Positions 1-60,438 of a stretch of 60,438 bases of DNA are shown here, in pieces. A program made the translations under genes and the position numbers. The notes under the pieces are model-generated. The model worked only from the letters and a program-made list of their open reading frames with translations, did no database searches and had not been told where the DNA came from. Numbering within the stretch: the first letter of the stretch is position 1; each line of letters opens with the position of its first letter. Origin of the DNA: Aulosira sp. ZfuVER01 (GTDB lineage Bacteria; Cyanobacteriota; Cyanobacteriia; Cyanobacteriales; Nostocaceae); NCBI GenBank assembly GCA_034530615.2, contig JAVRCV020000027.1, positions 1 to 60,438 on the forward strand, written 5' to 3'.

Positions 1-1
1 T

Positions 2-658
2 GATTCTACTGTCCGCTTGTGGGATCGCAACGGCAACCCCATCGGTCAACCTTGGTGTGGGCATGAGTATTGGGTAAATGCCGTAGCCTTTAGCGCTGAT
101 GGTAAATTGATTGCCAGCGGTAGCCTTGATGGAACAGTGCGTTTGTGGCGCTGTGGCTGGCAAGAGTGGTTGCAAGTTTGCTGCAACAGGTTACGTTACC
201 ATCCCGTCTTTCAAAATCCTGAAAGTGGTAGTGATGTAGAAGTTGCCTACCAAACTTGTCAAAAATATGTATGGAATCCAAAATGCCCTAAACAACTGAA
301 CAACCAAGGTGCAGCAAAGCTAAAAGGGAAAGCTTATTCAGCAGCTTTAGAAGACTTCAACCAAGCAATTCAACTTAATTCGGAATATACTGCTGCCTAT
401 TATAATCGGGGGCTTACCTACACCTACTTAAAAATTTATCAGGCAGCAATAGAGGATTTTGACAAAGTAGTTGCCGCAGTTCCAGCCTACGCTGATGCGT
501 ATTACACTAAAGGAATTTGCTACGCCCAGCTAGGTAAAAACCAGGCAGCAGTTGAGAACGTTCATCAAGCTGCTGATTTATACCAGCAACAAGGAAAAGA
601 AAAAATGTATCAGAAAATGCTGCAATATTTATTAATACTCCGGACAATTTTTAGTTGA
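2..658 (+). CDS. C-terminal part of a WD40-repeat + TPR protein (5' end outside window)
   Basis: WD40 repeat GHEYWVNAVAFSADGKLIASGSLDGTVRLW followed by TPR helices (AYYNRGLTY, AYYTKGICY); frame is open from the window start. Confidence 0.85.
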   Translation, partial: DSTVRLWDRNGNPIGQPWCGHEYWVNAVAFSADGKLIASGSLDGTVRLWRCGWQEWLQVCCNRLRYHPVFQNPESGSDVEVAYQTCQKYVWNPKCPKQLNNQGAAKLKGKAYSAALEDFNQAIQLNSEYTAAYYNRGLTYTYLKIYQAAIEDFDKVVAAVPAYADAYYTKGICYAQLGKNQAAVENVHQAADLYQQQGKEKMYQKMLQYLLILRTIFS

Positions 659-793
659 CGGAAACAACCGCGTTGGAGTTTTCACAATATTCCTGTGCGC
701 CAAATCAAAACCCGTTGTTTTAGCTTCAGCGATCGCACTCCTAATCCTACTGCTTTCCCAGTAGGCGTTAAATCATTTTGGCAATCGAAAATA

Positions 794-835
794 TGGAGAA
801 TAGGGAAATCGAATCCCTGACCTCTGCGGTGCGAT
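794..835 (-). mobile_element. 3' half of tRNA-Ala(CGC), putative att site of an integrated island
   Basis: Minus strand ATCGCAC-CGCAG-AGGTC-AGGGA-TTCGATT-TCCCT-ATTCTCC-A gives anticodon loop (CGC), T arm and 3' acceptor strand; the sequence upstream has no D arm or 5' acceptor strand. Confidence 0.8.
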
Positions 836-1099
836 TAAAGAGGCGAAGACTCTCTAAGTCCTTACGGGATTAACTTACAGCTACTGTTAATAACAGACAT
901 ATAATCATTATCTGGCTTTTGCCACTTTACAGGCGATCGCAAAGGACAAGATTTTGGCATGAGCTAAACTTTACTACTTTATGTCCTCAACAATCAAAAT
1001 TAGAAAAAGATTGAGCATTAATGCTTAGAGGAAAACATTTGTGTGAGCAGATCTCAGATCATTTAACTACATCTAGAAATCATAATGTACGCTGATGAA

Positions 1100-1167
1100 G
1101 CGATGTCTTCTCTTTCAGAGACGCTACCGTGTAGCTTGCTTCTCCATAGGGGTACGGCAAAGCTTCA
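1100..1167. repeat. Small dispersed repeat cluster starting at a split HIP1 site
   Basis: GCGAT|GTCTTCTC...GAGACGCTACCGTGTAGC...GGGGTACGGC, similar to the other HIP1-associated inserts in the window. Confidence 0.4.
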
Positions 1168-1183
1168 CTAATGCAGTAGCAAC

Positions 1184-1212
1184 TTGAGTTCACCTTGGGA
1201 AGGTGAACTCAA
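1184..1212 (+). terminator. Perfect 13-bp stem hairpin, possible intrinsic terminator
   Basis: TTGAGTTCACCTT-GGG-AAGGTGAACTCAA followed by a T-rich tract. Confidence 0.5.
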
Positions 1213-1747
1213 TCTTTATTTTTCAAAAGTTTCAGGCTTGCTCACAAGCCGTACACCCATTTTACACCCAACCAAGATTTAGGATTTAGTTTTTGAACAT
1301 TGCGATCGCTGAAATAAACTGACATCAAGCCTGATTGATTTGGGAATATCTACACAAAGTCTAACCTGTGGTAAATGTTAGCTCAACAATGCGGGCTTTC
1401 TTTTACGGTAATGGGCTGCTCCAACAAATTAACTCTTTTTGGTTTGGTGCCTAAAACTGCGTCTACAGAATTTTACAATAAGTCTTGATTTCCCAAAAAA
1501 ATTAAGATTTCACAATAGACGTAGTTTAAAAGCCTGATTCTGTCTTTGATGAGGTGGTTTAATTAGTATATTGCTATCGGATTCTTGATTAGGTAATTCC
1601 CAAATATCTTGTCGCCCCTGTTCTTGGTCTACTAATAATTGAAGATGAGGTGGTAACTGGGAATATTGCCTAAATGACCAGGGTTCTCCATTTGAGAATT
1701 CTTTTTCTATGCCATTTAACATAATGTTCACCCTTGCGAGGAATAAG

Positions 1748-1855
1748 TTATGATTCTGGAAAAATGTACTTTGGTGGAATTAAGACATTTTCTAAAAGCA
1801 GATCTTGGCTACTTGTTGCTCGCATCCCCAAGTGCTCCCAAGTATTGAGGGAATA
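1748..1855 (-). pseudogene. Fragment of acyl-CoA dehydrogenase-like (SfnB/DszC-type) monooxygenase
   Basis: NTWEHLGMRATSSQDLLLENVLIP matches the W..GMRAT.S..L..V.IP motif; rest of gene absent. Confidence 0.6.
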
Positions 1856-2161
1856 CTTTTTACTTACATTTGGTGATATCTTCGTTAAAAGCGTTGTCCC
1901 AAAATAGCTTGTCATCAGACATCGCCTCTTCAGACACAGGAAATAATTTTTGAGGGCGCTGTTGTTGTCCTTCTTGAACATCCTTGTAAACAATCTCTTC
2001 ATCAAGATTGATGGCAGTTGCATAACTTTTCGACCACTTTTTCAGCTGAGATTCAAGCCAGTTTTGCAACCGACAGAGAAAATCTCCAATGTCTAAGATT
2101 GACTACGCCTACACATTGATAGAGTGATTGGGGTCTATCGAATCTCGGCATGGTTTTCCTT

Positions 2162-2809
2162 TTAGTCCTTATATGGCGCGTTGGAATATCCAGAACGAAA
2201 AGACCTGACACTTCCTTGTTCGGGGTGATATTGGTGTCGCAAAATGCTTCCAGTATCATTTCCCATGACATGAATTGAGATGGCAGGAGTAAATACTGTC
2301 GTTGCTTTTACAGAGTGAATGTCTCCATCCGGAGGCAATAGATGGTAAATATTGCCAGTTTTGACTTGATAGACACCGATACTTTGTAACTGGGCACGTC
2401 CTTCTAGTTCACCATTATCTAGACGACGGTAGACAGTTTCTTCTTGTCTACCTTTATATAAGCCCACAAGTCCCCAAGATAAATGATCGTGGATAGGAGT
2501 AATGGAATTGGGCGGGATCACCAAACTAAAGACGGTAAGTGAACGATCCTGAGAACGATACAGTAACCATTGCCCGATACCACCGCCCAAACCGCTATTA
2601 TGATTTGGTTGAGCAAATTCCTGTGGTAACCAATCTTGTTTTTTCAAGAGTGCGGAAAAATGGGGTACAAGCGCATTGAGGGTTTCTTTGCGGTCATGAG
2701 TTGTGCTAGAGCTAATTTCTTGAGCAATAGTCACAAACTCACGTAAGTCAGGGCTATCAATAAACCATTCATCTGCTTCTAAGGATTTGAGAACAGTTGT
2801 GTGAGTCAT
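2162..2809 (-). CDS. Thiol dioxygenase (cysteine dioxygenase / 3-mercaptopropionate dioxygenase family cupin)
   Basis: TPIHDHLSWGLVG, GDIHSV and ISIHVMG motifs supply the 3-His cupin site. Confidence 0.8.
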   Translation of the reverse strand: MTHTTVLKSLEADEWFIDSPDLREFVTIAQEISSSTTHDRKETLNALVPHFSALLKKQDWLPQEFAQPNHNSGLGGGIGQWLLYRSQDRSLTVFSLVIPPNSITPIHDHLSWGLVGLYKGRQEETVYRRLDNGELEGRAQLQSIGVYQVKTGNIYHLLPPDGDIHSVKATTVFTPAISIHVMGNDTGSILRHQYHPEQGSVRSFRSGYSNAPYKD

Positions 2810-2854
2810 AGAATTTTGGATGTGAGATTTTGGATGAAGACTGACGTATTCTCC

Positions 2855-3079
2855 CCTTTTAAAGCGTAAATCCTTTCCTGGTGGTGCAGCGGCTTTGACT
2901 TCAGCAATACGTTGAGCGATCGCAGCTAAGGGTTCTCCCCAAAAAGCATATACATTGCTGTGTTTTGCACCTACACCAACAGCAGCCCCAGAAGCGCCAC
3001 CAAAATATATAGGAAGATGGGGTTTCTGTAATGGTTTAACCTCGGAAAATGCTTGTTTGAGTTGGTAAAATTCACCTGC
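2855..3079 (-). pseudogene. Internal fragment of LLM-class flavin monooxygenase (SsuD/MsuD-like)
   Basis: Manual translation GEFYQLKQAFSEVKPLQKPHLPIYFGGASGAAVGVGAKHSNVYAFWGEPLAAIAQRI. Confidence 0.75.
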
Positions 3080-3321
3080 ACCTCCTTGATTTACGGCTAC
3101 TTTTTTACCTATTAAATCAGCAGGTTTACGAATGTTTCTGTAGTTTGATTGCTACTAACAATTTTTGAGGCAGAATCTGAGTTACCTGCAACATTAACTG
3201 ATGCTTTTTGGCTACAACCAGAAACTATCAAACTCAGACATGAAACAGTAACCAAAAAGATTTTATTGGCAGAATACACTTGCTGATCGCGGAAGCTGTG
3301 CTGTTTTAAATAAGTCACCAC
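3080..3321 (-). pseudogene. N-terminal remnant of ABC substrate-binding lipoprotein
   Basis: Lipobox LIVSGC; after stops, GKKVAVNQGG typical of SsuA-type proteins. Confidence 0.65.
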
Positions 3322-3394
3322 AATTTATTCCTTCATCTCAATGGTTCAGGGTTGAAGCAGCAGCCATATCGATGTAATACGAGAGTATACAAAC

Positions 3395-3420
3395 TACTGT
3401 AGCTTGATTGATATACCGTA
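3395..3420. promoter_or_regulatory. 26-bp palindromic operator (TAC-N20-GTA)
   Basis: Reverse complement TACGGTATATCAATCAAGCTACAGTA, upstream of the SBP/LLM/thiol dioxygenase unit. Confidence 0.75.
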
Positions 3421-3540
3421 GTTTAGCAAAATCAGCATACCATTTTTTGATAGGCTGCAAAAATTAAGTCAATATTTCTTGATTTCCAAACGAGTTAATT
3501 AAGGCTCAAGAGTATAGTATGTATGCTACGGCTCGAATGA

Positions 3541-4135
3541 CTAGAGTGATTGACTGGCTTCATTAAGCAATGCGATGAAATGATTCACATCCTGAAAGTC
3601 TGCTAAAACAAATTTAGCACCCTCGGAAATTAGAAGCTTTGGGTCGCTTTGGTATGCTACACCAATGAAGGAGTAGCCCAATTTGTAGGAAGTTCTGATA
3701 TCTCAGATTCCATCTCCTAAATAAATTGCCTTTGAGAACTTCTGCTGATAGTGAGTTTCAGCACGGTTAAATAAATGCGATTTGACAGATTTCTTCACGG
3801 GTATAGGCATCATCTGCAAAGGCAGAGGGGATATCTTTATAAGGCAAGCCAGCAGACTTGAGCTTCAATAATGCTGAGTCTGTCCAAGCGCCACCTGCAT
3901 AAGCAACAGCAAAATTGGATTGTGTTCTCAACTGCTTAAGGGCTTCGACTGAACCTGGAATCGGTTTGATTCCACCTATCTCTGTTACAGCAGTTGTAAG
4001 GCGAATCATCAAGTGATTATGAAACCTCTTAACTTCTTGCTCACTGGGAGGATGTCTAAAATTAGACTCATAAATTTCATGTAAAATCCATGAGTCAGTC
4101 ACATGCGTGAAACTAGAGCAATCAGGATTGATAAG
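3541..4135 (-). pseudogene. HAD-superfamily hydrolase, truncated, frameshifted, with internal stop
   Basis: KPIPGSVEALKQL, then after a frameshift IYLGDGI*DIRTSYKLGYSFIGV (motif IV with stop); motif I missing. Confidence 0.65.
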
Positions 4136-4137
4136 AT

Positions 4138-4338
4138 ATTGGTGAAGCCACCGCCCTAGCACTAGCAGCAGAAGGCGCAACAGTAGTGCTGGCTGCTCGC
4201 AGAGGCGATCGCTTAAATGCCCTAGCAGAAAAAATTGCTATCAGTGGAGGCAAAGCATTACGCATTGTTACAGATGTGACAGACGAGACTCAAGTACAGA
4301 ATTTAGTCCCGTAAACCAAGACAGAATTCGGTCAAATA
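4138..4338 (+). pseudogene. Short-chain dehydrogenase fragment
   Basis: IGEATALALAAEGATVVLAARRGDRLNALAEKI...TDVTDETQV with a stop. Confidence 0.75.
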
Positions 4339-4488
4339 ACAAATGGTTCGTGAAATTATCTCATTAATAATCGTATTAATTTCATTTTTTTTGATTTGGT
4401 GGATTACTGACCAAGAGTAGAAACTGTGCCTATTTATTTCTGTGGAGGGGTAACTAGTTTAAAACTCTGTCAATTTAGATAATTAAAT

Positions 4489-4514
4489 TACGGTAATCTC
4501 ATAAGTTTACTGTA
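4489..4514. promoter_or_regulatory. 26-bp palindromic operator (orphaned; target gene apparently deleted)
   Basis: TACGGTAATCTCATAAGTTTACTGTA. Confidence 0.7.
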
Positions 4515-4562
4515 GCTAAGTCGAGATAGCCTTACTATAAATTTTGTACGATCGCATAGCCT

Positions 4563-4979
4563 TTATTTGGCGCTCCGATACTTTTGCAAGCGCTGATTCA
4601 AAGTACCTGTGTGTAATTCAAACAAATAATTATCGTAGTCATAGAAATATAGAGAACGTCATTAGCCTTCGACACGGTTTCTATCTTCTTTGGCATCAAC
4701 TCCCAAACTCTTAACTCTCGCAGCATAGAGTTCGTAGTCCTCTGCGGCTATTTTAAAGGCTACATGGTTATAGGTCTTTTCTGGTGAAGGTTCGCCTTCC
4801 ATAATTGCAATCCATAAGTCATTAATTAGAAGAAATTTTTCTTTAGAGATAGAGAAAATTTGCTCTCCACTCGCATATACTTCTTGAGCATCAAATATGG
4901 TTGTGAGAAATGATGTCATTTTCTCCAAATCTCTGATGATAAATGTAATATGACTGATACCTTGAATCATTTTCCTCAT
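4563..4979 (-). pseudogene. fosX: FosX-family fosfomycin resistance hydrolase with two tandem stops
   Basis: MIQGISHITFIIRDLE...YNHVAFKI...RVEG**RSLYFYDYDNYLFELHTGTLNQRL; TAA TGA at 4659-4664. Confidence 0.85.
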
Positions 4980-5159
4980 ATCCCTAGAGATTTAACTGAT
5001 TTTTGTGTCAACAAAAATTGAAAATCAGCTAAGTCAAATTAAACCTGCCATAGCAGTTAATAACAGCTGAGTTTCAAACACCGATATTTCTATCGTTTTT
5101 CTTGACAATAGCTACCCTAAAACCTTCTAAGTATTTATTTAAGTCCGAATGTTAATTTA

Positions 5160-5339
5160 GGTGCGGGTGCTGGTAGGGTAGACAAAGATACTTCCCTACA
5201 CATTGAAGGATTTTACCAATATAAACTCAACGACAATATTGCAATTACACCAGGGGTAATATGGATCACTGCACCAGACTTTGATGCAAGCAATCCTGAT
5301 ACTGTAATTGGTTGGCTTTGTACCACCTTCAGGTTTTAA
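5160..5339 (+). pseudogene. C-terminal fragment of a cyanobacterial SLH/OprB-type porin
   Basis: DTSLHIEGFYQYKLNDNIAITPGVIWITAP...TTFRF* with the terminal Phe of beta-barrel porins. Confidence 0.75.
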
Positions 5340-5398
5340 CTATAAAAAACTAGCTATTTAGTTTCTAGCCATTCTGCTGGTTAGAAACTAAAGAGAAA

Positions 5399-5755
5399 TC
5401 TTATCCAGGGGGTGCTTCCGTGTCGGCGGGTGCTAGCGTCACGATTTTGAAGGCGCTATTTGATGAGGATTATGTCATTCCCAATCCAGTGATACCCGAT
5501 CCGAAAGACCCTACTAAGTTGATTCCCTATGAAGGCCCGCCATTGACAGTAGGTGGGTAATTGAACAAACTGGCGGCGAATATTGGCTTGGGTCGCAATA
5601 GTGCAGGAATTCACTGGCGCAAAGATGCAGCAGCTTTGTTAGCACTTGGGGAAGCGATCGCAATTGGTATTCTCAGAGATGAAAAGCTAACGTTCCGCGA
5701 ACAATTTGAAGGTTTCAGCTTCACCAAATTTGATGGCACAAAAGTCAGGATTTAA
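5399..5755 (+). pseudogene. C-terminal fragment of vanadium-dependent haloperoxidase
   Basis: SYPGGA...LTVGG*LNKLAANIGLGRNSAGIHWRKD...LGEAIAI...FTKFDG; TAA at 5558 replaces the expected Glu. Confidence 0.75.
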
Positions 5756-5991
5756 TTGCCATTAGGTTAAGAGGGAACATTTGGAAGAATCTCTATCAAT
5801 ATTTGGGGCTAAATTTCTCTTCTGCTCATCCTCTTTTTTTAGCAAAAATCTTGCTCTCAAGACAGAGTGAATAACGCGATCGCTTTTTCTATGAGAGCGA
5901 AATAGTGTAGTTATCAACACATTTTTTGACTTTTTTTATAAAAATATACTTGCCTTTTTTACCTGCCTATGTGAGACTACTAGAAATAAAC

Positions 5992-6017
5992 TACTAAATA
6001 TCTACCAACTTATAGTA
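5992..6017. promoter_or_regulatory. 26-bp palindromic operator
   Basis: TACTAAATATCTACCAACTTATAGTA, 13 bp after a TTGCCT-17-GAGACT promoter-like element. Confidence 0.55.
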
Positions 6018-6627
6018 TTTTGTAGTTAATGCCTACTCTTATCCTATGAGTTAGACAATACACTGCTTAATCGTTGATTACCCGCCCACTTGTATAGTCA
6101 TTTTGCCTCCGCTAGTGAAGCGTTGCGTAAATCCCTAGTCCTCAGGCGACTAACGTAGCGCTTCCCTTCCCTCAAATAGTTTTAAAAAAAGTTAGTCTTT
6201 ACTACTTAGCAAACTTCAACATACATGGCATAAGGGAAGAGAATTTGTTCCTCTGAAAAAGAGCGACATTTTTCTTCATCCCATTTCCTAACTCCCTTGC
6301 CATCCTAAACTTTACACAGCCATGAATCAAAAATTAACAATATTTTTCAAGCACAATTTTATCTTAGGTTTAGCCCACCTTAATTTTTTAATTCTAAATT
6401 GAGCGTTCGCTATATATATCTATATTTATTTTCTTCAAAACAATATTCTATTACATCAATATCTAATTTTTTATAGTGCTTTTAGCTGAGGCTTAACAAC
6501 ATCGTATGAAATCTAAAATCAGAATCACAAAAATATTTTTAAATACTCTAAATTGTTAGCTTATGGTATTTAAAACTGTCCAATTTGGTTTTTGCCAATC
6601 GTTTCAAAAGCAGAGGTTAAACAATTA

Positions 6628-7752
6628 ATGCAAAATCTGAAAGATAAATTCCAATCTTGGAAACGCGGACGTATTACTCGTCGTTCAGCGCTATTTGGGC
6701 TTGGTTATAGCTTAGTGTTATCGACAACACTATTGAGTTGCAGTACGCCTGATAAAAATACTCAAAAACAAGCAGATTCATCTTCATCTAATACAACTAA
6801 TACAACCAACACAGCTAGTACATCTACAGCTAGTAGCGGTCAAAAACTAATTAGAATTGTACGTTCTAAACAACTGACTGCCTTAGCGGTTCTAGAAAAA
6901 CAAGGCAATTTAGAAAAAAGATTAGCAGACCTTGGTTATAAGCTTGAATGGCCTGAGTTCGCTGCGGGGCCACAACAATTAGAAGCATTAAACGCCAACG
7001 GTCTGGATATTGCTTCCACAGCAGAATCACCCCCTGTTTTTGCTCAATCAGCCGGAACACCTTTAGTATATTTAGCTGCTAATTCTACTGATGGTAAAGC
7101 AGTTTCGCTCTTAGTTCCTAACAACTCGACTGTTAAAAGTATCAAGGACTTGAAAGGTAAAAAAGTTGCTTTCCAAAAAGCATCTATTGGTCATTACTTA
7201 TTAGTCAGAGCTTTAGAAAAAGATGGATTAAAGCTGAGTGATGTACAGTCAGTTTTTCTCCCGCCTCCAGATGCGAATGCAGCATTTAACCAAGGCAAAG
7301 TTGATGCTTGGTTTATCTGGGAGCCATTTGTCACCAGAAATATACAGAATAAAGTTGGTCGTGTTTTGTTAGATGGTGGTGATGGGTTGCGGGATACTAA
7401 CAACTTTTACTCTACAACCCGCAAATTTTATCAAGAAAATCCAGAAGTAATTAAAGTCTTTTTGGAGGAACTACAAAAAGCACAAATTTGGTCTAAACAA
7501 CATCCAAAAGAAATTGCAGAATTACTTGCACCTGTAACACAACTGGATGTACCAACATTAGAAGCTATGCACGGTAAATATGATTTCTCTTTAGAACCAA
7601 TTACCGAGAAAATTATCACCAAGCAACAACAAGTAGCAGATAAATGGTACAGCTTGGGACTGATACCTAAAAAGGTGAATGTCAGAGAAGGGTTTTTGAA
7701 ACCTGAAGATTATACCAAAATTACACCCCAGGATGTTTTAGCTAAACAGTAA
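6628..7752 (+). CDS. ssuA: Aliphatic sulfonate-type ABC substrate-binding lipoprotein
   Basis: EFAAGPQQLEALNANGLD, TAESPPVFAQSAG, DLKGKKVAFQKASIGHY, DAWFIWEPF; lipobox LLSC; ATG at 6628 preferred over TTG at 6592. Confidence 0.85.
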   Translation: MQNLKDKFQSWKRGRITRRSALFGLGYSLVLSTTLLSCSTPDKNTQKQADSSSSNTTNTTNTASTSTASSGQKLIRIVRSKQLTALAVLEKQGNLEKRLADLGYKLEWPEFAAGPQQLEALNANGLDIASTAESPPVFAQSAGTPLVYLAANSTDGKAVSLLVPNNSTVKSIKDLKGKKVAFQKASIGHYLLVRALEKDGLKLSDVQSVFLPPPDANAAFNQGKVDAWFIWEPFVTRNIQNKVGRVLLDGGDGLRDTNNFYSTTRKFYQENPEVIKVFLEELQKAQIWSKQHPKEIAELLAPVTQLDVPTLEAMHGKYDFSLEPITEKIITKQQQVADKWYSLGLIPKKVNVREGFLKPEDYTKITPQDVLAKQ

Positions 7753-7760
7753 CCAGAAGT

Positions 7761-8624
7761 ATGCCCACATTAACATTAACAGAAGTTAAAATTACTCCCT
7801 TAAATGCTCCTCTAGGTGCAGTTGTTACGAGACTCGATGCTAGCCAAGCTGTTGCGCCTGAAGTGATTTTGCAACTTAAACAAGCATTGAAAGATTACCA
7901 TATTCTCATCTTCAAAAATCAACGACTGACTGATGAGCAATTTTTGAATTTTACATTCTACTTTGGCTCGCTATTTGTACCACCGCAAGATATCCCAGTG
8001 TTAGCTTCAGAAACAGGAGTGACACCGGTCATTGTTCCTGTTTCTAATGTTGATGGTGGTTATACGGGTACTGGTGAATTAACTTTCCATTCCGATCACC
8101 ATTGGACTCCCTATCCTTCTAGTAGCTCCTTACTCTATGCTCTAGAAGTGCCTTCTCAAGGTGGAGATACTTCTTGGTTAAATCTGAATTTGGCTTATGA
8201 GGCGCTAGATGAGTTCACCAAGAAACAGATAGCGGACTTGCAGTTGATAACTTACAATCCGTTTGTAAGAGACCGCAACGCACCTCGTTCTAACTACCGT
8301 CTTGATCAAAGTATTCCTCTCATTAGTCCTGTTTTTCCTCATCCTTTGGTACGCACCCATCCAGAAAGCGGTAAAAAGATTTTATATCTCGGACAAGAAA
8401 CAGAAGTAGAAGTTGTTGGTTTAGATCCGCAAGAGGGTGCAGAATTAATTACACAATTGCGCCAGCATCTCAACCAACCACAGTTTTACTACCGACATAA
8501 ATGGTCTGTGGGTGACATTGTTTACTGGGATAATCAAGCGACTTTGCACCACCGACAAGCTTTTGATTCCAATGAACGACGGGTGATGAAGCGCGTAAGT
8601 TTAGCTGGAAGTCGTCCGTTTTAA
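7761..8624 (+). CDS. TauD/TfdA-family Fe(II)/2-oxoglutarate dioxygenase
   Basis: HSD, GGDT, HPLVRTHPESG, WDNQATLHHR. Confidence 0.9.
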   Translation: MPTLTLTEVKITPLNAPLGAVVTRLDASQAVAPEVILQLKQALKDYHILIFKNQRLTDEQFLNFTFYFGSLFVPPQDIPVLASETGVTPVIVPVSNVDGGYTGTGELTFHSDHHWTPYPSSSSLLYALEVPSQGGDTSWLNLNLAYEALDEFTKKQIADLQLITYNPFVRDRNAPRSNYRLDQSIPLISPVFPHPLVRTHPESGKKILYLGQETEVEVVGLDPQEGAELITQLRQHLNQPQFYYRHKWSVGDIVYWDNQATLHHRQAFDSNERRVMKRVSLAGSRPF

Positions 8625-8826
8625 TAGTTAATTTTCTCGACTTCTTGAACGTCAATAAGCTAAGAGTCTTGATGTTTCTGCTCCAAGTAGCAGTTTGGGA
8701 AGATCCACCAAGCTGCTACTTTTCTTCATAATTTCTAGCTATTGTGTCACTAGGAACGGAAATATAGGAGGACAGAGCAACTAATTTTTGGTTCGGAGTT
8801 CTTAATGCCTGATGAGGAGTACAATA

Positions 8827-8852
8827 TACGTTAAGTTTATCGATTTTAAGTA
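8827..8852. promoter_or_regulatory. 26-bp palindromic operator
   Basis: TACGTTAAGTTTATCGATTTTAAGTA, 28 bp before the GTG at 8881. Confidence 0.7.
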
Positions 8853-8880
8853 TTTTTGTAAGATATCGAGAGGAATAGAC

Positions 8881-10071
8881 GTGACTCCGGTAGGAAAGCA
8901 AAGAATTTCAGATAAGGCGAACCAATTCACAGAGTCAGTCATTCGTGAAATGACGAGAGTTGCATTACAGTATGGTGCAGTGAATTTGGCACAGGGGTTT
9001 CCTGATTTTCCTTGTCCACCTGAGTTAAAACGGGCAGCTTGCGAGGCAATTACAGAAGACATTAATCAATATGCTATCACTTGGGGCGATCAAGCTTTTC
9101 GTCACGCGATCGCAGATAAAGTTAAATGGTATTTAGGTTTAGATATCGATCCAGAACGACAACTTACTGTCACCTGTGGTTCAACAGAAGCAATGGCTGC
9201 GGTAATGCTAGCTACTCTCAATCCTGGTGATGAAGTCATCGTATTTGAACCGTATTACGAAAACTACGGCCCCGATGCGATTTTAGCTAGTGCAACGCCT
9301 CGTTATGTATCTTTGCATCCCCCTGAGTGGACATTTGACGAAGCAGAACTACGTCAGGCATTTAACGAACATACAAAAGCGATTATTATTAATACTCCCC
9401 ATAATCCAACTGGTAAAGTATTTACTCATGAAGAATTAAATTTAATTGCCGAACTTTGTCAAAAGTGGGATGTGTTGGTATTCACTGATGAAATTTACGA
9501 ACACATCCTTTATGACGGCACAAAACATATTGCAATGGCAACTCTACCAGGAATGGCAGAACGAACAGTTACTATAAATGGTCTTTCTAAGACCTATAGT
9601 GTAACTGGTTGGCGAGTCGGCTATATTTTATCAAATCCAGAATTAACGGGAGCAATTCGCAAAGTTCATGATTTTCTCACTGTTGGCGCGCCCGCACCTT
9701 TGCAAAGGGCTGGTGTGGCGGCGATGCAACTTCCTGTAAGCTACTACGAAGAATTAGCAAAGCTTTATCAGCAAAAGCGAAATCATATCATACAAATTTT
9801 AGATACAGTGGGAATTCCTTATTTTGTGCCCAAAGGGGCTTACTATATATTTGCAGACATTTCTAAATTTGGTTATCAAAGTGATCTGGAATTCGCTACA
9901 TATTTAATTAAAGAAGTGGGTGTTGCGGTGGTTCCTGCATCTAGCTTTTTCTCGAAATCCGAGACTGGGAAAAATTACATCAGATTTTGTTTTAGTAAGA
10001 AGCCAGAAACTTTAGCGCAAGCAGGAGAGCGTTTACTAAAATTACAATCAATTCTAGAAGTGGTGAATTGA
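8881..10071 (+). CDS. PLP-dependent class I/II aminotransferase (MtnE/YbdL-like)
   Basis: NLAQGFPDF, NTPHNPTG, DEIYE, SKTYSVTGWRVG; start moved to the GTG after a GAGGA RBS. Confidence 0.85.
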   Translation: MTPVGKQRISDKANQFTESVIREMTRVALQYGAVNLAQGFPDFPCPPELKRAACEAITEDINQYAITWGDQAFRHAIADKVKWYLGLDIDPERQLTVTCGSTEAMAAVMLATLNPGDEVIVFEPYYENYGPDAILASATPRYVSLHPPEWTFDEAELRQAFNEHTKAIIINTPHNPTGKVFTHEELNLIAELCQKWDVLVFTDEIYEHILYDGTKHIAMATLPGMAERTVTINGLSKTYSVTGWRVGYILSNPELTGAIRKVHDFLTVGAPAPLQRAGVAAMQLPVSYYEELAKLYQQKRNHIIQILDTVGIPYFVPKGAYYIFADISKFGYQSDLEFATYLIKEVGVAVVPASSFFSKSETGKNYIRFCFSKKPETLAQAGERLLKLQSILEVVN

Positions 10072-10332
10072 ATAAGATAACATGCCTAAAGTTACATTTT
10101 GAAGGCTCTTTAGATTTGCCCATAATTAAGTCAAATGACAAAAGAAAAATGCCATACCTAAATAAAAACCCCTCTAAAGTTGGAGAGGTTTTGTAGTTGG
10201 CATTCTGATAAAGATTCAGTTCGTTCTGAACAACGCTAACTTTGGGCTGTTTCCTCTACTCCCGGCAAAAAAAAGATGCGCGATCGCGCATCTGGTAAAA
10301 ACTTAACTACTATGTATATCTCCTGTCTGATG

Positions 10333-11460
10333 CTATTTTTGGCTGATTGTAGGTGGAGTGATTGCTGCGTACTGTTCAGATGTCAGTGTGGCTTCTTGAA
10401 TATTGATAGGTTTAGGAATCAAGCCATTTTTATGGAAGTAATCTGCAATTCGCTGTTGTTCCCTAATTAAATCTGGAGAAATAGCTCTCAATCCATAAGA
10501 ACGACGGCTAATTACCAAGTCCATCACATCTGGAGGGAGTTTTTGGTACGGTGCGATTAGCTTTGCCGTCTCTTTGGGATTGGCTTCTGCCCAACGCTCA
10601 ATTTTATCTATTTCCTCAATAACTATCCGCAATAATTCCGGATTATCAGTTGCAAATTGCTTTGTCCCAATATAGTATCCACCGGGTGAATCAAGCCCTT
10701 GGGAGTTTTTGAGAATTCTGACTTTACCCAATCTTTCAGCTCGAGCTAGATGAGGATCGCCAGTTACCCAAACGGGTATTTTTCCTTCTAAAAAAGCACT
10801 AGCAGCTTCTACGTTAGGTATGCTCAGGACTTGAATATCACTATATTGTAAACCCGCATCTTCTAAAGCTCTAAGGATGAAATAGTGAGATGCAGAAGCT
10901 TTTTGGAAGACTACTTTTTGCCCTTTAATATCTTTGATACTCTTAATTGGAGAATCTGGAGGAACTGCGATCGCACTTCCTTTACCAGTATTTTCAGTTC
11001 TTCGCCGACCAACAATATAAGCGATCTGAGCACCAGCTGCTTGGGCAAAAATGGGGGGTGTTTCTCCTACTGAACCCAAGTCTATTTTGCCGACATTCAT
11101 CGCTTCCATCAGTTGCGGCCCTTGGGCAAATTGTGCCCATTCCACCTTGACTCCCAAGGGTTCCAAACGCTTTTCTAGTACGTTCGTGATTCTAACTAAA
11201 TCACCAGCTTGTTGATACCCCATCCGGAGTACTTTAGTTTTGATACCCGATGTCTTAGTATCCGATACATTACTAGTCGGAGATTGGCTATCTGCTTTTT
11301 GGCTTTGTTGGGTGCAACTGACTAGCGTCAAAGAAGTTGCTAGAGTTAACAATCCAGGCGCTAAAAGCAGTGTCAAGCGGCGAAAGATATTGATATATGA
11401 AGGTTTAACTGTGGCAACCATAGGTTTTCTGTAAAAAAATTTCAGCTTGTTTGTCGGCAA
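10333..11460 (-). CDS. ssuA: Aliphatic sulfonate-type ABC substrate-binding lipoprotein
   Basis: FAQGPQLMEAMNVGKIDLGSVGETPPIFAQAAG; lipobox LVSC; start may be the ATG near 11421. Confidence 0.85.
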   Translation of the reverse strand: MPTNKLKFFYRKPMVATVKPSYINIFRRLTLLLAPGLLTLATSLTLVSCTQQSQKADSQSPTSNVSDTKTSGIKTKVLRMGYQQAGDLVRITNVLEKRLEPLGVKVEWAQFAQGPQLMEAMNVGKIDLGSVGETPPIFAQAAGAQIAYIVGRRRTENTGKGSAIAVPPDSPIKSIKDIKGQKVVFQKASASHYFILRALEDAGLQYSDIQVLSIPNVEAASAFLEGKIPVWVTGDPHLARAERLGKVRILKNSQGLDSPGGYYIGTKQFATDNPELLRIVIEEIDKIERWAEANPKETAKLIAPYQKLPPDVMDLVISRRSYGLRAISPDLIREQQRIADYFHKNGLIPKPINIQEATLTSEQYAAITPPTISQK

Positions 11461-11662
11461 GCACTCGATCCCTGCACCGATCTCGTCTTCAACCGTAAAT
11501 ATCCAGAGGTTTTTTGGAGGGACACTCTTTCAATTCAATAATTTTTTGCACCAGCAATACTTTTGCAAATAATGCTCATTTTTCGCAAAAGCTATTTTTG
11601 CTTGATTCTCAAAGTGTCTGAAGGATGGATCTGTGCAGTATTTGCATCAGAAGCAAATTAAA

Positions 11663-11688
11663 TACGGTTTGTCGATCGGTATATCGAT
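11663..11688. promoter_or_regulatory. 26-bp operator, one deviant arm
   Basis: TACGGTTTGTCGATCGGTATATCGAT, ATC at motif positions 13-15. Confidence 0.5.
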
Positions 11689-12070
11689 GTTTCTCTTAGC
11701 AGTATTACACAACCCTAGTGGGAATACAAGCCTAAAATTTCGCTACACTCATTTTGATGAAAAACCGGGAGATTTTTGGTTCATCCAACAAGCCGTAAAC
11801 CCTCATGTCCCTATTCCTAATGCGGGCAAATACCTAACCAAGCATCCGTAGTACGCTACCAAATGCCGAGCCAATTCATAAAAAACCTAGAGGGTATCTG
11901 TCCCCAAGCTTTTGGTACTTTATTTACTTCTACCGGGAAGATCCCATATGTAGCGATAGCAGAGTGTGTGGGAGTGTCAACGAGAGTGCCTTTGCTCGAG
12001 TGAAGTCTCTCAACCAATAGAGTTCCACGTGATACCAATTCACGAAAATCCTGATACAGATAGATTTTTC

Positions 12071-12100
12071 GTAGGGGTTTAGCAATGCTAAACCCTCTAC
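12071..12100. repeat. GTAG-type REP-like palindrome / terminator at folE 3' end
   Basis: GTAGGGGTTTAGCAATGCTAAACCCTCTAC. Confidence 0.55.
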
Positions 12101-12735
12101 CACTCAGCTTTATGACTAATTAAACTGAATAATTCTTCACGAGTTTTTTGATTGTCTTGAAAAACTCCTAACAAAGAGCTGGTGACAGTCCAAGAACCTG
12201 GTTTTTGCACACCACGCATTACCATACACATATGAGTAGCTTCAATGACAACAGCAACACCCTGAGGTTGAAGTATAGTTTGAATGGCTTCAGCTATTTG
12301 TTTAGTTAACCTCTCCTGTACTTGCAAACGACGAGAATACATTTCCACAATGCGAGCAAGTTTACTCAGTCCGACAACTTTTTGATTAGGGATATAAGCA
12401 ATATGTGCTTTACCCATAAACGGCAAAATATGGTGTTCGCACAAGCTAAAAATATCAATATCTCGAACTAATACCATCTCGTTGTGGCCTTCATCAAAGA
12501 TGGCTCCGTTAATAATTGCTTCTAAAGATTGGTGATATCCACTAGTGAGAAACCGCATAGCCTGTGCGACTCGCTTATCTGTTTTCAGCAGTCCTTCACG
12601 TTCGGGATTTTCACCAATACCTAGCAATAGTGTGCGCACGGAGTCTATAATTGGGTCGTTAAGTTCCTGTGGCGATGCTAGTAAATTCTCGGTATATGTA
12701 TTGCTGTCGAAATAATAATCAAGTTCAGTAGTCAT
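12097..12735 (-). CDS. folE: GTP cyclohydrolase I
   Basis: [40 protein letters not shown]. Confidence 0.95.
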
Positions 12736-12746
12736 TCGCGATTAAA

Positions 12747-13457
12747 TTAGAGACAATTTGGCGAGCCAGATAGCTTTGTGGCAGTTGTATAGATAAAATA
12801 ATGCTCTGTTACTTTGACATCAGCTTGAAAACCGACTTGTACCAGTTTATTTTGCAGTTCATCAGGCTGATAAAAAATTTTGACAATTTGAAATTCTTGC
12901 CCATCATTTAACTTACGGCTTTTGTATATACTGCCATCATCATTAAGAATGTGGTTATTAGCTGTAGATGTCGGCTCAAAACGCGAGTCAACAATAAATA
13001 GTTTGCCACCGACACGCACAGATTTATAGACTTTTAGCAAAAATGAGTCAAGTAATTCGGGTGGAACATGAGATAGCCAGAAGGAGAAAAAAACTAGATC
13101 GTATTCAGCATCAGGTTCCCAAGCAAATAAATCAATTTGGTGATATTTTACATGAGGTGAATTTAACTTGCTGCGATTAATTTTGATGACTTCTTCTGAA
13201 GCGTCAATTGCAGTAATTCTCTTGCCAAATTTCAAAAGTTCTTGTGTCCAAATTCCCGTACCACTGGCTAGCTCTAAGATTTCCTCAGCTTGTCCAATTT
13301 GTTGTAAAGCCTGTTTGACAATATCAATTTGTTTGAACCAACGCTGGTTGAGTTCCTCACCGCGATCGTAACGACCAAGGCGATAGAACCACTCATCATA
13401 TTCGTTGGCTCTAGCACTATAATAGGCAATTTGTTGTTGCAGAATGCGATCTGTCAT
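12747..13457 (-). CDS. Class I SAM-dependent methyltransferase
   Basis: ILELASGTGIWT, AIDAS, YDLVFFSFWLSHVP; start at MTDRIL. Confidence 0.85.
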   Translation of the reverse strand: MTDRILQQQIAYYSARANEYDEWFYRLGRYDRGEELNQRWFKQIDIVKQALQQIGQAEEILELASGTGIWTQELLKFGKRITAIDASEEVIKINRSKLNSPHVKYHQIDLFAWEPDAEYDLVFFSFWLSHVPPELLDSFLLKVYKSVRVGGKLFIVDSRFEPTSTANNHILNDDGSIYKSRKLNDGQEFQIVKIFYQPDELQNKLVQVGFQADVKVTEHYFIYTTATKLSGSPNCL

Positions 13458-13507
13458 TGCCAGCCGATCGTCCGATCTGATCAATTCCTGATAAATTTTA
13501 ACTTATT

Positions 13508-13533
13508 TACTGTATCTTGATAAATATACAGTA
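13508..13533. promoter_or_regulatory. 26-bp palindromic operator
   Basis: Reverse complement TACTGTATATTTATCAAGATACAGTA, upstream of methyltransferase-folE. Confidence 0.75.
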
Positions 13534-13642
13534 GTATTATCTGAAATAGTTTTATAGCTTGCTTTCACACGCCATAGTTTCCTCGACTTCTCAGTAATTC
13601 TTGAGAGACTGTTTGTTGTTAGGTGATATTTTTTCAGTTATC

Positions 13643-13668
13643 TACGGTTAACAAATCGATTTACTGCA
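13643..13668. promoter_or_regulatory. 26-bp palindromic operator
   Basis: TACGGTTAACAAATCGATTTACTGCA, upstream of the ssuA-flavoprotein operon. Confidence 0.7.
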
Positions 13669-13687
13669 CTTTTTGGTTGTTTCATAG

Positions 13688-14788
13688 GTGTTTACCATTA
13701 AAAGCAGAGTATTTATGTTGTCCAAGTTTTTTCAATCTCGATTCTTAAACATTTTGCTCGGCTTTCTCCAAAGGTTTCAGCAACGAAGAATTCGCATGTT
13801 TCTGCTACTGTTTGCCGCCGGACTCGGCTTAGTTCTATTTGTTTCGGCTTGTTCTTCAAACACGAGCGATCGCGCAGCAACAACGCAGGCAGCAGCTACA
13901 CCTACTCAGAGTGCCGCAGCCAGCAGTACTGTGGTTCGGATCGGCTTTCAGAAAGCGGGAACTATTTTAAGTGCATTGAAAGCAAGAGGAGACTTAGAAA
14001 AAGCTTTGGCTTCCTCTGGTGCTTCTGTCACCTGGGCTGAATTTCCATCAGGCCCCCCAATGTTAGAGGCTATTAACGCCGGCAGTATAGACTTTGGCTA
14101 CACCGGAGAATCACCGCCAATATTTGCCCAAGCTGCAGGTACGCCTTTAGTATATGTTGCCTACGATCCTTGGAGTCCGAAGGCGGAAGCTATCGTCGTT
14201 CACAAAGATTCACCTATTAAAACAGTGGCCGACCTCAAAGGTAAAAAAGTCGCCTTCGCTAAAGGTTCCAACACTAACTACTTGGTAGTGAAAGCCCTGG
14301 AAAAAGCCGGACTAAAGTATAACGACATCCAGGCAACTCTTCTCCAGCCTGCGGATGCGCGTGCTGCTTTTGAAGGTAAGAACGTTGATGCTTGGGCAAT
14401 TTGGGACCCCTACTTAGCTTTAGCAGAGAAAGCAACAGGGGCACGTACCCTAACCGATGCTACAGGATTAGCCCCCAATCGTGGTTATTATCTGGCGGCT
14501 AAGTCTTTTAGCGAAGCCCATGCAGATACTTTAAAAATAGTTCTAGATGAAGTAAAAAAGACTAGCGATTGGGCAAAGAATAATCCTGCTGAAGTTGCGA
14601 AATTTCTCTCGCCTGCATTGGGTATTGATGCTGACGTTTTAGAAGTAGCAGAAAAGCGGCGCGATTATGGTGTACTTCCCCTTACTGATGAAGTGATTGC
14701 TGGACAGCAACAGATAGCCGACGCTTTTTACAAAATCAAACTTGTGCCGAAACAAATTAATGTCAAAGACATAGTTTGGCGTAATTAG
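13688..14788 (+). CDS. ssuA: Aliphatic sulfonate-type ABC substrate-binding lipoprotein
   Basis: VRIGFQK, EFPSGPPMLEAINAGSIDFGYTGESPPIFAQAAG, DAWAIWDPY; lipobox VSAC; exact start uncertain. Confidence 0.9.
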   Translation: MFTIKSRVFMLSKFFQSRFLNILLGFLQRFQQRRIRMFLLLFAAGLGLVLFVSACSSNTSDRAATTQAAATPTQSAAASSTVVRIGFQKAGTILSALKARGDLEKALASSGASVTWAEFPSGPPMLEAINAGSIDFGYTGESPPIFAQAAGTPLVYVAYDPWSPKAEAIVVHKDSPIKTVADLKGKKVAFAKGSNTNYLVVKALEKAGLKYNDIQATLLQPADARAAFEGKNVDAWAIWDPYLALAEKATGARTLTDATGLAPNRGYYLAAKSFSEAHADTLKIVLDEVKKTSDWAKNNPAEVAKFLSPALGIDADVLEVAEKRRDYGVLPLTDEVIAGQQQIADAFYKIKLVPKQINVKDIVWRN

Positions 14789-14863
14789 GGCACAGGGCAT
14801 TGATTATTTCCTATCTGCTTCCTTGTCCCCCTTGTCCCTCTTATCTTTAACTCAGGTGATCGT

Positions 14864-16573
14864 ATGGAAACAACAACCCAATGGATAAAAACCGATGTGT
14901 TAGTGATTGGCGGTGGTACAGCGGGGACGATGGCGGGAATTAAGGCGAAACAGGCTAATCCAGCGGCACAAGTGCTGATTCTGGAGAAGGCTAATATTCG
15001 TCGCAGTGGTGCGATCGCAATGGGAATGGATGGTGTAAATACAGCAGTCATCCCTGGATACTCTACGCCAGAACAGTACGTCCGCGAAGTCACCATTGCT
15101 AACGATGGTATTCTCCATCAAAAAGCCGTCTATCAAACCGCAAAGCTAGGCTACGAAACCATTCAAGAACTCGAAAGTTGGGGTGTTAAGTTCCAAAAAG
15201 ACCCCCAAGGAAATTACGATGTGAAGCAAGTGCATCGGGTAGGCAAATATGTATTGCCAATGCCCGAAGGTAAAGATCTGAAAACCATTCTTACCAGACA
15301 GGTAAAGCGCCATAAAGTCAATGTCACCAACCGCGTCATGGCGACGAGGGTTTTAGTAAAAGAAGGAAGAGCGATCGGTGCAGTTGGGCTTGATGTGCGT
15401 GGTGGTGATTTTGTTGTTATCCAAGCCAAAGCCGTCATTCTTTGTACAGGCGCTTGCGGACGGTTGGGATTACCTGCATCAGGCTATCTCTACGGCACTT
15501 ATGAAAATCCCACTAATGCCGGTGATGGTTACTCAATGGCTTACCACGCAGGTGCAGAATTGAGTAATATCGAATGCTTTCAAATTAACCCCTTAATTAA
15601 AGACTACAACGGCCCGGCTTGTGCATATGTTGCCGGGCCTTTTGGTGCATATACCGCCAACGCAGAAGGACACCGCTTCATTAATTGTGATTATTGGAGT
15701 GGTCAAATGATGCTAGAGATTTGGAAAGAATTGAACTCTGGTAAAGGGCCAATTCAGTTGAAAATGACGCATTTAGATGAAGATACTATTTCCGAAATTG
15801 AGTCTATTTTATGGTCAAACGAACGACCCAGCCGAGGACGCTTCCATGAAGGTAGAGGCGAAGACTACCGCACCCACGGTATTGAAATGAATATCTCAGA
15901 AATTGGCTTATGTAGCGGACATAGTGCTTCTGGTGTTTGGGTGAATGAAAAAGCAGAAACCACAGTACCAGGATTGTATGCAGCTGGAGATATGGCAAGT
16001 GTTCCTCATAACTATATGATTGGGGTATTTGTATTTGGTCGTTTGGCAGGAACTCATGCAGTTGAGTACATCCAAGATGTGGAACATTTAGAACCCGATC
16101 CAGATTTTCTAGCAGCAGAAAAAGCGAGGATTTATGCACCATTGAGTCAGCCGAATAGGATTCCTCATACTCAGGTTGAATATAAGTTACGGCGATTAGT
16201 AAACGACTACTTACAACCACCAAAATCAAATTACAAAATGGAGATTGGGCTGAAAAGTTTTGTCCGCTATCATGATACTTTGGCACAAATGGGAGCGCGC
16301 GATCCTCACGAACTTATGCGCTGTATAGAAGTGCATTTTATTAGAGATTGTGCAGAGATGGCTGCACGAGCATCAATATATCGACGAGAAAGTCGCTGGG
16401 GACTTTATCATTATCATTTAGATTTTCCGGAAAAGAATAATCAAGAGTGGTTTTGTCATGTGAATTTGAAAAAGAATGAAGTAGGGGAAATGGTGTTATT
16501 TAAGCGTCCTGTTGAACCTTATATTGTGGAGGTTGATTTAGGAACAGAGGTTTATGATGTAGCGGTGAGATAA
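14864..16573 (+). CDS. Fumarate reductase/APS reductase-family flavoprotein subunit
   Basis: DVLVIGGGTAG FAD motif, RSGAIAMGMDG, TTVPGLYAAGD, RRESRWG. Confidence 0.85.
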   Translation: METTTQWIKTDVLVIGGGTAGTMAGIKAKQANPAAQVLILEKANIRRSGAIAMGMDGVNTAVIPGYSTPEQYVREVTIANDGILHQKAVYQTAKLGYETIQELESWGVKFQKDPQGNYDVKQVHRVGKYVLPMPEGKDLKTILTRQVKRHKVNVTNRVMATRVLVKEGRAIGAVGLDVRGGDFVVIQAKAVILCTGACGRLGLPASGYLYGTYENPTNAGDGYSMAYHAGAELSNIECFQINPLIKDYNGPACAYVAGPFGAYTANAEGHRFINCDYWSGQMMLEIWKELNSGKGPIQLKMTHLDEDTISEIESILWSNERPSRGRFHEGRGEDYRTHGIEMNISEIGLCSGHSASGVWVNEKAETTVPGLYAAGDMASVPHNYMIGVFVFGRLAGTHAVEYIQDVEHLEPDPDFLAAEKARIYAPLSQPNRIPHTQVEYKLRRLVNDYLQPPKSNYKMEIGLKSFVRYHDTLAQMGARDPHELMRCIEVHFIRDCAEMAARASIYRRESRWGLYHYHLDFPEKNNQEWFCHVNLKKNEVGEMVLFKRPVEPYIVEVDLGTEVYDVAVR

Positions 16574-16663
16574 GTTAATGAGTAATTAACCGCCGATATA
16601 GACGCCCAAAGGGCGGCTTCCCGAAGGGTACGCTGATAAACGCCGATAAAAAACTCGCTGCTA

Positions 16664-17131
16664 ATGACTAAAGATAAAATCCAAATAAGATTGGCTGAGG
16701 CTAAAGATGCAGAGCGAATTGCTATTCTTTGTGAGCAACTTGGATATTTTGCTACGCCGCAGCAGATAGAGCAACGCCTTGTACAAATCCAAAATAATAA
16801 AAGTCATGTCATTTATGTTGCTACTTTAGCAAATGATTATGTTATTGGGTGGGCACACGCTCATACTTGTGATTTAATAATGATTCCCACTCAAGCATTA
16901 CTTTTAGGTTTAGTGGTAGATGAAGATTATCGTCATGCAGGAATTGGACGTAAATTAATGCAGGATATTGAAGATTGGGCTGCTTTAGTTGGATGTGAAG
17001 AGATTATTCTACGTTCTAATATTAAACGCACAGAGGCTCACATTTTTTATGAAAAAATTGGTTACACCAATACCAAACAGTCAATAACGTTTTATAAGAA
17101 AATTGGGTATTTTGCAGATGCCTCTTTATGA
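16664..17131 (+). CDS. GNAT acetyltransferase
   Basis: LVVDEDYRHAGIGRKLM; AHIFYEKIGY. Confidence 0.85.
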   Translation: MTKDKIQIRLAEAKDAERIAILCEQLGYFATPQQIEQRLVQIQNNKSHVIYVATLANDYVIGWAHAHTCDLIMIPTQALLLGLVVDEDYRHAGIGRKLMQDIEDWAALVGCEEIILRSNIKRTEAHIFYEKIGYTNTKQSITFYKKIGYFADASL

Positions 17132-17900
17132 TTCAATTGGTAAACAATATACAAAAACTCGCATTCCTGACTATCGCATTGTCCAGAAGATAATCGACTT
17201 ACTCAATTTACCTCAAGGTAGCATTATTGCTGATATTGGGGCTGGCACTGGTGGTTACTCACAAGCGCTAGCTAATCAAGGATTTTCTGTTTATGCTGTA
17301 GAACCATCATCGGTAATGCGTACACAAGCATTAGAACATCCACAAGTGAAATGGTTTGCTGGATATGCAGAAGCTTTACCTTTACCTGATAAATCTGTTG
17401 ATGCAGTAATTAGTATTCTGACAATTCATCATTTTTCTGATTTAGCAAAGTCATTTCAAGAAATGCATCGGATTACTAAATATGGAACAATTATATTGTT
17501 AAGTTTTGATATTAGATTTGCTCAAAAAATATGGTTATATGATTATTTCCCTTGGTTGTGGGAAGATGCATTAAAATTTATCCCACTAAATGAAATTACA
17601 AGTTTGCTTGAGACGAATACTCAAAGAGTTATTGAAGTCATACCTTTTATGTTACCCTCCGATTTATCTGATTTATTTGCCGCAGCAGCTTGGAAAAGAC
17701 CTGAGTTGTATCTTCAGCCAGAAGTGCGTGCGGGAATATCTTCTTTTGCTTTAGGTAATCAAGATTTGATTGAATCTGGTGTTAAATCTCTAGCAGCAGA
17801 TTTAAGTAGTGGTGAATGGAATACAAAGTATGGAGATATTTGTCAGTTAACAGAAATTGATGTGGGTTATCGTTTTTTGAAAGCAGAAATTACTAATTAA
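17118..17900 (+). CDS. Class I SAM-dependent methyltransferase
   Basis: IADIGAGTGGYS, AVEPS, AEALPLPDKSVD. Confidence 0.85.
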   Translation: MPLYDSIGKQYTKTRIPDYRIVQKIIDLLNLPQGSIIADIGAGTGGYSQALANQGFSVYAVEPSSVMRTQALEHPQVKWFAGYAEALPLPDKSVDAVISILTIHHFSDLAKSFQEMHRITKYGTIILLSFDIRFAQKIWLYDYFPWLWEDALKFIPLNEITSLLETNTQRVIEVIPFMLPSDLSDLFAAAAWKRPELYLQPEVRAGISSFALGNQDLIESGVKSLAADLSSGEWNTKYGDICQLTEIDVGYRFLKAEITN

Positions 17901-17995
17901 AATTATTACACTTAAATCATCCGTGAAATATTAATCTTTCTGTAGGGTAGGCATTGCTTAAATGACAAAGATACTAACAATCACAGAGGTGTCAG

Positions 17996-18223
17996 ATGGC
18001 TTTAATTAATCAAAGAGTAGATGTTCCTGTTATTGTAGACGAGTCTAAATGTTTAGAAAAATGTAGGGTTTGCATTGAAGTTTGTCCGCTTGATGTACTA
18101 GCCAAAAATCCCGAAACTGGCAAAGCTTACATGAAATATGATGAATGCTGGTTCTGTCTTCCTTGCGAAAGAGAATGTCCAACAAATGCAATTAAGGTGC
18201 AAATTCCTTTCTTGTTACGTTAA
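17996..18223 (+). CDS. 2x[4Fe-4S] ferredoxin (AprB-like partner)
   Basis: CLEKCRVCIEVCP and CWFCLPCERECP. Confidence 0.9.
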   Translation: MALINQRVDVPVIVDESKCLEKCRVCIEVCPLDVLAKNPETGKAYMKYDECWFCLPCERECPTNAIKVQIPFLLR

Positions 18224-18360
18224 AGATATAGTCCCAGAATAATTTTTTCATAGTAATGCCTACCCTCCAGTGTGATTAGTGTTTACTAAAAAACATCCAC
18301 AAAAAATTAGAGGAATAAAAAAGCGATCGCTAGTGGTTAAGAATGTTCTCAGGATACAAA

Positions 18361-19323
18361 ATGTCTGCACATATAGATTCTGAATTAAATGAATGGTTGC
18401 AAATGTTGCGATCGCTTACATCAGGCGATCGCCTAGTCGCAGTCAAAACGCTGCAACACTTGGGGGATGAAGCGGCTCTTGATGCGCTAATTCTAGCTTT
18501 GCAAGACGAAAGCACCGCCGTGCAAAAAATCGCTGTCACTGCTTTATGGGAACTTGCCAATCCCGCTGCTATTCCGGCTTTATTACCCTGTCTAGCTTCA
18601 TCAGATGCAGAAATTCGCACTGAGGCGCTGTCAGCTTTGGGTGAGTTGGTAAGTTCAGAACATTTGCTGCTGTTATTAGATGCGTTGCAGCAAGAAGATA
18701 TCAACCTACAACTAAACGTATTAATTTTGTTGCGAAAGATACACGATGCCCAGTCTCTCCCGGCGGTACTATCCTTTTTTGAGTCAGAACATCCTCAATT
18801 ACGAGAAGCGGCTGTGACTACTCTTAGCTATCTCAATCAAGTGCAGATATACCCACCAGCCTTACCTTTAATTAGCGATCGCGATGATAGTGTGCGTCGT
18901 GCAGCTGCTCTAACTTTAGGTCATTTTGCAGATGCCGATATCGTAAATTTACTGTGTAATGCTCTAATACAGGATACAGATTGGCAAGTACGCCGCAATG
19001 CTGCTAAGTCTCTCGCACTTCATGCTGATGCCAAAATTACTCCTACTGTACTAATTTCATTGAAAGATGAACATTGGCAGGTAAGAAAATTTGCCATTCA
19101 AATATTACAAAAAATCACCGATATCCAGTCTTTACCTGCACTCATTGAAGCCCTAACAGATGAGTATTCAGATGTGAGAAAAGAAGCTGCGATCGCTCTT
19201 GGGAATTTAGGTAAACCTGAAGCTATAAACGCTCTTCAACAAGCGCTAGACGATCCCGATCGGGAGGTTAGTATCTACGCACAAAAAGCAATTCAAAAAA
19301 TAGGAAAGCAAACAAAAACATAA
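18361..19323 (+). CDS. HEAT-repeat (PBS lyase-like) protein
   Basis: Repeated L..AL.D....VR..AA.ALG units; ATG at 18343 also possible. Confidence 0.85.
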   Translation: MSAHIDSELNEWLQMLRSLTSGDRLVAVKTLQHLGDEAALDALILALQDESTAVQKIAVTALWELANPAAIPALLPCLASSDAEIRTEALSALGELVSSEHLLLLLDALQQEDINLQLNVLILLRKIHDAQSLPAVLSFFESEHPQLREAAVTTLSYLNQVQIYPPALPLISDRDDSVRRAAALTLGHFADADIVNLLCNALIQDTDWQVRRNAAKSLALHADAKITPTVLISLKDEHWQVRKFAIQILQKITDIQSLPALIEALTDEYSDVRKEAAIALGNLGKPEAINALQQALDDPDREVSIYAQKAIQKIGKQTKT

Positions 19324-19336
19324 TACGGACACAGCC

Positions 19337-19843
19337 TTATAATTTCTCTGGTGATAAAGCAATAAATCCAGTTTTCACGCCGCGTTTGAATCCTGCTTGC
19401 TCATAAAAGCGCAAAGTTTCCTCGCGGTTTGAACTAGTTAAAAGCATTACTTTATAACACTTTTGCTGCCATGCAATATTTAAAGCATAACGTAGCACCT
19501 GTGTACCCAATCCCTGTTTTCGATAATCGGTATGAGTAACAACATTTTCAATAATACCGTATGGACGTGCGCCGCGTGTCAGGTTAGGAACAATTACTAA
19601 ATTACAGGTCGATACTAACTTACCAGCAATGTCTGACACAATATAAAAAAGACTTGGATTACATATAATTTTATCCCACATCGACTGCAAAATATGCTCA
19701 TCAGGTAAAGGCGCATCTGCTGGATTCAAATGTTGATATAAACTCAGCAGTTGTGGAAGTTCATCGCGTGTAATTAAACGAATCGTGATGATTGTATCTG
19801 GCAAATTAGCTATGTTAATAAACTGTGGTTTTGCTATAGACAT
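19337..19843 (-). CDS. GNAT acetyltransferase
   Basis: IENVVTHTDYRKQGLG; CYKVMLLT; FYEQAGF. Confidence 0.85.
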   Translation of the reverse strand: MSIAKPQFINIANLPDTIITIRLITRDELPQLLSLYQHLNPADAPLPDEHILQSMWDKIICNPSLFYIVSDIAGKLVSTCNLVIVPNLTRGARPYGIIENVVTHTDYRKQGLGTQVLRYALNIAWQQKCYKVMLLTSSNREETLRFYEQAGFKRGVKTGFIALSPEKL

Positions 19844-19902
19844 AAATAAAGATATTTACTAAATAAAAAAACTGTAGATTGCGCTCCCTTGGAATAACGC
19901 AT

Positions 19903-20376
19903 TTAATTTAATCGATAGAAAAAGTTGGCGATATTTTCCCGTTCAATCCAGCCTTGTTGGCGATAAAACTCGCGTTGATAGGATTCTCGCTCTTTGTTGT
20001 TATGTAACATCAAAAGTAAACACCCTCGGATGAGTGCTTCAGAAGTGACAGTTTCTAGCAGCGTTTTACCGATTCCTTGTCCCCGATAAGCCTCATGAAT
20101 GAATAACTCGGAGATATAAGCTTGAGGTTTTGGCAGAAATGGACAAGGTAGCCAATGAACTGCAATATATCCGATTACCTGATTTTGGACATTTTCCGCC
20201 ACATATATAGAGTGACTATCATTTGCATGACACTGCGCAATGTGCTGCTGGATTTGCGCGCTCGCTGTTTGGGGTGAAGTGGAATCTAGCCATGCAAACC
20301 AACCCAATTCTTGCAGAATTTGGGAGATCGCCTGTGCATCTGATTCTGTAGCTTTTCTAATATTGGCAGGAAGCAT
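19903..20376 (-). CDS. GNAT acetyltransferase
   Basis: ELFIHEAYRGQGIGKTLL; FYRQQGW. Confidence 0.85.
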   Translation of the reverse strand: MLPANIRKATESDAQAISQILQELGWFAWLDSTSPQTASAQIQQHIAQCHANDSHSIYVAENVQNQVIGYIAVHWLPCPFLPKPQAYISELFIHEAYRGQGIGKTLLETVTSEALIRGCLLLMLHNNKERESYQREFYRQQGWIERENIANFFYRLN

Positions 20377-20391
20377 GAACTAGAGAATTTA

Positions 20392-21102
20392 TTAAACAGG
20401 AGTTTGCAATTGGGCAACTATCTTTTGAATGATTTGCCGACGTGTATCTTGACGATTTTGGCTAGCGGCTTTCACCCTATTGGTGATCGCCTCCGGCGCA
20501 GTGTGGGGAGAACCACTGTTAAATGGAGGTTGGGGATTGTATTCTATTTGTAATTGAATAGACTGGGCAATATCTTCTCCAAATAGTTCCGCCGCGATAA
20601 CCAATCCAAAGTCAATGCCGGATGTAATGCCACCACCTGTAATGCGATCGCGATCGATGACAACTCGCTGTTCCACTACTTCAACTCCAAACAACCCTAA
20701 CAAATCTAGAGATAGCCAATGAGTAGTAGCGCGATAGCCTTGGAGTAAACCAGCCGCCGCCAGTAGCAGAGAACCAGTGCAAACGGATGTTATGTAGCGG
20801 GCTTTTGCTCCCTGCGTTTTTAGAAAATCGAGAAAATTCCGATCTTCTAGCTTCGCATCAATACCTGGCCCTCCAGGGACAAACAACACATCTAAATGTG
20901 GGGATTGAGCAAAGGTTGTGTCAGGTAAAAAAGTCAAACCGCGATCGCTCCGGATAGGTACTAGAGCCTCCGCTAGCAGATATAATTGCGTGTTGGGTAA
21001 CTTAGCAAAAACCTCGTATGGCCCTGTGAAATCTAACTGTGTCACATTAGGAAACAGTACGATTCCTATTGATATAGAAGGATTTTTTGCTATAGCATTC
21101 AT
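20392..21102 (-). CDS. DJ-1/PfpI family protein (isonitrile hydratase-like)
   Basis: QLDFTGPYEVF, VPGGPG, SVCTG, TGGGITSGID, QIEYNPQPPF; start at MNAIAK. Confidence 0.85.
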   Translation of the reverse strand: MNAIAKNPSISIGIVLFPNVTQLDFTGPYEVFAKLPNTQLYLLAEALVPIRSDRGLTFLPDTTFAQSPHLDVLFVPGGPGIDAKLEDRNFLDFLKTQGAKARYITSVCTGSLLLAAAGLLQGYRATTHWLSLDLLGLFGVEVVEQRVVIDRDRITGGGITSGIDFGLVIAAELFGEDIAQSIQLQIEYNPQPPFNSGSPHTAPEAITNRVKAASQNRQDTRRQIIQKIVAQLQTPV

Positions 21103-21240
21103 GACTTTTTTAATTTTGAAAAGAGATAAAATCTCATTTGTAATATCTTTATTTTCAATCACCGGAGGTGGGCATTGCCACCCTACAAAAATCACCAATT
21201 TAATTTAAGCCTAATTGCATAGCACAAATTTATTACAGAA

Positions 21241-22008
21241 TTACGAATTCTGTCCCCAAATTAAAATGCGCTTGTAAGGGAAAAAGAATGGACGATCATC
21301 TGGCAAAACCTCGAATAACTTTTGCTGATACCTTTCTACAAACCGCTCATAAGTTTGGGTATCTAATTGCGTTTCATAAGCTGTTAACAATGTCCCGCGA
21401 TACCATTCCACTACAGCTTCTCGTGACGGTAACAAATGCCCATAAATTTGCAACTTCACTTGTTGCTTGACAAACCCCAATTTATAAAGCAATTTGGCGT
21501 AAGCTAATGGAGAAAGTACTTCCAAGCGCCGCACATATCCCCCTAATTCCTGACTAAATTCTTGCGCTGTCTCCACTGCTAACTGATGCACTGGCTCGTC
21601 ATCCATTGCTGGTATTTGTATAGCTAACTGTCCACCAGATTGCAGCTTGTCTCGTAATTGTGCAAATAATACTTCGTGTCCTGTTAACCACTGTAAAGCA
21701 GCATTGGAAAACACTACATCAAACTTACCTTCTCCTGGGTTATCCTCAATTCTTCCTTGCTCAAACTGCAACCCATTACCTGCAAATTGACGCGCCACAG
21801 ATAACATTTTTTCGGAAGCATCGATTCCTAAAGTCTCTTTAGCTTTTAATGTTTCATGGAGATACTTGGTTAACTTTCCGGTTCCACAGCCTAAATCTAG
21901 AACTCGTAAATTTTTTTGGTGATGCACCAAATCTACTAAATCGTAAAACGGACGACTTCTTTCTACTTGAAATTGTTCATATAATTCTGGATTCCATTTA
22001 TCTGGCAT
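21241..22008 (-). CDS. tam: Trans-aconitate 2-methyltransferase family
   Basis: WNPELY..F..ERSRPF.DL, DLGCGTG, SNAALQWL. Confidence 0.75.
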   Translation of the reverse strand: MPDKWNPELYEQFQVERSRPFYDLVDLVHHQKNLRVLDLGCGTGKLTKYLHETLKAKETLGIDASEKMLSVARQFAGNGLQFEQGRIEDNPGEGKFDVVFSNAALQWLTGHEVLFAQLRDKLQSGGQLAIQIPAMDDEPVHQLAVETAQEFSQELGGYVRRLEVLSPLAYAKLLYKLGFVKQQVKLQIYGHLLPSREAVVEWYRGTLLTAYETQLDTQTYERFVERYQQKLFEVLPDDRPFFFPYKRILIWGQNS

Positions 22009-22154
22009 TTTGATAACCTATTTTTCGATTTAGCTAGAAGTGACTTTATACAAGGAGAAGAGGACAATAAATTCAAAATTAATTTTGACTATTTAAATTT
22101 TAATTTACCCAGTTTCTTGAAAGCAAAAAATAATGAACATTTCGGTAATGTTAG

Positions 22155-22598
22155 TCATGGTTGTGCTGCTCCTACAGTTAATAAAGAAACATGAGCAGAA
22201 ACTACCTTCCATCCATCTGCAAATCTGTACCAAGTTTGGCTTTGTCTGCCAAAACGCTCTACATCATCGATAATGCGACGAAATTCTAGAGTTACGGTTG
22301 CTGTATCTTTTCCTAAGGTTACAACTTTAAGATTGGAAATTTCTCGCTCAATTTTTGGGTTTGGTCGAGAGGCGCGAAAGTTGCGAATCTCTTCACTACC
22401 ATAGAGGTTTTCTGCTAAACCAAAGCGCACTACCTCTGATGCATCCCAAAATAAACTATCCATCACCTCCAAGTTATTATTAACCAAAGCTTCTTCGTAC
22501 TTGAGGTATAAATCAGTTACTTCAGCTACAACAGCAGGATCGTTTACTGTAGTCATTGTTGCGATTGATTTGGGTATTGTGCCATTTACTATAGTCAC
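22155..22598 (-). CDS. AtzH/HpxZ-like (DUF3225) NTF2-fold protein
   Basis: YEEALVNN...FW...RFG..ENLYG.EEIRNFR; GRQSQTW; WKVVSAHVS; alternative start 22556. Confidence 0.85.
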   Translation of the reverse strand: MTIVNGTIPKSIATMTTVNDPAVVAEVTDLYLKYEEALVNNNLEVMDSLFWDASEVVRFGLAENLYGSEEIRNFRASRPNPKIEREISNLKVVTLGKDTATVTLEFRRIIDDVERFGRQSQTWYRFADGWKVVSAHVSLLTVGAAQP

Positions 22599-23276
22599 TT
22601 ATTTTTTGGAGCCATTACGAATTACAAGTTTAGAAATATCCTCTGGAGAATACGCAATAAAATCAGCACCGTGAGTTTTCAATTCCTCCTCAGTTCCATA
22701 GCCATAGGTGACACCAATTGCAGTAACGTGATGGCGCTTGGCTCCAATCATGTCGTGAGAGCGATCGCCTACCATAATTACAGTAGAAGGTGAAAGATTC
22801 TCCGTTAGCAGAATATGCTGTATTAAGTCGCCTTTTACACTCCTGGTTCCATCAAGTTCGCTACCGTAAATACCATCGAACAGCGACGATAAGCCAAAAT
22901 GTTCCAGAATGCGGATTGCATAAATATAAGGTTTAGAAGTGGCGACAAAGGTTTTATAACCAGCAACGCGAATAGCTGTTAAAGTTTCGAGAATTTTGGG
23001 ATAAAGAAAATTTTCAAATAATCCGATTGTGGAAAAGCGATCGCGATACAGTGAAATGGCCTGTGTCAACAACGTAGCATCTGAAGTTTTCAATAATAGC
23101 GAAAAAGTCTCTTGGATTGGCGGGCCGATATACCAACCCAATTCATCAGCATCTGGTGGCGTGTAACCAAGTTCCAACAGCGCATACTGAATACTACGAG
23201 TGATACCAGGCTTGGCATCTGTCAAAGTCCCATCTAGATCGAACAAGATAGCGTCGGCAGGCATTTCAAAATCCAC
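22599..23276 (-). CDS. HAD hydrolase (phosphoglycolate phosphatase / 5'-nucleotidase-like)
   Basis: FDLDGTLTD, ATSKP, MVGDRSHD. Confidence 0.85.
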   Translation of the reverse strand: MDFEMPADAILFDLDGTLTDAKPGITRSIQYALLELGYTPPDADELGWYIGPPIQETFSLLLKTSDATLLTQAISLYRDRFSTIGLFENFLYPKILETLTAIRVAGYKTFVATSKPYIYAIRILEHFGLSSLFDGIYGSELDGTRSVKGDLIQHILLTENLSPSTVIMVGDRSHDMIGAKRHHVTAIGVTYGYGTEEELKTHGADFIAYSPEDISKLVIRNGSKK

Positions 23277-23369
23277 AATTCAAGAAGTTAATCGTAGAAA
23301 AATACCACAACCAAGTATAAAAATGAGGATTGGGCATTTGTCATATCATATCCAGGCGATCAATTATGA

Positions 23370-23395
23370 TTCGGTAAGTTTGTGTAGAAACCGAA
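23370..23395. promoter_or_regulatory. Possible variant 26-bp operator (or hairpin)
   Basis: TTCGGTAAGTTTGTGTAGAAACCGAA, same length and GGT/ACC arms but TTC/GAA ends. Confidence 0.3.
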
Positions 23396-23417
23396 ACCTC
23401 TGCTTCCTCTGCTGGCT

Positions 23418-24377
23418 TCACGATGTACTACATTTGCGAATCAAGTTTTCTCGACTCAACAAAGCGATCCCCAATGTGACGATACCAATCCCCACACATT
23501 GAACAACGTTTAAAGTTTCGCTAATCGTTGCCCATGCGACTAGTGCAGTCATTGCGGGACTGCTAGCGCCAATGATAGAGGCGGTAGTTGCGCCAATCAT
23601 CCGAATCCCTAAATTGTTGAAAGTGTGTCCCATAAAGCTGACTACCCCCGAAAAAATGCTGCCAATCCACATCGGTGTCCAATCAAGTTGGGCACTGGAA
23701 GGAGGCCAAAACAATAAGCTCGCACCAGAGAGCAGGAGAGTAGTAGCAAAACTAACCCAGGTAAAAGGAACTGGATGCAATTTTTGCAAACATTTTTGGG
23801 CGAGGACGTTATAGCAGGCGTTAAAAATTCCAGCAATAACGCTAGCGCAAATGCCGATCGCAATTGTACGACTGCTGTGATTAACAGAAGATTGAGGAAG
23901 AGTAAGAACTCCACCCACCAAAATAATGCCCATCACCAGCCAACTGAAGGGTGTAGGGCGATCGCCAAAAAACCGCCAAGATAGCAGCGCCGTAAACACG
24001 GGATAGGTAAAAAAGAGGGTGAGCGCAATTCCCGTGGGAATCAAGCCAATCGCCATGTAGAGTGATGTAATATACACAAACATCAGCACCCCACAACCAA
24101 AGGCTTGGAGCATGACATCTAGGCGTTCCCGCCTAAATAAGCTGAGGAATTCTTTAGGTGCAGATGGATATAGCTTGAATGCTACAGATGCCATCAGGGG
24201 AACCACCACCACCATTCGCATAAACATCAGCAAGAATGAATTCTGCAAATCTGGTTTAACGTAGCCACCGAGTAGTAACACACCCAGCAGGAGGTGTTCT
24301 GAAAACAAAACTCGGACAGTAACGTTGTGAAATGACAATAGAAAGGAGGATACAAGAACCGTCAGGATACCCAACAC
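23418..24377 (-). CDS. DMT/EamA family transporter
   Basis: About 10 hydrophobic segments; LFFTYPVFT and IGATTASII motifs. Confidence 0.8.
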   Translation of the reverse strand: MLGILTVLVSSFLLSFHNVTVRVLFSEHLLLGVLLLGGYVKPDLQNSFLLMFMRMVVVVPLMASVAFKLYPSAPKEFLSLFRRERLDVMLQAFGCGVLMFVYITSLYMAIGLIPTGIALTLFFTYPVFTALLSWRFFGDRPTPFSWLVMGIILVGGVLTLPQSSVNHSSRTIAIGICASVIAGIFNACYNVLAQKCLQKLHPVPFTWVSFATTLLLSGASLLFWPPSSAQLDWTPMWIGSIFSGVVSFMGHTFNNLGIRMIGATTASIIGASSPAMTALVAWATISETLNVVQCVGIGIVTLGIALLSRENLIRKCSTS

Positions 24378-24643
24378 GGTAAAAAAGTCTTCGTAAGACC
24401 TGCTTATATTGCTGAAACCACTGCAATAACAGACTAGACGTTTGAGGGGATTGAATCTCTGGCGCTAGGTCGTCATTGTAATTGCCAGACTTTATACCCT
24501 AAAATTTTGCATGAGTCGATGTCAAGCTAATTCACAATCAACCGCATAGCAAAATAGGCAAGTTAAATTAGGAATCTGGTTTGGTTACTTGCAGAGATGG
24601 TCACTTTGAAAATTCATTGTACCAACGAGCAAGTTTAGAGGAA

Positions 24644-24847
24644 TTATTTCGCTATTGCAAATCCGACAGACGAATTTCTAATCCCAGTGCAGACTTTACC
24701 TGTAGGGTTGTAATTCAGTAGATTGCTGTTTAGATCTCGTACCGTGACTTTTTGCATTTGAATGCGATCGCTGAGTCTGAGTTCCCATACAGCTATCCGT
24801 GCTATGCGTGCGTAAGGAGAGTTAGGTGTGTAGAAGAGTTTCATCAA
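24644..24847 (-). pseudogene. N-terminal fragment of glutathione S-transferase
   Basis: MKLFYTPNSPYARIARI...NPTGKV, then sequence diverges. Confidence 0.7.
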
Positions 24848-24983
24848 AAAGTGCGACTTTTTTTGATACAGCTAGACCAAATTTCCCCCTTCTTCAATCA
24901 AAGAGATAGGGGGTAATTTTTCAATGAGATTGATGTATTACCAGATATTTTTCATACATCTTTCATAAAATAGCCCAGTAATA

Positions 24984-26357
24984 TCATGTAGCAATACCAG
25001 CTAGTTCAGGGGATGCAACTTTGCTGAACTGGTTAACCGGACGAGGTAAACCAAGATTTTCCCGCAGAGTCCGCCCTTCGTACTCAGTGCGGAATATACC
25101 TCGGCGTTGCAGTTCGGGAATGACAAACTCTACAAACTCATCTAAACCACCAGGCAACCAAGGTGGCATGATATTAAAACCGTCAGCGCCATCGTTAATA
25201 AACCAGTCTTCTAGCTGGTCGGCAATCTGCTCTGGTGTACCGATAATGGTGCGATGTCCGCGTGCGCCAGCAATCCATAAATATAGTTGCCGGATGGTTA
25301 AATTCTCTCTATGGGCAAGGTCTTTAATTAGTTGTAAACGGCTTTTGCCACCGTTGGTATCTGGCAGATCTGGTAGCGGCCCGTCTAAGGGATATTTCGT
25401 TAAATCATGCCCACCTATAAGACTTGAAAGCAGACCCAATCCCACTGACGGATGAATTAAATCCTGAAGTTGCTCGTATTTCTCCTTGGCTTCTTCCTCT
25501 GTTCTACCAATCACCGGAAATACACCAGGCATAATTTTGAGATGTTCGGGGGAACGCCCGTATTTAACTAGTCTGCCCTTAACACTGGAATAAAAAGCCT
25601 GTGCTTCTTTTAGAGTTTGTTGAGCAGTAAAAATGACCTCTGCTGTTTGGGCGGCGAGTTCTTGACCTGCTTCGGAAGAACCAGCTTGCACAATCACCGG
25701 ATACCCTTGGATAGGACGGGCGACATTCAACGGCCCGCGTACCGAGAAATTTTTACCCTTGTGGTTAGGAATGTGTAGTTTGTCAGGATGGAAGTAAACG
25801 CCTGATTCTTTATCGCGGATAAAGGCATCATCTTCCCAACTATCCCAAAGCTTGGTGACAACTTCTAAAAGTTCTGTTGCTCTCTCGTAGCGCAGTGCGT
25901 GTTCTAAATGGTGTTCCCGGCTGAAGTTTTTTGCTGCGGCTTCAGCAGAGGATGTGACAACATTCCACCCAGCACGACCACCACTAAGATAATCTAACGA
26001 AGCAAACTTACGGGCGAGGTGAAAGGGTTCGTCGTATGTGGTTGATGCCGTTGCTACTAACCCGATGCGCTCTGTCACTACAGACAAAGCCGACAATAAA
26101 GTTAGTGGTTCAAAGTGGACGCTGAATTGTCCCGAACGGCTAAAAGCCTCTTTCCCTTGTCCCCGATCCCAGACAGCTAAACCATCTGCGAGGAAAACCA
26201 TGTCAAATTTAGCTCGTTCAGCTGTCTGTGCCAGTCGCTTGTAATGCTGAAAATTCAGTCCTCCGTCTGCTTGGGCTTGGGGATGTCGCCAAGCTGCTAC
26301 ATGATGACCTGCATCTGGGAGAAATGCACCTAGTTTTAGTTGTTTTTTCTGACTCAT
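24984..26357 (-). CDS. NtaA/DszA/SoxA-family FMNH2-dependent monooxygenase
   Basis: AERAKFDMVFLAD, FEPLTLLSAL, GRAGWNVVTS, QAGSSEAG, TLRENLGL. Confidence 0.9.
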   Translation of the reverse strand: MSQKKQLKLGAFLPDAGHHVAAWRHPQAQADGGLNFQHYKRLAQTAERAKFDMVFLADGLAVWDRGQGKEAFSRSGQFSVHFEPLTLLSALSVVTERIGLVATASTTYDEPFHLARKFASLDYLSGGRAGWNVVTSSAEAAAKNFSREHHLEHALRYERATELLEVVTKLWDSWEDDAFIRDKESGVYFHPDKLHIPNHKGKNFSVRGPLNVARPIQGYPVIVQAGSSEAGQELAAQTAEVIFTAQQTLKEAQAFYSSVKGRLVKYGRSPEHLKIMPGVFPVIGRTEEEAKEKYEQLQDLIHPSVGLGLLSSLIGGHDLTKYPLDGPLPDLPDTNGGKSRLQLIKDLAHRENLTIRQLYLWIAGARGHRTIIGTPEQIADQLEDWFINDGADGFNIMPPWLPGGLDEFVEFVIPELQRRGIFRTEYEGRTLRENLGLPRPVNQFSKVASPELAGIAT

Positions 26358-26473
26358 CTTTTTTTATCTATATGAAATGCGTTTCCGATATCAGCTAAGG
26401 GAAGGGGGAGAAGGGAGACAACGGAGACAAGGGGGAGTGTGGGGAGAATATCAAAAAGCTTCCCACCTCTCCC

Positions 26474-26494
26474 CATGCCCAATGCCCCATGCCC
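26474..26494. repeat. STRR-type heptamer repeat (CCCCATG/CCCAATG)
   Basis: CATGCCCAATGCCCCATGCCC; similar tracts near 41608-41645 and 57760-57855. Confidence 0.6.
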
Positions 26495-27294
26495 TACACT
26501 CCTGGCGTACTTCCACCATCAACAAGAATCTCTGCGCCTGTAATTGAAGCAGCAAGATCGGAGACTAAAAATAGTGTTAATGCAGCAATTTCTTCTGGTT
26601 GGGCGATTCTCTTCAGGGGAATTCCTTGCAGGGTTGCAGCTTTTGCTTCCTCAACTGTAATCCCTCGCGCTTGGGCGTTTTGTTCTGCCAAGCGTTCAGC
26701 TCGTTCGGTGGCAGTAGCACCAGGCGAAATAGCATTAATCCGAATGTTGTACTCAGCTAACTCTTTAGAGATTCCCTTTGTGAAGTTAAGCAAGGCGGCG
26801 TTGGTTGTGCCACCAGGAAGGAAGCTGGGGCGAGGTGTCCTACCTGCACCGCCAATGATATTGACAATCCGTCCATCCCCACGATTCTTTTGATGGGGAA
26901 CAACGGCTTTAACTAGGCGAATGTAGCCCAATAATTTTAAGTTCCAAGCATCTAGAAATACTTCATCGCTCAGGTCAAGGAAAGACCCCGCACGGGCTGA
27001 TCCAGCATTATTGACTAAGATATCAATTTGTCCAAACTGTTGTAATGTGGTTGCAACAACTCGCTCGACACTTTCTGCTTGAGTTAAATCGGCACTGATA
27101 GAAATGACTTTTGCCCCTAGTGTGGGTAGGGATTGGATCGCGCTGACGGCATTCTCTAGCCGTTCTGGATTTCGGGCTGCAATGACTACATTTACACCTT
27201 CACTATAGAGGGCTTTGGCGATCGCTAAACCAATACCCGCACTACCACCTGTGACAATTGCTGTTTTACCTGATAGTTGTAGTTCCAAGCTCAT
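26494..27294 (-). CDS. Short-chain dehydrogenase/reductase lacking the canonical YxxxK
   Basis: TGGSAGIG, ILVNNAG, NAISPG; GGTTNAA where YxxxK is expected. Confidence 0.85.
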   Translation of the reverse strand: MSLELQLSGKTAIVTGGSAGIGLAIAKALYSEGVNVVIAARNPERLENAVSAIQSLPTLGAKVISISADLTQAESVERVVATTLQQFGQIDILVNNAGSARAGSFLDLSDEVFLDAWNLKLLGYIRLVKAVVPHQKNRGDGRIVNIIGGAGRTPRPSFLPGGTTNAALLNFTKGISKELAEYNIRINAISPGATATERAERLAEQNAQARGITVEEAKAATLQGIPLKRIAQPEEIAALTLFLVSDLAASITGAEILVDGGSTPGV

Positions 27295-27415
27295 GAGATA
27301 AATTCCTAGATTTGGTGGTTTGATTATCTACTGCCTGCAATAGATAAATTCAATAGAGAACTTAGTCCTTCTCTAGTTCATATTCCTGTGGATAAATTAA
27401 TGATATTTAATAATA

Positions 27416-27441
27416 TACGGTAAATTGATAAAGTTTAAGTA
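27416..27441. promoter_or_regulatory. 26-bp palindromic operator
   Basis: TACGGTAAATTGATAAAGTTTAAGTA, upstream of the SDR-monooxygenase operon. Confidence 0.75.
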
Positions 27442-27542
27442 TTTAATACTAATTAGCAGATTTATCAGATAATATCTAAATAATCAAGTATACTAAAGAC
27501 TAATATTTTTGAGAGAAAGTGCTGTTTAGGGAAATTTTAGCG

Positions 27543-27569
27543 TAGACGCCTTAGCTGCTTGCCGAAGGC
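27543..27569. repeat. 27-bp small dispersed repeat inside a HIP1 site
   Basis: GCG|TAGACGCCTTAGCTGCTTGCCGAAGGC|ATCGC. Confidence 0.65.
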
Positions 27570-27599
27570 ATCGCATATTAAATTCCCCATTCTAAATAT

Positions 27600-27845
27600 A
27601 ATGACGGTTGAGGTGATGTTGATCCTAGAACCCAACATGGGTGGCAACATCTGCGATCGCCATTTGCCCCTGTTGCAACAACTTTGTTGATAAATAAAAA
27701 AGCAAGTGCGATCGCCTAAGCTTAGAAAATTCTATCGCTGACATTCTCGCACCTGCCTTTACTGCCATAAAGTAGGTATCCATCCCCACATAATTGCAAC
27801 CTAAAGCTTGGCTCAAAACAGCACAGCCTTCAGTGGCAATGATGA
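27600..27845 (-). pseudogene. Fused remnants: AsfA-like flavoprotein fragment plus AraC-type HTH C-terminus
   Basis: IIATEGCAVLSQALGCN...MAVKAGARMSAIE resembles VLANGGCAFLSKALGCN...MAVEAGGELSSME of the 50672 gene; then LLQQGQMAIADVATHVGF* (AraC). Confidence 0.6.
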
Positions 27846-27923
27846 CTGAATATGTGCAATTAGCTTTGCCCTACTGAAAGCAATGGCTACGAAGGGCTAA
27901 ACCTAAGCACTTTAAATCTTAAA

Positions 27924-27949
27924 TACTCTTTGTCGGTCAACTTACCGCT
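27924..27949. promoter_or_regulatory. 26-bp operator, one deviant arm
   Basis: TACTCTTTGTCGGTCAACTTACCGCT. Confidence 0.4.
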
Positions 27950-28251
27950 GTTTATATACAAATAAAGCTTTGCACACTTTTTTTAGAAAATCAAGGGCTA
28001 TCCTAATAAAAGTCAAGACTCATCAAATAGAGTTGCCAGTACTAAGAAAAGCGTGCAGTTTTGCAAATAAATATGTTTAATAAATTCGGCTCAAAAACTC
28101 AAAATTATCAAAATTAATTACTCTACAGCAGGAAGTTGCTGATAAATTCTCTGAACTATAATTAATTCCCAAACAAATTAACATCAAATCAGTGATGCTG
28201 ATACGTGAGCAATATACAGCTTTGTCACCCAAAAACCCATAATTCGTAATT

Positions 28252-29073
28252 ATGAGCAATCCTACTGAGTTATTCCATCGTCGTTATGGGGTAGATGCCT
28301 TCAATGCAGATATTCCCTGGAATGAGACAATATCTAATTTGCTGTCTCATCGTTCGATTCGTGCTTACCTGAGCGATCCTTTACCAGCAAACACTCTAGA
28401 AACATTGATAGCAGCAGCACAATCTGCATCAACTTCCTCAAATCTCCAGACGTGGAGCGTAATTGCTGTCCAAGATCCCCAACGTAAGGAGAAGTTATCG
28501 CAGTTGGCGAATAACCAAGCACATATTCGCCAATGTCCTTTATTTCTGGTGTGGTTAGCAGATTTGGCGAGACTGACATACATCGCAGAAAGTCAAGGAT
28601 TACCCTATGAAGGTCTAAATTATCTGGAAATGTTTTTGGTGGCGGCTATAGATGCAGCATTAGCAGCACAAAATGCTGTTGTCGCCGCCGAATCTCTGGG
28701 TTTGGGAACGGTTTATATTGGCGCATTGCGCAATCGTCCAGAACCAGTGGCAGAAGTTTTGAATTTACCGCCTCATGTTGTTGCTGTATTTGGGTTGTGT
28801 GTTGGTTATGCAGATTCATCTGTAAATGTGGAAATTAAACCGCGTTTACCTCAAGCGGCGGTATTGCATCAAGAGACTTATCAATTAGAGAAACAAGACC
28901 AGGAAATTGCACTTTACAACCAAATTATGAAAGCATTCTACAATTCCCAACAGATGAATGTTCCCGGTGATTGGTCAGAACACTCAGCCAAACGAATAGC
29001 GTTTGTTGAATCTTTATCAGGACGCGATCAGTTGCGGGAAGTTTTGAATAATTTGGGGTTTGAGTTGCGATAA
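28252..29073 (+). CDS. NADPH-dependent flavin reductase / nitroreductase (NfsA/FRP family)
   Basis: HRSIRAY, AAQSASTSSNLQ, ESLGLGTVYIGALRN, KPRLP. Confidence 0.9.
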   Translation: MSNPTELFHRRYGVDAFNADIPWNETISNLLSHRSIRAYLSDPLPANTLETLIAAAQSASTSSNLQTWSVIAVQDPQRKEKLSQLANNQAHIRQCPLFLVWLADLARLTYIAESQGLPYEGLNYLEMFLVAAIDAALAAQNAVVAAESLGLGTVYIGALRNRPEPVAEVLNLPPHVVAVFGLCVGYADSSVNVEIKPRLPQAAVLHQETYQLEKQDQEIALYNQIMKAFYNSQQMNVPGDWSEHSAKRIAFVESLSGRDQLREVLNNLGFELR

Positions 29074-29080
29074 AAAAGTG

Positions 29081-29111
29081 CTGGGTGCTGAGTGAAATAA
29101 TCAGTACCCAG
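29081..29111. terminator. Hairpin between convergent genes
   Basis: CTGGGTGCTGA...TCAGTACCCAG. Confidence 0.45.
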
Positions 29112-29146
29112 ACCACTAATTGGGGAGCATCAGGCAAGAGACAGCA

Positions 29147-29902
29147 CTACACTGTTTGCAGTTGCAGGTTTTTTTGGAATAGTTCTAAAACTTGTTGCCA
29201 AGCATCGGCGGCGGCTTCGGGATTGTAGCTGGCGCGATGGTTGCAGAAAAATCCATGTCCTGCACCCTCGTAACGGAAGATTTTATGCGGAATTTGATGT
29301 TTCTTTAGTTCGGCTTCAATTTGTTCTGTGTGTTCGAGTGGGATTCCTTGATCTTCAGTGCCAAAGAAGGCATAAATGGGGCCTTTAATCTTGGATGTAT
29401 GGGTGATAGTGGGTTCACCACCACCGGGTGTAGAGTTGGTAATTCCGCCACCGTAGAAGGAAGCTGTAACTTTGATGTCTGGGAGAGTAGCTGCTAAGTA
29501 AACAACATGACCACCAAAGCAGAAACCAATCGAGCCAATTGCATCTTTTTGGACATTTGGCAGAGTTCGCAAGTAATTAATTGCCGCTTGAATATCACTT
29601 AATATTTCTTTTGCTGTTGTTTTTTCTTTATAGCTTCTACCACGCTGGATATCTTCTGGGGTGTATTGAGCCTCGAAACCGGGCGCAGTACGTTGATAAA
29701 GTGCGGGAGCAATGGCCACATACCCCTCTTTGGCAAACTTCTCGGCAACTTCCCGAATATGAATATTTACTCCAAAGATTTCCTGAATTACAATCACTGC
29801 GGGGAATCTTCCCTCTTTTGCAGGTTCAGCTAGGTAAGCATCAATTTGCAAATCACCGTTTGGGACTTTAACTTGAGTTGTGCGAATTTCTGTGCTTGTC
29901 AT
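29147..29902 (-). CDS. Dienelactone hydrolase family protein
   Basis: QEIFGVN, GFCFGG, AGHGF. Confidence 0.9.
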   Translation of the reverse strand: MTSTEIRTTQVKVPNGDLQIDAYLAEPAKEGRFPAVIVIQEIFGVNIHIREVAEKFAKEGYVAIAPALYQRTAPGFEAQYTPEDIQRGRSYKEKTTAKEILSDIQAAINYLRTLPNVQKDAIGSIGFCFGGHVVYLAATLPDIKVTASFYGGGITNSTPGGGEPTITHTSKIKGPIYAFFGTEDQGIPLEHTEQIEAELKKHQIPHKIFRYEGAGHGFFCNHRASYNPEAAADAWQQVLELFQKNLQLQTV

Positions 29903-29962
29903 TTGAAGATTTAGCCTACAATCTCGTTGAGGGTGGATTGTTCTTGATATTTCTTAGATTAC

Positions 29963-29988
29963 TACGGTAAATACGTCAAATTACCGTA
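29963..29988. promoter_or_regulatory. 26-bp palindromic operator (best symmetry)
   Basis: TACGGTAA-ATACGTCAAA-TTACCGTA with perfect 8-bp arms. Confidence 0.8.
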
Positions 29989-30064
29989 TTTACAAAAATA
30001 TCATTTCACAACCAAGTAAGAAAGGCAAGTACTGTTACCAATATCCCAAATATTACTGTTAAAA

Positions 30065-30090
30065 TACGATAAACCTATCGAATTAGTGTA
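30065..30090. promoter_or_regulatory. 26-bp palindromic operator
   Basis: TACGATAAACCTATCGAATTAGTGTA, 5 bp before the ATG at 30096. Confidence 0.7.
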
Positions 30091-30095
30091 TTAAT

Positions 30096-30545
30096 ATGAC
30101 AAACTCTAAAAAGATTAGTGACGATCTCAGTGCAGCTGGACAAATAACCCCAGAGGAATTACAACAAGCAGCAGATGAGGGTTTCAAGTCGGTAATAAAT
30201 TTACGTTCCTCCGATGAGCAGGGTTTTTTGAGTGACGAACAGCAAAAAGCAGAAGCAGCTGGATTGCAATACGCCAATATTCCCTTAAAACCTACGGAAC
30301 CAAATCAAGAGTTAACCAAAGCAGCACTTGAGGAAATTGCTAATTTACCCAAACCGATATTAATTCACTGTGCTGCTGGTGCTAGAGCATCGGGAATAGC
30401 CTTGATTGCCAATGCGGTTCAAGAAGGTCTGACTTATGAACAAATTACCCAAAAAGCCGCTGATTTAGGAATTAGTTTAGAACAGCCCCACCTGAAGCCA
30501 TTCCTACTGGAGAAATATACTATTAAGCCAGCAGACAAAAGTTAG
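30096..30545 (+). CDS. DUF442/Blh-like sulfurtransferase (PTP-like fold)
   Basis: GQITPE, GFKSVINLR, PILIHCAAGAR (CX5R-like loop). Confidence 0.75.
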   Translation: MTNSKKISDDLSAAGQITPEELQQAADEGFKSVINLRSSDEQGFLSDEQQKAEAAGLQYANIPLKPTEPNQELTKAALEEIANLPKPILIHCAAGARASGIALIANAVQEGLTYEQITQKAADLGISLEQPHLKPFLLEKYTIKPADKS

Positions 30546-30574
30546 TTTTAAAATTTGGAGAAAACTTCTGCGCT

Positions 30575-31102
30575 TCAATCATCATCATCAATAATTGCAG
30601 AATTCCCAGCATTATCCTGTTTGTTCTCACCCACAATAAATTCAAACAAGCGGTTCAACCGTTTTACCCCACTAAGAATAATCAGAGTCAGCAATCCCCC
30701 TATTAAACCCATTTGCCACAAACCACAGCCGATTGCTGCTCCTAACCCAGCCGCAGTCCAGACACAAGCAGCTGTAGTTAATCCTCGAACTTTTGGCCTC
30801 TCAGACTTTCTGGGAGACTCTTGTAAAATCAATCCGGCTCCGAGAAATCCCACTCCAGTAGCTACCCCCTGAATCGTCCGACTCAAGGCGTTGGTAGCTG
30901 CATAAGGACTATCACCCTCAGCCTGCAAAGGAATCATCACAAATAATGCAGCTCCCATACTTACCAACATGAAAGTTCTCATGCCTGCTGGTCTACCCCC
31001 TTGCTGACGATTGAATCCAATCATGCAACCCACCACAAGGGCTAAAGCTAGCCTCAATGCTATGTGTGGCCAATCGTTGGGGGTAAGCAACATATCTCCC
31101 AT
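30575..31102 (-). CDS. MgtC/SapB family membrane protein
   Basis: PAGMRTFMLV, GVGFLGAG, VRGLTTAA. Confidence 0.9.
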   Translation of the reverse strand: MGDMLLTPNDWPHIALRLALALVVGCMIGFNRQQGGRPAGMRTFMLVSMGAALFVMIPLQAEGDSPYAATNALSRTIQGVATGVGFLGAGLILQESPRKSERPKVRGLTTAACVWTAAGLGAAIGCGLWQMGLIGGLLTLIILSGVKRLNRLFEFIVGENKQDNAGNSAIIDDDD

Positions 31103-31174
31103 TGCCGGATTCCTTCTTTGAGATAGAGAACGGAATTTTGCACCTACTGACAGAGTTATAAGTAAAAATTTAAC

Positions 31175-31200
31175 TACTGTAAGTCAATAGGTTTAATTGA
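31175..31200. promoter_or_regulatory. 26-bp operator, one deviant arm
   Basis: TACTGTAAGTCAATAGGTTTAATTGA. Confidence 0.45.
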
Positions 31201-31577
31201 TATTAACGACAGTTTAACAAAAGATTAATAATAAGTAAATTAATATATATAGTTCCGCTATTGCTAAAAAGACGTAATGGTTAAAACCTCAAATTTGGTT
31301 AAATTGCCGCATTGTTGTCGCGTTGATCTGCGGTAGCAGGCATTGTAACAGTGATAGGATATCGGGCATGGGCTGTTCCTAGGTTTTGAGTTGTCGTTTA
31401 GGAAGACAACAACTCTACTATGTCAGCCCTCTCTCTTCATACTCTTTTTTTGGCGAAGGTATTGCAAGTAACTACCGCTTTATTGTTCTGTTGGTTTGCT
31501 AGAAGATAGTTATTACCTCGATAAATATCAAACTGCTGAATTGTATATAGCAAAGTCCTTAAAGCAAGGTTGAATAC

Positions 31578-32129
31578 ATGGAAGCTTTTAACAAAAGACT
31601 TGAAACCGAAATGATTAAAAGCGAACTAGCAAAGCAAATTTATGCAGTTTCTCATCTTGTTGGTTCGTTTCAACTGCGTTCTGGACGAATATCAAGTGAA
31701 TACTTTGATAAGTATCAATTTGAGGCAAATCCGAGCTTACTTGATGCTATTGTGAAGCAGATGGTTAATCTCATTCCCAGCGATACTGAAGTACTGGCTG
31801 GTCTTGAACTTGGTGCTATTTCCATAGTGACACTCTTATCACACTACTCTGGCTTACCCACTGCTTTCGTGAGAAAAGAAGCGAAAAAATATGGAACTTC
31901 CCGATTAGCTGAAGGTGCCCAGATTAATAATCGGAAAGTGCTGATTGTAGAAGATGTAGTAACTTCTGGTGGTCAAATCGTCATCTCAGCCCATCAGCTT
32001 CGTCAACTTGGGGCTGAAATTGATTACGCACTCTGCGTTATCGATCGCGAGGAAGGTGCTGTTGACAAACTCTTAGCTGAAGGTATCGTACTGCTTTCTC
32101 TGCTCAAGCGTAGTGACTTACCTATCTAA
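31578..32129 (+). CDS. pyrE: Orotate phosphoribosyltransferase
   Basis: FQLRSG..S.YFDK, FVRKEAKKYG, VEDVVTSGG. Confidence 0.85.
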   Translation: MEAFNKRLETEMIKSELAKQIYAVSHLVGSFQLRSGRISSEYFDKYQFEANPSLLDAIVKQMVNLIPSDTEVLAGLELGAISIVTLLSHYSGLPTAFVRKEAKKYGTSRLAEGAQINNRKVLIVEDVVTSGGQIVISAHQLRQLGAEIDYALCVIDREEGAVDKLLAEGIVLLSLLKRSDLPI

Positions 32130-32159
32130 AAATCGCTAATTCTTATTCAACCCCAAAAT

Positions 32160-33572
32160 ATGTCAGAAATTACCGATTTATCAGCTTCTCAACTGTTATC
32201 ATTATACCGCGATCGCCAATTATCACCAGTTGAAGCCACCAAAGCAGCCCTAGAACGGATCGATACTTACAACAGCTCAGTTAATGCTTTTGCGATCGTT
32301 GATGAAAAGACAGCTCTTGCTGAAGCGTATGCCTCAGAAGTGCGATGGTTAAATGGGAATCCCCTAGGCTTGGTGGATGGAATACCTTTTACTGCCAAAG
32401 ATTTACTGTTAACTAAAGCTTTACCAACACGCCGAGGAAGTAAAGCGATTATTGCCAATCAACCTTGGGAAGAAGATGCACCTGCGGTAGCCCGTCTACG
32501 CGAACAGGGAGCAGTTTTACTCGGAAAAACCACAACCCCGGAATTTGGTTGGAAGGGTGTCACCGATAGTCCTCTGACTGGAATCACCCGCAATCCTTGG
32601 AATACAGCACTAACTCCTGGAGGTAGTAGCGGCGGGGCGGCTGTTGCTGCTGCATTGGGGATGGGAACACTCCATCTCGGTACAGATGGGGGTGGATCGT
32701 CAAGAACACCAGCAGCGTTAACAGGTGTGTTTGGTTTCAAACCTACTTTTGGGCGTGTGGCTGGCTATCCATCAGCCCATACAGGAACTCTGTTTCATAT
32801 TGGCGTTTTGGTTCGCACTGTTTCCGATGCAGCCGTCACGTTGAATGCGATCGCTCATCCAGATGTGCGTGATTGGTATGCTTTACCAGATGCGCAACAA
32901 GACTATACTTTGAATTTAGATCGGGGTGTAGCGGGGCTGCGAATTGCTTACAGTCCCAACTTTGGCTACGCTGAAGTTGAACCAGAAGTAGCCGCCTTGG
33001 TTAAAGCCGCAGTTGATGTATTTGCAAAACTTGGTGCAGTTGTCGAAGAAGTCGATCCTGGTTTTTCCAATCCCCGCAGTATTTTCCAAACCTTATGGAA
33101 AGTGGGTGCAGCCAAGTTACTGCGTGGTTTTAGTCCAGAACAACAAGCTGTGATTGAAGAAGGCTTGCAGGCTAATGCCAAAGAAGGCGGGAGCATTACA
33201 CTAGCAGAATATCTCAGCGCCCAAGATGCTCGCGAAGCTTTAGGAAGACATCTGCAACACTTTCACGCCAACTATGATTTACTGATTACTCCCACCTTAC
33301 CTGTAGTTGCTTTTCCCGTCGGACAAAACAGACCCCCGTCATATATTGACCATCCCGAACGAGATTGGTCGCCTTTTTCTTATCCTTTTAATCTCACACA
33401 ACAACCTGCTGCATCTGTACCTTGCGGCTTTACTAAAAACGGCTTACCTGTAGGTATCCAAATTGTCGCTGCCAAGTACAGAGATTTACTAGTATTGCAA
33501 GCAGCTAAAGCTTATGAAACCGTTTCTCCTTTCATTATGCCTTCGGAAGTGAACACAAATCTTTCTCGGTAA
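32160..33572 (+). CDS. Amidase-signature family amidase
   Basis: KD, GGSSGG, GTDGGGSSRTPA. Confidence 0.9.
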   Translation: MSEITDLSASQLLSLYRDRQLSPVEATKAALERIDTYNSSVNAFAIVDEKTALAEAYASEVRWLNGNPLGLVDGIPFTAKDLLLTKALPTRRGSKAIIANQPWEEDAPAVARLREQGAVLLGKTTTPEFGWKGVTDSPLTGITRNPWNTALTPGGSSGGAAVAAALGMGTLHLGTDGGGSSRTPAALTGVFGFKPTFGRVAGYPSAHTGTLFHIGVLVRTVSDAAVTLNAIAHPDVRDWYALPDAQQDYTLNLDRGVAGLRIAYSPNFGYAEVEPEVAALVKAAVDVFAKLGAVVEEVDPGFSNPRSIFQTLWKVGAAKLLRGFSPEQQAVIEEGLQANAKEGGSITLAEYLSAQDAREALGRHLQHFHANYDLLITPTLPVVAFPVGQNRPPSYIDHPERDWSPFSYPFNLTQQPAASVPCGFTKNGLPVGIQIVAAKYRDLLVLQAAKAYETVSPFIMPSEVNTNLSR

Positions 33573-33600
33573 CTTCAGATGTACTACAAAGAAAAAGACC

Positions 33601-34020
33601 ATGACTGAACTCATCACAGGAGGGTGTCTTTGCGGCTATGTGCGATATGAGTATCAGGGAGAACTAGAAGCCGCGAACTATTGCCATTGTCGAGATTGTA
33701 GAAAAGCCACAGGTAGCGCTTTCAATATTGGAATTCGTCTACAATCAGCCGCATTGCATATCGTAACAGGTCAAGTGAAGAGTTATACGAAAAATGGAGA
33801 CAGTGGTAACAGCATCACTCGTGAATTCTGCCCAGAATGCGGTTCACCCCTGTTTACGAGAGCACCAGCAAAGCCCCAATTCGTCTGGCTGAAAGCAGGA
33901 AGTCTGGACAATCCCCAGTTGGTTAAGCCGATGCATCAAATCTGGACTGATTCCGCAGTGCCTTGGGCTTACATTGATCCTGAGCTACCCGGGTTTTCGC
34001 GAAATCGCCATAGTGTATGA
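33601..34020 (+). CDS. GFA (CENP-V) family protein
   Basis: GGCLCG, CHCRDCRK, FCPECGSP. Confidence 0.9.
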   Translation: MTELITGGCLCGYVRYEYQGELEAANYCHCRDCRKATGSAFNIGIRLQSAALHIVTGQVKSYTKNGDSGNSITREFCPECGSPLFTRAPAKPQFVWLKAGSLDNPQLVKPMHQIWTDSAVPWAYIDPELPGFSRNRHSV

Positions 34021-34063
34021 CTGTGTTAGTCTGATGCAGAGAAACTGGATCGTAATTGGTAAT

Positions 34064-34495
34064 TCATCCCGTTAATAAATATTGTTGAAGAAAAGCATTC
34101 ACTTCATCGGCACATAACCCGACATGAACTGTTTTTCCTGCTTGTTTGAGAATATCTAATCCTTTACCGTTATTGCGAGGCTCTGGATCAACTATCGAGA
34201 CATATATTTCTTGAATGCGAGGGTCTTTAGCGATCGCCAAAGCACAAGAGGGTGTACGTCCTTGAAAAGAACAAGGTTCAAGAGTAACGTAGATTTGCAA
34301 AAACTGTAAATCTTGACCTTGAATGTGGGTTAGTGCATCAGCCTCAGCATGATGTTTTCCAGGTGAATGCGTATATCCTACTGCTACTATCTCACCAGAA
34401 TGGACTATTACACAACCTACTGGTGGGTTAGGTAAGCATTCTGGTAAAGCTTTTCTGCTTTGAGCTAAAGCAGCCAGCATAAATTTATCGTCCAT
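34064..34495 (-). CDS. Stand-alone RibD-like deaminase domain
   Basis: PNPPVGCVIV, HAE, TLEPCSFQGRTPSC. Confidence 0.85.
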   Translation of the reverse strand: MDDKFMLAALAQSRKALPECLPNPPVGCVIVHSGEIVAVGYTHSPGKHHAEADALTHIQGQDLQFLQIYVTLEPCSFQGRTPSCALAIAKDPRIQEIYVSIVDPEPRNNGKGLDILKQAGKTVHVGLCADEVNAFLQQYLLTG

Positions 34496-34573
34496 ATTCT
34501 TGAATTTTTAAACCTGATAAAAAACTAGCACCATCAATAAATTATCAGGTGCGTTAGTTTACTACATAACATC

Positions 34574-35484
34574 GCTAACGGTGTGGCTGGGACTGGTGGT
34601 CCCTATATACACCTCCCGTACTGGCTGACTTACCACGCACGCTCTATGCACATACCGCTGATGCCATCGATTTTGCAGCGCTGTGCGGTAAGACTGTAGC
34701 AGTGCTAGGTGCAGCGGCTTCAGCTTTCGACGCAGCAGGGGTAGCCCTAGAATCGGGAGCGAAAGCAGTACATCTGTTTGCAAGGCGCTCGGCGATCGCA
34801 TCTCTACCAATCCTGCGGGTACGGGGGTATCCTGGTGCCTACTACAACTATCCACAACTGCCTGATGCAGCTCGCTGGTTCCAGGCTTGGCGCTTTCGCC
34901 AGGTAGGCTCTACACCACCACCGGATGCGGTTGAACGAGCGATCGCCTTTTCCAATTTCCACTTGCACCTATCTGCACCTTGGAAATCTGCACAGGAAAA
35001 AGGCGGGCGTATCGTGGCTCAGGTGAACGATGATGTATTCGAGTTTGATTTTGCGATCGCGGGTACAGGTTACTTTGTCGATCCGACAAAGCGCCCCGAA
35101 CTAGCGGACTTTGCCCAGCACATTGCCTTGTGGCGCGATCGCTACGAACCACCAGCCGACCAGCGCGACGATGATTTAGGAACGCACCCATACCTCGGTA
35201 GCGCCCACGAATACCTAGAGAAAGTACCTGGCACTGCGCCCTACCTCAAAGATATCCACATCTTCAATCCTGCTGGTTTCGTTAGCTTCGGTCTGCCCAT
35301 TGGTGACGTACCCAGCATTCGCCGCGATGTGCCTGCAATAGTGTCGCGCATCAGTCACGACTTATTCTTCACCGACTGGGAGCAACACGAGGCACGCATC
35401 ACCAGCGACAACATTGCACCCGATTTTGAGGAATCACTGTACGCCGCAGCAGTTTGGAAACAGCCAGCTAAGGCTCATCCGTGA
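34574..35484 (+). pseudogene. FAD/NAD(P)-dependent oxidoreductase (HpyO-like), N-terminus missing
   Basis: Frame open from ANGVAGTGGPYIP through VAVLGAAASAFD and IAGTGY; first FAD-binding motif absent. Confidence 0.7.
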
Positions 35485-35750
35485 GAGATTAAGAGAATTA
35501 CAGAGCTAGTCCATAAATAAGACAACCCTAATAAGCGTTTAACAAAATAAAAAGCTTCTTCAATTCTCCATCTTCGTCCATAAATCAGGGGGAAGGAGGC
35601 GAGCGACGCTTGCCTTCTTCCCCCTCCCCACCGCATGATTATCATTCTTATATCTAAAACTTTGAGTACTTTAGCTCATTAACAAAACACACTTTTATTT
35701 AACCCTTCACGAGTGGGCTTATGTTGGTCTTCTTTTTTTGTTTTTAATTT

Positions 35751-36239
35751 TTACTTTTTTAATTTGAGTTCCATAAATATTTCGGCTATTTCATTGTCAT
35801 TATATTTATTAATTTCTTGAAATCCATATCTTTCAAAAATCTTCCTAGCTGCAATAGATTTTCTCATTGTATCCAATCTTAATATATGTAATTCGTTTTT
35901 TTTTGCATTCACTAATAAATGTTCCATTAATAATGTACCTATTCCTTTATTCTGATATGAAGGTAAAACAAAGTACCTTTTAATCTCTCCTATTTTATCT
36001 ATTTTGTTTAATATTTTTAATGCAATACTTCCAATTACTGCGGCATTTTCCCTCATAATCCAGAAATTTCCCCCTTGACTTTGGTATATATTTTCAATGT
36101 TCCTTATATCTGACTGTAAGCCAGTTGGATCAAATTTATATCCTCTGTACAAATACATTATTTCCAAAAAATCTTCCAAACTAGCTTGGAATTCGGAACT
36201 GTATGAGATTAATTCCATTTCTTCAAAGGGAGTTTTCAC
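35751..36239 (-). CDS. GNAT acetyltransferase (very AT-rich)
   Basis: GEIKRYFVLPSYQNKGIG; LRLDT; FERYGF. Confidence 0.85.
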   Translation of the reverse strand: MKTPFEEMELISYSSEFQASLEDFLEIMYLYRGYKFDPTGLQSDIRNIENIYQSQGGNFWIMRENAAVIGSIALKILNKIDKIGEIKRYFVLPSYQNKGIGTLLMEHLLVNAKKNELHILRLDTMRKSIAARKIFERYGFQEINKYNDNEIAEIFMELKLKK

Positions 36240-36378
36240 TTTACGTTTAATCGAAATCAGAGTTGGTTAAACTAGCTAATGCGCAATTACCTTAACCTCT
36301 CACAGATGATGTTGGATTAAGAAGCAGGGGGCAGGGAGCAGGAGAAAGAAAGAACTTATGACCAATGCCCTATGCCCA

Positions 36379-36620
36379 TTAGAAAAATCCTCTTTTCGGC
36401 AGCGGCGTGCCGTTGATTTCGTAGTCTCCGATCGCACGCGCTTTGAAGTGACTTGGATTGTGAGATGCCAAAGTGCGAGCATTACGCCAATGACGATCGT
36501 AGTTGTAGCTTTGCTTTGTGGTTGAAGCTCCCCCAACTTCAAATAATAGGGTAGCTGAACGTAGTGCCAACTCATCAACAATCAATTTGGCTTTGGCTGC
36601 ACTTAAGTTTATAGCTATTA
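36379..36620 (-). pseudogene. C-terminal fragment of SfnB/DszC-type monooxygenase
   Basis: LFEVGGAS...YDRHWRNARTLASHNP...KARAIGD. Confidence 0.8.
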
Positions 36621-36637
36621 GAGGAAGTGGCAGCATA

Positions 36638-37299
36638 AGGAAGTTTGGGAAAAATTAAACCATACACTACGTGGTCAGGTTCGCGCAAAATTAGGTAAAT
36701 CAACACAACCAACTGCGATAAGCCTAACGGCATAGCTTCGCTTACCGCAGCAGATAGCCAGTCGGTAAAAACGACCCAAAAAAGGGAGCCAGCGCGTTGC
36801 GGGGGTTCCCCCCGTTGTAGCGACTGGCGTGGGATGTGTACGGGTTTGATGGGGGTAAGCTAGTCAAAGGAAGGAAACGCTCCTCAATCGTTGATAGCCT
36901 TGGGCTATTGCTCAAAGTGCTTGTGAGTGAAGGCAATGCCCCTGAAAGAGTGCTTGCAGCGTATGCTTTGATGGAACTGGTGGAGGAACGCCCAGAATTA
37001 TTGGAAAAAGTTGAAGTCATTTGGGTTGACTCGGGGTACGACGGCGATAAGTTTGCGCGCTTCGGTTTGGCTGATGATCCAAGCTCATGTTGAGGTCATA
37101 CGCCGTACTGATAAAGATTTTGAAGTTTTACCTAAGCGTTGGGTAGTAGAAAGAACATTCGGTTGGTTTAACCAGTACCATCGTTTGAGTAAGGATTATG
37201 AACGTCTTCCGGAGATGAACGAAGCTGCCATATATGCTGTTATGACTCGTATTATGTTACGTCTAGCCGTCTAAAGATTTGCTTTATAAACAGTCTCTA
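36638..37299 (+). mobile_element. Truncated IS5-family element, transposase pseudogene with two small-repeat insertions
   Basis: [53 protein letters not shown]; inserts at 36720-36745 and about 36786-36830. Confidence 0.85.
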
Positions 37300-37516
37300 A
37301 ATAAAGATAAAAACTGGGAAGAAACTGCAAAGCAATTTTTGACTGAGGTGCAATGGAATGGGTGAAATTAATGATTTGAGATTTACGGCACCGCCGGAAG
37401 ATTTAAAGCGATGGGAACAGATAAATTCAGCAATATTTAATAATATCAAACGAATAATCAAAAATATAAATTACTATTATATTTTCCGAAATAAACACTG
37501 CTCTATCAGTTAATTT

Positions 37517-37580
37517 GAAGCCAGAAAAATGCTCCTAAATGCCGCAGAATCCCCAGCGTCCAGTGTACGCTTTGTTGGGG
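37517..37580 (-). mobile_element. Truncated attC-like site downstream of methyltransferase
   Basis: Minus strand, 5 nt after the stop: CCCCAAC-AAAGCGTACACTGGACGCTGGGGATTCTGCGGCATTTAGGAGCATTTTTCTGGCTTC; matching GTTGGGC core at 38365-38371 upstream of the gene. Confidence 0.6.
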
Positions 37581-37585
37581 TTCCT

Positions 37586-38338
37586 TTATGCAGGCTTTCT
37601 GCTGGCTTTTAAAAACAAAGGCCATTGCACTAATTTAGTTTTACCAGGCTCATTCCAGATTGTTTTCAATTTTATCTCCAGTTGGTCAACTGGGTCGTTT
37701 CCAAGTTCTGCTGAATAGCGTTTCACCGCAGACCAAGTACGGAAATACCCTAATAATTGCTGTAAATTCCACTCTACCTTCATTGAAAAATTTTTTGGGA
37801 TGTTAATTTCATCAAACGGAAGGACTAAATCACGATAGCCATTTTTTACTTGGCGATTGCCGCTTGCCCAAAATCGATCGATCGGCTCAAGTAAATTCTT
37901 AGTAATAGTTTCATCAATTTCGGGTTCAATTTCTAACCGACCATAACCCCAAACAGCTAAAATACCTTTTGGTTTTAGTACTCGTTCTACTTCTTGAAAA
38001 AATTTTTCTTGGTCAAACCAGTGTATTGCCAAAGCTACCATAACCAAATCAAATAACTGGTTTTCAAATGGGGTATGTTCAGCAGGAGAAACACTGTAGT
38101 TTATCTTATGATGTATGATGCAGTGTTGAATTTGCTCGACACTAATATCAGTTGCTTCAACATGTGAAAAAAATTTTGCACATGAAATGGCTGCTTGCCC
38201 ATTTCCAGTTGCACAATCCCAGGCGCGGTCGTGATATTCGGAAATTTCGCTCAAAAATAAAAAAAGCTCATCGGGGTATTGAGGTCTATGTTTGGCATAT
38301 TGTTCCGAATTGAGCGAAAAGCTTTGAATGTTGTTCAC
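37586..38338 (-). CDS. Class I SAM-dependent methyltransferase (cassette-like)
   Basis: YAKHRPQYP, AWDCATGNGQAA, ALAIHWFD. Confidence 0.85.
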   Translation of the reverse strand: MNNIQSFSLNSEQYAKHRPQYPDELFLFLSEISEYHDRAWDCATGNGQAAISCAKFFSHVEATDISVEQIQHCIIHHKINYSVSPAEHTPFENQLFDLVMVALAIHWFDQEKFFQEVERVLKPKGILAVWGYGRLEIEPEIDETITKNLLEPIDRFWASGNRQVKNGYRDLVLPFDEINIPKNFSMKVEWNLQQLLGYFRTWSAVKRYSAELGNDPVDQLEIKLKTIWNEPGKTKLVQWPLFLKASRKPA

Positions 38339-38646
38339 TGTTACTCCGATAAAAATAACTGGAAGCCCAACGGCTTAGTAGATTGCATTGCATACTGCTC
38401 GCATATCGGTTGTGCGCGGATGTCCTCCTTCTTTGGCTGGTGGGATCAAAGGAGCCAGGATTTCCCACTCCATATCATTTAAGTCTGTGGGATAAGACTT
38501 TCGTGCTATAAGCAACTATGTAAATACACTGTATATGAGGTATTTTAATCCTGGCGATTATCCTCTCCTACTTGCCTTTAGATTTACTTTATAAATAGCC
38601 TCTGAGTCATGGTTTTTCTCTGTGATAATTTTTTGAATAGCTGCAT

Positions 38647-39993
38647 CTAGCTAAAAGATGCGGTTGTGGTCTGAAAGAAGCGATTAGCGGGGCGAGCGAG
38701 TCCCAGATTTTCCCGCAGCGTCTTACCTTCGTACTCCTGGCGAAAAATCCCACGCCGTTGCAATTCTGGCACAACCTTATCTACAAAATCGTTCAGCCCC
38801 TCTGGCAGATAAGGGAACATGACATTGAACCCGTCAGACCCTTCCTCGGTGAGCCATTGTTCCATCTCATCGGCGATCGTTTGCGGTGTACCAACGAAAG
38901 CCAACCCACCGTAACTGCCGATACGTTGCGCGAGTTGCCGAATTGTGAGGTTTTCCCGCTGCGCCAGTGCTATTACTCGTTCGCGCGACGTATGACCTGC
39001 GTTAGTCGGGGGAATTTTTGGCAAGGGGCCATCTGGATCGAAGCCGGAAACATCATAGCCAAGGGCGCTATTCAGACTGGCGATGCCGCTGTCATAGTGT
39101 ACTAAGCTATCCAAATAGACACGCTTGGCGCGGGCTTCAGCGACAGTTTCCCCGACAATTACCAAAGCACCTGGAAGAATTTTGATGCTTTCTGGATCGC
39201 GTCCGATTGCCCTTACCCGCCCTTTAATGTCAGCAAAGAAGGCTTTACCTACCTCCAGACTACTAGCTGATGCAAACACCACCTCGGCAGTTTCCGCCGC
39301 TAATTGCCGACCTGCTTCGGAAGCACCCGCCTGAACAATCACAGGCCAACCTTGGACAGGTCTGGCGATGTTCAATGGCCCTCGTACCGAGAGATGTTTT
39401 CCCTGATGATTGAGAACGTGAATTTTTGCCGGATCGAAATAAATCCCTGATTCCACATCCCGAACAAACGCATCGTCAGCGAAGGAATCCCAAAGACCTG
39501 TAACAACATCATAGAATTCCCTAGCTCGGACGTAGCGTTCGTCATGTTCTACCTCTTCTTCCAAACCGAAGTTGAGCGCTGCATCGGGATTGGCTGTGGT
39601 AACGATGTTCCAACCTGCACGACCGCCACTGATATGGTCAAGAGACGCGAAGCGGCGAGCGATGTGGTAAGGCTGGTCATAGGTTGTGGAAGCGGTAGCT
39701 ACCAGCCCGATGCGTTCGGTGACGCTGGCAAGGGCAGACAGCAAAGTGAAAGGCTCAAAGGAGGTGACGGTGTGGCTGCGCTTGAGAGCATTTAGCGGCA
39801 TATTCAGCACTGCTAAATGATCGGCCATGAAGAAGGCATCAAACTTACCCTGCTCTAGTTTTTGAATAAATTGTTTCAGCGCTGGAAAGTTGAAATTCGC
39901 ATCAGGTAAAGCCCCAGGATAGCGCCAAGCGCCAGTATGTATGCTTACCGGACGCATGAATGCGCCCAGTTTCAATTGCTTCGATCTGCTCAT
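38647..39993 (-). CDS. NtaA/DszA/SoxA-family FMNH2-dependent monooxygenase
   Basis: FDAFFMADHL, FEPFTLLSALA, GRAGWNIVTT, QAGASEAG. Confidence 0.9.
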   Translation of the reverse strand: MSRSKQLKLGAFMRPVSIHTGAWRYPGALPDANFNFPALKQFIQKLEQGKFDAFFMADHLAVLNMPLNALKRSHTVTSFEPFTLLSALASVTERIGLVATASTTYDQPYHIARRFASLDHISGGRAGWNIVTTANPDAALNFGLEEEVEHDERYVRAREFYDVVTGLWDSFADDAFVRDVESGIYFDPAKIHVLNHQGKHLSVRGPLNIARPVQGWPVIVQAGASEAGRQLAAETAEVVFASASSLEVGKAFFADIKGRVRAIGRDPESIKILPGALVIVGETVAEARAKRVYLDSLVHYDSGIASLNSALGYDVSGFDPDGPLPKIPPTNAGHTSRERVIALAQRENLTIRQLAQRIGSYGGLAFVGTPQTIADEMEQWLTEEGSDGFNVMFPYLPEGLNDFVDKVVPELQRRGIFRQEYEGKTLRENLGLARPANRFFQTTTASFS

Positions 39994-40034
39994 CTTAAAT
40001 GGGTTATTAGTAAATACAAGTCTTTCAGTTCAAT

Positions 40035-40709
40035 TTAAGAGTCGCTAGTCACAAGCGCGATCGCAAAGCCGTCGTAACCTTTGCTACCCACTGTTTGAAT
40101 CTCTGTAGCACTCACACGCGGTTCTGCTGCCAGTAGTTCGTTGAAACGGCGTATCCCCTGCACGCTACGATCGCTACTAGCAGCATCGACCACGGCCCCA
40201 TTACGCACAACATTATCGGCAATAATCAAGCTACCACGACGGGAAAGCTTTAGCGCCCAAGCTAAGTAATCGGGATTGCTTGGCTTGTCGGCATCAATAA
40301 AGATGAGGTCAAATGCAGCGTATACTTCAGTGGCGATCTGTGGCAATGTATCCAACGCCCGACCAAGGCGGATATCTACGAGGTTAGACAGACCAGCGCG
40401 TGCGATGTTACTGCGGGCAATTTCGGCGTGCTTGGGGTTAGCCTCCAGCGAGATCAAGCGACCGTCAGCAGGAAGCGATCGCGCTAGCCAAATCGTGCTG
40501 TAACCGCCTAGTGTCCCAATCTCTAGGATGGTGCGTGCCTTCTGGATCTGCGCTAACAGCAACAGCAGTTTGCCCTGATTGGGCGAAACATTGTGCGGTG
40601 GTAGCCCTGCATCGGCCGCAGTTTGCAGCGCTGTATTTAGAGCGAGGTCTGGCTGGACAAACAAGTCGGTGATATAACGATCGACCGCAGCCCAATGTTC
40701 TTGGGTCAT
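40035..40709 (-). CDS. O-methyltransferase (caffeoyl-CoA OMT/COMT family)
   Basis: ILEIGTLGGYS, FIDADK, ADNVVR; GGAGG RBS before MTQEH. Confidence 0.9.
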   Translation of the reverse strand: MTQEHWAAVDRYITDLFVQPDLALNTALQTAADAGLPPHNVSPNQGKLLLLLAQIQKARTILEIGTLGGYSTIWLARSLPADGRLISLEANPKHAEIARSNIARAGLSNLVDIRLGRALDTLPQIATEVYAAFDLIFIDADKPSNPDYLAWALKLSRRGSLIIADNVVRNGAVVDAASSDRSVQGIRRFNELLAAEPRVSATEIQTVGSKGYDGFAIALVTSDS

Positions 40710-40750
40710 ATTACCTCCTAAACCTCGATAGAGTTTTTTATTCGATACCT

Positions 40751-41039
40751 TTAGTCTTTCAACAAGGGTGAGGTATGTCCCCACTTTCCACTAAAGACAA
40801 TTTCTGTCAACGGCTTGCGGACACGGGGAGCCAGTTCGCGATCGCGTAGTCCGTCAGGGAGATTCTGCGGATCGCCAGGATAGCCAACTGTAACCACAGT
40901 TGCAGGCTCATACTCCTCTGGAATTGGGTATATTTCCCTGGCGGTGTCTGCATTAAATCTCGGCAAAAGCTCTAGGGCTCCAACGACTCCGAATGAAATC
41001 ATGAACAGGGTATTGCGTTTGAGCAAGTTTCTGCGTCAT
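40751..41039 (-). pseudogene. Nitroreductase with internal deletion
   Basis: [25 protein letters not shown] joined out of frame to [10 protein letters not shown]...VGYPGD...RVRKPL. Confidence 0.8.
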
Positions 41040-41183
41040 GTTAATGAATTTCCTTGTTGATACTCTATTTAGATTTGCAGTAATAACCTGTCTATGCCTG
41101 CCTCACTGATTAATAATTAATTGTGGTTGTTCAGTGACTTGTAGCAGTTTAAAAAACCTTTTTTTGGAGAAGAAATTTTATAC

Positions 41184-41209
41184 TCCTTTAAATTGATAGA
41201 ATAACAGTA
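41184..41209. promoter_or_regulatory. 26-bp operator
   Basis: Reverse complement TACTGTTATTCTATCAATTTAAAGGA, upstream of nitroreductase-OMT-monooxygenase. Confidence 0.65.
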
Positions 41210-41574
41210 GTATTAGCAATACTACTGCATCGATAACAGGATAATCAAGCATCAGCCACTAAAAAATTAAGAAAGCTACGAAATATTGACATAAATTGCA
41301 AAAACAAAATATTTATTTTGGGATGTTGATAATACACTCGGTTATCGCGAAGGAACGTAGAGCGTAACTTGACATTATGTATTAGAAACTACAAGTTTTG
41401 GACTGGGCAAAATAGATAAAATCGCCCATAAACTACCCAGTTAGACTTATAAACTAATGACCAACAAGCAAATAAATCAAGTAGTCCGAAATAATGCTGT
41501 ATGGTGCGATACAATTTGCCAAATCCACGGCAAACCAGGTAAATTCACGGACATAATATGGGTCAATAAACATA

Positions 41575-41716
41575 AAAAACTCTACCCACAAGGGGATGGA
41601 GTTTTTGGGCATGGGGCATTGGTAGATTCTTCCCCATGCCCCATCCCTCAAGTCGGCGGAGCGCTCACCTTACCCACCCACAAGGGGGATGGAGTTTCCC
41701 GTCGACTTTCAATGAA
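41575..41716. mobile_element. Possible IS200/IS605-derived remnant with internal direct repeat
   Basis: ACCCACAAGGGG(G)ATGGAGTTT twice (41584, 41676) around a STRR tract; resembles ends of cyanobacterial IS605-type miniature elements (from recollection). Confidence 0.35.
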
Positions 41717-41884
41717 ACCGGACAGGAAATTACCAAATTGCAGACTTTGAATTTTGAGCCACTGGGTTCCCTGAGAATCTGGGTAAGAGGAATTTAAGGG
41801 GTTTTGTTGTTCAAAGGATTTATTTTCTGTATTAGCAATAGCATTTAATTCGCTACTTTTATGCTATGTATTTACATAGGAAAT

Positions 41885-41910
41885 GCATAAAAATCGATGA
41901 ACTTGTCGTA
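41885..41910. promoter_or_regulatory. 26-bp operator, one deviant arm
   Basis: Reverse complement TACGACAAGTTCATCGATTTTTATGC, upstream of the APC permease. Confidence 0.5.
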
Positions 41911-42261
41911 GTATTTAAATATTAAAACTAGGCTATAAATAAATACAGTTTAAAAAAGAGAAAAAAGTATTTTTGGTTACAACTAATCAAATCAAAGTGC
42001 TATAAAGCACTTTGATAAAATTTTCACATATCTGAGATTTTTCGAGCTTGCCTGAGATGAAATAAATAACAGGTAAAGTATTCATGTATAAAATGTAAAT
42101 TTCATTAATGTTAATTATTAATTTAAAAACAAAAAATATTTGCATTTAGGTCTTTAGAGAGATATGTTTAAGTACAAGTAGTAATAGCGATCGCTGGCTA
42201 AAAAAGGCCAAGAGTAAAAGTCGAGTAAATAGCATACTCGGCATACCAGGAGTGTTTATCG

Positions 42262-43740
42262 ATGTCCAGTGAATTCAAGATAAATGCAAACCACGAAAAA
42301 GTTTTACAACAAAGTTTTCATGGCTTAAAATCACACTGTCTTTCTTTTGGCGAAGTTTTAGCACAATCTTTTGCCGTAATCGCACCAACAACCATCCCTG
42401 CATCTAATGTTGGTTTAATTGTCGCCCTTTCGGGTAACGGTGCTTGGCTAAGTATGGTTATAGGCTTAGTAGGACTGGTATTTGTTAGCATCAATATCAA
42501 TCAATTTGCTAGCCGTTCTGCTTCACCTGGTTCTCTTTATTCCTACATCGTCAAAGGTCTGGGTCCAACAGCAGGTGTGATCTGTGGTTGGAGTTTGGTT
42601 TTGGCTTATCTATTCACTGCAATGTCGGTGTTGTGCGGTTTTGCCAACTTCAGCAGCGTATTGATTGGTCATTTAGGAATTCACCCCTCTAGCATTACCC
42701 TACTAGCGGTAGGTGCAGGAATCGCCTGGTATACAGGTTATAAAGATATTCAACTCTCAGCCGTCACCATGCTATGGATGGAGGGTATTTCCATCACATT
42801 GATCGGAATCTTATGTGCGATCATTTGGGCACACCACGGTTTTGCATTAGATATACCCCAGCTAACTTTGAGTGGTGTTCAACCAGGTAGTCTAGCAACA
42901 GGACTTGTACTGGTAATGTTTGCCTTCTCAGGATTTGAAAGTGCAACCACCTTGGGTGATGAGGCAAAAAACCCATTGAAAACTATTCCTCGGTCAGTTT
43001 TAGGAAGTGTGATCCTCGCAGGTTTATTCTATATCTGCACTACATATATTGAAGTGCTAGCGTTTCGCTACTCAGGAGTAGACATTACCCACACTGAAGA
43101 ACCGCTAGGTTATCTCTCGCAACAAATAGGTTTAGGCTGGCTGGGTGAATTAGTTGGCTTAGGTGCGTTGGCTAGCTTCTTTGCTTGCGTCCTGGGTAGC
43201 ATTAATCCCGCCGCGAGGATATTCTTTTTGATGGCGCGTCATGGATTGTTTCATGCCAAGTTGGGCAATACACACACATCGAATAAAACGCCTCATATTG
43301 CAGTCACGATGTGTTCCTTCTTAACATTTTTGATCCCAGCGGTGATGGCTTTATTTCAAATCAAGCTGTTTGAGAGTATGGGTTATCTAGGTGCGATCGC
43401 CAGCTTCGGATTTGTCACAGTTTACATTTTAATTTCTATTGCCGCACCAATTTACCTCTACAAAATTAACAGCCTGCATCGCAGAGATATTATATTCTCT
43501 CTTATAGCAATAGGATTTATGTTTATTCCATTGTTAGGCAGCGTGGGAATTCCTGGTAGTAAAATGTTTCCAGTCCCAGAAGCTCCTTATAATCTCTTTC
43601 CTTACCTCTTTTTAATCTACATTGCTACTGCTTGCGGATGGTTTATTTTTCAAAGGCTTCGCTCTCCAAAAATTGTTAAGACAATGGTCAAAGCCATCGA
43701 TGCAATTCACATCAGATTTGACCGTGAGCGCCATAAATAG
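42262..43740 (+). CDS. APC-family amino acid/amine permease
   Basis: SPGSLYSY, FAFSGFESATTLGDEAKNP, about 12 TM segments. Confidence 0.9.
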   Translation: MSSEFKINANHEKVLQQSFHGLKSHCLSFGEVLAQSFAVIAPTTIPASNVGLIVALSGNGAWLSMVIGLVGLVFVSININQFASRSASPGSLYSYIVKGLGPTAGVICGWSLVLAYLFTAMSVLCGFANFSSVLIGHLGIHPSSITLLAVGAGIAWYTGYKDIQLSAVTMLWMEGISITLIGILCAIIWAHHGFALDIPQLTLSGVQPGSLATGLVLVMFAFSGFESATTLGDEAKNPLKTIPRSVLGSVILAGLFYICTTYIEVLAFRYSGVDITHTEEPLGYLSQQIGLGWLGELVGLGALASFFACVLGSINPAARIFFLMARHGLFHAKLGNTHTSNKTPHIAVTMCSFLTFLIPAVMALFQIKLFESMGYLGAIASFGFVTVYILISIAAPIYLYKINSLHRRDIIFSLIAIGFMFIPLLGSVGIPGSKMFPVPEAPYNLFPYLFLIYIATACGWFIFQRLRSPKIVKTMVKAIDAIHIRFDRERHK

Positions 43741-43838
43741 TTAATTATTACTTGCCCGTACTTATTCGTCATTTTTCAAAGTTAAGTAACAAACAATGAA
43801 CGATGACAAATGACAAAACCAATATCTAAAACTGTGTA

Positions 43839-44540
43839 ATGGAAGAATTAATTACCGCAATCCCTACAGGGATAACAGCTTTTACAGCAACTAATCTTGA
43901 TGATTTAGTAATTTTGTCGCTTTGGTTTTCACAAGTAAATAACAATTTTCGTTCGCGGCATATTGTTATTGGTCAGTTCCTCGGATTTAGTATTTTAGTA
44001 ATTACCAGCCTTACTGGTTTTTTAGGTGGTTTAATCTTACCAAAACACTTGATTGGGCTACTTGGATTAGTTCCCATAGCAATTGGTCTTAGTAGTTGGC
44101 TCAATCAAGAAAGCGGCGATTCAGATGCAGAAGATGAACAATTACAGCACTCTGAAACTTCTCCTTTTGCCAGTTTCCTTTCACCACAAACTTATAGTGT
44201 GGCTGCAATTACTGTCGCCAATGGTAGTGATAATATAAGTATCTATATGCCATTGTTTGCTAATAGCAGTCTTATAAAACTACTAATAATTCTCGTCATC
44301 TTCTTTTTGCTTGTAGGAGTTTGGTGCTATGCCAGCTACAAACTAATTAGCCAAAACAATATTGCTGATATCCTTAATCGTTACGGTAGTAATCTTGTGC
44401 CCTTTGTTTTGGTTGGATTAGGAGTATATATCATTTTGGAAAGTGGCGCGTTGAATCCACTCGCTTTAGTAGCCAGTTGCATCTGCCTCATGGTTATAGT
44501 CAAAAAATATAAACCTAGGGCAGAAGTCGAAGATAACTAA
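43839..44540 (+). CDS. CadD-family (cadmium resistance) transporter
   Basis: FTATNLDDL, IVIGQFLG, ITVANGSDNISIYMPLF. Confidence 0.85.
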   Translation: MEELITAIPTGITAFTATNLDDLVILSLWFSQVNNNFRSRHIVIGQFLGFSILVITSLTGFLGGLILPKHLIGLLGLVPIAIGLSSWLNQESGDSDAEDEQLQHSETSPFASFLSPQTYSVAAITVANGSDNISIYMPLFANSSLIKLLIILVIFFLLVGVWCYASYKLISQNNIADILNRYGSNLVPFVLVGLGVYIILESGALNPLALVASCICLMVIVKKYKPRAEVEDN

Positions 44541-44716
44541 TTTAGGCTAAAAGTAAGGAAAATGGTGATATCTAGACTTGTCAATTTCGTAATTACAGTC
44601 GCCACTAAGTCATCACGAACTTTTTAAATCTTTGCGGTCAAAATTTTTTACTCCTTGTAGAAATTGATTGGGGTATTTTGATTTTGACAACTTTTAAGCC
44701 TTATCAGGAGAAATGC

Positions 44717-45352
44717 ATGAAACTCTTTAAGACTCTTTTATTAGCCTTTACACTCTTAGTGAATTTTTTGATTGTCCAACCTTCTTGGGCTGACCCTCCA
44801 ATACTCACACAAACACCTGACTATGCTGAAGTAACACAAGCCCTCAATGAACTTATACAAGCAAAAGCAGCACCAGCAGAATCAGGATATACACCAGAAC
44901 AAATTGAACAGAAGACAGGCGAACTCAATTTGCAAAAATACATTCTTGAGACAGCTTTAGAATGGGGACAATGTCGTAATCAAACTGGACAAACTTTAGC
45001 AATTTTTTCCCATAAAGCTAAGAAAAATCAACAACCGAGTCTTTACTATTTAGGAAATGGAAAAATTACCGACGATGAATGGAACTGTGATGGTATTTAC
45101 TTACCAGTCGGAGCCAAAATAGCAGGCTTCATTCCTGGTGATACTCAAGGACAAGAATTAACAGAACCCTTAGCGTTGAAATTTGTACCAGGAACTCAGT
45201 TAATTGCTCAAACAAATCCACAAACAGGCGCAATCGAATTAAATGTTCCGCCTGCAAAAATATTCAAAGCAGGTGAAACTACCTGGTCAATTCCCAATTT
45301 ATCCGCAGCGGATATCAGCGCACAATTTCCCAATGCTCCAATAGAAGACTAA
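44717..45352 (+). CDS. Secreted hypothetical protein (paralog A)
   Basis: Signal peptide ending PSWA-DPP; WGQCRNQT and WNCDGIYLP shared with the next gene; AGGAG RBS. Confidence 0.8.
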   Translation: MKLFKTLLLAFTLLVNFLIVQPSWADPPILTQTPDYAEVTQALNELIQAKAAPAESGYTPEQIEQKTGELNLQKYILETALEWGQCRNQTGQTLAIFSHKAKKNQQPSLYYLGNGKITDDEWNCDGIYLPVGAKIAGFIPGDTQGQELTEPLALKFVPGTQLIAQTNPQTGAIELNVPPAKIFKAGETTWSIPNLSAADISAQFPNAPIED

Positions 45353-45426
45353 CGATCGTTAAGACGTAAAATTATCCCCAAATATTTTGCGTCTCCGCAT
45401 GAATATTTCTTTTCAAAAGGAAAACT

Positions 45427-46095
45427 ATGAAGTTATTTAACTACCTTTTGCTGGTCTTAATTATTGTGCTGAATTTTATGTTTGCTAAACCTTCCTTAGC
45501 AGATCCACCAAAAATCACCAAAAGTCCTGATTATGTAGAGGTAACAAAATCGCTCAATATTCTTCAAGAGCAATTAGAAGCGGCAAAATCTGGAGAAGCA
45601 AAATCAGAAACTTTCTCACCTGAAGACCTCCAGAAAAAAATCGATGAATTGTCGTTTCAAAAATATGCTTTAGAAAGAGGCATCAACTGGGGTCAATGTC
45701 GTAATGAAACAGACAAAACAATTGCTGTTTACGGCCCCAAACCCAAAAAACCGAAAACGCCCTACGATAATACACTCTACTTTTTAGGCGCTGGTCAAGC
45801 AACACCAGCAAATTGGGATTGTCAGGGTATTTATTTACCAAACGACACCAAACTTACTAGTTTAAACACTGACCCCAACCAACAATTAGAAGGTGCTGTA
45901 GCTATCAAAATATTCAAAGGAACGCAATTGATAGCTAAGACAAATTCAGAAACAGGTGCATTAGAGTTAAATATTTCCCCCAGTAAATTTTTAAAGGCTG
46001 GTGATATTAACTGGTATATTCCGAATGTATCCGAGAGGAATATTGCTTTTAGAGTTCCTGATGTTCTTTTAGGTAGCGAAGAAGAAGCAGATTAA
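45427..46095 (+). CDS. Secreted hypothetical protein (paralog B)
   Basis: Signal peptide ending PSLA-DPP; WGQCRNET and WDCQGIYLP. Confidence 0.8.
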   Translation: MKLFNYLLLVLIIVLNFMFAKPSLADPPKITKSPDYVEVTKSLNILQEQLEAAKSGEAKSETFSPEDLQKKIDELSFQKYALERGINWGQCRNETDKTIAVYGPKPKKPKTPYDNTLYFLGAGQATPANWDCQGIYLPNDTKLTSLNTDPNQQLEGAVAIKIFKGTQLIAKTNSETGALELNISPSKFLKAGDINWYIPNVSERNIAFRVPDVLLGSEEEAD

Positions 46096-46169
46096 AACAT
46101 CAGATACAAAATGTAGAGGCGTTACGAGTAACGTCTCTACAGATAGGATATTTTTAAGAGGTCTAACCT

Positions 46170-47003
46170 GTGAATATTCTGGAATTCTCTTTATTAGTTT
46201 GGGTAGGTTCATTTACCGCTGGTTTAATAGGTGCATTAACTGGTTTAGGTGGTGGAGTGGTCATTGTTCCCCTATTAACTTCGGTATTTGCTGTTGATAT
46301 CCGTTATGCTGTTGGTGCTTCTTTAGTATCTGTAATTGCTACTTCTTTAGGGGCTGCATCTACATACATTAAACAAGGTTACACCAATTTAAGATTGGGA
46401 ATGTTTTTAGAAGTAGCAACAACAATAGGAGCTATACTTGGAGCTATAATTGCTACTAAAGTTTCCGTGAAAGCTCTAACAATTTTTCTAGCAATTATCC
46501 TACTTTATTCTGCCTATCTCTCGCAACAACCCAAACGCCAAGAACCAGAAAATGAAACAGAAGATGCCTTAGCAAATTATTTAGACCTCAATAGTTCTTA
46601 CCCAACACCAAATGGATTTATGCCTTATCAAGTTCATGCTGTTCCCGGTGGGTTTGCTGTCATGTTTGTATCGGGAATAATTTCCGGATTACTTGGTATT
46701 GGTTCGGGTGCATTTAAGGTTTTGGCAATGGACAACGTGATGCGTATTCCATTTAAGGTATCTACAACCACCAGTAATTTTATGATTAGTGTGACAGCAG
46801 CAGCTTCGGCAGGAGTTTATTTAGCTCGTGGTTATATTGATCCTGGGCTGTCAATGCCTGTAATGCTGGGAGTGTTACCTGGTGCTTTTTTGGGTGCAAG
46901 AATTCTTGTAGGTGCTAAAACCCAAGTTTTAAGAATTATCTTCAGTTTTGTATTAATAGCAATGGCGCTGAAGATGGTCTACAACAGTCTGATTGGGGTA
47001 TAA
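46170..47003 (+). CDS. TauE/SafE (TSUP) sulfite exporter family
   Basis: GALTGLGGGVVIVP, SGLLGIGSG, STTTSNFMI. Confidence 0.9.
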   Translation: MNILEFSLLVWVGSFTAGLIGALTGLGGGVVIVPLLTSVFAVDIRYAVGASLVSVIATSLGAASTYIKQGYTNLRLGMFLEVATTIGAILGAIIATKVSVKALTIFLAIILLYSAYLSQQPKRQEPENETEDALANYLDLNSSYPTPNGFMPYQVHAVPGGFAVMFVSGIISGLLGIGSGAFKVLAMDNVMRIPFKVSTTTSNFMISVTAAASAGVYLARGYIDPGLSMPVMLGVLPGAFLGARILVGAKTQVLRIIFSFVLIAMALKMVYNSLIGV

Positions 47004-47006
47004 TCA

Positions 47007-47546
47007 ATGGTTTCTTTTGATTTATTTCGACGTTCAATTCCTTTAACTCTATCTAAAAGCGAAGTTATTGTAGAACCTTTACAGCCAGAAGAAGCAGATA
47101 GCGATATTGCAGCTTTAAAACAGCTTGCTAAAAATGCTGATATTACCCTTAATTCAAACAAAAGTTTTACTAAAAACGAAAGCGAACAAAAATTTTATAA
47201 TTTCCTGAGTAACTTGCTAAAATTTGGTGTTTTAATTGCTAGTTCTGTAGTCTTATTTGGCGGCATAATTTACTTAGTGCATCATGGATATGAACCCGCC
47301 AGATATCAATTTTTCCGAGGAGAACCATCTCAGTTTTGCTCTCCAGATGGTGTGGTAAAAGCGGTGTTGTCCGGCAGTGACAGAGCAATTATTCAACTAG
47401 GAATATTACTCCTCATTGCTACTCCCATTATACGTGTAATAATTTCCTTTTTTGCTTTCCTGACACTGCGAATATGGAGCTTTGTCCTCATTACACTGTT
47501 AGTTCTTACTAGTTTGATTTATAGCCTTATAGGTGGTTATTACTAA
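47007..47546 (+). CDS. DUF1634 membrane protein
   Basis: IIQLGILLLIATPIIRV; usual partner downstream of TSUP genes. Confidence 0.75.
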   Translation: MVSFDLFRRSIPLTLSKSEVIVEPLQPEEADSDIAALKQLAKNADITLNSNKSFTKNESEQKFYNFLSNLLKFGVLIASSVVLFGGIIYLVHHGYEPARYQFFRGEPSQFCSPDGVVKAVLSGSDRAIIQLGILLLIATPIIRVIISFFAFLTLRIWSFVLITLLVLTSLIYSLIGGYY

Positions 47547-47687
47547 GCTGATAATTTTATTAAGTAGCTCAACCTTATTAAACGTGAAATATTATTACGC
47601 TTATCTGAGTTGTGAAAATATTATTTTACCGAACCGCCAAGTACGCCAAGGATAAAAGAAAAAATTTAGAGTTGGTAAATTTCACAG

Positions 47688-48090
47688 TTAAACTACAGGC
47701 TGTAAGTGGCGGACGCGAGGCATAACTTCTTCGGCAAAGCGGGTCATTTCTCGTGCAAAGGGATTGAATTGCAACATAAATGTATTGATACCTGCATCGA
47801 CAAAAGCAGCTATTCTGGTGGCAACTGTGTCGTAGCTGCCAACCAAGCCTGCGGCTGTAGCACCATTGCCAGAGTTTGAACATAACTGCGTCTGGGTCAA
47901 CACCTTTAGCAACACTTAATTTCAAGTGTTCTTCCCTTTTCTGAAGTTCCGTGAGTCGCTGTAGTTCTGCTTGCGCTTCCGCATCGGTAGGTCGAACAAC
48001 GACAAAGGCTGATAGGCCAAAACGTACTGGTTGGGGTAGCGATCGCGGTCGGCTCAAAACTTGCTTAATCACCTGACGCAGGCTTTCCAT
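47688..48090 (-). pseudogene. C-terminal fragment of LLM monooxygenase (SsuD/SfnG-like), frameshifted
   Basis: RFGLSAFVVVRPTDAEA...; NGATAAGLVGSYDTVATRI...FMLQF...FAEEVMP. Confidence 0.75.
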
Positions 48091-48154
48091 ATATTTTATA
48101 AGCGAGAATGGTGAGCCAGCACTGGGGGAAGCGCTACGTTGGATTATTATATAA

Positions 48155-48180
48155 TACGGTAAATCTATCAAGATACTGTA
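48155..48180. promoter_or_regulatory. 26-bp palindromic operator overlapping TATAAT
   Basis: ATAA-TACGGTAAATCTATCAAGATACTGTA-TTAT; TATAAT at 48150-48155. Confidence 0.8.
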
Positions 48181-48287
48181 TTATAAATTGAGTAGCGATC
48201 GCTTCCCTTGATGGCTTGCACTTGATGGCAACACCAAGGAAGTACACGAGCGCGAACACCCCCCAGGCAAAACTCTGGAAAATTTAT

Positions 48288-49250
48288 ATGAGCAACAAGC
48301 ACATTGAAGTTCAACAGGTAGCTGGTTTCATCGGTGCCGAAATCAGTGGCGTAGACCTTTCCCGTCCTCTGCACGATGAAGCAGTTGCCGAAATTCGTCA
48401 AGCACTGTTGAAGTGGAAAGTTATTTTCTTTCGCGGTCAGAACATCGATCATGCTGCACAGATTGCCTTCACATCTCGTTTTGGCGAAGTGACTTATGCC
48501 CATCCCCACGAGGATGAACCAATCGAAGGCTTTTCAGAAATACTGCCGATTGACCGCAGCCGCTACGAACGGAAGAATGGTCTCCGTCGTTCCAGCTACG
48601 AGAGCCGTTGGCACACTGATGTAACAGCAGTTGTTAACCCACCGGCGGGATCTATTTTGCGCGCAGTTAACGTCCCTAGTTTTGGTGGCGATACACAGTG
48701 GACTAATCTGGTCGCAGCTTACGAGGGTCTATCAGCACCTCTGCGGGCGCTAGCAGACACATTGAAGGCAGAACATCGCTTCAATGCTCGGTTGCGTTTA
48801 CCCAGCAACAGCAAGCTTGTTGAGCGCATTGCAGCCAATCCCCAGGTGTCTATTCACCCAGTGGTGCGGGTTCATCCAGAGACAGGCGAACGTGCATTGT
48901 TCGTGAATCCTGGTTTCACCTCCCACATTCTTGATGTGTCACCACAAGAAAGCGACTTACTACTAGAGTTGTTCTTCAATCAAATCACCAAGCCCGCCTA
49001 TACTACCCGTTTCCGCTGGAACAACGGTGACATTGCATTCTGGGATAACCGCGCCACCGCACATTTAGCTCCGCAGGATCTAGAGCATATAGAAGTCGAG
49101 CGCGTACTCTATCGCACCACCATTACTGGTGATGTTCCAGTCGGCCCCGATGGTTTCCGATCGCAAGTAGTTGAAGGTGAACCTTTAACTAGTGAATTAC
49201 CAACTGTCTTGAAGAAGAAAGCCGAGCAGCGAGAACCCGTGCTTTCATAA
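48288..49250 (+). CDS. TauD/AtsK-family dioxygenase
   Basis: WHTD, GGDTQW, HPVVRVHPETG, WDNRATAH. Confidence 0.9.
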   Translation: MSNKHIEVQQVAGFIGAEISGVDLSRPLHDEAVAEIRQALLKWKVIFFRGQNIDHAAQIAFTSRFGEVTYAHPHEDEPIEGFSEILPIDRSRYERKNGLRRSSYESRWHTDVTAVVNPPAGSILRAVNVPSFGGDTQWTNLVAAYEGLSAPLRALADTLKAEHRFNARLRLPSNSKLVERIAANPQVSIHPVVRVHPETGERALFVNPGFTSHILDVSPQESDLLLELFFNQITKPAYTTRFRWNNGDIAFWDNRATAHLAPQDLEHIEVERVLYRTTITGDVPVGPDGFRSQVVEGEPLTSELPTVLKKKAEQREPVLS

Positions 49251-49262
49251 GCCATTTAGTTT

Positions 49263-49299
49263 TCAACTAGGCTGTGAAATATATCAGCAGCCTAGTTGA
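49263..49299. terminator. Intergenic 12-bp inverted repeat
   Basis: TCAACTAGGCTG...CAGCCTAGTTGA. Confidence 0.45.
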
Positions 49300-49337
49300 T
49301 CTGATAGCAAGAGCAAATGACAAATGACTAATGACCA

Positions 49338-50291
49338 ATGACAAAACTAATTTTACCTATAGAGCTTGCTACCGAGATTGAGCCACACCTACCATCGGAT
49401 ACAAAATTTGTGCGGGTAGATAGTGATGGTAATTTTGATGGTGATGCTAGTGATGCAGAAGTTTATCTGAATGGGTTCAAATTGAAGCCAACGACTTTAC
49501 ATAAGGTGTTGGCTACTGCTCCTAGAATACGTTGGCAACAAACTCCTAGTGCTGGTGTGAATCATATCCTTACACCGATTTTTCTCGAACACGATATTAT
49601 CCTCACCAATGGGGCGGGGGTTCATGCGATTCCCATTTCGGAATTTGTCTTAAGTTTGATCCTTTATCACGCTAAGCAGTTACGACAATTGCAAGCTGCT
49701 CACGATCAACGCAGTTGGCGAAAAAGCTGGTTGGTACTGCCAGAGTTAGCAAATTCAACTGTATTAATTCTCGGTACTGGCAATATAGGACAGGCGATCG
49801 CATCTCGGATAAAAGTATTTGGAGCGCGTGTTTGGGGTGGTCGCCGTCGTCCTGAACCTCTACCCAATTTTGATAAAATCGTCGGTGCAGATGAATGGCA
49901 CGCATTATTACCAGAAGTTGACTATCTAATTGTAGCCACACCTCTGACACCAGAAACCAAAGCCTTAATTGATGAAACAGTACTGCGATTGCTACCTAGC
50001 CATGCTTATTTAATTAATGTCGGTCGCGGTGCGGTTGTAGATGAATCAGCATTAACTAAGGCTCTTACTGAAGGCTGGATTGCAGGTGCCGGATTAGACA
50101 CAGTTTCTATAGAACCCCTACCGCCAGAAAGCCTTTTGTGGTCGTTACCTAATCTATTTATTACACCACATACTTCCGCAATTTCTCCAGCATTGAAAGG
50201 ACGCATAGCCAATTTGTTTCTGGATAATTTAGAGCGCTACCGAATCGGTAAGCCGCTACGGAATGTAGTCAACAAACAAGCAGGATACTAA
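49338..50291 (+). CDS. D-2-hydroxyacid dehydrogenase family
   Basis: LGTGNIG, PLTPET, NVGRG, EPLP, TPH. Confidence 0.9.
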   Translation: MTKLILPIELATEIEPHLPSDTKFVRVDSDGNFDGDASDAEVYLNGFKLKPTTLHKVLATAPRIRWQQTPSAGVNHILTPIFLEHDIILTNGAGVHAIPISEFVLSLILYHAKQLRQLQAAHDQRSWRKSWLVLPELANSTVLILGTGNIGQAIASRIKVFGARVWGGRRRPEPLPNFDKIVGADEWHALLPEVDYLIVATPLTPETKALIDETVLRLLPSHAYLINVGRGAVVDESALTKALTEGWIAGAGLDTVSIEPLPPESLLWSLPNLFITPHTSAISPALKGRIANLFLDNLERYRIGKPLRNVVNKQAGY

Positions 50292-50671
50292 ACAAATTTA
50301 TCTTGATAACTAACTATGGCAAAGTTAGGCAAATTTTTTCTAGCTACTGCTACCTCTAGCTGCTTTGATGCAACAATTTCGAGGGCCTTTACTAAATCTT
50401 AAGGAGCGATCGCCGAGCAGAAATTAATTTGCAAGATTTAATATTTGATAGTCTAATAATTAGGTTATCATATTAACTGAAATCATATGTTTATCAATAC
50501 TGTTTGAACTTGCTGCCGACTTACTCAACTTGCCAATAGAAACGAAAAAGTCAAATAATACTTCGGCAAGCTCAGTGACCACATGAATTCAACCCCCCAG
50601 ATTCATCTTTGGGGTGATTAATTTATGAATTCCCCAAAGAGGGTGCAACTACCAATAAGGAGGAAAAGGAA

Positions 50672-52336
50672 TTGCTCAGAGTCGATAGCGAAACTGAACT
50701 ACAACTAACTGCTGACGTGCTGGTAATTGGTGGTGGGCCTGCCGCTGCCTGGGCAGCATCAGCCGCCGCCGCCCAAGGTGTCAAAGTCATCATTGCTGAT
50801 AAAGGTTTTCTTGGTACCAGTGGTGCAGCCGCCGCTAGTGGTAATGGCATCATGGCTCCTTCTCCCGAAAATTGGGACAAAGTTGTATCGGAGCGTTACC
50901 GCATAGGAAAAAACCTCGCTAACTTACGTTGGATTGAGCGTGTCATCGAAAAAACTTGGTTGAGTTTGCCCTTAGTCGAAGATTGGGGCTATCGTTTCCC
51001 TAAAGAAAATGGGGAATCTGTGCGCCAGAGTTACTATGGCCCGGAATATATGCGGGTACTTCGCAAACACCTGTTGCGTGTGGGTGTGCAAATTCTCGAC
51101 CAAAGCCCAGCTCTAGAACTATTATTAGCTGAGGATGGCTCGGTGGCTGGAGCTAGAGGCGTACAGAGGCAAAATAATCGCACCTATACCGTTCGCGCTG
51201 GTGCAGTAGTTCTAGCAAATGGTGGTTGCGCATTCTTGAGTAAAGCTTTAGGTTGTAATACCAATACAGGTGATGGATTGCTGATGGCGGTGGAAGCTGG
51301 TGGCGAACTTTCTAGTATGGAAGCTTCTAATCACTATGCCATCTCGACCGCTTTTAATGCCACAGTTACAAGGGGTGTTCCTTTTGGCTGGGCTAGTTAC
51401 ACCGATGAAGCAGGTAACGATTTAGGTGGTTATATCAATGGTCGTCGCGATCCCGCCCTTCTCCCCAATGCCCTCTTGAAAGGCCCCGTTTATGCTCGTT
51501 TGGATCGAGCTACGCCGGAAGTTAAAGCAGTAATTGAAAAGTCTCATTTCATCGCCTTTTTACCTTATAAAAAGGCTGGCATTGATCCCTATACAGAAAG
51601 AGTACCTGTAACCCTAGTTTTAGAAGGTACAGTTAGGGGCACAGGTGGGATTCGGATTATAAATGATAATTGCGCGACAAAAGTACCTGGACTTTACGCT
51701 GCTGGTGATGCTGCATCGCGGGAATTTTTAGCCGGTTTAGCTTCTGGAGGTGGTGGCCCTAATGCTGCCTGGGCAATCGCTACAGGACAATGGGCTGGAG
51801 AAGGTGCAGCCGCCTTTGCGAAAAGTCTAGGTGCTCATGCTCATGAAAGAGTTGTACGTCCTGCTGGTCAAGCCGGAATGCGATCGCCTAGGTTGGAGCG
51901 TAGCTCCTCGCAATCTCCCTCTGCTGAAACATTCAATAGTCAGGCGATCGTACGCGGTGTCCAAGCTGAGGTGTTCCCCTTAGAGAAGAATTACTTGCGC
52001 TCTGAGCAGAAACTTCTAGATTCCCTCGCCAAATTAGAAACTTTATGGCAGCAAGTACAAGGGAATCCAAAACAAGATACTGTGCGTGATGTCGAATTTT
52101 CTCGTAGAGCAGCAGCTCTGGTGGCTGTAGCACGATGGGGATATTTTAGCGCTTTACATCGCACGGAAACCCGCAGCGAACATATTCGCGTAGACTATCC
52201 CGAAACCGATCCCAATCAGCGTTATTACCAAGCTACAGGCGGATTAAACAAGCTTTGGATAAGACGGGATTGGATTACAGATGAGACTACTAAACCACCA
52301 GTATTCACAACTCAAACTATAGCTTCAGTATCATGA
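50672..52336 (+). CDS. FAD-dependent oxidoreductase, AsfA-like (fumarate reductase/APS reductase family)
   Basis: DVLVIGGGPA, DKGFLGTSG, GTVRGTGG, VPGLYAAGD, RTETRSEH; TTG start after GGAGG. Confidence 0.8.
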   Translation: MLRVDSETELQLTADVLVIGGGPAAAWAASAAAAQGVKVIIADKGFLGTSGAAAASGNGIMAPSPENWDKVVSERYRIGKNLANLRWIERVIEKTWLSLPLVEDWGYRFPKENGESVRQSYYGPEYMRVLRKHLLRVGVQILDQSPALELLLAEDGSVAGARGVQRQNNRTYTVRAGAVVLANGGCAFLSKALGCNTNTGDGLLMAVEAGGELSSMEASNHYAISTAFNATVTRGVPFGWASYTDEAGNDLGGYINGRRDPALLPNALLKGPVYARLDRATPEVKAVIEKSHFIAFLPYKKAGIDPYTERVPVTLVLEGTVRGTGGIRIINDNCATKVPGLYAAGDAASREFLAGLASGGGGPNAAWAIATGQWAGEGAAAFAKSLGAHAHERVVRPAGQAGMRSPRLERSSSQSPSAETFNSQAIVRGVQAEVFPLEKNYLRSEQKLLDSLAKLETLWQQVQGNPKQDTVRDVEFSRRAAALVAVARWGYFSALHRTETRSEHIRVDYPETDPNQRYYQATGGLNKLWIRRDWITDETTKPPVFTTQTIASVS

Positions 52337-52674
52337 TCGAGCTTGTCAGCCATCAACTGTGCATTAATTGTAATGTCTGCGTTCAAGTCTGCCCTACCAA
52401 TGTCTTTGATGCAGTTCCCAACCAACCACCTGCGATCGCTCGACAGGAAGACTGTCAAACTTGTTTCATGTGTGAAGCATACTGTCCAGCAGATGCGCTT
52501 TATGTTGCACCCCAATCTCATACCAATGTTGCAGTCAACGAAGATGATTTAATTGAAAGTGGCATTATGGGTGAATATCGCCGCATTTTAGGTTGGGGAT
52601 ATGGCAGAAAAAACAATAGTGAATTAGATACTGCGCATAAACTTCGTCAACTACCACGACCTTATCAAAGCTAA
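52333..52674 (+). CDS. 2x[4Fe-4S] ferredoxin, AsfB-like
   Basis: CINCNVCVQVCP and CQTCFMCEAYCP; ATGA overlap with the flavoprotein gene. Confidence 0.9.
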   Translation: MIELVSHQLCINCNVCVQVCPTNVFDAVPNQPPAIARQEDCQTCFMCEAYCPADALYVAPQSHTNVAVNEDDLIESGIMGEYRRILGWGYGRKNNSELDTAHKLRQLPRPYQS

Positions 52675-52745
52675 TTTTGGTGTATTTTCTCGTGTTTCAA
52701 TTCGGATTGCTACATATAGATTAAATCTTAAAAAGAGGAAACTTC

Positions 52746-53603
52746 ATGTCAGAGAAGTCTGATTTGCAAAACCTACTTTTAGATGAAGTACTAGCTCATT
52801 ATGAGCGTGGTCTGGAAGCCGAACGCTTATCAAAGCGGACAAATCCGATTGAACTTGTTCGCACCCAAGAGCTTCTTAGCCGCTACTTACCTCCTCCCCC
52901 TGCAGTGATTTTTGATGTTGGCGGCGGTTCAGGTATCTATGCTTGTTGGCTTGCCCAACAAGGGTATAAAGTTCATCTTATTGATGCCGTTCCTTTGCAT
53001 GTAGAGCAAGCCCGCTCTGCTTCTCAGGCTCAACCTGATTATCCACTTGTAAGTGCAGAAGTTGGAGATGCCCGTCAATTAAATCAAGCAAACAACAGCG
53101 TTGATGCTGTTCTCTTATTTGGACCACTGTATCACTTAATTGAACGTAGCGATCGCCTGGTAGTGTTACGCGAGGCAGATCGTGTCTTAAAGAGCGGAGG
53201 TCTTGTCTTTGCCGTTGCTTGTTCTCGCTTTGCTTCGCTCTTAGACGGTTTATTTCGGGGATGGCTAGACGATCCGGAGTTTGTGGAAATTGCCCATCGG
53301 GACTTGCTTGAAGGGCAACATCGTAATCCAAACAACCATCCTGCTTACTTTACGACAGCATTCTTTCATCATCCTGATGAACTAAAGGCAGAGGTGGAAG
53401 AAGCAGGGTTATCTTGTCATAAGCTCTTAGCCATAGAAGGACCAGGCAAATTACTACAAAATTTTGAGGAACATTGGAGTGAACCAAGTCGCCGCCAAAG
53501 ACTCCTGCAAGCCATTCGCTGGCTGGAGGCTGAACCTTCTACGCTAGGTGTAAGTGCTCACATTATGGCTATTGGTAAAAAAGTAGCAGTCTCAAGTCAG
53601 TAA
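52746..53603 (+). CDS. Class I SAM-dependent methyltransferase
   Basis: FDVGGGSG, GDAR, LFGPLYHL. Confidence 0.85.
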   Translation: MSEKSDLQNLLLDEVLAHYERGLEAERLSKRTNPIELVRTQELLSRYLPPPPAVIFDVGGGSGIYACWLAQQGYKVHLIDAVPLHVEQARSASQAQPDYPLVSAEVGDARQLNQANNSVDAVLLFGPLYHLIERSDRLVVLREADRVLKSGGLVFAVACSRFASLLDGLFRGWLDDPEFVEIAHRDLLEGQHRNPNNHPAYFTTAFFHHPDELKAEVEEAGLSCHKLLAIEGPGKLLQNFEEHWSEPSRRQRLLQAIRWLEAEPSTLGVSAHIMAIGKKVAVSSQ

Positions 53604-53627
53604 AGCAAGGTCGCAAAAGAACAATAC

Positions 53628-54272
53628 ATGAAACATCTTTGTGTAATTTTTGATTTGGATGGAACGTTAGTTGACAGTGAGAGGCTTTGTAATCAAGCAT
53701 TTATCGATCTGCTACCTTTTATCACTGAGTCAGTTGAAAGTCTGATTCTTAGATATCGTGGCAGAAAGCTAGCTTTAATTTTAGCGGATATAGAAATAAG
53801 ATATGGCGAAAAGCTGCCGATATATTTTGAAGCAACATATCGTCAAAGGGTGAATGAATTATTTGAATTTTATTTGCAGCCAGTAACAGGTGTTCCAGAA
53901 ATGCTCAAAACTCTGGAATATCCTGTTTGTATTGCCTCAAGTGCGCCCATAGCAAAAATTCGCCAGGCTCTAGATGTCACAAATCTATCGCATTACTTTG
54001 GCGATCGCTTGTTTAGTTCTTATGAGATAGGCTCGTGGAAACCTGAACCAGGTTTATTCTTATATGCAGCTAATAAGATGGGATTCCCGCTCGAATCTTG
54101 TGTTGTTATAGAGGATAGCGATGTAGGAATTCAAGCCGCACATTTAGCCGGAATCTATGCTTTAAAATATTCCATTGAGGAGACAGCAGATACACAAAAT
54201 AATGTGTTTTATAATATGAAATATCTGGGAAAACATCTCGATAAAATTTATGCGTTGAAATGCGATCGCTGA
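53628..54272 (+). CDS. HAD IA hydrolase (YieH-like)
   Basis: FDLDGTLVDSE, WKPEPG, VIEDS. Confidence 0.85.
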   Translation: MKHLCVIFDLDGTLVDSERLCNQAFIDLLPFITESVESLILRYRGRKLALILADIEIRYGEKLPIYFEATYRQRVNELFEFYLQPVTGVPEMLKTLEYPVCIASSAPIAKIRQALDVTNLSHYFGDRLFSSYEIGSWKPEPGLFLYAANKMGFPLESCVVIEDSDVGIQAAHLAGIYALKYSIEETADTQNNVFYNMKYLGKHLDKIYALKCDR

Positions 54273-54365
54273 TAACTAGCGAAGAATATGTAATAAGTTT
54301 ATGACTTTTGGTGGCACAACAAAGTGTAATATCAAGTTTAGGTGATTACTTATAAAGCTATCAAT

Positions 54366-54444
54366 GTAGGTTGGGCTGAACAGTAGTGAAATTCAACATG
54401 AATATAGATAGGGGTGTTGGGTTTCGTTCCTCAACCCAATCTAC
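54366..54444. repeat. Inverted pair of GTAG-type REP-like elements
   Basis: GTAGGTTGGGCTGA...CAACA / TGTTGGGTTTCGTTCCTCAACCCAATCTAC. Confidence 0.55.
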
Positions 54445-54649
54445 AAACTGCAATGTAACTTAATACTTAAAGCCTTTAATTTTCGAGTTTAATAAAAAAT
54501 TGCAAATCTTATTGTTAATTTTGTTATTAACGAATGATTGAAGATTGCTATATAGGAGAAAATAATTTCAGAAATATTTACACTTAGGGCAAATTTCAAC
54601 CGTGAGTCAAGTATTTTTATACGCCGAGTATCAAGTGTCTATCCCCTTC

Positions 54650-55007
54650 AGTGAAATTGATTGGATTTCAATCAATGTGGAAATGAAAAAATTTTGACGC
54701 TATTTTTTGTATTAATATTTTCCAGGTTGCACCAATATCTCTTGCAGATGGAATGATGAATTGTGCAGTTAATTATCTTAGCGATCGCGGCTCTCTATTT
54801 ATCTATGGGCCATTTAAGGTTGATGGCAGCTATACAACACCCTCAAATGAAGAATTCGATACTACTCTTCTCTCCTATAAAGTGCCGACATGGAAGCTAA
54901 AGGATATTGTAGACCTTAATAAGGCAGCACAGAAGTATGGGTTGACTCTGAAAGAAAAAGTCGATATGCCATCTCATAATTTCACTCTGATCTACAGTTT
55001 GAGATGA
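54650..55007 (+). pseudogene. C-terminal fragment of DUF938 methyltransferase-like protein
   Basis: FDAIFCINIFQ, IYGPFKVDG, SNEEFD, MPSHN. Confidence 0.7.
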
Positions 55008-55101
55008 AATTTTTCGGTCATGCTCAATTAAGGGATGATTTTGCAACTGATAAAATTCTCCCCCTGCTTCCCCTGCCTGATGGTGGCAGCCAACAAGGTT
55101 C

Positions 55102-55174
55102 TTGACTTATTTTTGCTTAAGAGGTAACTTATCAATATTGTAATTAAATACGGTAAATCTATCAAGATAAAGTA
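55102..55174 (+). promoter_or_regulatory. Sigma70-type promoter followed by 26-bp operator (55149-55174)
   Basis: TTGACT-17 bp-TAACTT, then TACGGTAAATCTATCAAGATAAAGTA. Confidence 0.75.
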
Positions 55175-55325
55175 AAATGTAAGTACAAGTAAACTAAAGT
55201 TTTTGGAAATAGTTCACACTGATTGTAATTTTTGATTAAAAATTGCTAAATTTGTATCTATTAATATTTATCAAGTAAAGCTGATAAATGTATTAGCAAT
55301 ATTTAGTCTGAATTTTAATTTCTTT

Positions 55326-55752
55326 TTGTTAATACTACACACCACTGTGTTAAGAAAAAGTTTTTTAGCACTGTTATTGCTTACAGTAATAGCGATGCCT
55401 AGGTTGGGCTACGCCTACACACTCATCATTCCTCCCGCCTTTGCTGCTACCGTAAATCCCTGTCCCCCAGAAATGTCCATGATTCCCGGTGGGAAATTCA
55501 CGATGGGGTCAGATAACTCAGCTTATATAGAAGAACTCTCTGCTCAAGAGGTAACAGTTAGTTCTTTTTGTATCGATAAATACGAGGTGACAAACTCACA
55601 ATTTGCAGAGTTTGTCAAAGCGACGGGCTATGTCACAGTTGCAGAGCGCCCTTTATCAAAAGAACAGTTTCCCGACGTGCCAGATGAGCAGAGATTACCC
55701 GGTTCTTTAGTTTTTGCAATAGCACAACCAGGAGCAAAACAACTGAGTTGGA
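55326..55752 (+). pseudogene. N-terminal fragment of formylglycine-generating enzyme (FGE-sulfatase) family protein
   Basis: IPGGKFTMGS, FCIDKYEVTNSQFAEFVKATGYVTVAER; breaks after QLSW. Confidence 0.8.
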
Positions 55753-57750
55753 GCCCTGTGTTCGCCTACTAGGGCAGCTTTGTTAACTGGACGCAATCAC
55801 CATTCAGTCAATACAGGGGTAGTTGAGGAATTAGCTACAGGTTATCCTGGCTACACAACGGTTTTGCCTAAAAGTGCTGCTACCGTTGCCGAAATTCTGC
55901 GACAAAATGGCTATAACACAGCCGCTTTCGGTAAATGGCATAATACACCAGATTTTGAAACCAGTGCCGCCGGGCCTTTTGATCGCTGGCCCACAGGCTT
56001 AGGATTTGAGTATTTTTACGGCTTCCTTGGTGGTGATACTAACCAGTGGAGTCCAGCTTTAGTAGAAAATACTAAACGTATAGACAAACCCAACAAGCCA
56101 GATTATCACCTGACACCTGACTTAGTAGACCATGCGATCGCCTGGATTCGCAACCAAGAATCTATTGCTCCCGAAAAACCCTTTTTCGCCTATCTCGCCA
56201 CCGGCGCTACCCACGCCCCCAAAGAGTGGATTGACAAATATAAAGGCAAATTTGACCAAGGCTGGGATAAATTACGCGAAGAAACCTTTGCCCGACAAAA
56301 GCAACTAGGTGTAGTTCCTGCTAATGCCCAACTCACCCCTCGCCCCCAAGAACTGCCAGCTTGGGATTCCCTCTCAGCAGAACAGCAAAAACTCTATGCC
56401 CACATGGCCGAGGTATTTGCTGGTTTTTTAGGTCATACAGATTATGAAGTAGGCAGGTTAATTAATGCCGTTGACCAACTTGGAGAACTGGATAACACCT
56501 TAGTAATCTATGTTGTTGGAGATAACGGTGCTAGTGCAGAAGGCGGATTAACAGGTAGCGTCAACGAACTGCAAGTTTTCAACGGTGTACCCGAAAATCT
56601 CCAACAACTGCTAGCTGCATACGATGACTTGGGTAGCCCCAAAACATTCAACCATTTTCCGGCGGCTTGGGCATGGGCAGTTAACACTCCCTTCCAATGG
56701 ACAAAGCAAATCGCCTCTCACTTTGGCGGCACTCGCAACCCCTTAGTAATTTCCTGGGGCGCAAATATCAAAGAGCAAGGCGGCATCCGTAGCCAATTCC
56801 ATCATGTAATTGATATTGCTCCTACCATTTTAGAAGTAGCGGGAATTACTGTCCCCAAAGAAGTGAACGGCGTTAAGCAACAACCAATCGAAGGTACTAG
56901 CCTCGCTTATACTTTTGAGAATCCTGATGCGACTTCCCATCGAAAGACGCAGTATTTTGAGATGCTGGGCAACCGAGCCATTTATGATCAAGGTTGGATA
57001 GCGGCGGCGCGTCATGGTCGCTTACCTTGGGAACGAACTGTAAAAGGCAACTTTGATACAGATGAGTGGGAACTTTACAACATTACCGAAGATTTTAGCG
57101 AGGCCAAGAATCTAGCCAAGGAAAACCCAGAGAAGCTAGAAAAACTGCAAAAGTTGTTTTTAAAAGAAGCCCAGAAGCATAACGTATTACCATTAGACGA
57201 TCGCATTGCTGAAAGGTTTGATGTGAAAATTCGTCCCAGCCTCACCAGAGGGCGCACAACATTTACCTACTATCCTGGTACAGTTGGCATTCCCGAAGGT
57301 AGCGCCCCAAATCTGAAAAATCGCTCTTTCACTATTACAGCTAATGTAGAAATTCCCGAAAAGGAGGCAGAAGGTGTCCTCTTAACTCAAGGCGGCCGCT
57401 TTGCAGGTTGGAGTTTTTTCCTTGAAGATGGCAAGCCTACTTATGCCTACAACTATGCCAATACAGCCCGCTACATCATCCAATCAAGAGAAAAATTGCC
57501 TCCTGGTAAATCTACAATCCGCTTCAACTTTGATTATGACGGTGGTGTAGGTGCAGGCGGCATTGGCAAACTATTCATTAACGATCAACAAACAGCCGAG
57601 GGTCGAGTTGATAAAACCATCGCTTACCGTTTAGCTCTAGACGAAACCTTTGATGTGGGGAGAGACACAGGAACTCCTGTTGTTGACACCTATCAAGTAC
57701 CCTTTGCTTTCACTGGTAACTTACAACAAGTCAGCCTGGAATTGAAGTAA
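55753..57750 (+). pseudogene. Arylsulfatase lacking its N-terminus
   Basis: [17 protein letters not shown] in frame from 55753, GKWH, DNG; in-frame TGA at 55744 and no start before the catalytic Cys. Confidence 0.8.
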
Positions 57751-57861
57751 TCAAGATTGGGGCATGGAAATGAGGAAGCAGCGCCTCGACTCCGCTCGGC
57801 GACCGGGGGCAAAGGAGAAATAATGATGCCCCATGCCCCATGCCCAACCACCCCATAAATC

Positions 57862-58740
57862 ATGAATGAAATATTAGTAGTAATCGACCAACTTGCACTA
57901 TTCACATTCATTGTGTTCACTATGCTAGGTGCAGGTTTAGGTCTCACCATCAAACAAATTTGGGAACCACTGCGCAGCCCCAGACTCGTCATCTTGTCTT
58001 TGTTGACAAATTTTGTCTTGGTGCCAAGTTTTGTCTATCTGTTAGTACAAGTAGTACCTCTGAGTGAAGCATTAAAAGATGGTTTACTGATCATGGCAGT
58101 AGCATCAGGCCCGCCTGCGTTGCCTAAACTTGCCCAAATAGTTAAGGGTAATATAGCTTTTTCTGTGGGATTAATGATGTTGTTGATGCTGGGCACTATT
58201 TTTTATATGCCGATAGTACTACCCTTAGTGGTACAAGGTGTGCAAATTAACTCTTGGGACATTGGCAAACCGTTGTTATTGATGATGATTAGCCCGTTAG
58301 TAATTGGACTATTTATCAAAGCTAAATTTGCGGCGATCGCTCCTACTATCCAGCCTATTTTATTCAAAATATCTAATGCTGGATTACTTTTCGGTTTAGT
58401 AGTCAGATTAATAATTCATACCAACGATATTATTGGTTTATTAAAAACAGGTGCAATATTTGTTTGTGCAGTATTTATTATCTTTTCCTTTAGCGTTGGT
58501 TATCTTTTAGGCGGGCCTGGTATTGACACTCAACGGGTGCTAGGAGTAGGAACAGCACAACGCAATTTTGCTGCTGCATTATTAGTAGGTACAAGTAATT
58601 TTGAAGATCCCAAAGTCGTGAGCATCATCATGGTGACAAGTATATTAATGATGGTTACAGTTCTGATTGTCGGGACAAAGTTTATAGAAATAGATCAACC
58701 AAAAGATGGAGATATCAAACAGTTAGAGATATCAGGTTAA
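57862..58740 (+). CDS. Bile acid:sodium symporter (SBF/BASS) family transporter
   Basis: NFVLVP, GTAQRNFAAA, multiple TM segments. Confidence 0.8.
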   Translation: MNEILVVIDQLALFTFIVFTMLGAGLGLTIKQIWEPLRSPRLVILSLLTNFVLVPSFVYLLVQVVPLSEALKDGLLIMAVASGPPALPKLAQIVKGNIAFSVGLMMLLMLGTIFYMPIVLPLVVQGVQINSWDIGKPLLLMMISPLVIGLFIKAKFAAIAPTIQPILFKISNAGLLFGLVVRLIIHTNDIIGLLKTGAIFVCAVFIIFSFSVGYLLGGPGIDTQRVLGVGTAQRNFAAALLVGTSNFEDPKVVSIIMVTSILMMVTVLIVGTKFIEIDQPKDGDIKQLEISG

Positions 58741-58929
58741 ATACATTTTATTCGCCAAGCAAAAATCCAGAATTTTCAAATAAAATCTCAGCTTAAAAAT
58801 AAATTTTTAATAAAATTAAATAACAAAAATGGTCTCATATTTTAGAAAAATACTTGGCAATTGTTCCTCAAAAGCAAAGGATAAATAATTATTCATCTTA
58901 TGATAAAATCCTAAATTTGAGGCAAAAAT

Positions 58930-59682
58930 ATGGGTCAAAATCGGTTCAAGCTTGTGATTTTTGATTGTGATGGAGTCTTAGTTGATAGCGAACCAATTGT
59001 TAATCGCATTTTTGCAGAAACACTCACGGAAGCTGGTTTTCCTATCACCTATACAGAAGTAACTCAAAAGTTTATTGGCAAGTCGTTAAAAACCTGCTTA
59101 GAGATTATTGAGACATCTTACAACAAACCATTGCCCAAAGCCTTTATCGAACGTTGCAAAGAACGAGAAATAGCTGCCTTGAAGCAAGAACTAAAACCAG
59201 TTTCAGGCATTAGCGAAATATTAGAACAAATTACATTACCAAAATGTGTGGCATCAAATAGCAGCCACCGTCATATTCAACTGGTATTGAAATTAACGGG
59301 GCTGCTGCATAAATTTGATGGCAATTTATATAGTGCTAATGATGTTTCGCGCCCTAAACCTTTTCCTGATGTATATCTGTATGCAGCCGAGCAAATGAAT
59401 ACAAATCCAGAAGATTGTGCTGTGATTGAGGATTCTGTACCGGGTGTACAAGCAGCATCCGCCGCAGGAATGACTGTTTTTGGCTATGCTCAATATAGCG
59501 ATGTCTCACGACAAGCCCTACCCTTCGGGAACGACTTCGTCGAACGGGTTCGGGGGTTCGCAATCGACGGGAACCGCCAAGACTGCGACCCCCTCACAGC
59601 TGCGCGTCTACGCACTGCTTTGGCTGAGGCTGGAGCTAAGATAGTTTTTAACGATATGCGGCAGCTATCTCAACTCCTTTAG
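58930..59682 (+). CDS. HAD IA hydrolase with 36-aa in-frame insertion
   Basis: FDCDGVLVDSE, KPFPD, VIEDS; insert at 59503-59610. Confidence 0.85.
   Translation: MGQNRFKLVIFDCDGVLVDSEPIVNRIFAETLTEAGFPITYTEVTQKFIGKSLKTCLEIIETSYNKPLPKAFIERCKEREIAALKQELKPVSGISEILEQITLPKCVASNSSHRHIQLVLKLTGLLHKFDGNLYSANDVSRPKPFPDVYLYAAEQMNTNPEDCAVIEDSVPGVQAASAAGMTVFGYAQYSDVSRQALPFGNDFVERVRGFAIDGNRQDCDPLTAARLRTALAEAGAKIVFNDMRQLSQLL
59503..59610. repeat. 108-bp nested small dispersed repeat inside a HIP1 site
   Basis: GCGAT|GTCTCACGAC...GCGCGTCTA|CGC; removing it restores GCGATCGC and YSDRTALAEAG. Confidence 0.8.
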
Positions 59683-59780
59683 CTATTAGGTAACAAAGAA
59701 TACAGACGGAAGTATAGACTCTTGTCAGTTTCTTCCTCTGCATCCTCTACCTACTTTTAGCCAGCGATTTTGGGTTTCCT

Positions 59781-60392
59781 CTACGGACGATTTCCAGAGA
59801 GATACTGATGCCCTAAGATGGGATGGGGTGTGTAAGGTTCTTCGATAAATTTGCACTCTTCATCAGAAAGCTCTAAATCAACAGCCTCGACAGCCTCTTT
59901 GAGATGCTCTATTTTACTAGCACCAATGATGGGAGATGTTACACCAGGTTGATGCAATAGCCAAGCTAGGGCAATTTGTGTGGGTTTAACGTTTCGTTTT
60001 GCTGCTAATTCAACGACGCGATCGACTACTTTAAAATCCGAATCTTGATAGTAGAGATTGTGAGCAAATTCGTCCGTTTTTGCTCGTAGTGTTTGCCCAT
60101 AGTCTGCCTTGCTGCGATTTCCTGCTAAAAAGCCCCGCGCCAAGGGACTCCAAGGAATAATACCAATCCCTTGATCTAGGGCTAAGGGTATCACTTCTCT
60201 TTCTTCTTCCCGATAGACTAGGTTGTAGTGATTTTGAATGGAGACAAAACGAGTCCAGCCGTGAATGTCTGCGGTATAAAGGGCTTTGGCTAACTGCCAT
60301 GCAAAAACGCTAGAAATTCCTAAATAACGAACTTTACCTGCTTTGACAATATCATGCAGTGCTTCTAGAGTTTCTTCAATTGGTGTTTCATA
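59781..60392 (-). pseudogene. Aldo/keto reductase, 3' part, interrupted upstream
   Basis: YETPIEETLEALHDIVKAGKVRYLG, QNHYNL, PWSPLARG, PIIGASK; in-frame TGA immediately upstream. Confidence 0.75.
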
Positions 60393-60438
60393 TCATGTTC
60401 GGAAAATGACTTATGATTAAGCTCCGATTTTAATCCAC
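60393..60438. mobile_element. Probable terminus of an IS/MITE inserted at TA in the AKR gene
   Basis: AKR homology stops abruptly at TA|TCATGTTCGGAAAATGACTTATG; other end outside the window. Confidence 0.45.

What the first reader, a model, noticed from the sequence alone, without database searches (positions are those of the whole stretch)
3395..55174. Recurrent 26-bp palindrome defines a candidate undescribed sulfur-starvation regulon
Seen: ten exact TAC-N20-GTA sites at 3395, 4489, 5992, 8827, 13508, 27416, 29963, 30065, 48155 and 55149, plus weaker sites at 11663, 13643, 23370, 27924, 31175, 41184 and 41885. They share an inner pattern TACgGTaa..t.ATCrA..TAc.GTA, and 48155 and 55149 are identical at 24 of 26 positions. 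All are intergenic once start codons are corrected, nearly all precede a transcription unit, and divergent regions (13.5 kb, 30.0 kb) carry one per direction. The site follows a TTGACT-17-TAACTT promoter at 55102, overlaps TATAAT at 48150 and lies 5 bp from the ATG at 30096. Known: this is not the NtcA site (GTA-N8-TAC); Rrf2-family regulators such as CymR/IscR bind imperfect inverted repeats of about this length. Inference: a trans-encoded dimeric repressor, absent from this window, controls the organosulfur genes. I do not recognise a described cyanobacterial site of this form, but cannot check novelty.
Basis: partly seen in the sequence, partly recalled or inferred. Interest (0 to 1): 0.88.

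Follow-up and report, generated by a model that had tools for sequence, protein, structure and literature searches.

The report
Cyanobacterial sulfur-regulon operator box
A 26-36 bp palindrome recurs in front of the sulfur-scavenging genes of this cyanobacterium and of many others, and it is likely the docking site of a CymR-like repressor encoded elsewhere in the genome, a control circuit I did not find described for cyanobacteria.

Summary
All ten exact TAC-N20-GTA sites exist. A matrix trained only on 44 sites outside the window recovers 15 of the 17 claimed sites; 23370 and 41885 fail. The motif is a 36-bp palindrome, TAAAcTACGgTAAaTctATCgA.TTAcaGTAgTTta. The genome holds 59 sites scoring 20 or more, against 3 in the reversed genome and 1 in each shuffle. 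56 of 59 are intergenic. They flank sbpA/cysTWA, ssuABCDE, tauD, cysK, cysE, sulfatase and related genes.

The box is found across the class: 60 of 151 genomes of the order and 38 of 151 of the class.

No regulator lies in the window. My best reading (about 0.62) is a CymR-like Rrf2 repressor, encoded next to cysK on another contig, likely sensing O-acetylserine through CysK. A CysR-like CRP-family gene also carries the box, but it looks like a regulon member, not the binder. Six genomes have boxes at sulfur genes and no such CRP protein. Two genomes have the CRP protein, no Rrf2, and no box at the CRP gene.

Seven literature searches found no description. No binding or expression data exist.

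The parts
3395..3420 (.). operator box, between ORF 2162-2809(-) and ORF 3767-4180(-)
   Evidence: PWM 38.1; 34.7 with the matrix trained outside the window
4489..4514 (.). operator box upstream of ORF 3767-4180(-)
   Evidence: PWM 28.7; 25.7
5992..6017 (.). operator box upstream of the SsuA-like binding protein 6592-7752(+) and TauD 7761-8624(+)
   Evidence: PWM 34.4; 34.2; Pfam
8827..8852 (.). operator box upstream of the aminotransferase (likely start GTG 8881)
   Evidence: PWM 31.1; 29.5; sequence
11663..11688 (.). operator box upstream of the SsuA-like gene 10333-11460(-)
   Evidence: PWM 25.7; 23.8
13508..13533 (.). operator box upstream of the methyltransferase 12747-13484(-) and GTP cyclohydrolase I
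   Evidence: PWM 32.5; 30.6
13643..13668 (.). operator box upstream of the SsuA-like gene 13688-14788(+) and the FAD protein 14864-16573(+)
   Evidence: PWM 27.8; 25.5
27416..27441 (.). operator box upstream of the SDR 26494-27294(-) and the luciferase-like monooxygenase 24984-26357(-)
   Evidence: PWM 33.3; 31.5
27924..27949 (.). operator box upstream of the nitroreductase 28252-29073(+)
   Evidence: PWM 27.4; 25.8
29963..29988 (.). operator box upstream of the dienelactone hydrolase 29147-29902(-)
   Evidence: PWM 30.1; 27.7
30065..30090 (.). operator box 5 bp from the ATG of the Blh-phosphatase-like gene 30096-30545(+)
   Evidence: PWM 35.4; a box at the same -31..-35 offset in 6 of 30 homologue loci, the window's own among them
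31175..31200 (.). operator box upstream of the MgtC-family gene 30575-31102(-)
   Evidence: PWM 24.8; 21.8
41184..41209 (.). operator box upstream of the leftward unit 40751-37586 (O-methyltransferase, luciferase-like monooxygenase, methyltransferase)
   Evidence: PWM 32.9; 31.7
48155..48180 (.). operator box overlapping TATAAT, upstream of TauD 48216-49250(+) and the genes through 54272
   Evidence: PWM 38.9; 36.8
55149..55174 (.). operator box just downstream of TTGACT-17-TAACTT, upstream of FGE 55326, sulfatase 55780 and SBF 57862
   Evidence: PWM 32.9; 29.7; sequence

Best explanation
The 26-bp TAC-N20-GTA core (36 bp with its arms) is a conserved operator that marks the sulfur-acquisition genes of this genome, and it is likely bound by a dimeric CymR-like Rrf2 repressor encoded on other contigs.

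Shown:
- The box is a real, class-wide, intergenic palindrome in front of sulfur genes.
- It sits at or next to start codons and -10-like hexamers.
- No regulator gene lies in the window.

Inferred:
- The binder is the Rrf2 protein. G000 has three paralogues, on C56 (in an operon with cysK and carrying its own boxes), C80 (also followed by cysK) and C73.
- When sulfur is plentiful, the repressor, likely held on DNA in complex with CysK through its invariant C-terminal MYYI tail, would shut the promoters.
- When sulfur runs short, O-acetylserine would displace the tail from the CysK active site and release the regulon.
- The released genes would include a second Rrf2-cysK copy and a CysR-like CRP-family regulator.
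For: Box reality:
- 59 sites score 20 or more, against 3 in the reversed genome and 1 and 1 in two shuffles. At 24 or more the counts are 50 against 0.
- 56 of 59 sites are intergenic in a genome that is 81% coding.

Sulfur link:
- Neighbouring genes are sbpA x3, cysTW, cysA, ssuABCDE, tauD, sfnB-like, cysK, cysE, sulfatase/FGE and glutathione S-transferases.
- The 87 downstream proteins are poor in Cys+Met, median 1.82% against 2.49% for 5358 others, p=6e-4.

Repressor geometry:
- In 22 of 23 Rrf2 orthologue loci the arm GTAGTATA runs straight into the ATG/TTG/GTG start, and the N-terminus after it is conserved as protein.
- No -10 box lies at a fixed distance downstream of the sites.

Rrf2 as the binder:
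- 27 of 28 orthologue loci have a box abutting the gene.
- The recognition helix IP[DE]RYLEQ.L..LRR and the wing S.RG..GG are invariant in 11 of 11 proteins.
- In the order sample 59 of 60 motif-positive genomes have an Rrf2, against 51 of 60 with the CRP protein.
- In the class sample the figures are 37 of 38 against 32 of 38.
- G049, G073, G170, G210, G290 and G315 have boxes at sbpA, cysH, tauD or sfnB-like genes and no CRP homologue at 1e-30.
- G167 and G184 have the CRP protein and no Rrf2, and no box in the 3.5-kb locus around the CRP gene in either. Genome-wide, G167 has no match and G184 one weak site.
- An NsrR-DNA structure shows an Rrf2 dimer covering 23 bp, with helix contacts near +/-5 to 8 and wings at the ends (passages of PMC9338935).

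CysK link:
- The Rrf2 gene is followed by cysK in G000 C56 and C80 and in other genomes, among them G040, G049, G050, G055 and G056.
- The MYYI tail is shared with the solved Firmicute Rrf2 proteins 4cic and 3lwf.
- The role of a C-terminal isoleucine in CysK partners, CymR included, is described in passages of PMC12895370.
- The CymR-CysK-OAS model is described in passages of PMC2940859.
Against: - There are no binding or expression data.
- The CRP-family gene also carries a conserved box, in 28 of 30 loci. It is linked to the second Rrf2 copy in many families, so it is not excluded as the binder, or as a second one.
- Rrf2 proteins are common (98 of 151 in the order, 124 of 151 in the class), and related genomes are not independent, so the co-occurrence counts overstate the case.
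- 39 of the 91 motif-negative genomes of the order still have an Rrf2. G043 has both regulators and no detectable box.
- In G040, G048, G049, G050 and G056 the single Rrf2 gene has no box of its own.
- G282 (76% complete) has boxes but no Rrf2 match. In G191 the only match is broken by stop codons.
- P0001 scores 92.9 bits against NCBIfam's CymR equivalog, below the 195-bit cut-off.
- I could not compare the box with the Bacillus CymR box.
Confidence: 0.62

Rival explanations
1. The box would be the site of the CysR-like CRP/FNR-family regulator (G000 C49:263538-264125). That protein would regulate itself and the sulfur genes, and the Rrf2 genes would be mere targets.
For: - A box lies just upstream of the CRP gene in 28 of 30 loci, and also in G048, G050, G055 and G056.
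- 51 of 60 motif-positive genomes in the order sample and 32 of 38 in the class sample have a homologue.
- Its helix-turn-helix, GSTRVTITR, reads like NtcA's, which recognises GTA/TAC (the NtcA detail is recalled).
- CysR of Synechococcus elongatus controls sulfur genes, and the structure of its regulon is called undefined (passages of PMC11420160).
Against: - Six genomes in four families have boxes at sulfur genes and no homologue at 1e-30.
- G167 and G184 have the protein, tail included, and no box in the 3.5-kb locus around its gene.
- The GTA and TAC triplets are 12 and 20 bp apart, not the 8 of NtcA or the 5-6-5 plan of CRP sites (A1).
- Boxes abut start codons, which does not fit an activator.
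- No -10 box lies at a class II distance.
Confidence: 0.15
2. Both regulators would use the same composite box. The Rrf2 would repress and the CysR-like protein would compete with or replace it during starvation, with CysK gating both through their C-terminal tails.
For: - The two genes are neighbours, with a box between or beside them, in families f1, f9, f19, f32 and f36.
- Only one palindromic motif is enriched in the 43 box-bearing intergenic regions after masking.
- Both proteins end in an aromatic-x-Ile tail.
Against: - The same genomes that lack the CRP protein keep the box.
- There is no structural precedent for a CRP dimer on a site of this spacing.
Confidence: 0.08
3. Another regulator would bind the box: the LysR-type protein with a box in its own upstream region (G000 C56:53291-54265), or a factor not yet seen.
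For: - A box lies at C56 54276, directly upstream of the LysR gene.
- A LysR of the same NCBIfam type lies divergent from cysK, with a box between them, in G056.
Against: - The box is a single 26-36 bp palindrome. LysR sites are usually built on T-N11-A (recalled).
- I ran no phyletic test for the LysR protein.
Confidence: 0.08
4. The palindromes would be a dispersed repeat with no regulatory role.
For: They are AT-rich, palindromic and clustered in islands. In G017 they are nearly confined to one 25-kb contig.
Against: - Conservation is position-specific while the sequence varies.
- Offsets to orthologous start codons are fixed across genera.
- The neighbouring genes are functionally coherent across the orders sampled.
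Confidence: 0.02

Closest known systems
[quoted passage not shown]
   Same: - An Rrf2 winged helix with no Fe-S cysteine triad.
- A C-terminal ..M[YF]YI tail shared with the solved Firmicute relatives 4cic and 3lwf.
- A gene linked to cysK.
- Sulfur and cysteine genes as targets, and repressor geometry.
- CysK with O-acetylserine as the sensor in the known system (passages of PMC2940859 and PMC12895370).
   Different: - The phylum is different.
- The score is below NCBIfam's CymR equivalog cut-off (92.9 against 195 bits).
- The regulon is far larger and rich in organosulfur genes (ssu, tau, sulfatase, sfnB-like).
- There are two or three paralogues, one of which carries its own boxes.
- A CRP-family partner gene is present.
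- I could not compare the box with the Bacillus CymR box, because PMC1428143 is not held.
CysR of Synechococcus elongatus PCC 7942 (CRP/FNR family)
   Same: - A CRP/FNR-family protein tied to cyanobacterial sulfate transport and sulfur-starvation genes.
- The G043 homologue lies next to a cysA-like gene.
   Different: - I did not test orthology to the named CysR.
- No CysR site is in print in the papers I read.
- Here the protein looks like a target of the box, not its reader.
- Its conserved W[YH]Y[EQ]I tail is not described in those papers.
IscR, NsrR and RsrR operators (Rrf2 family)
   Same: Inverted repeats of 23 bp or more are covered end to end by one dimer, with the helix in the major groove near +/-5 to 8 and the wings at the ends (passages of PMC9338935).
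   Different: Those regulators sense through Fe-S clusters, and the sequences are unrelated. Here conservation extends to 36 bp.
CysB/Cbl sulfur-starvation regulon of proteobacteria (LysR family)
   Same: The same kinds of target genes (cysPTWA, ssu, tau, cysK), and O-acetylserine-derived signalling (recalled).
   Different: CysB/Cbl are activators of another family, with a different site architecture.

Membership tests
CymR-type Rrf2 repressor | Rrf2 winged-helix domain | tested here: met
   TIGR00738 scores 107.4 bits against a cut-off of 73.3. Pfam Rrf2 matches the paralogues.
CymR-type Rrf2 repressor | Score above NCBIfam's CymR equivalog cut-off | tested here: not met
   NF047409 scores 92.9 bits against a cut-off of 195 for P0001. 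For the cysK-linked paralogues of other genomes the E-values are 1e-31 to 4e-32, still below the cut-off.
CymR-type Rrf2 repressor | No three-cysteine Fe-S ligand set | tested here: met
   P0001 has one cysteine. A2 shows no conserved Cys triad.
CymR-type Rrf2 repressor | C-terminal isoleucine tail for CysK docking | tested here: met
   MYYI in 11 of 11 proteins. 4cic and 3lwf end in MYYI and MFYI. The rule comes from passages of PMC12895370.
CymR-type Rrf2 repressor | Physical complex with CysK, released by O-acetylserine | not tested
CymR-type Rrf2 repressor | Binds the operator in front of cysteine and sulfur genes | not testable with these tools
   Only co-occurrence, own-gene boxes and geometry are available.
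CRP/FNR-type site (CysR or NtcA kind) | Two 5-bp half-sites 6 bp apart (or GTA-N8-TAC) within 14-22 bp | tested here: not met
   A1 shows TAC-N20-GTA and GTA-N12-TAC, conserved over 26-36 bp including the centre. The plan of CRP and NtcA sites is recalled.
CRP/FNR-type site (CysR or NtcA kind) | The regulator is present wherever the site is | tested here: not met
   9 of 60 motif-positive genomes in the order sample and 6 of 38 in the class sample have no homologue at 1e-30. Six of these were checked by gene context.
LysR-type site | T-N11-A dyads in a paired recognition and activation site arrangement | tested here: inconclusive
   The box is one long palindrome. I ran no LysR phyletic test.

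The most novel reading that the evidence does not exclude
Cysteine synthase CysK is the single sulfur sensor of cyanobacteria, and it gates two unrelated transcription factors by the same trick. A CymR-like Rrf2 repressor (tail MYYI) and a CRP-family CysR-like regulator (tail W[YH]Y[EQ]I) both plug a C-terminal isoleucine into the CysK active site, as CysE does (tail DGAGI in the two loci seen). O-acetylserine then releases all three at once. The 36-bp box is the repressor's operator, and it wires a class-wide two-tier sulfur-starvation cascade.
Probability: 0.35. Interest if true: 0.8.

Novelty: new variant of a known kind. Interest (0 to 1): 0.7.

Why it matters
Sulfur control in cyanobacteria is poorly mapped. 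[quoted passage not shown]

This box gives a sequence handle that predicts the sulfur-starvation regulon directly from genome sequence, in 60 of 151 sampled genomes of the order and 38 of 151 of the class. In this genome that means about 59 sites and some 90 genes.

It names testable regulators and a sensing route through CysK and O-acetylserine. It also flags many unnamed genes as sulfur-scavenging functions, among them CadD-like transporters, methyltransferases and luciferase-like monooxygenases.

Tried and rejected
- **Plain pattern counts.** Counting the pattern across 61 genomes was too noisy: the backwards control gave similar numbers. I replaced it with a sequence-only covariance model, R1.
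- **Second motif.** A search of the 43 box-bearing intergenic regions, after masking the boxes, found nothing beyond AT-rich noise.
- **Class II activation.** No -10 box lies at a fixed distance from the sites.
- **Protein complex.** Complex prediction for CysK with the Rrf2 was never run, because the queue was full. It therefore gives no evidence either way.
- **RNA data.** No RNA holder is listed for the window, so I could not look at transcription starts or expression.
- **Bacillus CymR box.** The paper PMC1428143 is not held. PMC2869319 and PMC13689551 print no consensus.
- **Identity thresholds.** Percent identity alone could not separate orthologues from paralogues for either regulator. 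I used own-gene boxes, neighbouring genes and C-terminal tails instead.
- **Unclear contexts.** The boxes in G199 lie next to non-sulfur genes, and the box in G287 precedes an AIG2-like gene, so I did not count either.
- **Not done.** I did not test the LysR candidate phyletically.

Full report
**1. The observation**

The window is a whole 60,438-bp contig (C27) of an 8.03-Mb, 83-contig assembly. The organism is a Nostocaceae-type cyanobacterium: the nearest named homologue of one regulator is a Nostoc protein at 91% identity.

TAC-N20-GTA occurs 26 times in the window. In 100 shuffles the mean was 9.06 +/- 2.98, the maximum 18, and none reached 26. Among spacings N10 to N30, only N20 is enriched.

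I aligned the clear sites and iterated a 36-nt matrix over the genome. The consensus is TAAAcTACGgTAAaTctATCgA.TTAcaGTAgTTta. It is a palindrome over its whole length, with one degenerate central position (TCKA|TMGA).

Scores fall into two groups. 59 sites score 20 or more, and the next best scores 16.6. The controls are:

| Threshold | Real genome | Reversed genome | Local shuffles |
|---|---|---|---|
| 20 or more | 59 | 3 | 1 and 1 |
| 24 or more | 50 | 0 | 0 and 0 |

To avoid circularity I rebuilt the matrix from the 44 sites outside the window. It recovers 15 window sites at 21.8-36.8. These are the ten exact sites plus 11663, 13643, 27924, 31175 and 41184. It does not recover 23370 or 41885.

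56 of the 59 sites are intergenic, in a genome that my crude gene calls put at 81% coding. Two of the three exceptions are start-codon miscalls:
- 8827 lies upstream of a GTG at 8881 that has an AGGA before it.
- The C49 site lies 7 nt before the real start of the CRP gene.

**2. What the boxes stand in front of**

The window is an organosulfur island. It holds two TauD genes, three SsuA-like binding proteins, two luciferase-like monooxygenases, a sulfatase with FGE, TauE, two succinate-dehydrogenase/APS-reductase-like flavoproteins (one followed by a ferredoxin), and many methyltransferases, GNATs and HAD hydrolases.

Outside the window the boxes cluster on C56, C35, C54, C55, C47, C3, C49, C33, C75 and C34. 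There they flank three sbpA genes with cysTW, two cysA, ssuD/ssuE, ssuC/ssuB, a porin, TauD, SfnB/DszC-like genes, glutathione S-transferases, CadD-like transporters, a sulfatase, and cysK and cysE.

The 87 proteins encoded downstream of boxes are poor in Cys+Met. Their median is 1.82%, against 2.49% for 5358 others (Mann-Whitney p=6e-4). Sulfur-poor composition is a known mark of sulfur-starvation proteins; that point is recalled, and references are listed in PMC2940859.

**3. Spread of the box**

I built a sequence-only covariance model, R1, from 54 sites. It finds the box as follows.

| Sample | Genomes with a match | Threshold |
|---|---|---|
| Relatives: own family | 36 of 36 | E <= 0.1 |
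| Relatives: other families of the order | 15 of 24 | E <= 0.1 |
| Even sample of the order | 60 of 151 | E <= 0.005 |
| Even sample of the class | 38 of 151 | E <= 0.001 |

In distant genomes the boxes again precede cysA, ssuA/ssuD, sfnG, cysK, cysH, sbpA and tauD.

**4. Repressor or activator**

I examined 23 loci that hold orthologues of the C56 Rrf2 gene. In 22 of them the right arm of the box (..GTAGTATA) runs directly into the start codon (ATG, TTG or GTG). The 13-residue N-terminal extension that follows is conserved as protein, with synonymous changes. A transcription start 41.5 nt or more downstream of the box centre would fall inside the coding sequence, so this box cannot be an activator site.

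The box 5 bp before the ATG at 30096 recurs at the same offset in five other genomes, so in 6 of 30 homologue loci counting the window's own. Seven further loci have a box 225-250 nt upstream, and 17 have none.

Across 90 site-direction pairs, no -10 hexamer stands at a fixed distance downstream. TAnnnT hexamers lie inside the box arms instead.

**5. Which protein reads the box**

The window encodes no DNA-binding domain. Elsewhere, three regulator genes have a box in their own upstream region:
- (a) an Rrf2 protein on C56, in an operon with cysK and divergent from cysE;
- (b) a LysR-type protein on C56;
- (c) a CRP/FNR-family protein on C49.

Both (a) and (c) keep their box widely: 27 of 28 Rrf2 orthologue loci and 28 of 30 CRP loci. 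In many families the two genes are neighbours with a box between them. I found no second palindromic motif in the box-bearing regions.

Four lines favour the Rrf2:

1. *Repressor geometry.* Section 4 shows that the factor acts as a repressor at these promoters.
2. *Site plan.* The box is conserved end to end over 26-36 bp, as Rrf2 operators are. Passages of PMC9338935 describe a dimer covering 23 bp, with helix contacts near +/-5 to 8 and the wings at the ends. The GTA and TAC triplets are 12 and 20 bp apart, not the 8 bp of NtcA.
3. *Invariant DNA-binding residues.* The recognition helix and wing are invariant in 11 of 11 cyanobacterial Rrf2 proteins, including the three paralogues of this genome. 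This matches an operator that stays the same across the orders sampled.
4. *Dissociation between genomes.* The co-occurrence counts are:

| Sample | Motif-positive genomes | With an Rrf2 | With a CRP homologue |
|---|---|---|---|
| Order | 60 | 59 | 51 |
| Class | 38 | 37 | 32 |

Six genomes lack any CRP homologue at 1e-30 yet have high-scoring boxes directly upstream of sbpA, cysH, tauD or sfnB-like genes. They are G049 and G170 (f14), G073 (f38), G290 and G315 (f53), and G210 (f64). Conversely, G167 and G184 have the CRP protein and no Rrf2, and no box in the 3.5-kb locus around the CRP gene in either. Genome-wide, G167 has no match and G184 one weak site.

Points against the Rrf2:
- Rrf2 proteins are common, and related genomes are not independent.
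- 39 of the 91 motif-negative genomes of the order still have an Rrf2.
- G043 has both regulators and no detectable box.
- The single Rrf2-cysK operon of G040, G049, G050 and G056, and the single Rrf2 gene of G048, have no box of their own.
- G282 (76% complete) has boxes and no Rrf2 match.
- In G191 the only Rrf2 match is broken by stop codons.

**6. The signal**

The Rrf2 proteins have no Fe-S cysteine triad. NCBIfam's best specific match is CymR, although below its cut-off.

Their genes are followed by cysK in G000 (C56 and C80) and in many other genomes.

All 11 aligned proteins end in MYYI. The solved Firmicute relatives 4cic and 3lwf end in MYYI and MFYI.

Passages of PMC12895370 state three things. 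A C-terminal isoleucine anchors CysE in the CysK active site. O-acetylserine competes with it. CdiA, EGL-9 and B. subtilis CymR carry such tails. Passages of PMC2940859 describe CymR as the DNA binder, CysK as the stabiliser, and O-acetylserine as the signal.

The 12 aligned cyanobacterial CysK proteins keep the TSGNT loop and Q147. My mapping of these onto the peptide-contact residues named in that paper is an inference.

I therefore infer a CymR-CysK-like switch. The complex prediction that would have tested it could not be run.

**7. An unexpected extra**

The CysR-like CRP proteins end in W[YH]Y[EQ]I. This holds for 6 of 6 box-linked orthologues, for 120 of 120 database homologues, and for those seen. 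Their roughly 50%-identical paralogues lack the tail, 4 of 4.

The CysE-like proteins encoded in two of the same loci end in DGAGI. So three kinds of protein in these loci carry a candidate CysK-docking tail.

**8. Novelty**

Seven full-text searches found no cyanobacterial operator of this form and no cyanobacterial CymR-CysK system. I also read passages of PMC12016511, PMC3590769, PMC11420160 and PMC3773388. Subscription papers, RegPrecise and supplements were not searched.

It came to me after my own analysis, and it is not independent evidence.

**9. Verdict**

The box is real and conserved across the class. It is tied to sulfur acquisition and placed for repression.

The regulator assignment (a CymR-like Rrf2) and the sensing route (CysK and O-acetylserine) are inferences. 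I hold the whole model at about 0.62.

Noticed in passing
G000 C49:263538-264125 (locus L009:2538-3125), outside the window: The CysR-like CRP/FNR-family regulator ends in a conserved W[YH]Y[EQ]I tail, in 120 of 120 database homologues. Its roughly 50%-identical paralogues lack the tail. It looks like a CysK active-site docking peptide on a CRP-family protein.
   Followed up: partly
window 43839-44540; also G000 C56, C35 and C54, and L110 (G184): Genes of the 'cadmium resistance transporter' family CadD (PF03596) recur next to boxes: five copies near boxes outside the window, plus one in the window. In G184 one follows the CysR-like gene directly; G167 has an ORF with the same ends there, which I did not scan. 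They may carry a sulfur compound and not cadmium.
   Followed up: no
window 5987-6022 and G000 C55:102265-102300: The two 36-mers are identical, and each precedes an SsuA-like gene 587.5 nt from the box centre. C55 ends 15 bases past that gene. This is a recent duplication or an assembly repeat at a contig end.
   Followed up: no
window 37011-37274: A DDE transposase fragment (PF13586, 2.5e-20) sits inside the sulfur island.
   Followed up: no
window 2162-2809: The ORF downstream of the 3395 box has a weak match to the thiol dioxygenase family PCO_ADO (E 0.006, below the cut-off).
   Followed up: no
G017 contig C36 (loci L085, L099, L100): In this relative nearly all boxes lie on one 25-kb contig that carries ssuC, a porin, TauD and monooxygenase genes. 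None lies near its Rrf2 or CRP homologues. It may be a transferred sulfur island.
   Followed up: partly
G191:C1:3159701-3160134: The only Rrf2 match in this genome is split and holds stop codons, yet three box matches remain.
   Followed up: no
G000 C80:3322-3765 and many relatives: The cysK-linked Rrf2 paralogue sits about 3.3-3.7 kb from a contig end in many draft genomes. This suggests a conserved position next to a repeat that breaks assemblies, possibly an rRNA operon.
   Followed up: no
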